Shown here: one piece after another, positions 1-64,000 of the stretch
How the letters are laid out: each line of letters starts with the position of its first letter
How positions within the stretch are numbered: the stretch's first letter is position 1
DNA from: Lytechinus pictus
Lineage: Eukaryota
DNA length: 64,000 bases
Reading direction: 5' to 3'
Assembly (NCBI RefSeq): GCF_037042905.1
Contig: NC_087250.1
Span: 23,190,001 to 23,254,000, forward strand
Notes under the pieces: generated by a model
The model's input: only the letters and a program-made list of their open reading frames with translations
Database searches by the model: none
What the model was told of the DNA's origin: nothing
Program-made: the position numbers and the translations under genes

Positions 1-1042
1 CTAAGTTAGTTGAGCCACATGGCTGATTTGCTTGTTTGTTATGTTAAAACAGTAGTCGAGTACATTTTATTTTAAGGCACTTAATTGCCGGCTTAAAACG
101 AAACTCGAATTTCAATTTCATTTTATTTTCCCTACATGTCTGTCCTATTGAAGACACCGTTAAAAAAAATCGCACCGAAATAAAAAAAAAAATCGCCAAA
201 AATTCAAAACGCGAGTGATTACGAACCCGCACACGACGCGAGTGATTATAAACTGCCTTATCATGTGTGTGTGGGGGGGGGGGGGGGGGGCTGGTTGATT
301 CCATAGGTTTGCATGTAGAAAAGAAGGAGTATTTTTTTCATTTCCATATTATGAATTTGATTCTTATTATTACCAAAAATCCCCATACTATAATAAAGTC
401 AATAAAGACCTTCTTCTTTATTAAATACTATCAAAATGACAAAACAAAAAGGAAAGGCGAGTTATCAGCTCTACAGCTTACAAGTATATCCCTGGTGTTA
501 TGCAAAAGAACTACAGCATTTTGTCCAATTAACTAAAATGTCAATAAATTCCTACTTTTCATTACCTGTGAATTTTTTCATTGATGTTACTTGTTTGATA
601 TTTCTCTTTGTTGGGGGTAGACAATTATTGTCCATAACAAGAAATACTATTGCCCATAATAAAGCAGAGCTCTAGTCACAATGCATGCAATTTACTTGTC
701 ATTTGACAATATACATGTACATTACGTAAAACATACTTTGTATTTTTGTCTACATGTACCTACACTCAATCAAACATGCATGAAAAGGGAAATCCCCTCA
801 CTATGATGTCATCACATGAGGAAGCAGATATGAGGTTTTAATAACAATGACAAAATGACCTTAAACCTTTATTGTGCAAACACTGCAATTATGTCACACA
901 CAAAACATTAGTGTTCATACGCATCCGGGTGATGAGAAGCACAATGTACATGTTTTATGTACAATTTAAGTGCAAAATAAGGCTTACTGGTTGGCATACT
1001 ACTATGTACATCAATACATATGCGCACACTATTACATGTATG

Positions 1043-1510
1043 CATTTCACACCGCATTTCCTTAACCCCACACTACCTATTTTTGCTTTCACACTGTCTT
1101 TCTTAACCCCTTACTATTTGCTTAGCCAGGGTTAACGCCTTAACCCCGGACTATCGCACAGCTCATGAATATTGATGATTTTGCCACACAGAGCGTGATT
1201 AACGTGCAATTTTGACTTCTGTGATTGGCTAGTGCTTAGCCCCACTTTTCCTTAGCCCAGCTTCGCTTCACATTGCTTCTCTTACCACCGCAATTGTGGT
1301 GCTAGCACCGCAATAAGCCGGCTAACCCTGCTTTTTTGTAGGGCAAGATAGTACCGTACTATTAACCATGCTAGCCCACTTTGCTAAAACGTAGTGTGAA
1401 ACTGAAGTGGGCTAAGCTTAACCCCGGAAAATTAGTGGGGCTAAGACCCCCCCCCCCCTTGCCCCACCAATTCCCTGGGATTAAGGAAAATAAGTGCAGT
1501 GTGAAAAGCA
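1043..1510. mobile_element. Non-autonomous TIR element (MITE)
   Basis: Imperfect TIR GCATTTCACACCGCA / TGCAGTGTGAAAAGC; internal CTTA(A/G)CCC repeats. Confidence 0.55.
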
Positions 1511-1758
1511 TATGTAGAGCATACTCCCATTGACCGATGGTGTCAACTCATTCATGAAATACAAATTAATTCAATGCTTAAGCAAGAGCATCAAAATAAA
1601 ATGCAATGAATGAATGATACATGTATTGGAAAAGAGCAAAAATCCAACCAAAAGCTCAGCTTTTTTGAGCTGGGAAAGTTAAATCAAATCAAAGGATATT
1701 AAATGTTTGATTGATACAAGGATTGTTGAATCCTCATCTGTCTAGATTGATAAAACTA

Positions 1759-1969
1759 CAGTAGTGTACGCAGGGGGTGGTTACAGGGGTTCAACCCCCC
1801 TCCTAATTTTTTATCCCCAAAAGCAACCCCCCCCCCCCAAAAAAAAAAAAAAAATTTCTTTGGGGTAGGAAATGACCAAAAATTTGTGAAAACTGTTTTT
1901 TTGTTGGTTGTCAACATTTCAGTCAGCTTGAACCCACCCCCCCCCTAAAAAATCCTGCGTACGCTACTG
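1759..1969. mobile_element. Short CAG-ended MITE
   Basis: 16-bp TIR CAGTAGYGTACGCAGG; no clean TSD. Confidence 0.65.
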
Positions 1970-2220
1970 ACCTACTACTATGTACATACATACATGTACA
2001 TGTATGCATAGTTGCCAGCCCTTACAGAATATTCATGAGTTGTGTTCTAATGTAAATTCAGTGTTTACTTCCCGATTGAATGACCTAGGGAAAAACTTTT
2101 GTTTGTTTTGTCTCGTAAGAAAACAATTGGTTCAGCCGTTTGGTTATTCACATTGTCATTTCTTATCTGATTAATATTCCGTAACGGTTGGCATCTCTGC
2201 ATATGGATATTAGACCAACA

Positions 2221-2369
2221 GGGGGCCGTTTCATAAAGCTGTTCACAAGTTAAGAGCGACTTTAAAAGCGACTTTAAAAGCGACTCGTGACCATTTCTTA
2301 CGTGCTAACCCATCGCCAATGAACACTTTGGCGTATAACTTTAACTTACGAACAGCTTATGAAACACCC
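2221..2369. mobile_element. MITE (second copy at ~12920-13100)
   Basis: TIR GG(C/T)GTTTCATAAAGCTG; related copy lies just after the Crk exon 2 donor. Confidence 0.6.
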
Positions 2370-3017
2370 AAATGGTTACTGAGAGCACAAACTGCATCTT
2401 TGGAGCTGGTCCTCTCTGTGATTTGAAACCTTTTTTTCACCCTGTACCCACCAATAGTATATAAATGGCTTTGGTGAAACATATGCAAAAACATACAATA
2501 AAGGCAAACACGTACATGCATAAACAAAATGTACATGTACATTGTTTTATGCTACAAATGTATGTTTGGGCAATTTTCAGTTACATTACTCTTGCAAAAA
2601 TGTATGTGAAAGAAAAAAATCTTTGAGCCAAAAAGGTCTAATACATTTATAGCTGCGAAAGGCAAAAAATGGAAATAAAAAATAGATGAAAAAGAAACAT
2701 TGGGAAGCATCCAAACAATGCTTTTGCAGTTTACATGTAAAAGCTGAAGTGTTGGAAAAGAAGAAGCAAGCAGGCTGCTAAGTTTTAGTTTCAATATCAT
2801 GCATGTACATTTATTTTGTCACACTACTCAGTACCGGTAGTTGCAATTCCTAGAAATGATGATGATTTTTTTATATTCATTTGGCTTTCTAATGCATTAC
2901 ATGTACATACATGTATCAGCCTGAAAAGGGGTCATTTACAATTTTGCATATTAAGGGCATACCTTTCACAACCTACTTATGCTGCCTGTAAAAAGCACCG
3001 CTAGATCAATCTAAGAG

Positions 3018-3435
3018 ACCATTCTCATTATGCTTTCTAAAACGAGTTTACTGGAAACCAGTGTGGAAGATCGCTTTGCTAGCGTTCCCATTTGATCACA
3101 CGAAAGTGGTTTTCAAAATCACTTCACGTAAAGCGTTCTTGTTGCTATGGAAATGCTCTCAGTAGGGTGGCACATTTTGCGCGAAATTCAAAACCGCAGC
3201 GTAGGCATTCTACACCTGTCGTGTGGAGTGGCGCGCTCAAAATGTGCTAAGATCGCTTCCCGAAGAATGGTTGTGTCGTCACTTACGCTAAAACCAGTTT
3301 AACGAGGCAAATCGATCTTGAAAACCACATCATGAGAGGTTATGAACCGGTTTGGAAGATCGCTTTGATCGTTCTCATTACACGTTTAACTAGTTTCCAC
3401 TAAACTAGTTTTAGGAAGGTAGTGAGAACGGTGTC
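3018..3435. mobile_element. MITE-like element
   Basis: Imperfect TIR GACCATTCTCATTA / TAGTGAGAACGGTGTC. Confidence 0.45.
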
Positions 3436-3705
3436 TAAAGCTCGAAAGGGGAAGTCAACCCTGAAAAAAAGTTTGTCATAAACATACCAGAAATAATAAT
3501 TAAACATACTGATGAAGTTTTGAGAAAAATCCATGAAAGATTAAGGACTAAAGAGTTGAAAAATCTGAAGTGTTGAAAAAGCTGAAATTGAAACAGCTTC
3601 ATGTACAGAGGAAGGCTAAAATTACCGGTAAGCTGAACATCAAAGGCTAAAAAAGATTGCTGAACTGTCACTCCCCTACATTAGAGGCAAAGTTACCATA
3701 AATCT

Positions 3706-4213
3706 TTAAAGGGTAAATTAATCCTGACAAAAAGTTTACAGCAAAAAAAGAAGAAAAAAAATCATTTAAAAATATTGGCAAAGGTTTGAGGAAAATTCAT
3801 CAAAGAATAAAAAAGTTTTTATAACTTTAATCATTTCATTTGTGATGTCATGTATATGCAAGCAGCTTGAACATACATGTGTATGGTAAAAAATTTCATT
3901 TTCTCAGAAATTTGAAAATCGTTTTTAATGTATCTTCAGTATAGCAATATTCAATACAGAAATGATTTCACACCTGCTCCTAAAAAGAAAATATAAAGTA
4001 TAAAGTCATCATGAACCATTAAAAAAAATGAAATTTATGCATAATATATTATTGTATATGAGGCAGCTACTGGTTTATGACTCACAAAACTTGAAATTCT
4101 AATAACTTTCATAATCTTTAATGAATTTTCCTCAAACCTTCACCAATGTCTTTCATTATTTTTTCTGCCATTTTCACAAAAAAAGTTTTCGTCGTGGTGA
4201 ACTTCCCCTTTAA
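3706..4213. mobile_element. Kolobok-like non-autonomous element
   Basis: TTAA-AGGG...CCCT-TTAA ends with imperfect TIRs. Confidence 0.55.
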
Positions 4214-4378
4214 TGAAACTAGCCTTGTAACATTAATACATGTAATAACAAAATTGTGTAAAAGCAGCAAAGTAATTTTACTAGCATTGCAGCTACAGGT
4301 TTATTAGCATTAGCAATGTGCCATGCAAGCATGCACTCGGGCAAGGTATGATGGGAAGGGGTAGGGGAACCCCCTTAC

Positions 4379-4444
4379 CTTCTCTTGTGATGTCGGTGCT
4401 GGGGACTGTGGTGGGGGCTGAGCCACCATCTGTCTCTTAGGACA
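4379..4444 (-). CDS. CRK: Crk exon 4 (Pro-rich linker [22 protein letters not shown])
   Basis: cag/gtaag, 66 nt, phase 0-0; GC-rich island in an AT-rich intron. Confidence 0.7.
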
Positions 4445-7256
4445 CTGTCAGGAATGAACATCAATAGCATACATTGTTAGGATTAAAAAATCAGTGTGAA
4501 GGGGGTCATGAAAGTAGGCACACAATATCATTGTCCAGTGATAGGCCCCATTCACATTGAAAAACTTAAATGCCATAGGAATGAACATCAATATTTTTAG
4601 AATACATTGTTAGGATTATTAAACATGTCAGTGTGAAGGGGTCTAATAAGTGATGTGCATATCAAATGTGAGGCACTGGCCCCATTCATGTAATTACATG
4701 TACATTGCAAACCACTATCTTCTTTCTTGTGACACTGGCAGGTAGAAAAATCATTTCTAAAATGATATGATTAAAGTATCATTGTAAACAGGTCACAAAC
4801 AATATTAAAAGACAAAGGCCCCGTTCACAATAAGGAAAATTAAGCCAGCATCTGCTTTTTTGGAACACTGACAGATAAGATTTAAATGTCAGTGTATGGC
4901 TGCGTTTATGCGACCTCAAGCCAGAATCATGATTTGAATCATGATTTGAATCATGATTCAAAACACAAACATGAATCACAATATCACAGAATCAGCGTTT
5001 AGACGACCTTCATTCCAATGCTGTTTCTCCTCAGATTCGGGCCAATCCAGTGCGCATCACTAGTGCGCAGTTTGACAGAGGAAGTTTTTCGCACGTGTTT
5101 CGGCTCTCGAAAATTCGTTTGCTTCCATCAGAATTCAGTCTATACCTCATTTTGTTTACTTCTATCATAAAGGGTCCATATGCTTCTATTCATCTTGTTA
5201 GTTTATCCAAAATGGTGTTCGGAAGTGAATTTCAGCGTAGATCCAACTTGATATTGATACTGTATACTCAACAACAACTGAGATCATTGTCTGTCCAGTT
5301 AATCATTTACTAGAACTTGAAGTTGAAGACATGACCAAAAAATGAAAAGTGGTGGACGATGCGATGACCAACACAGAACTTGAACATGACAAGAAATGAA
5401 TTCATAGTCATGTACATACAATGAGCATATAGAGCGCCTTGAGCTTGGCAATAGTCAAACCGAAAGTAGCCCGACACAACAGTGAGGTCATATAATCATG
5501 ATTGTAATCACGATATCGTTTATTCGAACATTTTCGTACGGGATTCTGCAGAAACGTCTTTCCAAACGCCCCTTTTTTCGTGTTTCATGTTTGTGATTCT
5601 AATCATGATTATATTCAATTTCGACTAAACGCAATCGTGATTCTGCAGAATCATGATTTGAATCATGATTCAAATCATGATTCTAGGGTAAAAAAGTGGC
5701 GGATAAACGCACCCTATAACATACATGTACAATGTATGAGGGTATAGGCCCCATTCACACAATGAAATAGACCCGAAGTGATTGGAGGCCTTTGGTATTC
5801 TGAAACACCTGTTCAAGGACAGTTCTAATAGTCAGAGCTGAGCACTTATAAAGCACAACCCTGAACCTACAGGGCCTACATGTATGTATTTAACTACAAC
5901 GAACAGAAACTCTTCTACTTTCCCTGTACCTACTACATGATTATTCTGAAACTTCCATGAAACTGAAAGTCTATCAGTTTCTGTATGAAGTGTGAGACAG
6001 TTCTTTACTAGTACAGTGTAGGCCATATATGTACAGTACATTGTATTTCCCTGGCTTCTTTACATTTGCAGACAATGACAATACCCTCAGTCTCTATGAA
6101 TGGTGAATCTATCATGTTGAATGCATTAAAGAGAAATTCCAGTAGTTGCAGTAAACACTGATTTCATGAGAAAGTCTGTAAAACCAGGCTTAACTGTCAG
6201 TATATCATCGAGGATCTAGATCTGGTACAGTTACATAAACTGAACTTTGTGAAATCTTGAAATCTACGCTGAAAAATGTTCAGACTGAACTTCCCCAACA
6301 CAGATAAGCGCACGTGGGACAGTGTATAATTATTGCTTTGAGCGTCGGGCCCGACGCTCTACCCGAATCCTGTGCTTATTTGCTGATTTCTCAGCAATTA
6401 CACAATTTCTTCCAGAATCCTTTGGCACATGCGTTTTATTTATACAAACAGATACTTTGGTGGTCATTTCATTGGATTCTGTACGAACTCATTTTGATAT
6501 CGTTACCAAAACTAGCATTTACCTTTAATCAGTGAAAGTATTTGTACAGCAAAATCTTGGCATAAAGTACAGAATTACAGAATGCAAAAATCAAACATTC
6601 TAAATCATTTAATATAATTTTCAAAAATAGGTATTGTAAATATCTATTGGATAAAACTGACATTTTTAATGGTTCCTACATGTAGGTAAAGGCTTTCAAA
6701 ATATTTTCTTTGTTTTATTGTGTTTGTTCTTCCATGTCTTATTTAATACAATTATTTATCTTGAGAATATCATATTTTATAATAATTTTTGGGGTTGGCC
6801 TATTCGTAAGGGCAGTTCCTTTCTGGCTGCAACCCACTTTGCAACTGTATGTACATCTACCCTATATCCTTTCTTTAATGGTTTCTTGTATTGCTACTTA
6901 TGTTGTAATATGTCTACTCTTTTAGTATGTGAATTTTAACTGATGTTATACTGTTATGTATTTTTCATTGCAAAGTTAAATAAATATGAATTGAATTGAA
7001 AAGACATACACTGTGTATGTACACATACAGGTACTATTCAGTATATCAGAAGGGACAAGATAATTTTCAGAGACAGACAGCCAATTACACCATACAACCA
7101 AAAAATTACTTTTTTTCTTTCCAGGGCTCTTTTTGGAGAAACTTAAAAATTTTCCAGGGCTACTTTTTCATTTTCCAGGGCTCTTTTTCCACTTTCCAGG
7201 GCTACAATTTCTGGAGCTATTTCGCGGCTTTTTTGCGTTTGTGTGTGTCTGTGTGT

Positions 7257-7290
<34 letters not shown>

Positions 7291-9152
7291 CACACGGTAG
7301 CTAGCATATACGGTGTAATCATACGCGTGTACTGTACTGTACATGCGATCGCGACGAAGCTTCGAAGCAGCGCGGCGTGAGCTAGCGAGAAGTATGTACC
7401 GGTACCATCTCGAATTCATAGGCACATGTACTACCACATGCACTATTCACGCCCGTAAACAGAGATTCACAGGTAAGTTCTCTTAGCTGACACGATCCTA
7501 TGATGGACTCGCGTGCGCTGAAATGAGCAATGTTATTGTGCCACTGTATCTTGTATTTGCTTGTGTGACTCTGCGGGCAGCTCCGCGGTGATTTACGTAC
7601 ATATATACGTGATGTTCGCAACTGCAGTAGGGCAATGAGTTTGGGATTTTGTAGCACAATTGGTGTGCGCGTAGGAAACAGCTCAAGATTGTAATATAAG
7701 CGGTCACACGCAAATGCAAACAAGTACACATTTAAATGCAATATAATGTATAATGTATAATTTAAATGCAATCACGTACGTATGCATGAAATGCTACATA
7801 AATATACAGTGTTGACGGGGGCGATTATGAGTTTTGCAGTCGCCCTAGTGTGAATGATTTTAGCCCTTTTCCGGGCTCTTTTTGGACTTTCCGGGGCGAA
7901 TTCGCCCGCCGCCCCCGTGTAATTTTTTGGTTGCACCATACTAGTCTACATGTACATATGTAGGCCTTTATAAATCTCATATTACACAGCAAAATAAACA
8001 TACACCCTGTTGCATAAAACTTTTGCCATAAAAAAAACCTAGCAAATAATTAAAACAACAACTAATGCATTAAAAACTCTGGCAAAAAAAAAATTGCCAG
8101 TTTTTCTTATACAACAGGCCCATAGAGACCTCCAATACAATATTTCTGCTACATAATACAGTATTATTCCACTCAACATTCCATCCAAGCCTTTTTCAGG
8201 TGATTGATTCAAATTTCATTCATTCAATCAACTATGGAAATACATCAATGTCATTCTTCAAATTCATAAAGGGAATGTTTACAATCATGTAAAATTGTAA
8301 AGCCCCTTTGGACAAAAGAGGAGCGACTGAACTGGCAAGACACTGAAACATGTGCAAGTGCATGTGTATGTACATGTATACTGTACTACTATTCCTACAT
8401 GCATAATATCTTAAACAATTTTGGATGTTTTGGCATCATCACTTTCATATACGTAGTAGTTTGATTGTAAGGCAGGAACAGAATAAAGGATGAGCATCTT
8501 CACTGAATACTGTATGTACATGTAGGTATGTAGGCCTATACAGTTGTGCTCAAAAGTTTAATTGGGAACTCCACCACAAAATGCACTCCTTCATGCCTAG
8601 CGTTCTCAACAACACTACAATGTCCATTGAGCCCAGAGAAACAAACTTTATTGAATGCAATATTTCATCACCTGATTTCACAATTAAATAACTGAAATAT
8701 AGAATAGAACACTTGAAAATAAGTTTATTTTCTGGTGGGGTTCACAATCTTATTTAACACCATTGTATATGCAAAGCACCACTTGATTATCAATAGTTCT
8801 TCTGCATGCAGCAATAAAAAATAAAAACAAATTAAATTAACTTAAATTAAATCAAATATACTGCAACATGTTATCATCCGTATGTACAGCAAAGGTCACA
8901 TCTATAGGCTAAACAACTTATCATACATGTACATGTAACACATAATTGAAAGAAAAAAAAATTACATACATGTATCATGACAAGCCGAGGACATCCAGAA
9001 AATTCACAGGTAGGCACTTGATATTAAGGCCTTGACCACTTGCATGAATCAATGATAGTTTGTACAGGTACATACATGTACAACATTACCTCAATAGGGC
9101 TGTTTACTATTTGATTTCATACTTCATAATAATAATAATAATAATAATAATG

Positions 9153-9190
<38 letters not shown>

Positions 9191-10587
9191 TGCAACATTT
9201 ATATAATGCTTAATACAAATGTTTATAAGCGCTGCATACTATTTCCCCGGCTTTAGCACGGCTATCCTGATCAGACGCTTGAGAATTCAAGGGACTTCTT
9301 CCTACCGGGTACCCATTTACTCGACACCTGGGTGGAGAGTGGCAAATGTATACGCCTTGCCAAAGGACGCGAGTGCTGCGGTGGGGTTTGAACCCCGGAC
9401 CTTGTACAGGGGTGTGAGAGTTCAGATTTTTATCTGATTTCAGATTTTTTTTGTTTTGATTTCCAGCTTAATTTCAGCTTATTTTTGGCCATCCTCTGTA
9501 CAAAAAGTATGGGAGCTCTTTCTATTTCAGACTTTTTCAACACTCTTCAGCTTTTTTCATATCTTTTATTTGTGACCACTCACACCCCTGCTTGTAGTTC
9601 AAAGTCCGGAGACTTAGAAGGGAAACTTTTAAAAGTATAGTTAATCCATATCTTTCTTTAAAGGTCAAGTCCATCCACAAAAAATGTTGATTTTCTTAAA
9701 TAAAGAAAAATCAAACTAGCATAAAGCTGAAAATTTCATCAAAATCTGACGTAAAATAAGAAAGTGAATGACATTTTAAAGTTTCCCTTATTTTTCACAC
9801 AACAGTGATATGCACAACTCAGTGACATGCAAATGAGGCAGTCGATGCCTCACTAACTATTTCTTTTGGTTTTTTTATTGTTTAAATTATACAATATTTC
9901 ATTTTTTACAGATTTGACAGCAAGGACCAAGTTGACTGAACCATATAGTATTAAACAATGCTAATTCCACATATTCAGGGAGGAATTAATTGTTGTTTCA
10001 CTTGACAATGAGGAGAAAATTAGAATATTTCATATACATGTAATAAAATACAAAAGAAATAGTGAGTGGATGACGTCATCAGTCTCCTCATTTGCATACC
10101 GACCAGGATGTGCATATAACTGTTATGTGAAATTAATCGAAACTTTAAAATGTCATTACTTTCTTATTTTACATCCGATTTTGATGAAATTTTCGGTGTT
10201 ATGCTTGTTGGACTTTTCTCTTTTTATTAAAATGTTGGGGTTGACTCGTCCTCTGAAATATATGATATATTTCAACAGTATAAAAAGGGGAAAAATCTTG
10301 ATAATCATCATGAGAGAAAAATAATAAAATAAATAATAATAACAGGTGTGTTGTATGTGTATTGTAGGCACCGCAGTCCATAGAGTGTAGATGAAATTTA
10401 AATGGAATTCACAATAATATATGCATCCACTGCATTTATACTCCATAAATCCTGAGAAATGTCACATACAGTACAGACAGTAGAGACCAAATGTATCAAT
10501 TATGCTGATTCAAATTATGTTTCTGTTCGATAGACTTACCGTAAGTAACGGTGTATTAACCGCACCCGTGTATAAACCGCACCCCCA

Positions 10588-10629
<42 letters not shown>

Positions 10630-13600
10630 TCACATTTACATGCATATTTGAGGTACGAAGAAACAAAAACTAAGTTAAAGATTTCAAAGTATTCAAAGAG
10701 ATTACCAGTATGCAGAAATCTGCTGTTCTTGATCAATTCATCTACAAATGTTAGCAAGAAAGAAAAGTCCCGCCAATATTGGCAATTTACACACTCACTC
10801 ACCTCACAGTCACAGTGTACACACACACAGCACTGCCTTTCTTGTACATGTACATTTCAAACTTCGATACGGTACCACTACCAGTACATCTTATCAAATT
10901 GTGATCTGTGTCTTTCACATTTCTTGCATCACAACCTCACAATCACTTTCAGAATTTGTCTAGCATTCGATGTCTTAGCATGAATTTTGGATACGGGATT
11001 ACAGGAAGGTTCAAGAAACAAAGAAATTTGTATTTTTTCCAGTTGTTTGACGGCTTCGTGCCGTCTCTATCGTGCGTGGTGCACGGTGTACATGGTATCT
11101 TATGAAAAGCAAACGGGAAAGAAAAAAATAAGCTGGCGCGAAACGGGACTTTGAGGGGTTAAATTAAATGAATAGCGCCAGCTTAAGTCGCACTAAAACC
11201 AAAATACAACGCAAGCTAGCTCTCTATGAACTTAGCCAGGGAACTTCGCTGCTTTGAATCGAGAATAAAGTCGAAATTAGTGTCATGAAGGTGGGTGCAT
11301 TTGTTACGACAGTATTTGATCATAAGATCATAATAATCGCTACCCATTACCCGCGGCTCATACCCCTCTAAACGACATTGCACTGGGCGGCTACGGCCGG
11401 CCACTCGATGTGTTGTGAACTGGCAGACTTCTTACATGTTCGGGAGGGGCTACGCGGGCGGGCTCAGACCCGTCACCGTGTATAAACCGCACCCCCGACT
11501 TTTGCTTATATCCCGCCGAGAAAAAGGTGCGGTTAATACACCGTTACTTACGGTATTCAAAGATGATTTTGAAAGAGATGAATTACTTACCGGTTCAACT
11601 AGGACGGTTGTATCTAGATAATGACCCCGGTAAAAGTTCAGAATGTCAGGTAGCGTTGAGAAAATCTGGTCACCGATCACAAACTGATCCCCTTTTCTCG
11701 TGATGATATAATGAGATACTTTACTATTTTCACTGTCAAATATAAAAGGTACAGGAGAGAAAGAATTTTTAATAGAAAATTTGACATAATAAAGACTTTA
11801 AATCCTAAATTTGGTTTGACTAGAGTGATTCCTTTACACTTGGTTAAGTTGGTTGGTTGTAGCATGAAGCAGAAGAGCACATCTTGACAAACATGATTAG
11901 TCACTGCTTGGCACAGCAAAGCACATATAGCAGAGATAGCAATTCATCCAAGCTAGGAAGACAACGTACAGTACAAGATAGACCTGGAAACTTGACTGCA
12001 GACACAACTGTATTTTTCCAGTAGATGTGGTATAAAGGTATAAAGATGATGCTATTTACAATAATAAGAGGTGTATTTGGGAGGATGGTAACACCAAGCA
12101 TGTACAAAACCAAATCCTTAAAACCAATTCCCAAAGTCATAACGTAACTTTTCAGTTTTTATTAAGGCGCTTATACTGAAGACAGACTTAAAAATTTGCA
12201 CGCTGAATTAATTTTGGAAGAGAATGATGACAAGTTTCCATGTTATTTTCTTTCATTTAAGATTACCATATTGCACCATTGATATTTTTGATAATTATTT
12301 AGATTTTATCCAAGAACTATTATAATTTATAAGCTTCTCTAAAATGCATGTAGAGGAGAAAACTAATTATTACAATTTAAATTTAATTGTACGAATGTGC
12401 AAAATTGCAACATCAGCGCGCAAATGAATAGCAGTGATCATCACTTCTACATGAAATGCTTTTTCCTCTTTGATTTCAGTCTTACATGTACAGGTAGAGT
12501 GTACTTTAAAATATACAACTTATTTTGTTGTAAAAAGTTCTGAAGAAAATGAAAACTTTGAATGATTGCAAAGTGATACATTTATGGCTGAAAATATGAA
12601 TCCCAGTTTGGTATTGGATATGGATTAATCCAATACCGCCTGGATTAAGCAGTAGGGTAACCATTTCCTCAACAACTGAAATTTTACACTTAAGCACAGA
12701 GGGGAAAAAATAATTTCATTTCCAGAATTATATTCTAAGCTCATCACTTATAACTCACCAGACTAATATCATCACTTATAACTCACCAGACTACTAAATA
12801 GAGTTGATATTATATTGCCATGACAATTTCAGTGGCTCCTTTTTTAGTTTTCTTTTGGGGGCAATTTGGGGGCCAACTGTACAGGAGCCCCCATGTAATA
12901 TTTCTCCCTTCTCTAGCATCTGGTGGGTGTTTCATAAAGCTGCTTGTAAATTTATAAGAACGGCTTTAAAAAGACCGGTGAATCTTTCTTAAGTGCAAAA
13001 TAACCACCAATGAACATTTAATGGTCAAGAAAGGATCACCAGTCGTTCTTAAAGTTTTTTCTATTGAACTTATGAACAGCTTTATGAAACGTCCCCCAGA
13101 TGGATACCTACCTAACACAGAGAACCGAGTCTCCTGGACACGTCCGGCTATCTCGTACGAGGAACGTCCCGGGTCGCTTTTGGATTAGGAGGTTGTCTGT
13201 CTCCCCTCGCGTGATACCGCCAAAATGCCATCTAAAGAGGGAGAGCAAAAGGCATTCAGAATATCATTAACCAAAAAAAATAAAGAAAATCAAATAGAGA
13301 ATCTGCGCCAGTGTGCCGCCACTTAAAGGAGAATGAAACCCTTGAAACTAGCTGAATCCATATCAAAGAGAAAAATCAAAGAAACATATTGTTGAAAGTT
13401 TGAGGAAGATTGAATGAATAATAAGAAAGTTATGAGCATTTGAATATTGAGATCACTAGTGCCATGTAGATCCTCCCATCGGCAATGCGACCAAGATCTG
13501 TGATATCACACACGTACAACTCCCTCATTACTTTAGTACTTATTTCACTTATATTGTCACTTTTATAGAGTCTATCACAAGGTTAGGTGTTTTCTTAATG

Positions 13601-16600
13601 AGATGACAAGTACAGAGGTTTCACAACATTATATCATTGATGAATCGTTTGTCATATGATTAGAATGAGCAAAAAGAGATGTTTTGGGGTATATTTTCAG
13701 TGTCCGAATGGGAGAGTTGTACGTGTGTGACATCACAGATCTTGGTCGCATTGCCAATGGGGGATCTCCATAGCATTAGTGATCTCGACATTCAAATGCT
13801 CATAACTCTTTTATTGCTAGTCCTATTTTACTCAAAGTTTTGTTGATCTTATTCTTTGATTTTTCTGCTTTCACAAAAGCTAACTTGCTCCAAGAGTTTC
13901 ATTCTCCTTTAAAGGTTTTTCCCATCCAGTAACTATTTTGCACAAACTATTTTAATCCATACAAATCATATAAAAAGGATTGATGGTAGTTACCTTTATT
14001 ATCACGAAAATTGGCGGATAGCAATAGTGGTGGTCAAGATTGACCACCACTTCTGACCGCGATAGTATTCCCAGTCGGCGGCCGCCCTGTCTCCAGTGCG
14101 CGGTACGATGTACAATTCCTATGGCGCTGCCGCGAGGCAGCTGTAATTCGCCTCTAAATGGCGCGCGAACGCGGCCAGGTGCGCAGTTCCATTGCAAACG
14201 TATGTGAAAATAGTGAGCGTACACGCAACGGCCACACTTAGGGCGCTACATTTTGAGGAGGTGTTGTCTTATTTTTCATGTTTTTAATAATTTTTTCGAT
14301 CGTAGGATTGACTTCCGGACATAAAATGGTGGCCGACATCGGCTAACGAAAGTGCCAGTTTTCCGTGAGGACATGTTTTCAAAATCCACAAACATCGGGA
14401 AAACCGTGAAAAATCAACTTTTTTAGACCCCTTGTTTCTCAACTACGATATTAAGAAGTAGGGGAGATTGGGGTTAGTTGGAACGCAGGGTAAGTTGAAA
14501 CATTGTAATTTTCTTTAAAGCCTTTAAATAAATTTATGCAATACTGCCCTCAATTTATTGCTATTATCAACAGCCATCCACCATATTATAGACAACACAT
14601 GTGCAACAAGCCTGGTGAAGTTAGAAAGGAATTTATGTTTTTTCACCTTCTGAGTAATTTTTTTCTCTTTCAGAATTTTTTATTATCTCAGAGAAGTTTA
14701 TAGAACAAGTTGGCCTGTTTGGGGGTATAATGGACAATTGTACCAAGCTACAAAAGAAGTTTATTAATATGCCATGGTGAAGTCCCTTTTTTGTGCTGTA
14801 AGCTTATAAATGTCAAATGGGCCTCTGGGGTTAGTTGAAACAAATTGAAGGGGATAGTTGGAACATGTTCCAACTTACCCCAAACATAACTATGAATAAA
14901 AACATTGGATATGAGAAAAAAATGTATACAGTATTTCACACTCTTCTGTAAATGTATTGTATACCAATACATGCTTGTTTTGTTTCTCAGTTAGGTCTGA
15001 GTGTGCATTTAAGGCCTATTGCAGGCCCTTAATGCAATATTACCCCTTATCAAACTACAATATAGGGGGGGGTCAATTTGAGCCCCCCCCGGACAAATTT
15101 CGTCACTACGCCATCGCGCAAATTTTTTTGAACGCACCGCTCTCTGACTTTTTACTTTCAAGTCTTGCGCATCTTTTAAGACCAAATTTGCGATACCTGG
15201 GTGCGCAGTTTCAAAATCACGCAACATTTTGTACATGCATGTCAGACCAAAAATTGCTCAAAAACGTGATTGTGTTTTTCAACCAAAAATCATAATGTAT
15301 GACTATTTTTACTTTTGTTGGTTCAAATGGATTTATTTTATGCTATGATCGCAAGAGTCCCTGACAAAGTTCATCGGCAAAAACAATAAAAAACAAAGGT
15401 TAAAAAAAACAAAGAAATACAAATTTTAAAAACAAAAAATACATAAGAAATTATATTTTTTGCGGAAAAAATATTGATACTCTCACCAAAAATTAGCATT
15501 CTACTAGCTTAATAAATAGAGTTAAAGGCAAAAACATTAAAAAAAAAATTTAGGGCAAATTTAATTTGCTTATTTGCATAATTAATTAATTAAAAAATAT
15601 AAACAATTAATTGTTGTCATGTAAATTTGATGCAGAAGTACATGAAATTGCTGATAGTACACTTAATTGCATCATTTGCATGTAAAATCAAACACACACA
15701 AATAAGCGGAATTCTACTACACAGTAGGCTTGCATGAGTGGCTATGTATACTAGAAAACATAAAGTTCAACAAAGCCACTTTTAATATTTTGAACTTGAA
15801 AAAAATAACGCAAATAGGCTAAAACCATGTAATATTACATTTGTAAGTAGTTTTAGTATAATTCTTAATTGACCATGCAGTGTTCCAACTTACACCATAC
15901 CATGTTCCAACTTACCCCGTATATGGGGTAAGTTGTTGTTGTTGTTGTTATCTTGGGTTTTGAGGCGCGTGTCATTCAGATATGAATATTTACGCCAAAG
16001 TTGGAACGCTTGTGATAGTCTTGTTCAAGGTGGACTTTTTCAGTAAACATAGAGTTGAACATTTTATGGCGTACATTTGAAGCCCTTAGATATATGCTTC
16101 AAGCTGATATGTTGTTTCTCAAATAAAATCTATTTGGATTTTACAGCCATTTTGTCAAAAATGTTCCAACTAACAGCCATTTTGTCAAAAGTGTGGGACA
16201 ACTAACCCCGATCTCCCCTACCAAGTGTGATATTTTATGCGAAAATTTCACTTTTTATTCAAAATTTTGTCCATGTCGCCGGATGATTTTGTAGTGTGGG
16301 AGTGAGTGAGTAAATGTGTGGTGTACATGTCTAGAGTGAGTTGGTGATTTCAGTGGTGTATTGCTGAACAGCCACACACCGACTCTTGGCCGAGTACCAA
16401 CCCAGTTTTACTCTACTTGTAAAATTGAAAACAGAGGTATTCTTATTTTGTGTAGGCCTCTAGATCTACATGTCTCTTTAAGTGTATGATGGTGGGCCCC
16501 AAGTCTGCGCACCTAACAATTTGAGTTAAGATTTAACATGAATTTCTTCTTATTTCACAAAATTTTTCAGTTAATAATGTTCCTTATATTATTAAGAGTA

Positions 16601-17981
16601 AGTGTACAAAATTTCTCATTAAAAAATGAAAGAAAATATAGGATTTTCTTGGAAAAACCTCGGGCAGTCATTTTCAGATTGAAAAAACAAATGGTACCCC
16701 ATGTCTGCACACTCATTCACTTTGCACACGATTCGGGGATTTTGATGAGAAAGGCTGCATTTTGAGGCCGTCACATGAAATGCCCTAAATTTATTATTTT
16801 TCCACCATTTTGAGTCGGATTTTTTTACAAATACCTGTCTATGTATTGCATGTGTAAGTTCGTGCTCATTGCGTATCTTCTTTTACTAGAATCGCGCAGA
16901 TACGCGTGTGCGCAGACAAGGGGGACTGCGCAGACTTGGGGGAACTTGCCATACATACGGCTGAATTTACTTTAAAAAATTGATGATCTTTTACATGTGT
17001 AGCCCTGGCAGCCGCTTCCAGTGCACAGTATACCCAGTTGTTGTGTGTCCGGACGATCAATTTTAGAAAGTCATTTGGAAAAATTTACAAGGGAAGTTTT
17101 ATCAATTTTTAGTACAAAATGTCAGGAAATATTATAGAGAACAAAATAGAAGATGATTTGTACAACTATTGATTTCGTATTTTTAGTGTAATCCAAAGAC
17201 AAAAAAGGCTTCAAAAATATATTATAAAGTGTCCGGACACCCGACCCCCCATCCTACTTTCTGGGAAATTAATCCTGATAAGGGTGTGTTTAATGTCGAT
17301 TTTCAAATTTAAACAGCAACATGATTTATGTCTGAAAACTTGATTACCGAACACACACGATCAGCGGTGCACTGTTAAGTGTCGAAAATATATGTTGATC
17401 GTAGTTAAATTTCCCGCTTTCGTTAGCGCAGCTTTAGTGCGCATTTTGACCCATCACAAGAAAGAGAGCTTTCTAAACTTTGTTGTCCTGCCTACTCGCA
17501 GACGCAGTCACACACTTTTTCTACACTCGGAATGTGCGTCATGCAGCCTATTAACAGTAACAGTAACAACTAAGCAAATCAAAGCAACACTTTAACAGCA
17601 AAGATTACATACTGGCATACCCCTGGCTTCCAGATAAATCCTTAATAATCGAAGACCATGTCAATTTGACAAAAAACAAGTTAACTCTAGGCCTACTGTA
17701 AATAGCTAAGCCTGAGGACTGACACAATTTTGATAGTGTGGGACTACACACAAGATTTGCTATTTTGGGTGTGAGCGAATTTCCTGCTCAACACTACTCA
17801 AACGAGTCATCTTTCCGATAAACGAAATGCTCTTATGACTTTAATGACATGACAGATCAAATAATCAAATTCGATTGTGTCATCGCATACAAACGATTTT
17901 CACTCGTATCATCAAATTATCAACTTACAAATGTTTATTGTTATCATCATACGGGGTTTTGAGATCGTCTTGGGACGCCAT
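4379..17981 (-). CDS. CRK: Crk/CrkL-family adaptor, 5' part (SH2 domain + linker; 4 exons)
   Basis: Spliced peptide [119 protein letters not shown] and HYLDTT are Crk-family SH2 signatures. Confidence 0.92.
4898..5714. mobile_element. PIF/Harbinger-like non-autonomous element
   Basis: TIR GG(C/G)TGCGTTTAT; 3-bp TAT TSD; subterminal GAATCATGATT repeats at both ends. Confidence 0.7.
6126..6528. mobile_element. Kolobok-like non-autonomous element
   Basis: TTAA-AG...CCT-TTAA ends. Confidence 0.5.
7095..7933. mobile_element. P-element-like non-autonomous element
   Basis: 15-bp TIR CAACCAAAAAATTAC; 7-bp TSD CACCATA; subterminal TTTCCAGGGCT repeats; internal (GT)n. Confidence 0.7.
8541..8766. mobile_element. 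Tc1/mariner-like MITE, degraded
   Basis: TA-CAGTTGTGCTCAAAAGT at left; decayed right TIR ending CATTG-TA. Confidence 0.45.
9127..9616 (-). mobile_element. tRNA-derived SINE with (TTA)n tail, interrupted by a MITE at 9407-9590
   Basis: B-box GGTTCAAACCC on the minus strand; AAATGGGTACC core; (AAT)n at 9127-9191. Confidence 0.7.
9407..9590. mobile_element. CAG-ended MITE with 6-bp TSD
   Basis: TIR CAGGGGTGTGAG; TSD CTTGTA; partial relatives near 3570-3680 and 41960-42095. Confidence 0.75.
9658..10256. mobile_element. Kolobok-like MITE family A
   Basis: TTAAAGG(T/A)CAAGTCCA end; same family at 21091-21698, 54345-54955, 61778-62358, partial at 24715-24900. Confidence 0.75.
10539..11553. mobile_element. 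Tc1/mariner(pogo)-like non-autonomous element
   Basis: Perfect 28-bp TIR CCGTAAGTAACGGTGTATTAACCGCACC; TA TSD. Confidence 0.85.
11591..11732 (-). CDS. CRK: Crk exon 3 (SH2 C-half, HYLDTT)
   Basis: cag/gtaag, phase 2-0. Confidence 0.93.
13112..13231 (-). CDS. CRK: Crk exon 2 (SH2 N-half, FLVRDS)
   Basis: tag/gtagg, phase 2-2. Confidence 0.93.
13323..13912. mobile_element. Kolobok-like foldback MITE
   Basis: TTAA TSD; TIR AGGAGAATGAAAC extending ~200 bp imperfectly. Confidence 0.8.
14461..16218. mobile_element. TA-flanked TIR element with a nested piggyBac-like fragment (~15040-15530)
   Basis: TIR GGGGAGATYGGGGTTAGTTG; TA TSD; internal GTTCCAACTTACCCC repeats. Confidence 0.7.
17953..17981 (-). 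CDS. CRK: Crk exon 1 coding part ([10 protein letters not shown])
   Basis: ATGG start, gtatga donor; phase 2 matches exon 2. Confidence 0.75.
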
Positions 17982-18400
17982 AATTGACGAACCCTCTTCA
18001 CTTATCGTCCGATTGAGATGGTTTCCTGAAAAGTTCGACCAAAATACACCTCCAAAGAATCAAATTATCCCGTTGATCAATAAAACCCCTTCCTGTCAAA
18101 TTCGAGAAGAGTCTTCATCGATGCCGAAATCGTGATGAAAAACCGACGATGAAAATCTTGACTCGCAGAAGTCCCTGACAGTCCATTCACACACACGTAC
18201 ATGTACACAAACGCTATTTAGCCATTAGTTCCAGGAAGTTCGAGAAGTCCAATAGAAACTGTGTGTGTTATTTCTGTCAAACTTCAATACAGGCCACTTA
18301 GCCAAAATAGCACGGCCGTCTATGACGTGACGGGTTTCATGGGTAAAATAGAGGGCGTTATACACATCACTTCGTGGGATATGTTTTTGGGAAAAACCTA
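17982..18400 (-). promoter_or_regulatory. Putative Crk 5'UTR and promoter
   Basis: CpG-richer region upstream of the ATG with ETS-like CAGGAAGT (~18232), CCAAT (~18249) and CRE-like TGACGT (~18322). Confidence 0.45.
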
Positions 18401-18439
18401 AAAATATAACCAAGGACCGATTGTAAAAAAAAATAATAA

Positions 18440-19000
18440 TAATAAATACGACCTTCCTGATCTTCACAGCAATATCTCGAAACCACTTCCTTACTCCACC
18501 TTTAAGAAACTGGTTAAACAAGATCTACATTGCCGTCAATGATCTCGTTGCACAGGGCATCCGTGCGAAGTCAACTCTCAAGTTCTGGATTGATCACATC
18601 CCATCCTCCAACAATCTCCTTTATCCGAAGACCACACATTCCCCTGTCATCCGTTATGCACTCATTGTCAGAGCCCAATTACTTTCTTCCACGTATCTTA
18701 CTCAGTATCGCCTCCACACATTAGGAAAGTCCTCCACCCGTACTTGCCCCCTTTGTGCCTCATATGATGAGACAGTAGAACACTTTGTCGGATCGTGCTC
18801 CTCTCTTGATCACCTACGCCAAGACTTCATACACAGAGTCGAGGAGTGTCTCACTGCACCATCCACATTACCTAGACTTGTATACTGCTGAGGATCCACA
18901 CCAATTTTCCTGTGCTACCCTATTAACCCATCAACCTGGTCTCCCTTCAGAAGTTAATTATAGTCTGCTCCTTAAATCCCTCTTTTTTTCTACATAAAAT
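18440..19000 (+). mobile_element. Degenerate 3' fragment of a non-LTR retrotransposon (LINE) ORF2
   Basis: Frame from 18661 reads LIVRAQLLSSTYLTQYRLHTLGKSSTRTCPLCASYDETVEHFVGSC, a Cx2Cx8Hx4C knuckle typical of LINE ORF2 C-termini. Confidence 0.75.
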
Positions 19001-21090
19001 TCATGACTACCGCTCCAACTTGATGCTGAATCTGTAATTTACCGGACTGGGATTTGTTCTATTCGTATCTTAGAATCTCCAAAACAGTGGAGGGATCACC
19101 TAAGAGAGAGAGAAGGGGGAAGAGACTAAAGATACTGGTGCAGAGAAAATTGGAAAGCTATAAAACACTTATGTTATATTGGATGGCTCCGAAAGAGTAT
19201 ATTCCAAGAGTTTCGGCAAATATTCCACGAATCGCAGAATATTTCTGGTATTCCAAGTACTAAAGCCATCCAATATGATTATTATCATCTATCCAAGCAT
19301 CTGCACTCTAACAGCAAATCTTGATATGTTATTTTACGAAGCTCTAAGCTGTAAATAGTATATGGACCAATTTTTTTAAACGCCTCTAGTCTTCAGAAGA
19401 CTTTCCTCTGCAGTGCTGCAAAGTATGACGAATATTACCTCGAGTTTCATCAAATGGAATAGTGGTGTAGAATTTTCCCTTATGAAGATACAAGCCTTTT
19501 GGCGCGTGTGTTTTTAAACTCACGTTATTTTGCGAAACAAAAGTGTTGATACATGTATTTTGAAAACAGGCACATGAACCCCAAATTTTTAATGTTCCGG
19601 CACCTCTTTTGTATACCTTTGCCAAAAAACCATGCAAAATTTTGTAAAAAGGACATGGGTTTTAAATAAAATGCAGCATTTATTGTATACTCTGTAAATT
19701 TGTTATATAAATTTCTAATTTGTATGTATGTTTCTTTTTTTCAATTAAAGGTGTTACTTCTCTTTAAAGAGCAACCATGAATAGCAATATGAGTGGATTT
19801 TTCATCTTAAGTAAATAATTCTGAACTATAATGTAAAATTTGGTGACATTTAGATAGATTTTGACTGATTAATAGAGGTTTACACTCAACGTTGTGATGT
19901 CATGGGGTTTAGAAACCCAAATTATTATTATTGTGTATTTCTCGAGACCTTACAAATGCTTGGGTGAAGTTCAAAGCTCGATAGCAAAAAAAAACAAGTA
20001 CATGAACTCATGTTATTTTTTGCATTTTTTGAATATTTAGGTGCTAAAATAACTCAAGTGTGCAAAATTTCATGAAAATGACATGGGTTTCATTTTCAAC
20101 TGTGGAACGTCCTTAATGTATCGCTAAAACACTCTATATAGATGATAATTGCGTAGATTTGTCTGTGTATATACACAAACAAAAAAGTAAGTCCCCTAAA
20201 TAAAATTGCTGTAACGTTTGAAATAATTTTGAGATAAAATATTTCGTAGGTAATATTATCACCATCATTCAGAAATTCCTGTGGGAAAATGAGATAGATA
20301 GATATAGATAGATAGATAATTGGTTTTATTAATAAAATCAGATTGATCGGTTGAGTCATGCATGAGTAATCAAAGATTGAACTAAAAATGACAATTTTCG
20401 AAAGTTACAAGAATCCTTTTTTCAGATCGTGTAAATACAAAGTTGGGCGGAATTCGTTTTTTGGTGAATTTTATGGTGCTGATGCTGTTTTACTATCCAT
20501 CATAATTATAGCCAATCCACACACAATTTTGATAACGTATGTTCATGGTTGAGGGAACATCATTTTTTGTGCCGTATCATCATAGGGGTTTACGGTAGTA
20601 TCCTCTATATAACTTTCAAATTAAAATTGTAAAATGTTAGTGCCCCCCCCCCCCTATTTCTCGGTCCCCTCCCCATTTAAGAAATCTGGATCCACCATTA
20701 GTCCATAAATTCAACTGATCCTGAGAAATTGTTAGGAAAAGCATGCATTTATGCATTATAAAGAGCATTCATTCCCAAGTTTTCAAGTGTGCTCACTCAA
20801 CCATGCCTGTAAAAAGTTCGGGAAGTGTGTGGTGATAAAAATGATGGATGATAAAAACAACAGTGATTAAGTCACATTTGAAACAGAATTTGCCCCCATT
20901 ATTCACTTAATAACCCATCAAAAGAGTCTGTGTCATTGAAAATGCCATTCCCCCTCGATGCGTGCTCACTCTTCCATAAATATACAAATGGATTTTTGCA
21001 TAGATCTTTTCTGCCCATAGGTATTGCCAAATTACATTGCTTAAGACAGTTTTGAAAAAAGTTCCATTTTCAATAAGGGGTTACTTATTC

Positions 21091-21698
21091 TTAAAGGACA
21101 AGTCCACCCCAACAAAAAAGTTGATTTAAATAAAAAGAGAAAAATCCAACAAACATAACACTGAAAGTTTCATCAAAATCGGTTGTAAAATAAGGAAATT
21201 ATGACATTTTAAAGTTTCGCTTAATTTCGCGAAACAGTGTTATATTCACATCTTGTCGATATGCAAATGAGGGGACTGATGACATCACTTACTCACGAAT
21301 TCTTTTGTATTTTATTATATGAAATGTGAAATATTCAAATTTTCTCCCTGTTGTCCTGTGAAAAGAAGATTAATTCCTCCCAGAACGTGTGGAATTAGCA
21401 TTGTTTGATACTATATGGTTCAATCAAGTTGGTACTTATTGTCAAATCTGTAAAAAATGAAATATTATATAATTCAAACAATGAAAAACAAAAGAAAAAA
21501 TGAGTGAGGGATATCATCGACTGTCTCATTTGCATGTCATTAAGTTGTGCATATCACTGTTTTGTGAAAAATAAACGAAGTTTTAAATGTCATAACTTTC
21601 TTATTTTATATCCGATTTTGATGAAATTTTCAGCATAATGCTTGTTTTATTTTTCTCAATTTATTAAAATCAAAGTTTTTTCTGGGATGGACCTTTAA
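21091..21698. mobile_element. Kolobok-like MITE family A
   Basis: TTAA TSD, long imperfect TIRs. Confidence 0.8.
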
Positions 21699-22076
21699 AC
21701 ATAATTATGCACCCATAAACACACGAAACGCGGTATATCTATAAAAATTGCATGAGTTGAATTAGAATTGTATTTTAAAAAATCGCGAAAGTTGTATAAA
21801 AAGCTGTAGTTGCTTTATAACTTTGCGTTGAACATGTTGAATAAAAATATCGAACGATATATTGATAAAATCTAAAAGTTATTAAACATTGAATAAAACG
21901 AGTTACGTGACCGCTATTTTCGCGCCAAAGAAATCTGAAATTATTCATCATTGAATAAAAATGTTGCGCGCTGTTTCGTGCCGTGCACAAAGCTGGCTTC
22001 TGTCACGGCGTATACGTCTGTCGAAGAAAATGGCCTGCCCTTGGTCAGGGTTGGTGGAGGAACATCTCCGAATCTG

Positions 22077-22316
22077 CACAGCAAAAACTGTGGTGTTAAC
22101 ATGCAGGTGTACATAGAGGACCACATCAGTTATTTTACACCGGTGGTAAATTGACAGTGTTATAGTTTAACACACCTATAGGTGTTATACGACACCTTTG
22201 GTTGTTATATTAACACTCTATGGTGTTATGTTCAATCTATAAGGTGTCATTTTAACACCCCAGGGTGTGGTCCTCTATTAACACCAACTGGTTTTAACGC
22301 CACAGCTTTTACAGTG
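22077..22316. mobile_element. MITE with CAC-ended TIRs
   Basis: CACAGCAAAAACTGTGGTGTTAA / TTAACGCCACAGCTTTTACAGTG; internal AACACC/GGTGTT repeats. Confidence 0.55.
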
Positions 22317-22338
22317 TGGTGTATTGATGACCTTATGG

Positions 22339-23286
22339 GGGCAGTTTAAAAGTGAGTAGTGTACCGTATCTTTGAGCGTACAGTGTTCACCGTATTATCA
22401 AGAACAAAATACTGTAATTTTGTTGATTTTATTTTGTAAAATTTGACGATAACATTTTTGCGTTGCCTCGTCATGGCTCAACATCGACGAGCGAGGCTTA
22501 AAGGGATGCTCCGGGCTGAAAATAGTGTGATATCAACAGATAAAGAAAAATCGGACAAACAAAGCACTAAAGATTTCATCAAAATCGGACAAGGAATAAA
22601 AAAGTTATGGCATTTTAAAGATTTGCATGATTCCGGTGAAATAGTTCGACTGAGGCATGTCTTCGTGAACTGATGATGTCATCCCCACTTGTTCTTTTGT
22701 ATTTCAGTATATGAAATTAGGTTTATTCAATTTTTCTACCAAGAACTGAAAAAAAATGGATTGACAACTGATTTAATGCATTAGATATTCATTGAGACAC
22801 ATTGTTCACACATGTTTAAAAAATGAAACAATTATGATTTCATGCAATAACATAAGAAAAAGTGACATCATCAGCTCACCTACTGAATATTCATGACGGC
22901 GTGCATATAACTGTTTTTTACAAAATATTGCTAAACTTTAAAATGCAATAACTTCATTATTTATTATCAGATTTTGATGAAATTTTCAGCATTTTGCTCA
23001 GTGAATTTTACTCTATTTATTCAGATATACATATTTCCAGCCCGGACCATCCCTTTAATGCATGCATTCTCATGTTCTTGCAAGTTGAACAAATGAGTTT
23101 GCATGCATTGGCAGACTATTAATTCGCTCGTCAACAGGCCATGAGCCATGACGAGGCAAAGCAATAATATTATCGTCAAATTTCACAAAATAAAATCACC
23201 AAAACTACTGTATTTTGTTCTTGATACTATACCATGACTACGTTTATGATCAAAGATACGGTAAACTACTCATCTTTAAACTGCCC
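22339..23286. mobile_element. Long-TIR MITE (~140-bp TIRs) interrupted by Kolobok-like family B at 22498-23058
   Basis: 22339-22480 is the reverse complement of ~23142-23286; inner element TTAAAGGGATGCTCCGGGCTG...CAGCCCGGACCATCCCTTTAA; partial family-B copy at ~30900-31353. Confidence 0.75.
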
Positions 23287-24120
23287 AATCAGGTGTGGTT
23301 AAAACGGTAAAATTAGCCAAACGGGTTAAAATAGTAACAACCTCTTTAAACAGGAAATACTAAAAATTTATACAATTATTGTGGTTAAAACATTCGATTC
23401 AAATTAACCGGTGGTGCATGGTTTAATATTTATACAACTCATTTGACCAACTAAGCTAGCTAAAAGCTTAAACAACACGATTGTATACACACCTTTATCT
23501 ATATATATACCTATTGCTTAAAACATTCAGACAATTGCTGTTTAAACTTTAAACACCCTGCAATTGGTTAAGTTTTAACCAATTATTAGCTGTGTCATCG
23601 GATAACCATTGGTTGTATAAATTTTTTATATTACTTGTATAAAACAATTAATGATAAGATAATTTCGGTTCCCAAAATGAAACAATACATATACCTGCCT
23701 ATTATATTTGAAAATCGTATTTTTGTTTTCATTAGATATTCATTGAACCGCGAAATAAAGAATATTGTTGCAGATAGTCTTCCCAAAAATAACTGTCAAT
23801 ATAAATTATTCCATCATTTTGATCAATAAAAATTTAGCCTTGTTTTGACCGTGAAATTTAGCAAAAAAAGTTGTATCGTCTTTTAAAAAGTAGCTTTTCC
23901 AAGCCTTCTGACGACTTTTCATGATCATGATGATGAGAATGTGCAATTCCTTTAATTAAAATGAAATCAAAGTCATAATATTTGGCTTGTGACTTTCATA
24001 AAGTGACAATTTTGCCTTCTGGTGCTGCTCACTGAGGCATGCCATAATTATAACACGACAGTAACATTCACTCAGAGGTTAGCTTATAAAATTACCCACA
24101 CGATCATGTAAATATGTAAA

Positions 24121-24125
<5 letters not shown>

Positions 24126-24207
<82 letters not shown>
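24126..24207. repeat. (TA)n microsatellite
   Basis: Directly visible. Confidence 0.95.
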
Positions 24208-24208
<1 letters not shown>

Positions 24209-26094
24209 GTATATTAATGAGGCAAAGTGGTAATGCATTGTATTAAGTTCCAACAGTTTATTTTGAATTCCAAATTTTCGACGTTAAACATACGTCTTCT
24301 TCAGGGATACAATAAATTACAATATATATATATATATACAGGAAAGAAAAAAAGAGAAGGAACAAAAAGGTCGAAATCATATTGATGTAAATATAATTAC
24401 AGATCAAATGAAAAGCTACTCACACAAAGAGGCCTTGTATTATTTTATTGTTTTGTTTGTTAAGCTTTATTTTTGTTGATATTGCCTTTTGTTACAATAA
24501 CTCTGATCTGTTTTAATAAGTTGTGAATTTTGTAATTTTACCTTGATTATGCATGGTTTTATGATTTATTAAAACCTACAAATATATATATATATAAAAA
24601 GAGGACTGTCTTCGCTATGAAGAATATGTTGCGCACTAGACAGAAGAAAAAGCAGAAAGAGAGAGGGAATGACAAGACATAGTAGACAAGACAAAACAAG
24701 AGACAGGACAGCATACCGACCAGGATGTGCATAAATCATAACTGTTTTTGTGAAATTAAGCTAAACTTTTATTAAAATGTCATAACTTTCTCAATTATTA
24801 TTTTTACAACCGATTTTGATGAAATTTTCAGTGTTATGCCTGTTGGATTTTTCTCTTTTTATTAAAATCAACTTTTTTCTGGGGTAGAATTGTCGTTGAA
24901 GGACCAAAGCCAGTTATGTTTTTTTTAACGAGCGCTAGACCAGTGTAGCGGGACGCATTTTTTGGCAAAAGATTTGGATGTTATAAAAGCTTGGAAAGGT
25001 TTAAGAAGTTGATATAAAGGGGGCGCTGTTCCGATTGGGTTTTGGGGAGAACTTTAGTTTGTCACCGCTTGGTCTTGGGTGATTATCGAATGGGTTATAC
25101 TAAGCAATTGAATTGTATGGCGACATTGCCACCTGGTTAATGCGGGCTTTGTTCTGGCAAAGCCTAATTACAATACAAAGGATATAATTAATTCGCTCCG
25201 GACATTCTTTAACGGGGTTAGTTACATTTCTATAAGTTGTTGACGAGTTCGGGTCCTTAATACATAATATGAATTCATATGTGGAAGCTTGACCCTAAAT
25301 GACCTGTGACGTAATTTGGTCATGAGATCCATAAACTTTCAAAGTTATGACGACATTTCAAAAACTTAACCTAGATTAAGATTTCAATGCTGACGACACC
25401 GCCATCGTCGGAAAAGCGGCTCCAATTTCAATTCAATTTACTTTATTTTCAACAGAACAAAGTAATGTGGTCGAAATAATTACAATGAACTTATACAGAC
25501 AAAATAAATTGAGGCATGTACAGTATATGATATTTATCTATAAGTAAAAGTAAAACAAAACAGAGTATTATATATAAGCAAAATATCATAAACATTATAA
25601 AATAAAATTCTGAGAAAAGAGAGAATTCTGAGCTCCTATAATATGAGATGGTCTCGCTCTAAAGAAAGAAGCCCTGAAAGAAGATTACATTATTACACTT
25701 TTCTTCTGTCTTCCTATCTACTCTGTATTCCCCTATATATTTTGTTTCTTGTTCGTTCTTCCTTCCCTGTAACATTTTTTCTGTTCTTATTTTTATTTTT
25801 GGGGGGAAGGGGGTGGTTTTGGTGGCGATTTTAAAAAATATTCAGGCTTACAGATAATCGAGCGTTAGTTCGAACTCTCTCTCTCCATCTCTTGACCCCC
25901 TGTCCCCTATTTCTTCCCCCTCTTTATTTCTATTTCTCTTTACCTCTTTATCTTGCTCTCTCCCTACTTTATTTCCCTCCATTCTTTTTCACTCCCCCTC
26001 TTTTCTTGCTTGACCACCTTTCTCATCTTTCTCTCTCTACTAACTGAATCAAGAGTACATTTTTTCAGATATGGTGCAATAAAAAAAAAATATT

Positions 26095-26500
26095 CACGAC
26101 CATCATCATGATGATCACATTCATCATCCTCACCACCATCGTCATTATCATTACTAATATTATCGCCATCATCGTCATCACCACCATCGTCATTATCATT
26201 ACGAATATTATCGCCATCATCATCCTCACCACCATCGTCATTATCATTACTAATATTATCGCCATCATCGTCATCACCACCATCGTCATAATCATTACGA
26301 ATATTATCACCATCATCATCATAATCATCATCACCAACATCATCGTCATCACCACCATCGTCATCATCACTAGCATAATTTTCTTAATCATCATTTATTT
26401 ATTTATTATCAATTCGGCAATTACAATATACGTACGATAAAATATTCGGCCTCATCGTCATCATCATCATCATCAACATCATTATCAACATCATCATAAT
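26095..26500. repeat. (CAT)n-derived repeat with a ~48-bp higher-order unit
   Basis: Unit CACCACCATCGTCATTATCATTAC(T/G)AATATTATCGCCATCATC, ~4 copies. Confidence 0.85.
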
Positions 26501-28139
26501 TACTGTCACAAATGATCAAAGATAGTCTTTTTTTACCTGCTTTCATGTGCATTTAATGCTCATTTAGACACATTCCTTCATGCTTGATACATACACTAGA
26601 AAATATCATACAAATTTTTACATTGTATACATTATGCTTCACAATGAGAAAAATAGTTCTGTTGCATATTCTTAAAGATACCTTAGTCACATTTTGGATT
26701 CATTATCAATCCATATTGACAATTTACAACTTAAGGTTTACAGGTATTTTTTGCAATTCAATATTAACAGAACTAATATATGAAAAAGATACATTTTCAT
26801 CGATACTTCTACATAGCCCGCTTTGGATGACATTTTTCTGTTTATCTTTCATATACTATGGAAAGCCAACAAAGTCAACATATTTAATGCATGTTTGCTC
26901 AAATTTTTTTTAAAATATGAATGTATATCCATAAATTCATTGATTTCTTGACAGTTCGGCATGTTCTCCTTTGTTTACAATGGACATTTTGCAAATTTCC
27001 TGTAGAAAAAAAATATGACACTGGTTGATTTCCATAGAGTTACGATTGATTGGATCAATCGTAACTCTTTGTAAGATGGGGCCCAGGAGTATCTTTTTTT
27101 TCATTGCCCATCAACCAAAATTGCTTCATTGTATTACTTTAATAGGGCCCTGGGGAATTTTATGGGCTCTTTTCTTACCGCCCTTTCACATGGTAAAAAA
27201 TCAATTGTAACTTGAATGATGATTCCAATGAAAAATATGGCTAACAAAGAATTTTTAACACGTGTGAAACCGTACTAGAACATGATTAGAATCACGAACG
27301 CTAATCACAATCACGAATTCAATTTCCACTCTGGAGGTGAATTCCAGTGAAGTTTCATGCAAATTACTTCAGAATACAGACCTATGACTTACTGGGATAT
27401 TGTACATGGATATCATTTTTGACTGCCAATGTGGCATTACAATGAGCTTCAATTCTATGTCCGTATTCTGGAGGCGGGTTTATGGTCTAACTCTCCGGGC
27501 TAAAACTATGGGAAGCCAAAGGTGTCCAAATTTGTTCACATCTTATGTTTCTCATGTTAACTGTGCTCTTTTCTAATTCTTTAATGGTGAAGACATTTAT
27601 CTTATATTTCCTTCCAGGACAGTTAAGAATGAATTGAGTAAAATCAGCTGATATTATGAACCCCTACTGTAAAAGATTTATGTCACGAATCCTGGATCCG
27701 CCCCTGACTCTAAGGTCCGTATTCTGAACCCATGTTTAACTTAAACCGTGGTCTAACTCTGTGCTAAAACTGTGGGAAGCCAAAGGTGTCAAAATTTGTT
27801 CACATTGTATGTTTCTCATGTTAACTGTGCTCTTTCCTGATTCTTTGATGGTGAAGACATGCTACTACTGTAAAAAAATATTTTGCGCGTGCGCCATTAC
27901 ATCAGTCTCTTGGTATTCTCATTTTAAAATGTTTGTAACGAGTGTCTTCAAAATAAATTTAATCAACATTTAGCTTTATTTTATTCTTATTTTTATTTGA
28001 TTTATTGATTGTGAAAATGAAAAATTTAAATAACCATCCCCTGGCAACCGTTACTACAATAATTTGGCAACACTGCACAATCAACAACTAATAATGCGCG
28101 CTGCATGCAATTTAATTTACGCACGTTTGTTTTGGAATA

Positions 28140-28263
28140 TTCGGCCTCGACCCTTCCGGCCTTGTCCTTGTCCTCGGGTGGGTCGGCCTTGGCCTTGTGC
28201 TCGGGTGGGTCAGCCTTGGCCTTGTCCTAGGGTGATCCGGCCTTGGCCTCAGACACAACACTG
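28140..28263. repeat. GC-rich ~27-bp tandem repeat, probably a transposon subterminal end
   Basis: GGCCTTGGCCTTGTCCTCGGGTGGGTC units ending CAACACTG. Confidence 0.6.
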
Positions 28264-29159
28264 CCCGTGACACAAAGCCTAGCAACGATTGTACAACATT
28301 TCTCTACGATTGATTGCATTGACTACAATGTACAATCAATCGTGAAAATCAAGCGTACGATTGGTTACTGACATTTGTGTTATAGGACCCTGAAGCTACT
28401 AACTACCGAGGAAGGCAACACATAATCTAGGATTGCTGCACAATGTGCCCAAGAGCATCCAGTAGGCAGACTATGAGGGTTGCCCAGCATAGCAGCATTC
28501 AACACAAGGGCCTGTATTCTGATGTCCAATTTAACCTAGTTGATGGCCTAACTCTGAGACAAAATTATGGCAAGCCAAAAATCACAAAATTGATGTTTAC
28601 ATTGTATGTTTCCTATGTTTACTTAAACCCAATCCTCATGCTTTAAAAGGTGAAGAAAATTAATTTAGTCATTATTTCCAGACAGCTTTTAATACTGGTG
28701 TGTCAAATGAGCTAATAAATTGAACCTGTTCTACCAGAAATTTATGTCACAATTGGCTTTCAATAGTTCAATCAAAACGAAGTGGCCATGCATTTTAGAT
28801 GTTAATGTTGCTGGCTTTCCATAGTCATGGTCGATCCTATCAATTGCAACTCTTTGTAAGACAGTGCCGAGAATACAGGCCAAGGAGGCCATGCCTGAAT
28901 GGAGAATTCTTGACTGCATGGCGGTAGCATTAAGCCCAGTGCTGGCACACTATACAACAATTTTTTTCAGTAAATCCCATTTTGCATTAATATGACATTT
29001 CTAAGAAGCAAGATAATTTAATTTGAAGTTCAGCATAATGTTAGGAATAATAAAATCATAAGTTTGATTTGCAGCAAGCCATTTTTTCGGAGTAAAGTCC
29101 AAATCAGGTTCAAGTCGCAGGTGATGGTGATGTCATTGTGATTTGGAATTGATGTTGCT

Positions 29160-29165
29160 TTTATT
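29160..29165 (-). promoter_or_regulatory. Candidate NUP160 poly(A) signal AATAAA
   Basis: AATAAA on the minus strand ~490 nt after the stop; AT-rich context makes it weak evidence. Confidence 0.35.
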
Positions 29166-29657
29166 CCTACAGGAAGGCTTGAACTTGGCTTAATTTCGAT
29201 TTTAGTAGTCCTATCACAATTCTGAATTCTGATTGCTATAATTATAAATGTTCAAATCAAATGTTATTGCAATTTCTTTGAAATTCAGGTTGCTACGAAT
29301 CGCATGAACTGACCACTTAGCTTATAAGACTCTTGGCATTCCCGTCAGACATAAAAGATCGGAATGAGGTAAAGGTCAACATATATTCTAATAAAGTCAC
29401 TGGAATCTTTTAAACCAAATATCATACAATCGCAAAAATATCATCCAGAAGCCTTGTACCAGTAAGCAACCTGCTTGCCCGGTGATTCCCACAATTCAAC
29501 AAAGGTGGCAGAGTACAGACAAGACAAGACAAAGTATGCAATTATGACTGAAATAGCGTCAGAATCCGTGATTATAGATTGTGAATCCTAGTAAAGTCAC
29601 TAGCTGTCACCAACACTCTTGAATACTCTGATTAATATTGTTCATAAGAATGGCATC

Positions 29658-29765
29658 TCATCGTCCTATTTGCTGTTTCGTGTGAGCGATCGATATCATC
29701 TCCTTTGAGATCGATGCAGCGTTTCTGTGATACTCCTCCAGCTTGCTCTTCAGTACATTGTGAAG
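29658..29765 (-). CDS. NUP160: NUP160 last coding exon (LHNVLKSKLEEYHRNAASISKEMISIAHTKQQIGR*)
   Basis: cag acceptor after a pyrimidine tract; TGA at 29658-29660. Confidence 0.9.
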   Translation of the reverse strand, partial: LHNVLKSKLEEYHRNAASISKEMISIAHTKQQIGR

Positions 29766-32700
29766 CTGTTTAAGGAAAACAAAACAAAAGGAAGAAAAGA
29801 AAAAACAAAAAATAGGATAACTATTTCTCAATTTATCATGTAGTCAGATACACGCTTAATCGTAGAAGAGGTCTTTGGAACACCATATGGTGATTCGGGG
29901 TAGGACTATAAAATTGGATAGAGGTAGAGGTGAAATGGAAAAGAGATAAGAGGTTTGAGTTGTCAGGGAAATTTGAATAATTCAAACACATGACCAACTT
30001 CCACCCAGAAAATAAAATCATTTGTTCAATCTCAAATATAAGTCAGGACATATCATGGAACCATCAGGATTTGACGTCTCAATGGTCAACTCTGACTCCA
30101 AGGTTATCACTATCGGTCTCTCCGCTTAAAAAGGGACTTAAAATATTCTATTTGTGTGGGGGCATCGTGGTCTAGTGGATACCAATCTCGTCTTTCAATC
30201 CGAGGGACGTGGGTTCCATTTTAAGCCATTGAGTGTTTTCCTTCAGCAAGAAATTTAATAATAATAGGCATTTATATAGCACCATCTATCTAGAAATATA
30301 CTATTCTGAGGCGCGTTGTTATTATTATTTTTACCCTGGCTTTAGCTCGAGCTGCCTTTCAGCGCTCATGCATTCAAGGAATTAATCCTGCCGGGTACCC
30401 ATTCACCTCACCTGGGTCGAGTGCAGCACACACAATTTACCCACATTGTGCTGTACTCAACCCATGTGAGGTGAATGGGTAGGAATTTATTTCTTGACAC
30501 GCAGCACTCCTAACAGCTGCTCTGCTAAAGCCAGGGTATCATGCTGCCTTACTGTAGAACGCTTAGAGACTTCTGATAAGTGTTATATAAGTCTAATTAT
30601 TATTCTCTTCTACTTGTTGTCGGTAATTTCTGATATTCTAGGGAAAGCACAGTACATAAATAATCCAATTGCTTGCCAGGCAGTCAGTCTACCACCTAGT
30701 TTACTTGACTTACCTTGATAAGTTCTGGATCATTCCTAGTCTCTCTCAAGGCATTTAAAAGATGGTCTAACTGAGTATATGGAAGCCATACACTGGGATC
30801 TGTAGGGCGTATCGGGTTCTGAATAAAGAAAAACAAATGTTTAGACTCAATATGATCATCTTTATCATATATATTTTGAAAATTTGAAATTTGTCAAGGG
30901 GGGTCAAATGAATGAAAATTCATTAGGTGGGCTGATGATGTCATATCCCCACTTGTTCTTTTGTATTTTATTATATGAATTAAGGTTTATTTAAAAAATT
31001 TCTACCAAAAACTAAAACAATTTGATTAACAAGTGACTAAGTGCATTAGTTATTTCTTGCTGCATCATATTTCACCATAATGGAGACACATCATTTACGA
31101 AAAATTTATGAAAAAATAAAACATTCATGATTTCATGTAAAGACAAAAAGTGGGGACATGACGTCATCAGCCCATCTAATGAATATTCATGAAGACATGC
31201 CTAGAACTGTTTCACCAGAATAATGCAAATCTTTAAAATTCAATAACTCTGTTATTTGATATCCGATTTTGATGAAATTTTCAGCATTTTGCTCTGTGAA
31301 TTTTACTCTAATTATTTAGATATAAATATCTTCAGCCCCGACCATCCCTTTAAGTGGATCAAAATCTATGTTGGGAGCCTTTTGAGAGAACAAGAGAATA
31401 CTTATATCATTTGATGTATTGTAATCATCAGGACTTCCATTATTGTTATCAATACTTTATTTGCTTGTTTTCCTTACAATAATGAATAAATAATATGCGA
31501 TATTTATACAGCGCTTAATACAAATGTTTCTAGATGATGCATATTAAAATATTAGTAGTGGTAAAAGGAACCTGAAGAACATCCAATATTCATTATAGTA
31601 TGGAATGCTAAGAGCAAGATAAAATTCCATACCTTGAGACCGAAGTATTCTATTCCCCTTCCAAGGACTGCATCAATAAATTCAACTCCTAAATTGGCAG
31701 CTTCTTCCAAAAGGTCGAAAGTTATATAAAGGAAGAGCAGATTACCAGGGTCTAGTTTCTGTGGAACAAACATGTTAATTGTTTGGATCATATTCACAAA
31801 GACATACTACATTATTCTATTTCATTTATTCACATTCCTCAAGTGGAGAGAGTTTATATCAATATTTGCAATTAAATACAATTACTGCGAGACATATGAT
31901 ACAAAGCAAATTCACAAAATAGTGAGTTGTTTGTAGGGTACCTACTTGATTAGAAAATAGGATGATATAAAATATGGGAATTATTTTTGAATACTTCATT
32001 TTCTTATTTATTCATTAGTACGTACACATATTGGTCAGCAGCAGGGCTGAAAGGGCCAATTTACAATCTTATCACAAATTAAAAAAAACAGCTATAAGTA
32101 CAGTATCATTTTGTGGATTAATGAATGAATCGCATCATTATGGAAATCAACTTGCATGGAGATCTAATTATTTCGTGAAGTAATACAAAAAGATGGATAA
32201 GAGAAAAAAAAGTAATGGAGCGGGGGGAGATAGTAGTAGAAATGTATTGCAGAATTGAGAGAGTTGAAAGAGGGGGATAAAGGGAGGTTGGAGAGAAGAC
32301 AAAAACCAAGAAGCATTACAAAAACAGCATAAGCATATAACTTGATCACATTGATTGTTGGGGAGGAACTACAAAACAATTGTAAAATAAATCTCTTAGT
32401 ATTGTGATAGTAACTGTAGTAGAAATCTGTTTCTGTTTATGGTAACTCCCGTAGGAACTCGTAAGTAGACTTACGTAGTTTTGCCTTTTCATTTTCGTCA
32501 AAAATTGAAAAACTACTTTTGTAAGTCGACTTACGGAGTTCTGCCTTTAAATCTTCTGATATTCGAGACAATTTTACAAAAACTGGTTTTCGAATCTCAA
32601 AAAATGGCTAGAGTTAGAACTTTAAATTTTGCCAGATGAAAGAGCACATTTAAAACTATAAGAATATCCAAAAAACAGAAAAATACCAAAAAATGACTTA

Positions 32701-35700
32701 CACAGTTTTGCCAGATCACGGCCGAATTAATCTACAAGTTTTGTGAAATACATACCTTGTAGGAATTAATGACCCATTGTGGAAGATGAAAGCCAAGAGA
32801 GAGTAGTTTCTTGATCACAATCCTGTAATTCATATGGTCGCCCTTCTGATCGTACCTTTCTAGATAAGTCTGCAGGAGATGCCAGGCAAGTTCTGCAGCT
32901 CTACACAAGAAAATGAAGAGAAATATTATGAACATCACAGTGAACTGTTCTTATAAAATTTTGTAGGTGCTGACATAGTTAAGTCAGCTAATCTTATTTA
33001 ATTCATCCATATTTTCTGCTATTCCTAAGGCATAGATACCTTAGGGTATTATGTGATTATGAAGAACTGTACTATTATTATATATTATTATCTTGCTATC
33101 CAAGCAGAAGACATCATTCACCCTTGTTCTGAGCATTTTACTCTATGTAGAGTAAGTATTGACTAGATTCTATTTCGTTATTATCATAAATTTTATATCA
33201 ATTTTTTCTCTCTAGGAGATGCCAGGCAAGTTCTGCAGCTCTATGTGAGAAAAAAAAAATATATACTTAACAGCAAAGTGAACTAATTTTGAACCTTACA
33301 GGTGCTAACATAGTTAAAAGTCAGCTAATCTTACTTAAAGGGCTTGTCACATCGTCAGTGGGTTGTGGGTCAGTTGCGGGCAATCATCCGCAACTCAACC
33401 GCAAACACATTTTGAGCCATGTTTAAACTGCACTAATAGTATTTTTTATTATCTTGCTATTCAAGCAAGCTCATCCTCATTCTGAGCATTTTACTCTATG
33501 TAGAGTGAGTATTGACTAAATGCTATTCCATTATTACCATTTACTTTATATCCATATTTTTTTTCCTTCAAATTATGCAAATGAAGAGACAATTTGCCCT
33601 CATGTAACCTGAACATGTATACCTCCATGTGTTAAGAAATCCATTCACAAACAGGAAAAGCAGTTTGACAGTACTTACGTTGCTTCTCTGCCTAGGTTTA
33701 GGGAGCCGATGTCATTTGAAGCAAGCCATTTCCAGCTGCCGCTGTCTGCTCCGTTGCGGGATAGTTTTACACATCTAGGATGAAATAGCATACCAAAGAA
33801 TTGAATACTACATTCAGTATCATCGTTATTATCATTAACGTCAACATCATATTCATCATCATCATTATCATCTTCATCATCATCATCATCATCATGACCA
33901 TCATCATCACCATCATCACCACCACCACCACCATCATCATCACCACCACCATCATCATCATCATCACCATCATCACCATCATCACCACCATCATCATCAC
34001 CACCATCATCATCACCATCACATCTTACCTATGGGCCAGGCTTTCAAACACCGGAGTGAGAGGCAACCTGAATGTCTTGCAAACATCAATGGCTGTGTCA
34101 TAGAGCCCGCTGTTAACCAAGAAGCTCACTGTTTCATCAACCAACATCTTAGAAGCTGTGATAGAATGACAAACAAAGTAAAACACACAATGCACAGTTG
34201 TGACTTTCTTAGAGAATAATTAAGAATAAAGTCTATATCACAAATCTAAACCTGTGCATCATTTGCTTTATAAAACAAGGCCACAGTCTAAAGTTGTAGT
34301 AAAAAACTTGTTATAGCACCTACTGATTTTCATCGACTGCACAGGCAAAGAGGTCACATCTGGGGAACATTTCCTTAAAGGAATTGTCTGACGTTTTATC
34401 CGACAGTTACCACCATAGTAACAGTGCTTCTCAGCTAATCAAAATCAAGGAAAGTTGTCAGATCTCACAACTTGTTGCAGAAAAATGTTGATGAAATGCT
34501 ACTAACAACGCAAGTATAGTCAGTATGATATGTGCATTTAAGTGCACAAAAAATCTTGGTCATATACTGGCCATAAAGAGAGTTGCACAAAGTCAAATGA
34601 GATGCTTCAGCCAATGAAATGAAGGCTTACTTGTCACATGAGCCATATCAGGCTGGTGATTGGCTAGTTTGATCTTAGCAGATATCAGCTGGTACTCTTT
34701 CTCCAAATCGCCAAGCTCCAGAACATCGACTTTCCGCCTTGGAACTAAACAAAGAGAAATTGAAAAATTGAAAAAATTACTTAGAGGGTGACCAAATGTG
34801 ACAAAACCTCTAAATTTCTGATACTAAACACTATGGCCTGTATTCTGAACTCGGGTTTAAATTAAACCCTGGTTTAAAGTTGTGGTTTAACTATGGAGAG
34901 CCAATTGGAGCACAAATCCCTAACAGTACACATTCAATTTATTAACTGATATGACACCCAAATTATTTGTAATTGTCTGGAAATGATAACTGAAGTATTA
35001 TTCTTCATTATGAAAGCAAAAGGAAACAAAAAAGTAAACTAAAGAAATATACAATACAAACAGAATTTTTGACTCCCCATAATTTTAACACAGAGTTAGA
35101 CCATGGTCTAAGTTAAACCTGAATTCAGAATACGGGCCTCTGTGACACAGTCAAATCTGATTTAGTGATAACCTGTATAGAGAGACCATCTATCTATCAA
35201 GATCATCAGTTTGGTTTCCCTTAACACAAAAAAAACCTGCAGGTGGGCTGATTCAGCACCCCCCCCCCTCCCTCGTAAAACCATTTATTATAGACTTCAG
35301 TCTTTATTAATTCCTGACATAATGAAATAGGCTAATCATTAAATTAACAAATTCAAGTGAAACATCAACATTGCTGTTTCACCGGTAAATCAACAATTTT
35401 AATCCTCTAAATCATAGTGTTTATTGGTCTATTCATATATTTCTCATACATTGGCCATAAAAGGAAATAAGAAGCAATGAAGAAAAAATAATACGGTTGG
35501 TAATTTGAAGAACCAAAGTGTGATCGGGGACCCATAACACTTGGCTTATTGATTGATAATGGGGCTGATGTTAATAACTGATCAAGAAAAGAACAATATT
35601 AATGTTGCCAATTTGAAGAATAAGAACAGATCATGGCCATGTAACAAAGCTGATTTACCATGGGGCTGATATTTTACAATTAGTCATACACACTAATCAA

Positions 35701-38700
35701 TACAATCAATCATAGAAATCAGATCAACGATCAATGGCTCTGGTTTATGTTACAGATTTAAACCTGTGCATTATTTGCTTCATAAAGCAAATAATGTGGG
35801 CACGTCGTTGTCTAGTGGTTCTGACTCTCGCCTTCAAACAGAGGGTCGTGGGTTCGAATCGTAGCCATGGCGTGTTTTCCTTCAGCAAGAAATTTATCCA
35901 CACTGTGCTGCACTCGACCCAGGTGAGTCAAATGGGTACCAGCAGGAAGTAATTCCTCAAAAAGCTGTGCGCACCAGAATCAGTAGACTAGCTTAGCCAG
36001 GTTATAAACGAGTGCCTTGAGCACCTAGCAAGGTGGATACATGCGCTATACAAATCCTATATCATTATTATTTTATAAAACAGGGCCGCAGTATGGACTT
36101 GTAGTAGAAAATTCCTTAAAACCCCCTTTTAATTTTCATGGAAGGCATAGGCGAAGAGGTCATATCTGACTTCTATAATGACAACACAAGTATATTCAGT
36201 ATGTACGATGTGTGCCCGAGTATGGGCAAACAAAATCCTGGGCCCCATCTTACAAAGAGTTGTGATTTATCAGATCAATCACAACTATGGATGGCCAGCA
36301 AAGTCAACATCTAAAATCCATGGTTGTTCAAAATATTTTGTAGTTATGTGTAATCACACATTTCTCATTCTCGTGAAGATTCAGTTTGAATCTCTTTGTT
36401 TACTAAGGACACTCTGCACTTTTCCTCAAGGAAAAATTATGACATTGATGGATTTCCATATACTTGAGGTTGATCGGATCAATCATAACTCTTTGTAAGA
36501 CGGGACCCTGGGCCTGTCCCTGGATATCTTTTATATAGAGTACCGAAGTGATGACATCACAAAAATCTTATTTAGCATTTCAGCGTTTTTGATACCCTAT
36601 TTGGGTAGAGCATGATGAAAAACCCCCAGTTCCCAAATCTGGTGGGAATCGGTCCATGGGGGCCTTAGATATGAGCTCATGAATACATAATTAGCCCCAC
36701 TGAAGTCAGTGTATTATTGGTCATATCTTAGGCCCCCATGGACCGATTCCCACCAAACTTTGGTTGAAGGGGTTTTTCATCATGCCCTACCAAAATATGG
36801 TATCAAAAACGTTGAAATGCAAAAAGTGAAGATTGATGTCGTCACACTTCGGTACTTTATGACAGGGCCATGATATTTGAAATAATTCATAGCCCCGTAA
36901 CATAAAACTAAGCGATTGATTGCATTGATTACTGTGTATGATCAATCGCAAATACAAGCCCTGCAATCAATTACTAAGCTTTGTGTTACGGGGCCCTGAA
37001 TGGGTTCTATGTAGAAACCTACCAGGGTCACTGAGAGGGGTGCCTTCATAGTCTCTCTTGGGTGATAGCCCATTCATGTCCTCAGTTTTCTGCCATAAGA
37101 AAGGATAGTTACCAGTCTTTGTGAAAATATGAGCAGTGAAAAATGTACACATCATTAAAAAGCATGCATTGAAAGCACACATGTAGACTTTAAAAAAGTA
37201 AAGCCTTTGTCTTTGTTTCAAATTTTCTGACATGAGAAATGGTAATTACCAGTCTTTCTCAAATAAATTAGCAATGCACTCATTAAAAAAGTACATATTG
37301 AGACTTAAACAATGTCTTTGTATCCAGTTTTCTGCCATGAGGAAGGATAATCAACAGTCGTTTGATTAAACAAAAATGAACAATGTACTCATTAAAAAGT
37401 ACATATCTAAAGCACATTTGAAGACATACATAGAGTAAAACATATGTCTTTGCATTCAGTTTTCTGACATGAGAAAGGATAGTTACCAGTCTTTTGTCCA
37501 CACAAAAGAAAAAAAGAAAAACACACACTCTTGCATTTGATAAATCATCAGACAAAATCATTTCAAAAAGGGTTCTCATGATGAAAAAAAAATCTTATCA
37601 CTAAGAAATGGAAATTATTGAATTCATATCACATCAGGGTTCCCACAAAAATTTGAAAACAGAATTCCATGAATTTTCCATGACTAAATTGCTGCTTTCC
37701 ATGACTTCCCGTGACGTCCCGGGAGTTATGTAGAGTTTGGATATCACAAAACTGGGAAAAAATGGAAATCATGAACACCAATTACAATAGCAGAGTATGA
37801 TCACAGAGTATGAAAGTTGCGAGACACGACAAACTGGAGAGCTGCCATAGCCAAGAGGTAAATGCAATTCCATGCAGACCTGCCAACCTCTGGGAATGGA
37901 AAATTGTATTCTGTGATAAAAACAAATGTATTTTTCCCCAAAAAAGTGTATTTCATGATAAAATGCTTGGCGCACTCGCTCCACGCGGCGCTCAAGCTGC
38001 ATGCAAGCTTAAATGAGCACTGCTCTTGCAGATGAAAAAATAAAACAAGAAACATGTGTATATCTCACCCTGGTTTTAACAAAATGATTGAAAAAAAAAA
38101 CAAGTTACCTGAAATTACATTGATCTAATAACCATATTTGTGTACGTTTTATGAAATAGAGACATATAGAGATGATTTTTCTCAATAAATTACGATTTTG
38201 TAAAAAAAAAAAAATTTTAAAAGAAAAAATCGTACTGCCTTATTTTGGTAGCAAAAACGTACTAAATACGCCTAAAACGTACTGGTTGGCAGGTCTGTCC
38301 ATGACTTTTCACAAATTTTCCAGATTCCCCGACTTTCCATGACCATGACTGTGGGAACCCTGTACATCTATATGAATTATTCATCTTCTTGTTAACTTAC
38401 AATGCCTTCCATTTCGCTGACTGCAGGCTTGACAATCCAAGCATTATCTGGGTGTAGTAACCTAAGTGAATTCATGGCAGTGAGGTAGCAGCGTTCTTGT
38501 CTATTCAGGCTTTCCACTCCGACGATCTCCTGAGCCAGTCGGGTCGCTTGCTCGTACATGACGCTACCAGCTGACAGAAGAGAATTTACAAAAGAGAATT
38601 ATAGAGAAGTTAAGAATAATTGGCGGTAATGGAATGTTAAATTGGCGGTATATTGCCACTTCGTCCACTGCCAACTTGTCCACTCATCACATGGTCTACC

Positions 38701-41700
38701 TTCATTTAGTCTTATGCCATTCCTTTTATGAACATTTCATCTAACAACCATTTCGTCCAATAACCATTAGGTCCAATCATCACTTTGTCTAATCACCAGT
38801 TTGTTTATGACCATTTTATCTCATAACCAGTTGGTCTAATATCCATTTTATTTTCATTCTTTTCGCCAAATTAGCAAATAGTCCAATTAGACCAAATGGT
38901 ATATGGGTATTATGGACTAAATGGCTATTGGACCAACTGGTTATTAGATGAAATGGTGAGTGGACAAAATGGCAATTAGACCATGTGGATAGTGGACGAA
39001 CTGATAATAGACCAAATGATAGTAGACAAGACATGTAATTTGCATGTCAACTCATCTGCGATTCATAGAATATTTGCCCAGGAAACTCTTGGAATATTTC
39101 TGGTATTCCATTCTGAGCCATCCAATATAATGTAAATATCTCACCCTGTCTATTGTTGCCTCTTATTGGTGAATAGTGAAACTATTTCCTTTATTTATTA
39201 CTAGTGATAATATCTTTATATCACATGGTTATTGCCGATACAGGAAATATAAAAAACTATCTCACCCTGTCTATAGTTGCCTCTTATTGTATGGAATGCA
39301 AAGAGCAGGTCATAGTAGTTGATAGTTAATAGATCCACAGACCGAGCTCTCGACTCAATGATGCCAACGATCTGAAACAAAACAACAAAAATTCATGTGC
39401 AATCAATAAATTTGATACCATCTCAACCGTGCTTAAATCGTCTTAAGGGGAATCAAAAGAAAGTTTCTCAAGAAAATGTTCAATTGACTGAATACATTGT
39501 TGGATAGAATGAATTTGAATAAGCCTTTCATAAAGATAAAGGCCACCACACACTTTACGACTGTTCGTGATCTGACTTTTGAACAAATCACATTTTGCTC
39601 CTTTTCTGAAAATGTGAATGGAACATATCATTTTATTTGAGGTTAAAATTAATTGAAAGAATACTAATATAACCATTTTGAAAGATTGCAAGCCTTTATT
39701 TTGGAGTAAAGGCCAAATCAAATTGTATATAGCCAATCGTACGACTGCTATGACGTCATTATGACTAGATATTAAATCCGCTTTTATTCTAAGAAGGATG
39801 ATAGCATAGTCACAGATTTGAACATAGGTATTCGTACGATGATTTCGAACATTACACAGTAAGATATTCCAAGTCTCAATATTAGCATCAAATTCTAATA
39901 CGTTTTATTCCAAAATTGAGTCGCAAACCAATCGTAAGGTGTGCGGTTGCCTTAACGAGGATTACATCCAATTAATGAATTAAATCACTTGAGTTCAATG
40001 ACTAGAATAAAACTGCACAATGCAGGACCCCCTTCAGATATGATCTTTAGATGTAAAAGAAAGAACAGTGTTCCAGCCTTGGGAACCTCTGTCATATTTT
40101 ACCTCATCGTGAAGATCAATGTAGGGATACTGACAGAGCTGCTTCATTCGTCCTTGCTCACATAAAACCACAACAAACTGACGTAAACAGTCTCTCCTCC
40201 TGTAACGAAAATAAAGAAATTAACAGTCATAATATAAATCAACAGTGGATACAATTTTTAAAAACACAGTGTATATGGTCATCAAAAGGATTATTATTGT
40301 TTTATAAGATATATGGTAACAATTTAAAAATGAGTTTGTACAGAATCCTAGAAGATGACCACCCAAATGTCTGTTTGCATAAATCAAAGATATGTGCTAA
40401 ACCATTCTGGAAGCAATCATGTAATTGCTGAAAAATTAGCAAAATAAGCACAGCATGTTCAGCATTTTCCCCCAAGCAAAAATATTACAATGCTCCACAT
40501 GTGCATATCCCTGTAGGTGATGTACAGTACGATCATTTGTCAGCTTTCGCTTTCATGATTTCACAGAGTTCAGTCTATGTAACTGTACCTGGGTTCCGTA
40601 ACACAAAGGTTAGCGATTGATCGTACGCTTGATTTTTACCATTGATTGCACATTGTAGTCAATGGAATCAATCATGAAAATTTGTTCTACGATCATTGCT
40701 AAGCTTTGTGTTACGGGCTCCAGATCTATATCCAAGATGATACAGTGACAACTAATTTCAGTTTTACAGACTTTCTCAGGATATCAGTGTTAACTGCAAC
40801 TACAAGTTTCAATTATCTTTAAAAGACAAGTTTGAAATGAGTTTTTGATTGGGAAAACCTCAGACTCTCACCTTTCAGGGTCAAGGTTAGAGGTCATTGC
40901 TGATTAAACCTCATCATTGTAATCCAATTCAAGATGAGGTATCTTTATAATTATCCCTACATGATATGATTTGATAAAATTTGACCTCTCACCTTTCAGG
41001 GTCAGGGTTAGAGGTCATTGCTGATTAAACCTCATCATTGTAATTCAGTTCAACATGAGGTATCTTTATAATTATCTCTACATGATATGATTTGATAAAA
41101 TTTGACCTCTTACCTTTCAGGGTCAGGGTTAGAGGTCATGGCTGAGTAAGCCTCATCATTGTGACCCAATTCAAGATGGTACTTGAATATTTTCACCCAC
41201 AAGGTTGGCTGTGAAATATATAAAATAAAACAAATAATTACATTTTATATAAAAAAATTGAATTAAGAGTTAAGTACACATGTCACACTTTTATTAACTT
41301 GATAGATTCTTGATTGCACAGTCAAATTCATGTCTCCTCCATTTCTAGATCAAGAATGTAGTTCACACCTGACTTTTAAAATTCAAAATGACCTCTGCAA
41401 CTTTTGACCTCTTGACCCTAAAATCTACCAAGATCATCCTTATTCACAAATGTATATAACATAGTCAACAATAGTCAACTCAACAGTGGAAGAGCATGAT
41501 TACCTTGGCGAAGGACGATTTGTTTGCAAGCTGGCTTTAATAATAACGTTTCATTTACCGAGGGTAGCCACTTCAGTTGGAAACTGATCTACCAGTGGGC
41601 CCTGCATAACATAATTTGTTATTATTACCTTTCTCCAGTCTAAATGCTGAGCGCCAAGCAAGAAGGCAGAAGGTCCCATTTTTATAAGTCTTTGGTATGA

Positions 41701-44700
41701 CTCGGCCGGAGATTTCTTTCTATGGGCTTCAAGTATGTTAAAGAAAATACTGGTGCTATGCACTGACATAGCACCAGACCCGTTTCAATGCGTAATATAA
41801 TCTTCTTAATGTTCTATTCTTCTTAATTTGAAAGTCCAGCCCCCCCTACCCCTCCTCAGTGACGGTTGATGCAAATTACAGTTAATTGGTTTTTTTTGTC
41901 TAACCAAACATGTCAAAGGTGTCAATGATTACAAATAAAAAGAACTGAAAAAAAAAGGCGAAGAGAGTTGAAAAAAGCTGAAATCGAAAGAGCTCATACA
42001 CTTGTACAGAGGAGGTCTAAAATGAACTGAGATTAAGCTGAAAATAAAAACCAAAATAGCTTAAATCAGCTGAACAGATGGGACTCTCACACTCGAGCAT
42101 GTGTAGAGCAGTAGCATTAAAACGTGCTTTGCGTTTCAGTCAAATTCAGCCATTCCAGAGAAATAGGCAATAATCAACCCATTGCCGACTGGAACTGGGT
42201 GGCCTCTGTACAAAATCTATGGGAAATTTCAGAATTCGGTAGTCAACCGGTTAACGTACCAGATTCGGGTCATCTGTATCAGCAGCACTCAGTGCAGTCT
42301 TAGCCAATGAGATCACGAGCTCTCTCAATTCAAACTGCTCCAGTAGACCAATCACCTGAAGAAAACAAAAAAGAAAAGAGAAATTGCAGCCAATGCAAAA
42401 AGCCTGATGTTAAATGGTATACAAATAATGAATGTTTATGAGTGCAATGGACAGAATACTTCATGAGGTGAAAGATGAAATGATCCATTCAATGAGGCGT
42501 AGCCGAGTTAAATGGATCATTCATTTCATCTTTCACCGAATGAAGTATTCTGTTCACTGCACGAATGATAATTACATACATTATTTGGTTTATATGACAC
42601 CTAAAAATATATTCTTTTTCATATGAAATTTATGAATTTCGATGCAAAATATGCTCAGTCTGTTTTGACAATGACATGTTGATTGTCGCGTACATACAAC
42701 ATGCGCGCGTGCAATGGACAAAATCGTATGGATCCTAAATTGCACGGTTGATAACGTCATTGTAAAATGAGCTGAATGATCGATATAAAACAACCAATCA
42801 AATGACAAGGATCTATCAAGGTGTCATATAAAATAAAAAACTAACTATTTGTTTGATCTGCAACTGTCCCCAGGGGTCGTTGCAAAGAGTAACAGAAGCT
42901 ACTAAAGTTGTATTTGCTGCAGTCCTCCTAATCATTGTTTTTCGTATTAATATTATCTTTATTTTTGAACATCATCATCCCCATTGTCCCTACATCCCTT
43001 ACCTTTAGATGGTTAAGTCTCCAGCTTCTTCCCTAGTAGCTCTGCAGTCAAGAGAAGCCTATTAAGCAGGAAGTCCTCTGTGACTCACCTCCTGGAACCA
43101 CCCCTCCTTTCATCCCCCCTCATCCCTCCCATCCTCCTTCCTCACCTTCAGATGGTAAAGAGTCTCAAGCTTCTTCCCCTGTAGTTCTAAGAAGCCTGTT
43201 CAGCAAGAAGTCCTCTGCCCCTATCCTGTGACTCGCCTCCTGAAAGCACCCCTCCCAGCCCTCCCTTCATCCCCCCCCCCCATCCTCCTTCCTCACCTTC
43301 AGATGGTAAAGAGTCTCAAGTTTCTTCCCCTGTAGTTCCGTAGTTCTTAGAAGCCTATTCAGCAGGAAATCCTCTGCCCCTATCATGTGAATTGCCTCCT
43401 GAAAGCACCCCTCCCTTCATCCCCCCCTCATCCCTCCCATCCTCCTTCCTCACCTTCAGATGGTAAAGGGTCTCAAGTTTCTTCCCCTGTAGTTCCGTAG
43501 TTCTAAGAAGCCTGTTCAGCAGGAAGTCCTCTGCTCCTATCCTCTGACTCGCCTCCTGGAAGCATCCCAAGGCCTTCACAGGCTCACCTGTGTTCAGGTA
43601 GCAGTGAGCTCGTAGGAACTGACGGGACGCTGCGTTCCACTCACACCATGGCGACAGGAGACGGATGTAACCCTGGGTGGAGAGCGTGAGAATCGCACAA
43701 ATACTGATTATACAGATGATTGGTATAATTGATTTAATATAACGGTGAATGTAATCAATTGTAATATCTGCTCTGCAATCAATCAAAAGGCTTTGTGAAA
43801 ATGGACACAGGCAATGAATAATTTGAAGCAGTATTTGATCAGTTTCATTCATCATGTTGTGCATAATTGCACACTTGTATTTTGAAAGAAATTTGAAAAC
43901 ATAATTCCATGACTTTTCCATGACTAAATTGCTGCTTTCCATGACTTCTATTCTGGCACGGTTGGCCTCACCATACATGTAGAGTATGAGAGTTGCAAGA
44001 CACGACAAACTGGAAAGCTGCCATAGCCAAGAGGTAAATGCAATTCTATGACTTTTCCATTACCAAATCCCCTTTCCAAGACTTTTCACAAATTTTCCAA
44101 ATTCCCTGACTTTTCCTTGACTTTCCCTGACAACAAATTTTTCCAGGATTCTCCATGACTGTAGGAACCCTGATTATTGACATCTGGGCCGACCCTTATT
44201 ATCACCATCTGAAAGAAGACTATGGCTCAAACCTTGAACCGCTGCATCATCCCGTAACTCCAATGGTTGGATTAAAGGTGCATGCTACTAAGCCAAATTG
44301 GTTACCATAGTTTTTTTTTTCCATTGGTTTATGCATTGTCCTTTACAGACACATTGGGGAACTGAGGGGAAATGGCGATCAACTGGCATCATGGTCGGGC
44401 ACAGACAGGTGGAGAATGCGAGAAATATCATTTAATTCTTATCTCATTTTTATAAAGCCTTGGGCATTTGCAAATTTGTATGACCAATCCTCCACACACT
44501 TATGGGGTGTTGCAAGAAACTTGTGATCAACTGCAAGTCTATTTTTGGTCCCTAAATCAATCATATGTCTTGCAGTTAATTGCAAATTAGTGATTGGTTG
44601 CTAATTTGCTCCTTGAAACAAGAAGTTTAATCTGATTTGCTACAGCTAACGTTGATCTATCAGTTGTAAAATTGCAACAGAATATTTGCAATTGATCACA

Positions 44701-47700
44701 AATATTTTCTTGCAACACCCCCTTAGTCTGCGGGTACAGACCTTTGGTTTTTGCATAATGTACAATGCAGAGTCTGCAGTGGTGAGACTAGATTCCCTCG
44801 TGTACTGTGGCTGCTTGTTATTTGACACAGAAAGAGACTTTGGAGTCTAGTCTTCACTCAAGATATGGTATGATTTGTGTGAGTGTCAAATTTGAGTCTG
44901 TTCTGGCAGACAACCCACCCAACCCAAGAACCTTAACCCTCAAGCTCCCGGGGTATTTTGATTCTTGTCATTCCCGGGGGGGGGGGGGGGGGGGGGGGGG
45001 GGCCATTATGGCCCCCCCTTAAGATCTCGGCCGCCGATCGCGCGAGCGACGCAAAAATTTGCACGCTGGTAGTGTGTGATGTAATCTACAAGGCTGTATG
45101 GTAAAATTTTCCAAAATATTGAGATTTTATTTTATATGAATTAATTATGCTAATTTATGCATAAATCATACTTTTTGCTCTAATTCACTAAATAAAGCTC
45201 CTAGAATGCTAATTTTTGGTAAAAATATTCTTTGTAGCATTCTTAACAATCGTAATTCAAAAAAACTTCGGTTTGGAAATCAATTTCTTATGTATTTTAT
45301 TGTTTTATGAATTTCTTATGTATTTCTTTGTTTTTTTACTTTTGGTTTTTTATTGTTTTTTCAATGGAAATCGTTCCAGACTTAATTCTGATCATAAACA
45401 AGGCAAAATTAATTAAGTTTAATCAGTAAAAGTAGAAATAATGATACATTTATGAATTTTGGCTAAATACACTATTTGCATTGGATTTGTACATGAAATC
45501 ACGTTTATGAGCAATTTTGGGTCTGACATGCACTTATATAATGTTGCGTAATGTCGTATCCGCGTACCCGGGCGTCACAAATTTGGTCTCAAAATTTGCG
45601 CGAGACTTGAAAGTAAAAAGTCAGTGAGCGGCGAGGTAAAAAAATTTCTCGCAGCAGATATATCGCGAAAATTGTTGAGGGGGGGGCCATTATGGCCCCC
45701 CCCCCCCCCGGGAGAATTAGGGTTAAGTTGTGTATGCATGGTTGTGCCTTGTATACACAGTAGGGGGAATGGATGAAAGATAAGTCCTACCTGTAGTTGT
45801 GTATACTGGCACTTTGACATCAAGTACTCCTCAAACAGGAAGTTGGCACTGATTGGCCAGCTGATCACGGTCAAAGGTCAAGGTCAAATAACAACTGCAT
45901 CAGCTTAATATATTTGCTACTAACTACACTCATCATAATTTCATTTTGAATCAATATCTTAAGTTAATTTCACCTGGGGATGCATAAAATTGGATATTTA
46001 GGTATTTGATTATGACCAACTTTATAAAATAAAATAATTGAAGCTCTGAGGCTGTTAAACAAGAAGTTGGATTCAAACACAACTAAAAAACATCTAATAC
46101 AACTTGATTACCAATCATTCAAAAGTGTCTAGTTGGGCTTTGGATTTGATTTTGTGTGTTGTCAATCCTGCATTGGGACACCCCCTGGTCATGATTTTAG
46201 ATTCCCTTTGAAACAATAGCCCCATTACAAGAACCTTTATTTGAAAGTTGAAAGTTACCTGAAATTACATTAATCCAACTACCTATTCTTATGCAAGTTT
46301 TTATGAAATAGGGAAATATAGAGACGATTTTTCTCAATAAAATATGATTAATTTTTTTTTTTTTAATCACATTTTATGAAGAAAAAAACGTAATGCCGTT
46401 ATGCCGTAAATACGGCAAAAACATAATGGTTGGCAGGTTTAATTGTTCTTGGAACACAGTGCAAAGGATACATTAACTGAGCTAGTGCCTTCACTGCTCC
46501 TGGGAAGAATTTACCCCAATCCTGCAGTCCCTCCACTCTCCTGTTCGCCCTCTTTGCTAGAATGGAACGGACATAGCTCCCTCCACTTCCCTGTAGAAAC
46601 AACTCAACCAGGGTGGGTGAGGGTGGACTAGTCCACGATGAAGACGGGGAGGTTTGGCTGTTGTCTGTGGAGATTTCAAGGACTGCCATCTGCCTCAGGT
46701 GAAATTCCCTACAGAATTCGAAAGTAAATAATAATAATAATAATAATAATAGCTGGATTTATAAAGCACTTTTTGCCTGAGGATACAAAGCGCTGTTAGT
46801 ATTACCCCGGCTTTAGCTCGAGCTACCATCACCAGCACTCAGTGCATTCAAGGGATTACTCCTGCAAGGAATTCACCTCTCCTGGGTCGAGTGCAGCACA
46901 GTGTGGATAAATTTCTTGCTGAAGGAAAACACATGAAGACGGACCTGCCAACCTCTGGGAATGAAAAAGTGTATTCTGTGATTTTAAAAAAGTGTATTTT
47001 CCCCCCAAAAAGTGTATTTCATAATAAATTGCATAGCGCACTCGCTCATCGCGGTGCTCAAGCTGCATGCAAGCTAAAATGCGCACTGCTCTTGCAGATA
47101 AAAAAAAAACATTTAAACATGTGTATATCTCACCCTGGTTTTAACAAAATGATTGAGAAAAAAAAACAAGTTACCTGAAATTACATTGATCTAATAACCA
47201 TATTTGTGTAAGTTTTAAGAAATAGAGACATATAGAGATGATTTTTCTCCATAAATTACGATTTTGTAAAAAAAAAATATATATATATATATTTCTACAA
47301 AAACGTATTTTTAAAAGAAAAAACGTACTGCTGTATTTTGGTTGCAAAAACGTACTAAATACGCCAAATACGTACTGGCTGGCAGGTCTGCAATTGGGTA
47401 CCAGCTTTCAAAGTTCTGGGTTGGTTTGAAGCACTAAATAGTGATAAACTTTTCAAAATCAACAATAATCTAGTTATATTGTATTACCGCAATTTGTCAA
47501 CATCAGGGATGCCACTAGGTGTCCTCCAAAAATACTGAAACTTATCGCGGGCCGGGATAGTGTCCAAGAAATTTTTTTTTTAGGGGGGTCCACCTTTAAT
47601 TTTGGGATGGACACATGTCACAGGTAAAAAATTAAACAAGCAAAAAAAAAAAAAAAAAAATTAGGAGGGGGGGGGGGGGGGGGGGGGTCCGCCCCCACCT

Positions 47701-50700
47701 CAAATTTAGGGGAGGGGGGAGGACCAAGTGGTTTCTTACCTTCTTGTGATCGATGACTTTGAAGTCAATTAGGTTTGAAAAACTGACGGTAGTTAGTTGT
47801 GTGTTTCTCATAGAACGCTAGACCAAAAGCTTCAGTCTCTGTATTTTGGTTGTTCAGCTGAACCGCGTTGGCTCCACTCACCAATAGTTAGACTGAAGAG
47901 TTGTTGGCCCGTACATAAAGACTACGTATCAGCTAACCCAGGGAGCTCCGGGCCGGGGCTAGCTTATACGTAACCCAAGGAGCTCCGGCCCGCTTTCCGG
48001 GCCGGAGCTCCCTGGGTTCCGTATCAGCATGCAGCAGTAACGTTAGATCTAACATTCGGCGGAAACCCGATTTTCGGATCGTTTTTGGCACATAAAATGT
48101 CACATTTTAAAAAGATAATTACATCCAAACTTATAAAATATAACTTATATAAAATTCAGAAACATCGTACCTTAGACCGCAGTTACCGCTAATTCCTTTC
48201 AAATGATGATCAAAACTTAGTCATCCTCGATTCCTTCGTTGGTCATCGTAAGTTGCCATCTTGGATGACGTCATCATCTGTACAGACGTGATTCGTGCCG
48301 CTACTTTGTGCTTGTCTATGAGCGTGCGTTTGGAATTTGTCGCTCGCATTGATTGGCCAGGATATCGATAATTCTAATCAGAAAGCCTTGATAAAAGCAT
48401 AACTCAATGAACGTAGTAGGCAGTGCGCGCGTTTATAATTTATGTACTGTATAAAAGCAAATATCTCGGGGGAAATATCTCTCACTCGGTCGATCGACAT
48501 GCATCGCAATCGGAAGAAATAGGGGGGAAAAAAGGAGGACTTTCGGTTTTTTTTAATACACAGAAAACAGGAAAAGTCGGAAATACGGAAATAAGACAGA
48601 TAGCAGGAAAAAAGCCGGAATTCCGTATAAATACGGAAAAGTGGCATCCCTGCAACATAATTATAAAACAATATTCAATATTCAATATTTTATTCAATAT
48701 CGCATAATTTTGATCGTATTGAAATATCGCCCAGCAAAATTCCATTCAAATTGTGACATAAAATGTATAGTGGGGAGTGTGGTTACGACACTCGTATTTC
48801 AATCAGAGAGACATTGGTTTGAATCCTAGCCATGGTGTGTTTTCCTTCAGCAGGAATTTCCCCACATTGTGCTGCACTCAACCCAGGTGAGGTGAATGGG
48901 TACCATAGAGATGTATACTAATTACGCTAGAGTGCGGAGTCGCCATAGGCGCGCGTACTTAACGTCTGTGATTGCGCGGAGCATGGTCGGCCATTGCTCG
49001 ATAGGTCTAGATTCGCAAAAGTACCCGGATGTTCCCATAGCTCGTACGTTGTAACGCTGAGAAAAGGGATGCTGTCTCCGGCTTTTATCTTGAAGAAAGG
49101 AATCCAACCTCATTACAATTAAAAATATGAAAGACAAATTGTATCTCAATAAACTATTAGTGTGATTACATGGGAATTCTGCTATTAATTTGTCTTTTTA
49201 TCTGGATTCTCGGGATGAAATTCTCTATAAAGTGTATTTACGATTACCTGCCACTGATGCCTGTTAGGCCTATAGATAATAATATATAACAGTATTGATA
49301 ATATGACATAACTAAGTAGAAAAAAATTAAACATACAACATTAAAAGTAAATTTTGACAATCATTTCAAAAGACAGTTAATTAGCCCATCTTCTCCGGAC
49401 TTCCCTATCTTTGGCTTTAATGATACATCATCCTTTGGGCTTTTTTGGCACATTCCTTCGTCCACATGATTCCGTGTTCTCATGACCATTTTTTTTATGA
49501 TGGATATAATTTTGTAAATTTAATTCATTTCAACTCTATTCGTTTCACTTCACCTCAATTCATTTTTTTTTCATTCAAACATAATACAAAGTAATATATA
49601 TCGGATAGGCTCTACAATTTTACAGATGAATATTCTTATCTCGTAAAAAAACCAGTAGGCTTATAAATTGAGCATCAAATGACCAACTGCATGAAACTTG
49701 CATTAATTTGTATGAAGTATATACTAGTTTGTTTTAAATGTACAATAATTTGTATAAGAGTTTTGATCTTTGATTACTATTTTATTAGCAAGTATAGAGT
49801 ATTTAAAGGGCATCTTATTAATTTTACATCATGGTGAGCCTCCCGTTACACCATCAATGGTAAAACTATATTGGGTTTTCAGTGCACTTTTAATTTTTTT
49901 TTCTCATAGGAACATGATAAATTCCCTAAATCTGCAGGCCTATATCGCACCGAAAATGAAATTGTTCAAAATTTTTTGCTTTTAATACCCTTCTATTTAA
50001 GTTAGAATCGGTTTATTTTATTCGCTTTTTAGGGGGTGGGATGTAATTAAAGTGACATACGCACCCGGAAGAAAATTCACAATCAAAATAAAAGTATACA
50101 AGTACAGGGGGCTCGACTGGACCCCTCCCTGACAGGTATCACTTGAGGTTAAAATTAGGATCACTCAACAGCCAACAATAATTGTATTATCTTATTCCAA
50201 GTATTTGTCAGTTTCACAATAGGCCTATTATTGCTTAATATGTTAGGTTTTTGTACTCACAATTTTGCAAAACTTTTTTATTTTAAGTTTTATTAAGATT
50301 GCAATAGATGTATCTCAGGATATTTGTTATCAATTGGTTTTATACACTCAGTTGTAGTAATAATATTCTTTGTAGTATAGTTCAAATTATAATTATAACT
50401 CACTCCCGCTGTTTCTTCTCCTCTCCTCCTTCTTCCATACCTTAATTATTATTCGATCCTTGATTTGTTCACATAATTTGTCAAATCAAAGGATTAAACA
50501 CCAGCGATATATTATGTCAACAGAGTATTTCAGCCGATCATTATATTATTTCAGCCGGGGGGGGGGGGTCAAGTCTAGATTTTCCAGAAAATCAAAGAGA
50601 AACTCTTTTATGTTGCGTTAAACACGCATTGTAATTTGTTTATCATGTTATTTGCAAGGCAATACTGTAAACATAATTTCCCCCATTAGGCCTCCTGTAC

Positions 50701-53700
50701 ATTACAAAATTGTACAACTGCATGCGCGTTTTTGATATGCAAATTATGCTGTGAACAAACTTTTCTACATTGATTTGCACGTAAGAAAGTAATTAAAATG
50801 ATCTGATGGTTGCCAATATTGGAAATCTAAATCATATAACTTATAGATTCATCAATTAACTGGACCAATGCGTAAATCATTTTCAAATACTATCAATAAA
50901 TAGTAATTTTATGACTCACGAGTTATTTTGATGACGGTTACATCGACATAAATCCATGGGGAAAAGGAGTTATGCCCATATGATTTCTATGGGTAGATCT
51001 ATACATGTATATATGGAAAATAAATTATAACAAATATTCTAAAAAATGAAGAAATAAATTATCAGCATCATGGTTATTATGAAACTACTTGAAAAATGCA
51101 ATTGTGTTTTTTATCAATATTGTGTCTCAGATCAGGCGCAGATCCAGGATTTTCCAAAAGGGGGATCGAGCCGAGGGTGGATAATTCAAGGGGGGGTACA
51201 CTTGTGTTTTAACGGCATTTAACATTACAAATTTTAACTGTGCCTCTCAAAATTGGGGGGGGGGGGTACAAGCCGGCTCTGCCCCCTCCCCCTTAGATAC
51301 GCCAGTGTCTCAAATGCATTAGACACTGTTATATGGCCTGTAGGCCATAGGCCAAGTTAGGCTTTCTTGACTAAATTTATGAGGTCAACTTGAACACCAT
51401 GTTAAATTTGTTAATCAGGACTCCCTAGAACAATATGCCCAGGACTACATGTTATTTTTAATATTCATCCCTTCCAAATCATTAGAAAATAACAGTCACA
51501 TTAGTGTATCAAAATGTTATGACCAAAACAAAAACAATTGGGGATGTCTATCATTGGCCTGTATAGGCCTATTATGCGCTATTGATATTCCTATATAGGC
51601 ATTTTTGTTCTCAGTTTCGTTAGATTTTTTGATAATTTAAACTGTAATTCTGTACATTCAATACTATTTAACTTTTCCATTTGCTTTCGCGCTCATATGT
51701 CATCATTTTGTTCCGTTTCTGTGCTATCACGGTACATGGCCCATAGGTACTGTACGCGCATGGCAGGCTGCGAAGACCTATCGAGTAATGGCGGCCGGTC
51801 TCCGCGTAATCACAGCGATTTGACGAAGTACGCCCTCTAGCGTTATTAGTATATATCTCTATGATGGGTACCCACTAGGATTTAATCCTTGACGCTTTAG
51901 CGCTGATATGGAGACTCAGCTACGGCCGGGGTAATAATATATGCAGAGCTGCCAACCACACTTGACCAAAAATCCTATTATTTCACCCCAAAAATCCTAT
52001 TTTTAGGCAAAAAATCCTATTCATACCCGTCGTGTACTTTCCTACTATACATGTCATTATTTTGTTGTGCTCACTGTAATTTTTACATCCGACAGGCAAG
52101 GTTCCACATTAACTTTTTTGGTGGTGGCCCGTTCGGGCCACCAAAACCTTTAAATTATTTTTTTTGGTGGCCCAATATTAAAGTTTGGTGGCCCCCAAAA
52201 AACAGAACAGGGAAAAAAAGTAAAAAAGAAAAATTAAAGAAAAAAAAAGAAACAAAAGAAAATATAAAAAAAATTAATAAAAAATGGGGATGGGGGAAAA
52301 AATGAGAAGCCATTACAAATATTTTTTAACAGCTGTACGTAGCAACAGTTTAAGCCGATTGAGCAAATAATTTTCACTCACCTTTTGGGGATGGTGCATA
52401 TTTCTATTTTTATAACCTTAATTTCGTTTGTATTATTATTTTTTCAGTAGAAACATATTCTTTAATCAGGCATACCGGTATTCAATGGGAAGGGGTATAT
52501 GGTTTAACCACTGTCAAAAAAAAAAAAGTAAGAAAACGGTAAAAGTTATATCTGGAAAAAAGGTGTGAGAAAAGTCCTTTATTTTGTTTGCCAAAATGTT
52601 TGAAAAATTCACATTTCATATCAATGAAATGCCTTCCCAAAGTATTTTCTTTATGAAGAGTGATTTAAGAAGTCATTTATAAACAAAAAAGAAAGAAACT
52701 GTCTGCTTATTTTTTGCTAGAAAAGACACAGCTTCGAAAGAAACCAAGTATCAACATACATACAAATGCACATGTGGGACTGTGATGTACTCACCTATGT
52801 GTTTTAATGTGTATTAATACATTTGGAAATCGGTCTTTTTGAGTCAAAAGAGAGGTCATAATTCCTGTTTTTAATGCTTGCAAATAATCAGTTTACACCA
52901 GATTTGAGTAATCTGGACTGTAGAAGGGCATTTCATTGGTGTAAAATGTGACTTTGACATAGATTTTCAAAGTTCTGTGGAAGATTTCTTAGCAGCAACA
53001 TTTCGTATCGTACGTAGCTCCCCGAATCTTAATACGCTGCTAGCGCACAGATAGCTACATGTATAGCTGCTGTGGTTTCATGCAAAGCTCACGCCAGCCG
53101 GCCGGCAGGATAATAGCTACTGTATGCTATAGCGGTAAGCCTATGTACTGTCATGTGTGTGTGTATTTGTGTGTAGATCAACAAAAAGGACGCATGACGA
53201 ATTGGTTGCAATTTGAACTGTATAAAGTTGATAAATGCGTGAAAAATCGGGAGAAAAATTGCGCTACTTTGAAAATTATTGGTTGCCCGATTCGGGCCAC
53301 CAAAACTTAACATTTTTCAATAATGATTGCCCGAGGTGGATTTCTGTATGTCGAGCCTTGCCATAGCTATATTTTCAAAAAATCGTATTTTATCTATAAA
53401 AATCCTAGTGTCGTATTTTAAGTGAAAAATCGTACGGAATACGACAAAATCGTACTATTTGGCAGCTCTGTATATGTTACCATGTATCAAAGCACAAAGT
53501 AACAGTGCTATATAATGAAACATATTGTTATTACGTAAGAAACTTACACAGTCTTTGTTTGTACTGGACTTGACACACAAGATGACACCCAGACTAGAGA
53601 GTGGTAGGCTTGGAGGATGGTGCATGTTTCTGGTATTACATCACAGGTTAACTTCTTAATACATTCAGCAGACCATGGTAGCTGAGATGGGGTAAGAATG

Positions 53701-56700
53701 GTAAGGTAAATAAGATTGGTATCGTATCTCGGGTTAACTTCTTAATGCATTCAGCAGACCATGGTTGCTGAGATGGGCTAAGAATGGTAAGGTAAATAAG
53801 ATTGGTATCGTATCTCGGGTTAACTTCTTAATGCATTCAGCTGACCATGGTAGCTGAGATGGGGTAAGAATGGTAAGGTAAATAAGATTGGTATCGTATC
53901 TCGGGTTAACTTCTTAATGCATTCAGCAGACCATGGTAGCTGAGATGGGGTAAGAATGGTAAGGTAAATAAGATTGGTATCGTATCTCGGGTTAACTTCT
54001 TAATGCTTTCAGCAGACCATGGTACCCGAGATGGGGTAAGAATGGTCAGGTATATAATATTGGTATCGTATCTTAGGTTAACTTCTTAATGCATTCAGCT
54101 GATCATGGTAGCTAAGATGGGGTTAGAATCGTGAATAAATGCAGTCTTACCTTCAACTAAATTTTACAGATTGCTAAATTTCAAGTGCATCCACAGGGGG
54201 CATAACTACAAACAATCATCAAACTCTAAATTAATCTTTAATGCTGCTATGACAATTACACAATTTTTGGTTCCAGCATTGGCACAATTCAATTGTGCCT
54301 ATTCATAACAATGTGTGTACCAGAAGAAAAGTGCAAATAAGTCTTTAAAGGACAAGTCCACCCCAACAAAAACTTGATTTGAATGAAAAGAGAAAAATTT
54401 AACAAGCATAACACTGAAAATTTCATCAAAATCGGATGTAAAATAAGAAAGTTATTACATTTTAAAGTTTTGCTTCATTTCACAAAACAGTTATATGCAC
54501 ATCTCGGTCGGTATGCAAATGAGGGAACTGATGACATCACTCACTCACTATTTCTTTTGTATTTTATTATATGAAAAATGAAATATTTTGATTTACTCGT
54601 CATTGTCATGTGAAATGAAGTTTCATTCTTCCCTGAACACATGGAATTCCATTATTTTAACATTTTGTGCTTCAGGCAAGGAGGTCCTAATCATCAAATT
54701 CGTAGAAATTGAAATATTGTATAATTCAAACAATAAAAAACAAAAGAAATAGTGAGTGAGTGAATTCATCGACTCTCTCATTTGGATGTAACTGGCTCGT
54801 TCATATAACTATTTTGTTAAAATTAAGCAAAACTTTGAAATGTCATAACTTTCTTATTTTACATCCGATTTTGTTGAAATTTTCAGCATTGTGATTGTCT
54901 GATTTTTCTCTATTGATTTAAGTCAACATTTTCCTGAGGTGGACTTGACCTTTAAGTTTAGCAACTACATCATATAAACCTAACTATTTTACCTTACTCA
55001 GGGAGTGGAGAATGATCATTGTAACTTACCTGTGATTCTAGTATAAAGATCAGACACTCAAGAAAAAGAAACTGCATGAATTCTAGTTGGAAGAATCTTG
55101 CAGCACAGAATGAACATATTTTATCTTATTCAGGGAGTGGGGAATGTGCACTTTTGCTCACTTCTTATTCTAGTTTCAAGATCAAGTACTCAAGGTCCAG
55201 AAGTATGAATTAATCTTTATCATTTGGCAACATAATGTGAACCTATCTCAACTTACCCTGGGAGAGGAGAATGTGCACTGTAACTCACCTGTGATTCTAG
55301 TCACAAGGCCAGACACACAAGAACAAGAAACTGCATCTTGCAGCACAGTATGAACATATTTTAACTTACTCAGGGAGTGGGGAATGTGCACTTTTGCTCA
55401 CTTCTTATTCTAGTTTCAAGATCAAGTACTCAAGGACCAGAAGTATGATTTATTCTTTATCATTTGGCAACATAATGTGAACCTATCTCAACTTACCCAG
55501 GGAGTGGAAAATGCTCATTGTAACTCACCTGTGATTCTAGTCACAAGGTCAGACACTCAAGAACAAGAAACTGCATCTTGCAGCACAGTATGAACATATT
55601 TTAACTTACTCAGGGAGTGGAGAATGTGCACTTTTGCTCACTTCTTATTCTAGTTTCAAGATCAATTACTCAAGGACCAGAAGAAAACTATGAATTAATC
55701 TTTATCATTTGGCAACATAATGTGAACCTATCTCAACTTACCCAGGGAGAGGAGAATGTGCAATGTAACTCACCTGTGATTCTAGTCTCAAGATCATACA
55801 CTCAAGGACCAGAAGAAACTGCATGAATTCTAGCCTGAGTTGGGAGAACCTTGCGAAGCCGGCAGCCACGCAGACTACAGAGAGGTCACTACTCAGAGTA
55901 TGGTGTATGGGACTATGGGCAATGCCTTGGCCAAGATGACCTAAAAATTCAACAACAACAAAAATGAAAATAAGTTATATCCCACATATTAAAAATAGTG
56001 TATCCTATTGTCAAAGCAAAAATACCTCATTTGATAAAATGTAAAAACACTGTTGACTGCAAAATATTTCTTCTAAATTGTTATAATCTTTTTACGCTTC
56101 AATGGATGCTTGCTGCACATTTTCATCAAGGATAATTATTTGGTTGATATGAGTTAGCAATTATTTCCTCAGTTATAAATATATATACCTTTCCATAGAC
56201 TTTTCAATTTTGATAAATCCCCCCCCCCCCTTGTTCCAATCTCTCAAGCACTTTCTCTTGCTCTCTCTCTCTTCAATCTTCATATCTCTCTCTTTATCTC
56301 TTCTCTCACTCTCTTTCTCTATCACTCTCTCTTCACCTCTCTCTTTCTGTGTGTGTGTTTGTAACTTTGTATATCAGTCTCTCTCCCTCTCTCTCCCAAA
56401 CTCCACTTCTCTATTTCATTCTCCCTTTTTTCTTCTACTTACTCAATTCAGCGAGAAGATTTTCAGGTTCACCTCCTGCGACGTCAACAAGGTGAAGAAC
56501 TGTTCTGAAAACTCCTGTTGGGTCCATAATCCTACTAAGAGCCTGTGAAACCTGCTCCCTTATAACCTGATTCTGGGGACTAGATACACACAAAATATTT
56601 AAATCCTTGTCTGAAATGTTTAATATATAATTCTACTAAGAGCTTGTGTAACATGTTCCCTTATAAATTGATTATGTGGACTAGATACATAAACACAATT

Positions 56701-59700
56701 TAAAACCTTGACTGAAGTGTTTAGTCCATAATTCTAGTAAGCGCTTGTGTGAATACTACTTGATTTGGGGGACGAGATACATTCAAATAATTTAGAACCT
56801 TGTCTGAAATGTTCAGTCCATAATCCTACTAAATATAACTTTTCTTGCACTCAAATCAAACCTTTTCATCAAGACTTTATACTGTGGAATAATCTCTACA
56901 CAAATTTTGAGTATGTGAAATCATGTTTAACAGTTCAAATTTACTTACGTACACCACAGCATGAACTCCTTCCTATCAATTCTGGGTGAATTCCTTTCAT
57001 GTTAACTAGGCCACTGCCATTTATAGCAATACAAGGCAAAACCAGAAAATGCTTTTGCCATCACGCTAAACAGGGCCCGCTGGGAAAAAGTTTTTCGAAA
57101 CTGAAGTGGCTACGCTAAATAAATATGACATTATTTATTGTTATATAGAATCCCCTTCTTTTCTCAATGAGATAAATTCTGAACAAAAAGAAAAAAAATA
57201 ATGACTTCAAATTATATCCACGCTTACACATTTGATATGATGATGTTGCTGGCGAGTTTCTGGGCAATATCCATCGGAGGCTGGAGCTGCAAGAGAGAGT
57301 CTGCGAATCCTTGCATTTCCATGGCAACGGAAGAAGATGAGAGAAGATTGATGCATTCCTGGAGTGATTGGATGTCCTGGATGATGGTGGGGTCTAATTG
57401 GAAATAAAATATATTAAAAGGGATTTTAAAGAGGCACTCTAAGTGAGAAGTCAGGAGAGGAAGGCTGAAAAGAATTATCATCATCATCATCATCACAATC
57501 ATCATCATCCTCATCAACAACATCATTATCATCAACATCATCATTGTCATCTACACCAACATCATCATCATCCTCATTGTCATCAACATCAACATCATCA
57601 TCATCATCATCATTGTCATCATCATCATCACAATCATCATCATCACCTCCATCATCGTCATCATCACCATCATCGTTATCTTCATCAACATCATTATCAT
57701 TGACACCAACATCATCATCATTTTATGATGATCATCAACACGATCATCATCTTGACCACTACCATCATTATCATGGTCTTTACCGCAACTGTGTAAAATC
57801 ACTAACTATCACCAAAACTTACATCACCATCATCACCATCGTCATCACCACCACCATCATCACCATCACCATCATCATCACCACCACTATCATCATCACT
57901 GAATTACCTTGATCAGACAGCTCTAATCCTAGATCCTCCAAACTGAACACTCTCTTGACCCCCATGTGGATGTCCTCTACCAGACCTACCGGCTGAAGAA
58001 CTGATATCAGATTCTGAGAGGAGACAGAGGATGAGAGAGAATAAGAATTACAAACAAAGTAGATAAATAAGAATTATTTTATTAGACTAAAGCTCCCTTT
58101 ACACCAGATGATGTTCTCACTTCGTTGTTGAAATTCAGAAGAAAACCTAGGATGATGATGATGCACAGCATTTGTAAAGCGCCATATATCTGTCAAATAC
58201 ATTCAAAGGCGCATTGGAGCCAGCCAATCTGGGTCGCCTACAAGGGCGCGCACACAGAACTGTGACTCGCAGGTCTCTCCTCTCGATATAACTGATTGGG
58301 GGAATGCAGGTGGACCACTACACTGGGGTTTCCCCCTACTCTTATATGAATAGTGCAGTGGGTTCTTAACGTGCAAAGGTGGTGATTCTCCTCTACACTG
58401 GGCCTTCATTTAACGTCCTATCAGAGTAAAGGAGTGTTTTCCACTGTAACATAGCCTGCATCTATGAAACAGGGGAGAGACGTTTACACACAACGCACTG
58501 GCTTCAGTCATTCGCCCGGGGTGGACTCGAACCCACGATCTTTGGTGCGACTGGCAGACGCTTCACCGACTGAGTCAACTTCGTTCTCTATGCAGCGCCA
58601 AATTCGTTTGATTTTCTAGTAAAGCATGAAATCGTCAAGTGCATGTGACATCCGCGCCAAGTCCTTGTGAAGTTCACGTTGCGTGATTGGTGTTCCCACC
58701 AAGTTTATGTCGCACGCAGAAGCGTTCCATACTGCGTCGAAACGGTTCCCGCTATATTCTGACTACATCCAGCAGATTGCGAGACTTGTTGAACCTTTGT
58801 CTATTTGGACGTAGCGCCGGCTAAATGTGTGTGGTGCCGCGTAGCGGCCGTGTATTGGCAGTATAGTTTTGCGATATTCTTTCTGTGTCTGCTACTTCTA
58901 TGCTACGTTGATGGAGCTGTTAGTAGGTCCTTTCTGCATAATTACTATGCATCGTTCAGATGGGTTTACGAAGAACATGCAGACTATTATCACGTCAATA
59001 ACATTTCTTGCTACGCTCTCAGTACGCTCTTTAGCAGTTCCAACTGCACCATGGCCATTTGACGCAGCATGAACTATAAGGACATAGCATTGGTGCAGTG
59101 GGGGTAACAGAATTATAGATAGATGTTTATGAATTATGAGTACAGTAGATGAATAGAATAATACAGCCCTTAACACAATAATGTAGTGACTGCAAGATTG
59201 GACTTACTCTTTTGATAAGGCATGGCATGTGTGTGTTACAATCCAAGAAAAACCCTAAAGGCTTGTTGGCAACCTAGATAGAGAGAGAGTGAGTGACAGA
59301 GAAAGGGAGATGAGTTGAAAAGAGAAGAAAGCAAGAACAAAAAGAAAAGATTAGGGCATAATTATTAAAAGCACTGAAATTAATATATAAAACCTGATTT
59401 TTGGACAATTCATCATTTTGAACTTAACCCTAACTAGGCCGGGCTTTTTTGGCTGTTCTTTGGCCGGGGGAGGGGGGGGGGTTGATTCAACCCCCCCCCC
59501 CTGAGATCTCGGCCGCCGATCGCGCGAGCGCCGCAAAAATTTGCACGCTGGTAGTGTGCGATGTAATCTACAAGGCTGTATGGTAAAATTTTCCTAAATA
59601 ATGAGATTTTATTTCATATGAATTAATTATGCTAATTTATGCATAAATCATACTTTTTGCTCTAATTCACTAAATAAAGCTCCTAGAATGCTAATTTTGG

Positions 59701-62700
59701 TAAAAAATATTCTTTGTAGCATTCTTAACAATCGTAATTAAAAAAACTTTGGTTTGGAAATCAATTTCTTACATATTTTATTGTTTTATGAATTTCTTAT
59801 GTATTTCTGTGTTTTTCAACCTTTTGTTTTTCTTTGTTTTTTTCACCAGATTTATTGCACAACCTTTTTGAAGCATAATTATGCTAAAATCAATTGATTT
59901 CAGCTGTTTAAAGTAAAAATAATCATATCTTTATGAATAAGATGAGAAAACTCAATTTGCATTGACTTTGTACACAAAATCACGTTTTGGAACAATTTTT
60001 GGTCTGACATGCACTTACGAAATGTTGCGTAATTTCGTAACCGCGTACCCGGGCGTCGTAAATTTGGTCTTAAAAGTATTAACTCTGCGAGTGGCGCGGT
60101 AAAAAAAATTGTGCGCCGGAATGATCGCAGAAAATGTTGAGGGGGGGGGGGTTGATTCAACCCCCCCCCCCGGCCTGTTTAGGGTTAAAATACTAATTCT
60201 TCCATACTTTCAATGTTTTTTTTTCAATTATCAACCAGAATTGTTTAAATGCTTTAGGACAGATATTTTGGAGCACATTTAGTTTTCATTTGCATCTTGA
60301 TCAAGAACTGTGTATATTCAGTGATGTTTCCATATGAAGCAGAATTTTTTTAAATCTAAGTGTAGGAATAATTTTCATGCATAGAACAGCCACTTACTTG
60401 ATGATATTCCACGCAACATGCTAGAAACTTGCTCATGCTCTGTTCCACCAGTTGCCTGTACTCCCCCTGGGATACTTCCCCTCCGCCAACCCTCTGTTGT
60501 ATCTCTGTTTCCACGACGATGGACGCATCCTGACGCAGAACCAAAGGGTCGGGTAGATCAACATCCATCAGACTTCCGAGATCTGAGCCAGTTGAACGGC
60601 TGTATGTCTGTAGACGTCAAAAGAGATTTAACAACATTACTACAAATAGCTTTTGCATGAGGTGAATAGAGCGTCTCTCCTTTAATTCAAACTGTATGTG
60701 ATAGCACTGCGCGAACAGGCATATTTGCTATTTTTTGTTTTAATAATAATAATAATAATAATAATTGCCTTAAGTGATATCATGAACACTGTGAAAAACA
60801 TCTAGCCTTTTCCTAAGTGCATCCTTGAAAATGTGGAAAGAATTGTTAAAATAAGCAAAATCTATCTAGCCAAGGTGGTATATTATGCAAATAACGCACA
60901 TTTATGAGTGTGTTATGGCCATGCAGCGCACTCAGGGATATTTGCATGTTATTGCGAAGACCCGAGATGCCTGCATTGCCACTAAAATCTCACACATTTT
61001 TAATTGTGCATTGTTTGTTTTATAAAATGATTTGGCAGTATGAATTTGTAGTGGAAAGGTTGTTTGTATCCCTCCAGATTTTCAAGAATCGTACAGATGT
61101 AGAGGTCACACATTCTTTCTAGCATAACATCACAGATGACTCAAGTATGCGCGCCTAAGTAAGCGCCGGCAGCATGCCTTTCTCCATTGAAAGAATGCGT
61201 ATTTCAGATGGCATCTCAATTTTTGCACGTTATGGGGAAAATGATGCACCCAACATGCTGCCCGAAAAATTCACAGCTCGGAGGTTGCATAGAATTAAAG
61301 CATGAACATGTGACTTGCATACGCACTCACTATAGGCTACATCCTTGAACCTGTTTTATAAAATCAATCATATATGAAACATTTTGGACCGAATTTACAA
61401 AGGTGGTTTTTAATACCATCGGTTGAACCCATGGTTTATGTAGATGTCCTGTATAAATTACCCTTACTTACTGCGTATATTTAAGAAATGTCCAATGCTG
61501 ATGCGCGCTTTTGTCACAGTGCGCCAAATTGACGCCTGTTGCCTGATTATCCACGCTATTTTATTCATGAGTCCACTGTTCTGAATTAATGAGTCCACTC
61601 TTCAGTAATTAACCATGGCAACAGGCGTCAATTTCGCGCACTATGACAAAAGCGCGCATCAGCATTGGACATTTTTAATATACGCGGTATATAAGCGTAA
61701 TTCATACAGGAAATCTGCATAAACCATGGACTCAACCGATGGTATTAAAAACCACCTTTGTGAATTCGGACCATCGTTTAAAGGTCAAGTCCACCTCACA
61801 AAAATTTTGTTTTGAATAAATAGAGAAAAATCAAACTAGCAAAATGCTGAAAATTTCATCAAAATTGGATGTAAAATAAGAAAGTTATGACATTTTAAAG
61901 TTTTGCTTATTTTTCACAAAACAGGGATATGCACAACTCAAATGAGACAGTCGATGATGTCCCTCACTATTTCTTCTTTTTTTTATTGTTTGAATTATAC
62001 AATATTTTATTTTTTAAAGATTTGACAATAAGGACCAACTTGACTGAATCATATAGTATTACACGATGCTCATTCCCATTGTTCAAAGAGGAATTAATCA
62101 TTGTTGCACTTGACAATGAGGAGAAAAATAGGATATTCCCTACTTTATATAATAAAATTCAAAAGAAATAGTGAGTGGATGACATCATCAGTCTCCTCAT
62201 TTGCATACCCAACAGGATGTGCATATAATTGTTATGCGAAATTAAGCAAAACTTAAAAATGTCATAACTTTCTTATTTTACATCCGACAGTGTTATACTT
62301 GTTGGATTTTTCTCTTTTTATTCAAATCAACTTCTTGTTGGGTGGACTTGTCCTTTAAGTCAAATCGGTCATAGTGGCTGACCTCATATGTTTGAAGTGT
62401 TGTACAATGGGCGTATGGTACTTACATGAAGAGCTTTGAGAATGGTTTGAACCGAAAACCTTCCAGGCTTAAAGATGTGATCCAAATAGGCTTCCTGATA
62501 TCATATGGGAGATGGCAGAGAGAGGAAGAGAGAGATGGAGAGAGATGAGAGATAGGGAGAGAAGGAGAGAGAATATATCAGAAACACCACTTGATATCAC
62601 AATCATGACACTGTGCCAATGGTCAACTTGGCAGAGAGAGGGCCAGAAGCCTTTCAATAAATTCAAATTGGGCAATTACGCTGGATCCTGAAAAAAAAGG

Positions 62701-63647
62701 GAAACTTCAATTTACAGCTGGTACATAGCCAATCACAGCTCACCGTTTAGCATCCATGGTCTCTTTTGGTTTTATTACATATTGTTTCGCTCTACAGTTC
62801 TAGTCAGTGATGCAATTTTACTCCGATGAGTGCATGTCGACAGCTTCAGTATTTCCGTTTTAAAGGCTATTTCAGGAGACTTGAATTCTAAGTTACTTTT
62901 CCCAGCATAGGAAATTATTCATATCTTATTTTCATCGTAATAGATTCTAAGCTTTCATCTCAATTTCAATAGCTAATAATATGATATAAAAAGATCACTA
63001 ACAGAGGTGTACAGCAAGTCAATGTTAAAATAACATTGCACAGCACAGACTTCCAGTTATTTGTGCATTTATTTGCATTATCATATTGTGTTCAGATTTT
63101 TGAAGTCGGATTGTGTTCTTAGTTATGAGGATTATTTCAATTTACACACATGATTATCGACCCGTTATATTTAAGTTGTGTATTCCCCGATTATCTCTTT
63201 GTTCGTACGTATCATTAATTTTTCGTAATGGTGTTTTCACTTTCAGTTCCTTCGTTGTTCTTGATTTACAGAGATATCTTGTATTCTTTTTTCCCCTTCT
63301 TTCTTAGCGCTTTGAAACTTTCGTATAAATCGCTTTATAAATTTTGTATATTATTATTATTATTAATATTATTTAATAATACAAGTTCAAATACCATCAC
63401 ATTAATTATCATGCAAGACTTGTAAATCGACAACTAGAAAAGGCCAGGTGTAAGCATATATTGACATTTTTTCAAAAGAATACTTTACTGAACAGAACAT
63501 TGGGAAGGCACTACATTTTCATACTTCTATACATGTTTTATTACAATATATTTCAGGCTTACCCGAGGGTCAAGAAATGATGGAACTTGGACACTGGTCA
63601 GCTGGTCAGTTTCCAGGTATACAGGTAGCCATCCTTCCGTTCTTTGC
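29658..63647 (-). CDS. NUP160: Nuclear pore complex protein Nup160 (partial: 25 coding exons, C-terminal ~1038 aa; 5' exons outside window)
   Basis: Hand-spliced GT-AG exons with consistent phases give peptides such as IFKYHLELGHNDEAY, DCLRQFVVVLCE, IVGIIESRARSVDL, LPLTPVFESLA and VWLPYTQLDHLL, in the order I recall for metazoan NUP160. Confidence 0.95.
30158..30604 (+). mobile_element. tRNA-derived SINE with an antisense SINE fragment inserted (30258-30433)
   Basis: A/B-box-like head; AATTTA duplicated around the insert. Confidence 0.75.
30714..30818 (-). CDS. NUP160: NUP160 exon (NPIRPTDPSVWLPYTQLDHLLNALRETRNDPELIK)
   Basis: cag/gtaag, 105 nt; VWLPY motif. Confidence 0.93.
31633..31758 (-). 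CDS. NUP160: NUP160 exon (KLDPGNLLFLYITFDLLEEA...GIEYFGLK)
   Basis: cag/gtatg, 126 nt. Confidence 0.92.
32756..32900 (-). CDS. NUP160: NUP160 exon (AAELAWHLLQTYLERY...LPQWVINSYK)
   Basis: tag/gtatg, phase 2-0. Confidence 0.93.
33679..33774 (-). CDS. NUP160: NUP160 exon (CVKLSRNGADSGSWKWLASNDIGSLNLGREA)
   Basis: tag/gtaag, phase 2-2. Confidence 0.9.
33820..34022. repeat. (CAT/CAC)n microsatellite filling most of a 254-nt NUP160 intron
   Basis: Directly visible. Confidence 0.9.
34029..34155 (-). CDS. NUP160: NUP160 exon (SKMLVDETVSFLVNSGLYDTAIDVCKTFRLPLTPVFESLAH)
   Basis: cag/gtaag, phase 1-2. Confidence 0.94.
34631..34744 (-). CDS. NUP160: NUP160 exon (PRRKVDVLELGDLEKEYQL...HVT)
   Basis: tag/gtaag, phase 1-1. 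Confidence 0.92.
34835..35138. mobile_element. Harbinger-like MITE (partial relatives at 27460-27870, 28510-28760)
   Basis: TIR GGCC(T/C)GTATTCTGAA. Confidence 0.65.
35798..36075 (+). mobile_element. Near full-length tRNA-derived SINE
   Basis: A box TCTAGTGG, B box GGTTCGAATC, AAATGGGTACC core, ATT-rich tail. Confidence 0.8.
36237..36510. mobile_element. MITE family (relatives near 27040-27088, 28770-28865, 63745-63790)
   Basis: TIR GGGCCCCATCTTACAAAGAGTT / AACTCTTTGTAAGACGGGACCC. Confidence 0.6.
36538..36858. mobile_element. Palindromic (foldback) MITE
   Basis: AGTACCGAAGTG...CACTTCGGTACT with arms complementary over most of the length. Confidence 0.7.
37023..37089 (-). CDS. NUP160: NUP160 exon (KTEDMNGLSPKRDYEGTPLSDP)
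   Basis: cag/gtagg, phase 0-1; SPKR motif. Confidence 0.85.
37635..38362. mobile_element. CAGGGTTCCCAC MITE carrying a nested CAGACCTGCCAACC MITE (37875-38297)
   Basis: Both TIR pairs visible; inner TSD TCCATG; uninterrupted copy of the outer element at ~43890-44172; second inner-family copy at 46940-47390. Confidence 0.8.
38401..38570 (-). CDS. NUP160: NUP160 exon (AGSVMYEQATRL...AWIVKPAVSEMEGI)
   Basis: cag/gtaag, phase 1-0. Confidence 0.93.
38650..39030. repeat. Inverted array of short GTC(C/T)A / T(A/G)GAC periodic units
   Basis: Left half GTCCAA/GTCTAA units, right half TAGACC/TGGAC units. Confidence 0.6.
39266..39371 (-). CDS. NUP160: NUP160 exon (IVGIIESRARSVDLLTINYYDLLFAFHTIRGNYRQ)
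   Basis: cag/gtgag, phase 0-1. Confidence 0.94.
40103..40199 (-). CDS. NUP160: NUP160 exon (RRDCLRQFVVVLCEQGRMKQLCQYPYIDLHDE)
   Basis: cag/gtaaa, phase 2-0. Confidence 0.93.
40589..40723. mobile_element. Small MITE (relatives at 28265-28392, 36893-36998)
   Basis: TIR CCGTAACACAAAG(G/C)TTAGC. Confidence 0.65.
41114..41208 (-). CDS. NUP160: NUP160 exon (PTLWVKIFKYHLELGHNDEAYSAMTSNPDPE)
   Basis: cag/gtaag, phase 0-2. Confidence 0.93.
42260..42355 (-). CDS. NUP160: NUP160 exon (VIGLLEQFELRELVISLAKTALSAADTDDPNL)
   Basis: cag/gtacg, 96 nt. Confidence 0.9.
43454..43672 (-). CDS. NUP160: NUP160 exon (GYIRLLSPWCEWN...LYHLK)
   Basis: cag/gtgag, 219 nt; inside ORF 43355-44008. Confidence 0.92.
44504..44722. 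mobile_element. MITE
   Basis: TIR GGGGTGTTGCAAGAAA. Confidence 0.65.
44937..45722. mobile_element. piggyBac-like non-autonomous element
   Basis: TTAA-CCCT...AGGG-TTAA; internal sequence shared with 59428-60184. Confidence 0.8.
45791..45860 (-). CDS. NUP160: NUP160 exon (WPISANFLFEEYLMSKCQYTQLQ)
   Basis: cag/gtagg, phase 2-0. Confidence 0.9.
45861..46471 (-). other. U12-type (minor spliceosome) GT-AG intron of NUP160
   Basis: Donor GTATCCTTTGC; branch-like CCTTGAC ~18 nt upstream of CAG; no clear polypyrimidine tract. Confidence 0.85.
46472..46708 (-). CDS. NUP160: NUP160 exon (EFHLRQMAVLEIS...VKALAQL)
   Basis: tag acceptor; donor GTATCCTTT (U12-type); phase 2-2. Confidence 0.9.
46728..46935 (-). 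mobile_element. SINE 3' portion with (TTA)n tail, next to a NUP160 acceptor
   Basis: Matches the antisense SINE fragment at 30258-30433. Confidence 0.7.
47504..48652. mobile_element. CAG-ended non-autonomous element, 6-bp TSD
   Basis: TIR CAGGGATGCCACT; TSD CAACAT. Confidence 0.8.
48904..51863. mobile_element. P-element-like non-autonomous transposon (~2.96 kb) inserted in a SINE
   Basis: TIR CATAGAGAT(G/A)TATACTAAT; perfect 8-bp TSD ATGGGTAC; SINE head at 48770-48903 resumes at 51864. Confidence 0.8.
51944..53470. mobile_element. CAG-ended element with 6-bp TSD, containing a nested GGCAAGG-TIR element (52095-53362)
   Basis: TIR CAGAGCTGCCAA; TSD TATATG; inner TIR GGCAAGG(T/C)TC(C/G)ACAT. 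Confidence 0.75.
53548..53681 (-). CDS. NUP160: NUP160 exon (LPWSAECIKKLTCDVIPETCTILQAYHSLVWV...KT)
   Basis: cag/gtaag, phase 0-2. Confidence 0.85.
53630..54129. repeat. 86-bp tandem repeat (~5.6 copies) spanning a NUP160 acceptor junction
   Basis: GGTTAACTTCTTAAT recurs at 53646, 53732, 53818, 53904, 53990, 54076. Confidence 0.95.
54345..54955. mobile_element. Kolobok-like MITE family A
   Basis: TTAA TSD, TIRs. Confidence 0.8.
54990..55860. repeat. ~120-bp (240-bp dimer) tandem array derived from a NUP160 exon 3' end and donor
   Basis: CT(C/T)AC donor copies at 55024, 55157, 55284, 55397, 55524, 55637; authentic site at 55769. Confidence 0.9.
55774..55940 (-). CDS. NUP160: NUP160 exon (SHLGQGIAH...LRLEFMQFLLVLECMILRLESQ)
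   Basis: tag/gtgag, phase 1-0. Confidence 0.88.
56443..56579 (-). CDS. NUP160: NUP160 exon (PQNQVIREQVSQALSRIMDP...LAEL)
   Basis: tag/gtaag, phase 2-1, open frame. Confidence 0.8.
57228..57393 (-). CDS. NUP160: NUP160 exon (DPTIIQDIQSLQECINLL...IISN)
   Basis: tag/gtaag, phase 1-2. Confidence 0.85.
57475..57900. repeat. (CAT)n-type microsatellite filling a NUP160 intron
   Basis: Directly visible. Confidence 0.9.
57908..58013 (-). CDS. NUP160: NUP160 exon (NLISVLQPVGLVEDIHMG...SDQ)
   Basis: cag/gtaat, phase 0-1. Confidence 0.85.
58200..58580 (-). mobile_element. tRNA-derived SINE with a Deu-domain-like core
   Basis: Minus strand: tRNA head with GGTTCGAGTCC, then GGACGTTAAA...TTAAGAACCCACTGCACT...AAGAGTAGGGGGAAACCCC, resembling the DeuSINE central domain as I recall it. 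Confidence 0.7.
59208..59273 (-). CDS. NUP160: NUP160 exon (VANKPLGFFLDCNTHMPCLIKR)
   Basis: tag/gtaag, 66 nt, pyrimidine tract upstream. Confidence 0.88.
59428..60184. mobile_element. piggyBac-like non-autonomous element
   Basis: TTAA-CCCTAACTAGGCCGGG...CCCGGCCTGTTTAGGG-TTAA. Confidence 0.8.
60398..60607 (-). CDS. NUP160: NUP160 exon (TYSRS...FLACCVEYHQ)
   Basis: cag/gtaag, 210 nt; overlaps ORF 60356-60568. Confidence 0.9.
61386..61772. mobile_element. Foldback MITE (near-perfect ~390-bp palindrome)
   Basis: Arms complementary over ~160 bp or more. Confidence 0.8.
61778..62358. mobile_element. Kolobok-like MITE family A
   Basis: TTAA TSD, TIRs. Confidence 0.8.
62426..62494 (-). CDS. NUP160: NUP160 exon (EAYLDHIFKPGRFSVQTILKALH)
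   Basis: cag/gtaag, 69 nt, phase 0-0. Confidence 0.9.
63563..63647 (-). CDS. NUP160: NUP160 exon (QRTEGWLPVYLETDQLTSVQVPSFLDPR)
   Basis: cag acceptor, gtaag donor; ends in DPR and joins the next exon in phase 0. Confidence 0.85.
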
Positions 63648-64000
63648 CTGTATGAACATTAACAAATCAACAACTCTATTGAACAGAACCTACTTTGCCT
63701 TTTTGTATGCAACCCCATGAATGGTAAAATGTGGGCAATTCAAGGCCCTGTCTAACAAATAGTTACGATTGATCCAATCAATTGTAAGTCTATGGAACAT
63801 TAACAAATCAACAACTCTCAATGTTTGTTTACATAATGAACAGACCCTACTTTGCCTGCTGTATGCAACCCCATGGGTGATAAAATGTGGGCAATTCAGT
63901 CATCAATCTTTTTGTACATGTACATTCTGGGCACCGCTTTACAAAGTGTTACAATTGATCTGATCAACCGTAAATATGGAAAGTCAACAATATCAATATC

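Follow-up and report, generated by a model that had tools for sequence, protein, structure and literature searches.

Why should the local duplications of a gene sit at its splice junctions? The locus that raises this question is NUP160 of Lytechinus pictus, in a 64,000-nt stretch of DNA (the window) in which a sequence-only reading had picked out exon boundaries copied into the neighbouring introns.

NUP160 exon boundaries are copied into adjoining introns

The last 25 coding exons of NUP160 occupy 29658–63647 on the minus strand, which is also the strand of all arrays and acceptor-abutting duplications described below; the 5' part of the gene falls past the window end, and exon numbers start (N1) at the first exon inside the window. 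In this 25-exon model every intron is GT..AG and a single open frame encodes 1038 aa. Six exons were tested against Pfam: four reached or exceeded the curated cut-off, another came slightly short of it and the last had no hit, the families matched being PF11715, PF23354 and PF23347. The predicted protein matches a Lytechinus pictus Nup160-like protein (P0002) at 1022 of 1038 residues without gaps, and two more distant proteins show zero insertions at array-bearing junctions (P0001 aligned over residues 1 to ~925 only); all three comparison proteins are database predictions, not reads. Small candidate exons at 56949–57010 and 54151–54216 were rejected, as their frame does not fit and collinearity works without them. 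A second gene, holding an exon at 4379–4444, is Crk-like, the name Crk being that of the sequence-only reading; SH2, the sole domain tested there, matches two of its other exons.

All ten places named by that reading hold duplications, eight spanning a junction and two abutting an acceptor, so that 8 of the 49 NUP160 junctions (four donors, four acceptors) are copied into the adjoining intron. Seven of the eight are tandem, as it had described; the eighth, at N16, is a lone, displaced copy. Self-comparison of the window found no match of the arrays to one another, in agreement with the independent events that it had proposed. Copies are 65–94% alike and hold 4–115 nt of exons 67–219 nt long, with one splice site each and with stops or frameshifts in most.

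On the donor side, the array of exon N8 (55774–55940) spans 54984–55854 and comprises six copies with 42–79 exon nt each, all six decoy donors (55642, 55529, 55402, 55289, 55162 and 55030) retaining GT. The copies are laid out as three a/b dimers of ~240 nt each, a higher-order (a,b)x3 repeat, and the a-copies closely resemble the real intron start in sequence. At residue 328 the decoys encode Leu in all six cases and the real exon Met, and the Leu codon is also found in both outgroup proteins; judged by this codon, the array is older than the Leu-to-Met change. Exon N12 (43454–43672) has three copies at 42997–43568, with a unit of 143–157 nt, 115 exon nt each and GT at all three decoy donors (43297, 43146 and 43003); their changes relative to the exon are mostly synonymous. 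That the N12 copies serve as alternative halves of the exon is a reading we rejected: a half ending at the internal GT of 43588 would end in phase 1, whereas one beginning at the AG with which the copies start would begin in phase 0, and purine-rich sequence precedes that AG. The array of exon N14 (41114–41208), at 40865–41178, has a unit of 121 nt and two copies, both with a decoy GT (40993 and 40872). The duplication at exon N16 (39266–39371; 39124–39289) is a single 45-nt copy with a decoy GT at 39145; it lies 121 nt from the original with unrelated sequence between, and is thus not strictly head-to-tail. At N8, N12 and N16 there are decoy donors identical to the real site over -3..+6, with equal scores.

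On the acceptor side, exon N7 (56443–56579) has an array at 56516–56832 with a unit of 101 nt and two copies of 54–64 exon nt, AG being retained at decoy 56680 and gone at 56772. The array of exon N9 (53548–53681) spans 53631–54132 and has a unit of 86 nt and five copies, four of them with AG. Identity to the real exon steps within this unit, from 33–35 of 36 at nt 1–36 to 14–15 of 26 at nt 37–62, a segment that still exceeds chance (P = 0.007); the array conceals an old core. Since the N8 array predates an amino-acid change and N9 holds such a core, high identity between copies does not imply a young origin. Exon N18 (37023–37089) has three decoys at 37082–37507, each with only 4–8 exon nt and all with AG (37226, 37331 and 37463). 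Exon N22 (32756–32900) has one copy, at 340 nt (32874–33560), with a decoy AG at 33240; its exon part is identical at 27 of 27 nt, and its intron part carries 62 substitutions in 337 columns. The intron duplications that the sequence-only reading had placed beside acceptors are likewise present: one at 63654–63898 (offset 141) ends 7 nt outside the N1 acceptor, the other at 4450–4641 (offset 127) ends 6 nt outside the acceptor of the Crk-like exon, and AG is absent at the matching place in both.

Local duplications in the window concentrate at splice junctions

The window contains 15 clusters of local duplication, of which three were dropped as microsatellite-like and two lie outside gene spans, leaving ten. 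All ten of these non-microsatellite duplications inside the two gene spans lie within 10 nt of a junction, a tolerance fixed after the data had been seen (expected 1.8, P = 3e-8), and a strict count of those spanning a junction gives 8 of 10 (expected 1.7, P = 2e-5). Enrichment over background, which the sequence-only reading had proposed to test genome-wide, is present at the scale of the window; because the window was selected for its junction pattern and the tolerance was set post hoc, the P values hold for the window and do not transfer to the genome. Neither of the two clusters outside gene spans touches a junction, and both were excluded from the pattern: 3436–3810 is 92% dispersed repeat, and the cluster of 27483–27860 also matches 28503–28778 and 34828–35144. 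Microsatellites show a similar placement: of ten, four lie no more than 25 nt from a junction, against an expected 0.3 (P = 2e-4). One of these four is a polypyrimidine tract, and two of the three dropped microsatellite-like clusters adjoin donors.

The sequence-only reading had offered two explanations: a mutational process centred on splice junctions, which may account for the placement of ten out of ten, and ordinary duplication that is merely tolerated and recognisable there. The latter, as worded, cannot account for everything. Duplications in mid-intron would be at least as well tolerated and are equally searchable, yet 0 of 10 lie there, so that tolerance survives solely as faster loss from mid-intron: duplications would arise anywhere, mid-intron DNA would be replaced by mobile elements or deleted, and the old, protected exon flanks would keep their copies. 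Contig depth over 36900–44000 is consistent with such a history, as 18 of 30 bins are high-copy repeat and the repeat-poor bins gather round exons; the junction-near microsatellites and the apparent ages of N8 and N9, with identity no proof of youth, also favour it. However, a null confined to the 12 of 30 repeat-poor bins still gives P = 4e-5 (a rough control, as these bins contain the arrays themselves), and the ~48 kb of gene span hold no non-microsatellite duplication of such size away from a junction. We consider passive retention of this kind improbable.

Exon edges might instead attract damage, with chromatin- or transcription-linked breaks or paired nicks there and end joining that duplicates the intervening piece. 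Exon nucleosomes and gene-body methylation are familiar features of genes, and positioned nucleosomes, methylated exons, R-loops and polymerase pausing are all candidate causes. The smallest offsets are 86–143 nt in nine of ten duplications, and four exon-side ends fall near the exon middle (N7, 64/137; N8, 79/167; N9, ~62/134; N12, 115/219). For rice, work cited in a passage of PMC7407515 proposes that short tandem duplications can stem from paired nicks. The offset range was noticed post hoc, however, and the remaining exon-side ends lie at 12–23% of the exon or outside it; we regard breakage at exon edges as a quite improbable source of the arrays.

Copies probably decay as neutral sequence

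As the sequence-only reading had noted, many copies keep their splice dinucleotide: GT or AG is retained in 21 of 23 (GT in 12/12, AG in 9/11). Many decoys score at least as high as the real site, with matrices built from the window's own junctions, and a premature stop is predicted for 21 of 21 GT/AG-bearing decoys if used. Decoys could on this basis be selected, routing a share of transcripts to nonsense-mediated decay or tuning intron removal, much as that reading had imagined a reservoir for unproductive splicing. Passages of PMC1557585 describe human arrays, in 6-16 and CBS, that use nearby pseudo-sites, and the N22 decoy, with its exon part intact beside a heavily substituted intron part, could be taken in the same sense. 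The loss of 2 of 23 dinucleotides, however, does not differ from a neutral expectation of ~4 (P = 0.2), and the idea of a reservoir finds no support. In a relative's DNA contigs, moreover, the exon-proximal N12 copy is uncovered and one contig is unlike the window beyond the N16 donor; these two arrays look lineage-limited, though a hole in a contig proves nothing, which also counts against selection. Selected decoys are in our judgement very unlikely.

Coding changes in the copies are also compatible with neutral decay. Pooled over all arrays, 34 changes are synonymous and 54 non-synonymous or stop (9 stops), plus indels, which fits copies that decay beside an exon that changes silently (silent share 0.41, P = 0.71). 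By array, N8, N9 and N14 are rich in non-synonymous changes and N7 is even; of the five arrays whose exon parts are long enough, N12 alone has a silent bias, 10 synonymous and 3 other changes separating its copies 2 and 3 from the exon (P = 0.01 for the 0.41 share). At 43469, 43514 and 41169, among the differences listed (40 of 2652), some copies carry the letter of the relatives' reads and others that of the window.

Reads from relatives were compared for 4 of 24 listed runs over 36900–44000, a region holding four of the eight junction arrays. RNA of a relative covered exons at a depth of about 1–12 and copy-only bins at near 0, with mobile-element reads dominating. The joint rows listed (15 of 762) include no splice joint of any kind, and the organism from which this RNA came (B) may itself lack the arrays. 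A related organism's DNA contig carries part of the N18 copies (37124–37339; 13 other letters, one gap, 94% identity), and a search of metagenome contigs for orthologous loci gave 17 pattern matches, none confirmed. Assembly errors that wrote two haplotypes or noisy reads in tandem, a reading left some room by read runs that come from relatives and at best contain 0.20 of the sampled words, are almost certainly not the cause, because this independent contig spans N18 copies and the N8 array predates the Leu-to-Met change, its ancestral codon being absent from the real exon, and because as many as six distinct copies occur in one array, stops and indels are present, and units are arranged as dimers.

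Exons as proposed anchors for duplication

With somewhat more confidence than doubt, we favour the exon as a conserved homology anchor for duplication, combined with exchange between copies and neutral splicing; the junction arrays are likely harmless, a side effect of DNA repair together with unequal exchange. Duplications of ~85–340 nt, ending on one side within an exon or next to it, would be born through template-switching repair or replication slippage, and unequal exchange would expand and renew the arrays. The ten separate duplications are all junctional, with donor and acceptor sides alike (four donors, four acceptors, two acceptor-abutting), and the neutral decay agrees with this origin. 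An exon would be the part that divergent alleles still share and that is conserved over time; repair or recombination begun in it would meet an unlike intron and join with a jump back, doubling exon edge and intron edge together. Passages of PMC7407515 report that heterology promotes heteroduplex rejection and that faulty break repair yields short tandem duplications. Copies would then exchange sequence, as the N8 dimers with their older Leu codon and the N9 identity step suggest, with the functional unit, pinned by selection, reseeding the array and exchanges that would overwrite the real exon with a decayed version being purged. An intact exon would always stand at the array edge, and the arrays would be neutral because the spliceosome would pick, among the sites on offer, the one closest to the body of the exon, leaving the copies to decay; a model built from the real sites is indeed collinear with Nup160 proteins.

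Sea urchins and lancelets are highly heterozygous. In such polymorphic marine invertebrates, repair running from an exon into an unlike intron might routinely produce junction-spanning duplications in which each of the two copies derives from a different allele, a possibility that the N12 silent bias and the mixed letters at three positions raise and that we hold tentatively, as on balance doubtful. If it is right, the arrays are the footprint of a genome-wide mutational process driven by heterozygosity, and introns are littered with near-perfect splice sites, donors and acceptors, that are ignored through exon-proximal choice. With the silent bias restricted to N12, an origin between alleles would either not apply to all arrays or have had its traces overwritten. 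Anchoring by homology also explains less well the two duplications outside exons and the 4–8 exon nt at N18, the junction-near microsatellites suggest that exon flanks are retained or unstable in general rather than that homology is at work, and the evidence comes from one window, chosen for its pattern. Should the bias extend to the whole genome and to duplications that have only just arisen, it would be a mutational bias so far unrecognised, one that shapes intron growth and misleads annotation and read mapping, and it would offer thousands of natural tests of how the spliceosome chooses among near-identical donors and acceptors.

Comparison with known systems

Tandem duplication of a whole exon can give mutually exclusive exons, and such exons share with NUP160 the presence of exon-derived copies in the next intron. 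The NUP160 copies are partial, with one splice site each, and none comprises a whole exon, open in frame and flanked by its two splice sites. Introns can also be gained by tandem genomic or internal gene duplication (PMC4974935, PMC3443670; discussed in passages of PMC3087553); there, as in NUP160, a small duplication within a gene brings a second set of splice signals and lengthens the intron sequence. Unlike those cases, the NUP160 copies extend existing GT..AG introns, the flanking exons join in frame and, judged by protein collinearity with relatives, no new intron is evident within formerly exonic sequence. The suggestion of the sequence-only reading that decoys are raw material for exon or intron gain thus finds no gained exon or intron evident here, and passages of PMC3087553 had already made it for amphioxus.

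Passages of PMC1557585 describe human minisatellites whose first unit crosses an exon-intron border, in F7 intron 7 (37 bp), 6-16, CBS intron 13, LMNB2 (100 bp) and PDGF intron 4 (81 bp). Like the NUP160 donor arrays, they reiterate donor sites behind the real one, and in these accounts the first site takes all or most of the splicing, the first of several identical donors being chosen in F7. Arrays of the F7 type also vary in copy number from one individual to another. The human cases are presented there as single-locus, donor-side oddities, whereas in NUP160 donors and acceptors recur in one gene.

The NUP160 arrays appear, by their structure, to belong to a known repeat type, the "mirages" of lancelets, a name that the sequence-only reading does not use. 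In the literature covered by our search, which leaves out most subscription papers, we found no echinoderm or genome-wide report of junction repeats. Amphioxus mirages are described in Adh3, the globins BflGb6 and BflGb9, troponin C and PGBD5 (passages of PMC3087553 and PMC3902484); according to the former, they leave splicing undisturbed, their mechanism is unclear and they have been put forward as a source of new introns. Length instability between haplotypes or in soma is a further trait of mirages. As far as these passages go, mirages and NUP160 arrays are both tandem copies of intron-exon boundaries inside the intron, from 5' and 3' boundaries alike, with units of similar size (60–160 nt in globins and PGBD5) and AG or GT kept in many but not all copies. 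Mirage clusters are described as homogenised in the interior with the edges excluded, and the N8 dimers and N9 step suggest the same of NUP160. The amphioxus passages treat single cases; NUP160 adds to them an echinoderm host, 8 of 49 junctions of one gene affected and enrichment counted over background, with every sizeable in-gene local duplication of the window at a splice junction.

NUP160 and a second gene in the window

We modeled the last 25 coding exons of NUP160 on the minus strand at 29658-63647 (N1 to N25, numbered from the first exon inside the window), finding that they join at GT..AG boundaries into a single 1038-aa open frame. Four of the six exons scanned passed the curated cut-off of a NUP160 Pfam family, one fell slightly below it, and one had no match. 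Exon 12 is 100% identical to a Lytechinus pictus Nup160-like protein (16 candidates gave three hits). Over its full length the model aligns with that protein without gaps at 1022 of 1038 residues, which assigns the window to L. pictus or a species very near it; the remaining 16 of the 1038 residues differ from this predicted database entry (P0002). In public runs, at most 0.20 of the sampled words were present, and we propose that the window represents either a haplotype that has diverged or a sister species. A second gene, with SH2 exons, lies on the minus strand at 4379-17990, and the two genes together have 56 splice junctions. One 611-nt NUP160 intron (45861-46471, minus strand) has a donor, GTATCCTTT, that fits the U12-type (minor-spliceosome) consensus, and a branch-like motif near its AG; duplication is present at neither of its junctions.

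Tandem copies of exon edges at splice junctions

All ten duplicated sites named in the sequence-only reading were found. Eight duplications span a junction (the acceptors of N7, N9, N18, and N22 and the donors of N8, N12, N14, and N16), each with the intact exon at one edge and copies extending into the intron, and two further duplications stop 6-7 nt outside an acceptor, so that the copies have no AG at the corresponding position. The arrays hold 23 decoys, or splice-site copies: all 12 donor copies retain GT, and 9 of the 11 acceptor copies retain AG. When scored with matrices derived from the junctions of the window itself, many decoys come out similar to the real site. N16 has a single copy of 45 nt, N22 also has a single copy, and the N18 copies include only 4-8 exon nt each. 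Window self-comparison gave no match between one array and another. The N22 decoy (33214-33240, minus strand) keeps 27 of 27 exon nt beside a strongly diverged intron part and scores 12.6 as an acceptor versus 7.4 for the real site; it is the leading candidate for a decoy in actual use or for a copy converted recently.

Enrichment at junctions

A catalogue of all local direct repeats (offset 40-500 nt, at least 45 bits) gave 15 clusters in the window, three of which were removed as microsatellite-like and two of which lie outside genes. Each of the ten clusters in gene spans reaches a junction to within 10 nt, where random placement expects 1.8 (P = 3e-8; P = 4e-5 with the null restricted to the repeat-poor bins, 12 of 30, of 36900-44000), and eight of ten strictly span one, against 1.7 expected (P = 2e-5). 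A looser first pass added weak clusters, mostly long-offset or in dispersed repeats. Duplications are non-random within this window, and the enrichment is to be read for this window only, because it was chosen for the pattern and the 10-nt tolerance was fixed afterwards. Microsatellites in gene spans lie within 25 nt of a junction in 4 of 10 cases (0.3 expected).

Two long (ATC)n microsatellites (33819-34024 and 57474-57902), both reading (GAT)n on the NUP160 transcript, each start at most 10 nt away from a donor of the gene, and an (AAT)n microsatellite lies 19 nt from an acceptor. Between the genes, a CAT microsatellite (26114-26322) has developed higher-order units of 48/96 nt that are 92-95% identical, and it is the sole young long-period array away from annotated junctions. 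A 600-nt palindromic element occurs in four copies about 72-84% alike (9655-10252, 21090-21700, 54342-54957, and 61776-62360), with shorter relatives elsewhere, and self-comparison revealed several further palindromic elements, including 36535-36860 and 61385-61773. Segment 47504-48652, in a NUP160 intron, is bounded by 12-nt inverted repeats and carries minus-strand donor-like and acceptor-like signals foreign to NUP160 (donors near 47741 and 48150); it is possibly a non-autonomous transposon with a captured gene start.

Age of the arrays

At residue 328, all six N8 copies encode Leu, as do both more distant proteins, and the real exon and L. pictus encode Met, indicating that the N8 array predates the Leu-to-Met change. 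The N8 array is a dimer repeated three times, and a contig of a related organism's DNA covers the N18 copies (37124-37339) at 94% identity. Two haplotypes written in tandem cannot explain these features, and the observation is real. Contigs from the relative, whose reads were placed on 36900-44000, lose their match about 20 nt beyond the N12 donor, bin depth there amounting to exon-only cover, and one is unlike the window for 108 nt beyond the N16 donor region. This suggests that the N12 and N16 arrays are confined to the lineage of the window, although contig holes prove nothing.

Capacity of the copies for splicing

Exon definition and nonsense-mediated decay form the background to any effect of the copies. 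Splicing at any of the 21 GT- or AG-bearing decoys would lead to a stop well upstream of the normal end. The exon parts of the copies carry 34 synonymous versus 54 non-synonymous or stop changes (nine stops), plus indels; the silent share exceeds pure neutral decay (P = 0.006 at a share of 0.26) but fits when the real exon's own silent change is allowed (P = 0.71 at 0.41). Loss of GT or AG (2 of 23 versus about 4 expected; P = 0.2, the copies being non-independent) gives no sign of purge or protection. RNA reads of a related organism, oriented as expected for a minus-strand gene, reach a depth of about 1-12 on exons and near zero on copy-only bins, and no splice joints appeared among the matches listed; this organism possibly lacks the arrays. 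A decoy function is unsupported, though conceivable.

Exchange between copies and origin of the arrays

In each N9 copy, 33-35 of the first 36 exon nt agree with the real exon but just 14-15 of the following 26, yet above chance, as might be left by an old copy with its junction end later renewed or by a switch at imperfect homology. The a-type copies of N8 closely match the real intron start while their exon parts are still old, as expected if exchanges that would overwrite the exon with decayed sequence are purged. Later exchange is visible in two arrays, N8 and N9. Urchins and lancelets are highly heterozygous. In N12, the second and third copies carry 10 silent and three other changes relative to the exon, a silent excess (P = 0.01 against 0.41); N12 is one of five arrays whose exon parts are long enough for this comparison. 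At three sites that distinguish relatives from the window, some copies have the relatives' letter and others the window's. Copies taken from different alleles would have this appearance, which N7, N8, N9, and N14 lack.

Because of the exchange in N8 and N9 and the allele-like differences in N12, we favor, with moderate confidence, a model in which the conserved exon anchors homology, which would serve array birth and likewise array renewal. A review backs the ingredients, namely heteroduplex rejection at heterology and faulty break repair producing short tandem duplications, but not their application to junction arrays (PMC7407515). We rank the conserved exon anchor above its rivals: passive retention of exon flanks is unlikely, breakage linked to chromatin or transcription is rather improbable, selection of the copies as decoys is very doubtful, and an artefact is barely credible.

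Relation to known repeats

A literature search, with most subscription papers outside its reach, turned up neither an example from echinoderms nor a count across a genome. The NUP160 arrays belong to an already known repeat type, called mirages in lancelets, and the point of interest is why junctions attract duplications, more than the NUP160 locus itself. Minisatellites reiterate donors in human F7, 6-16, CBS, LMNB2, and PDGF, and first-site choice was demonstrated for F7 (PMC1557585); in this reiteration of donors the F7-type minisatellites resemble the urchin donor arrays.
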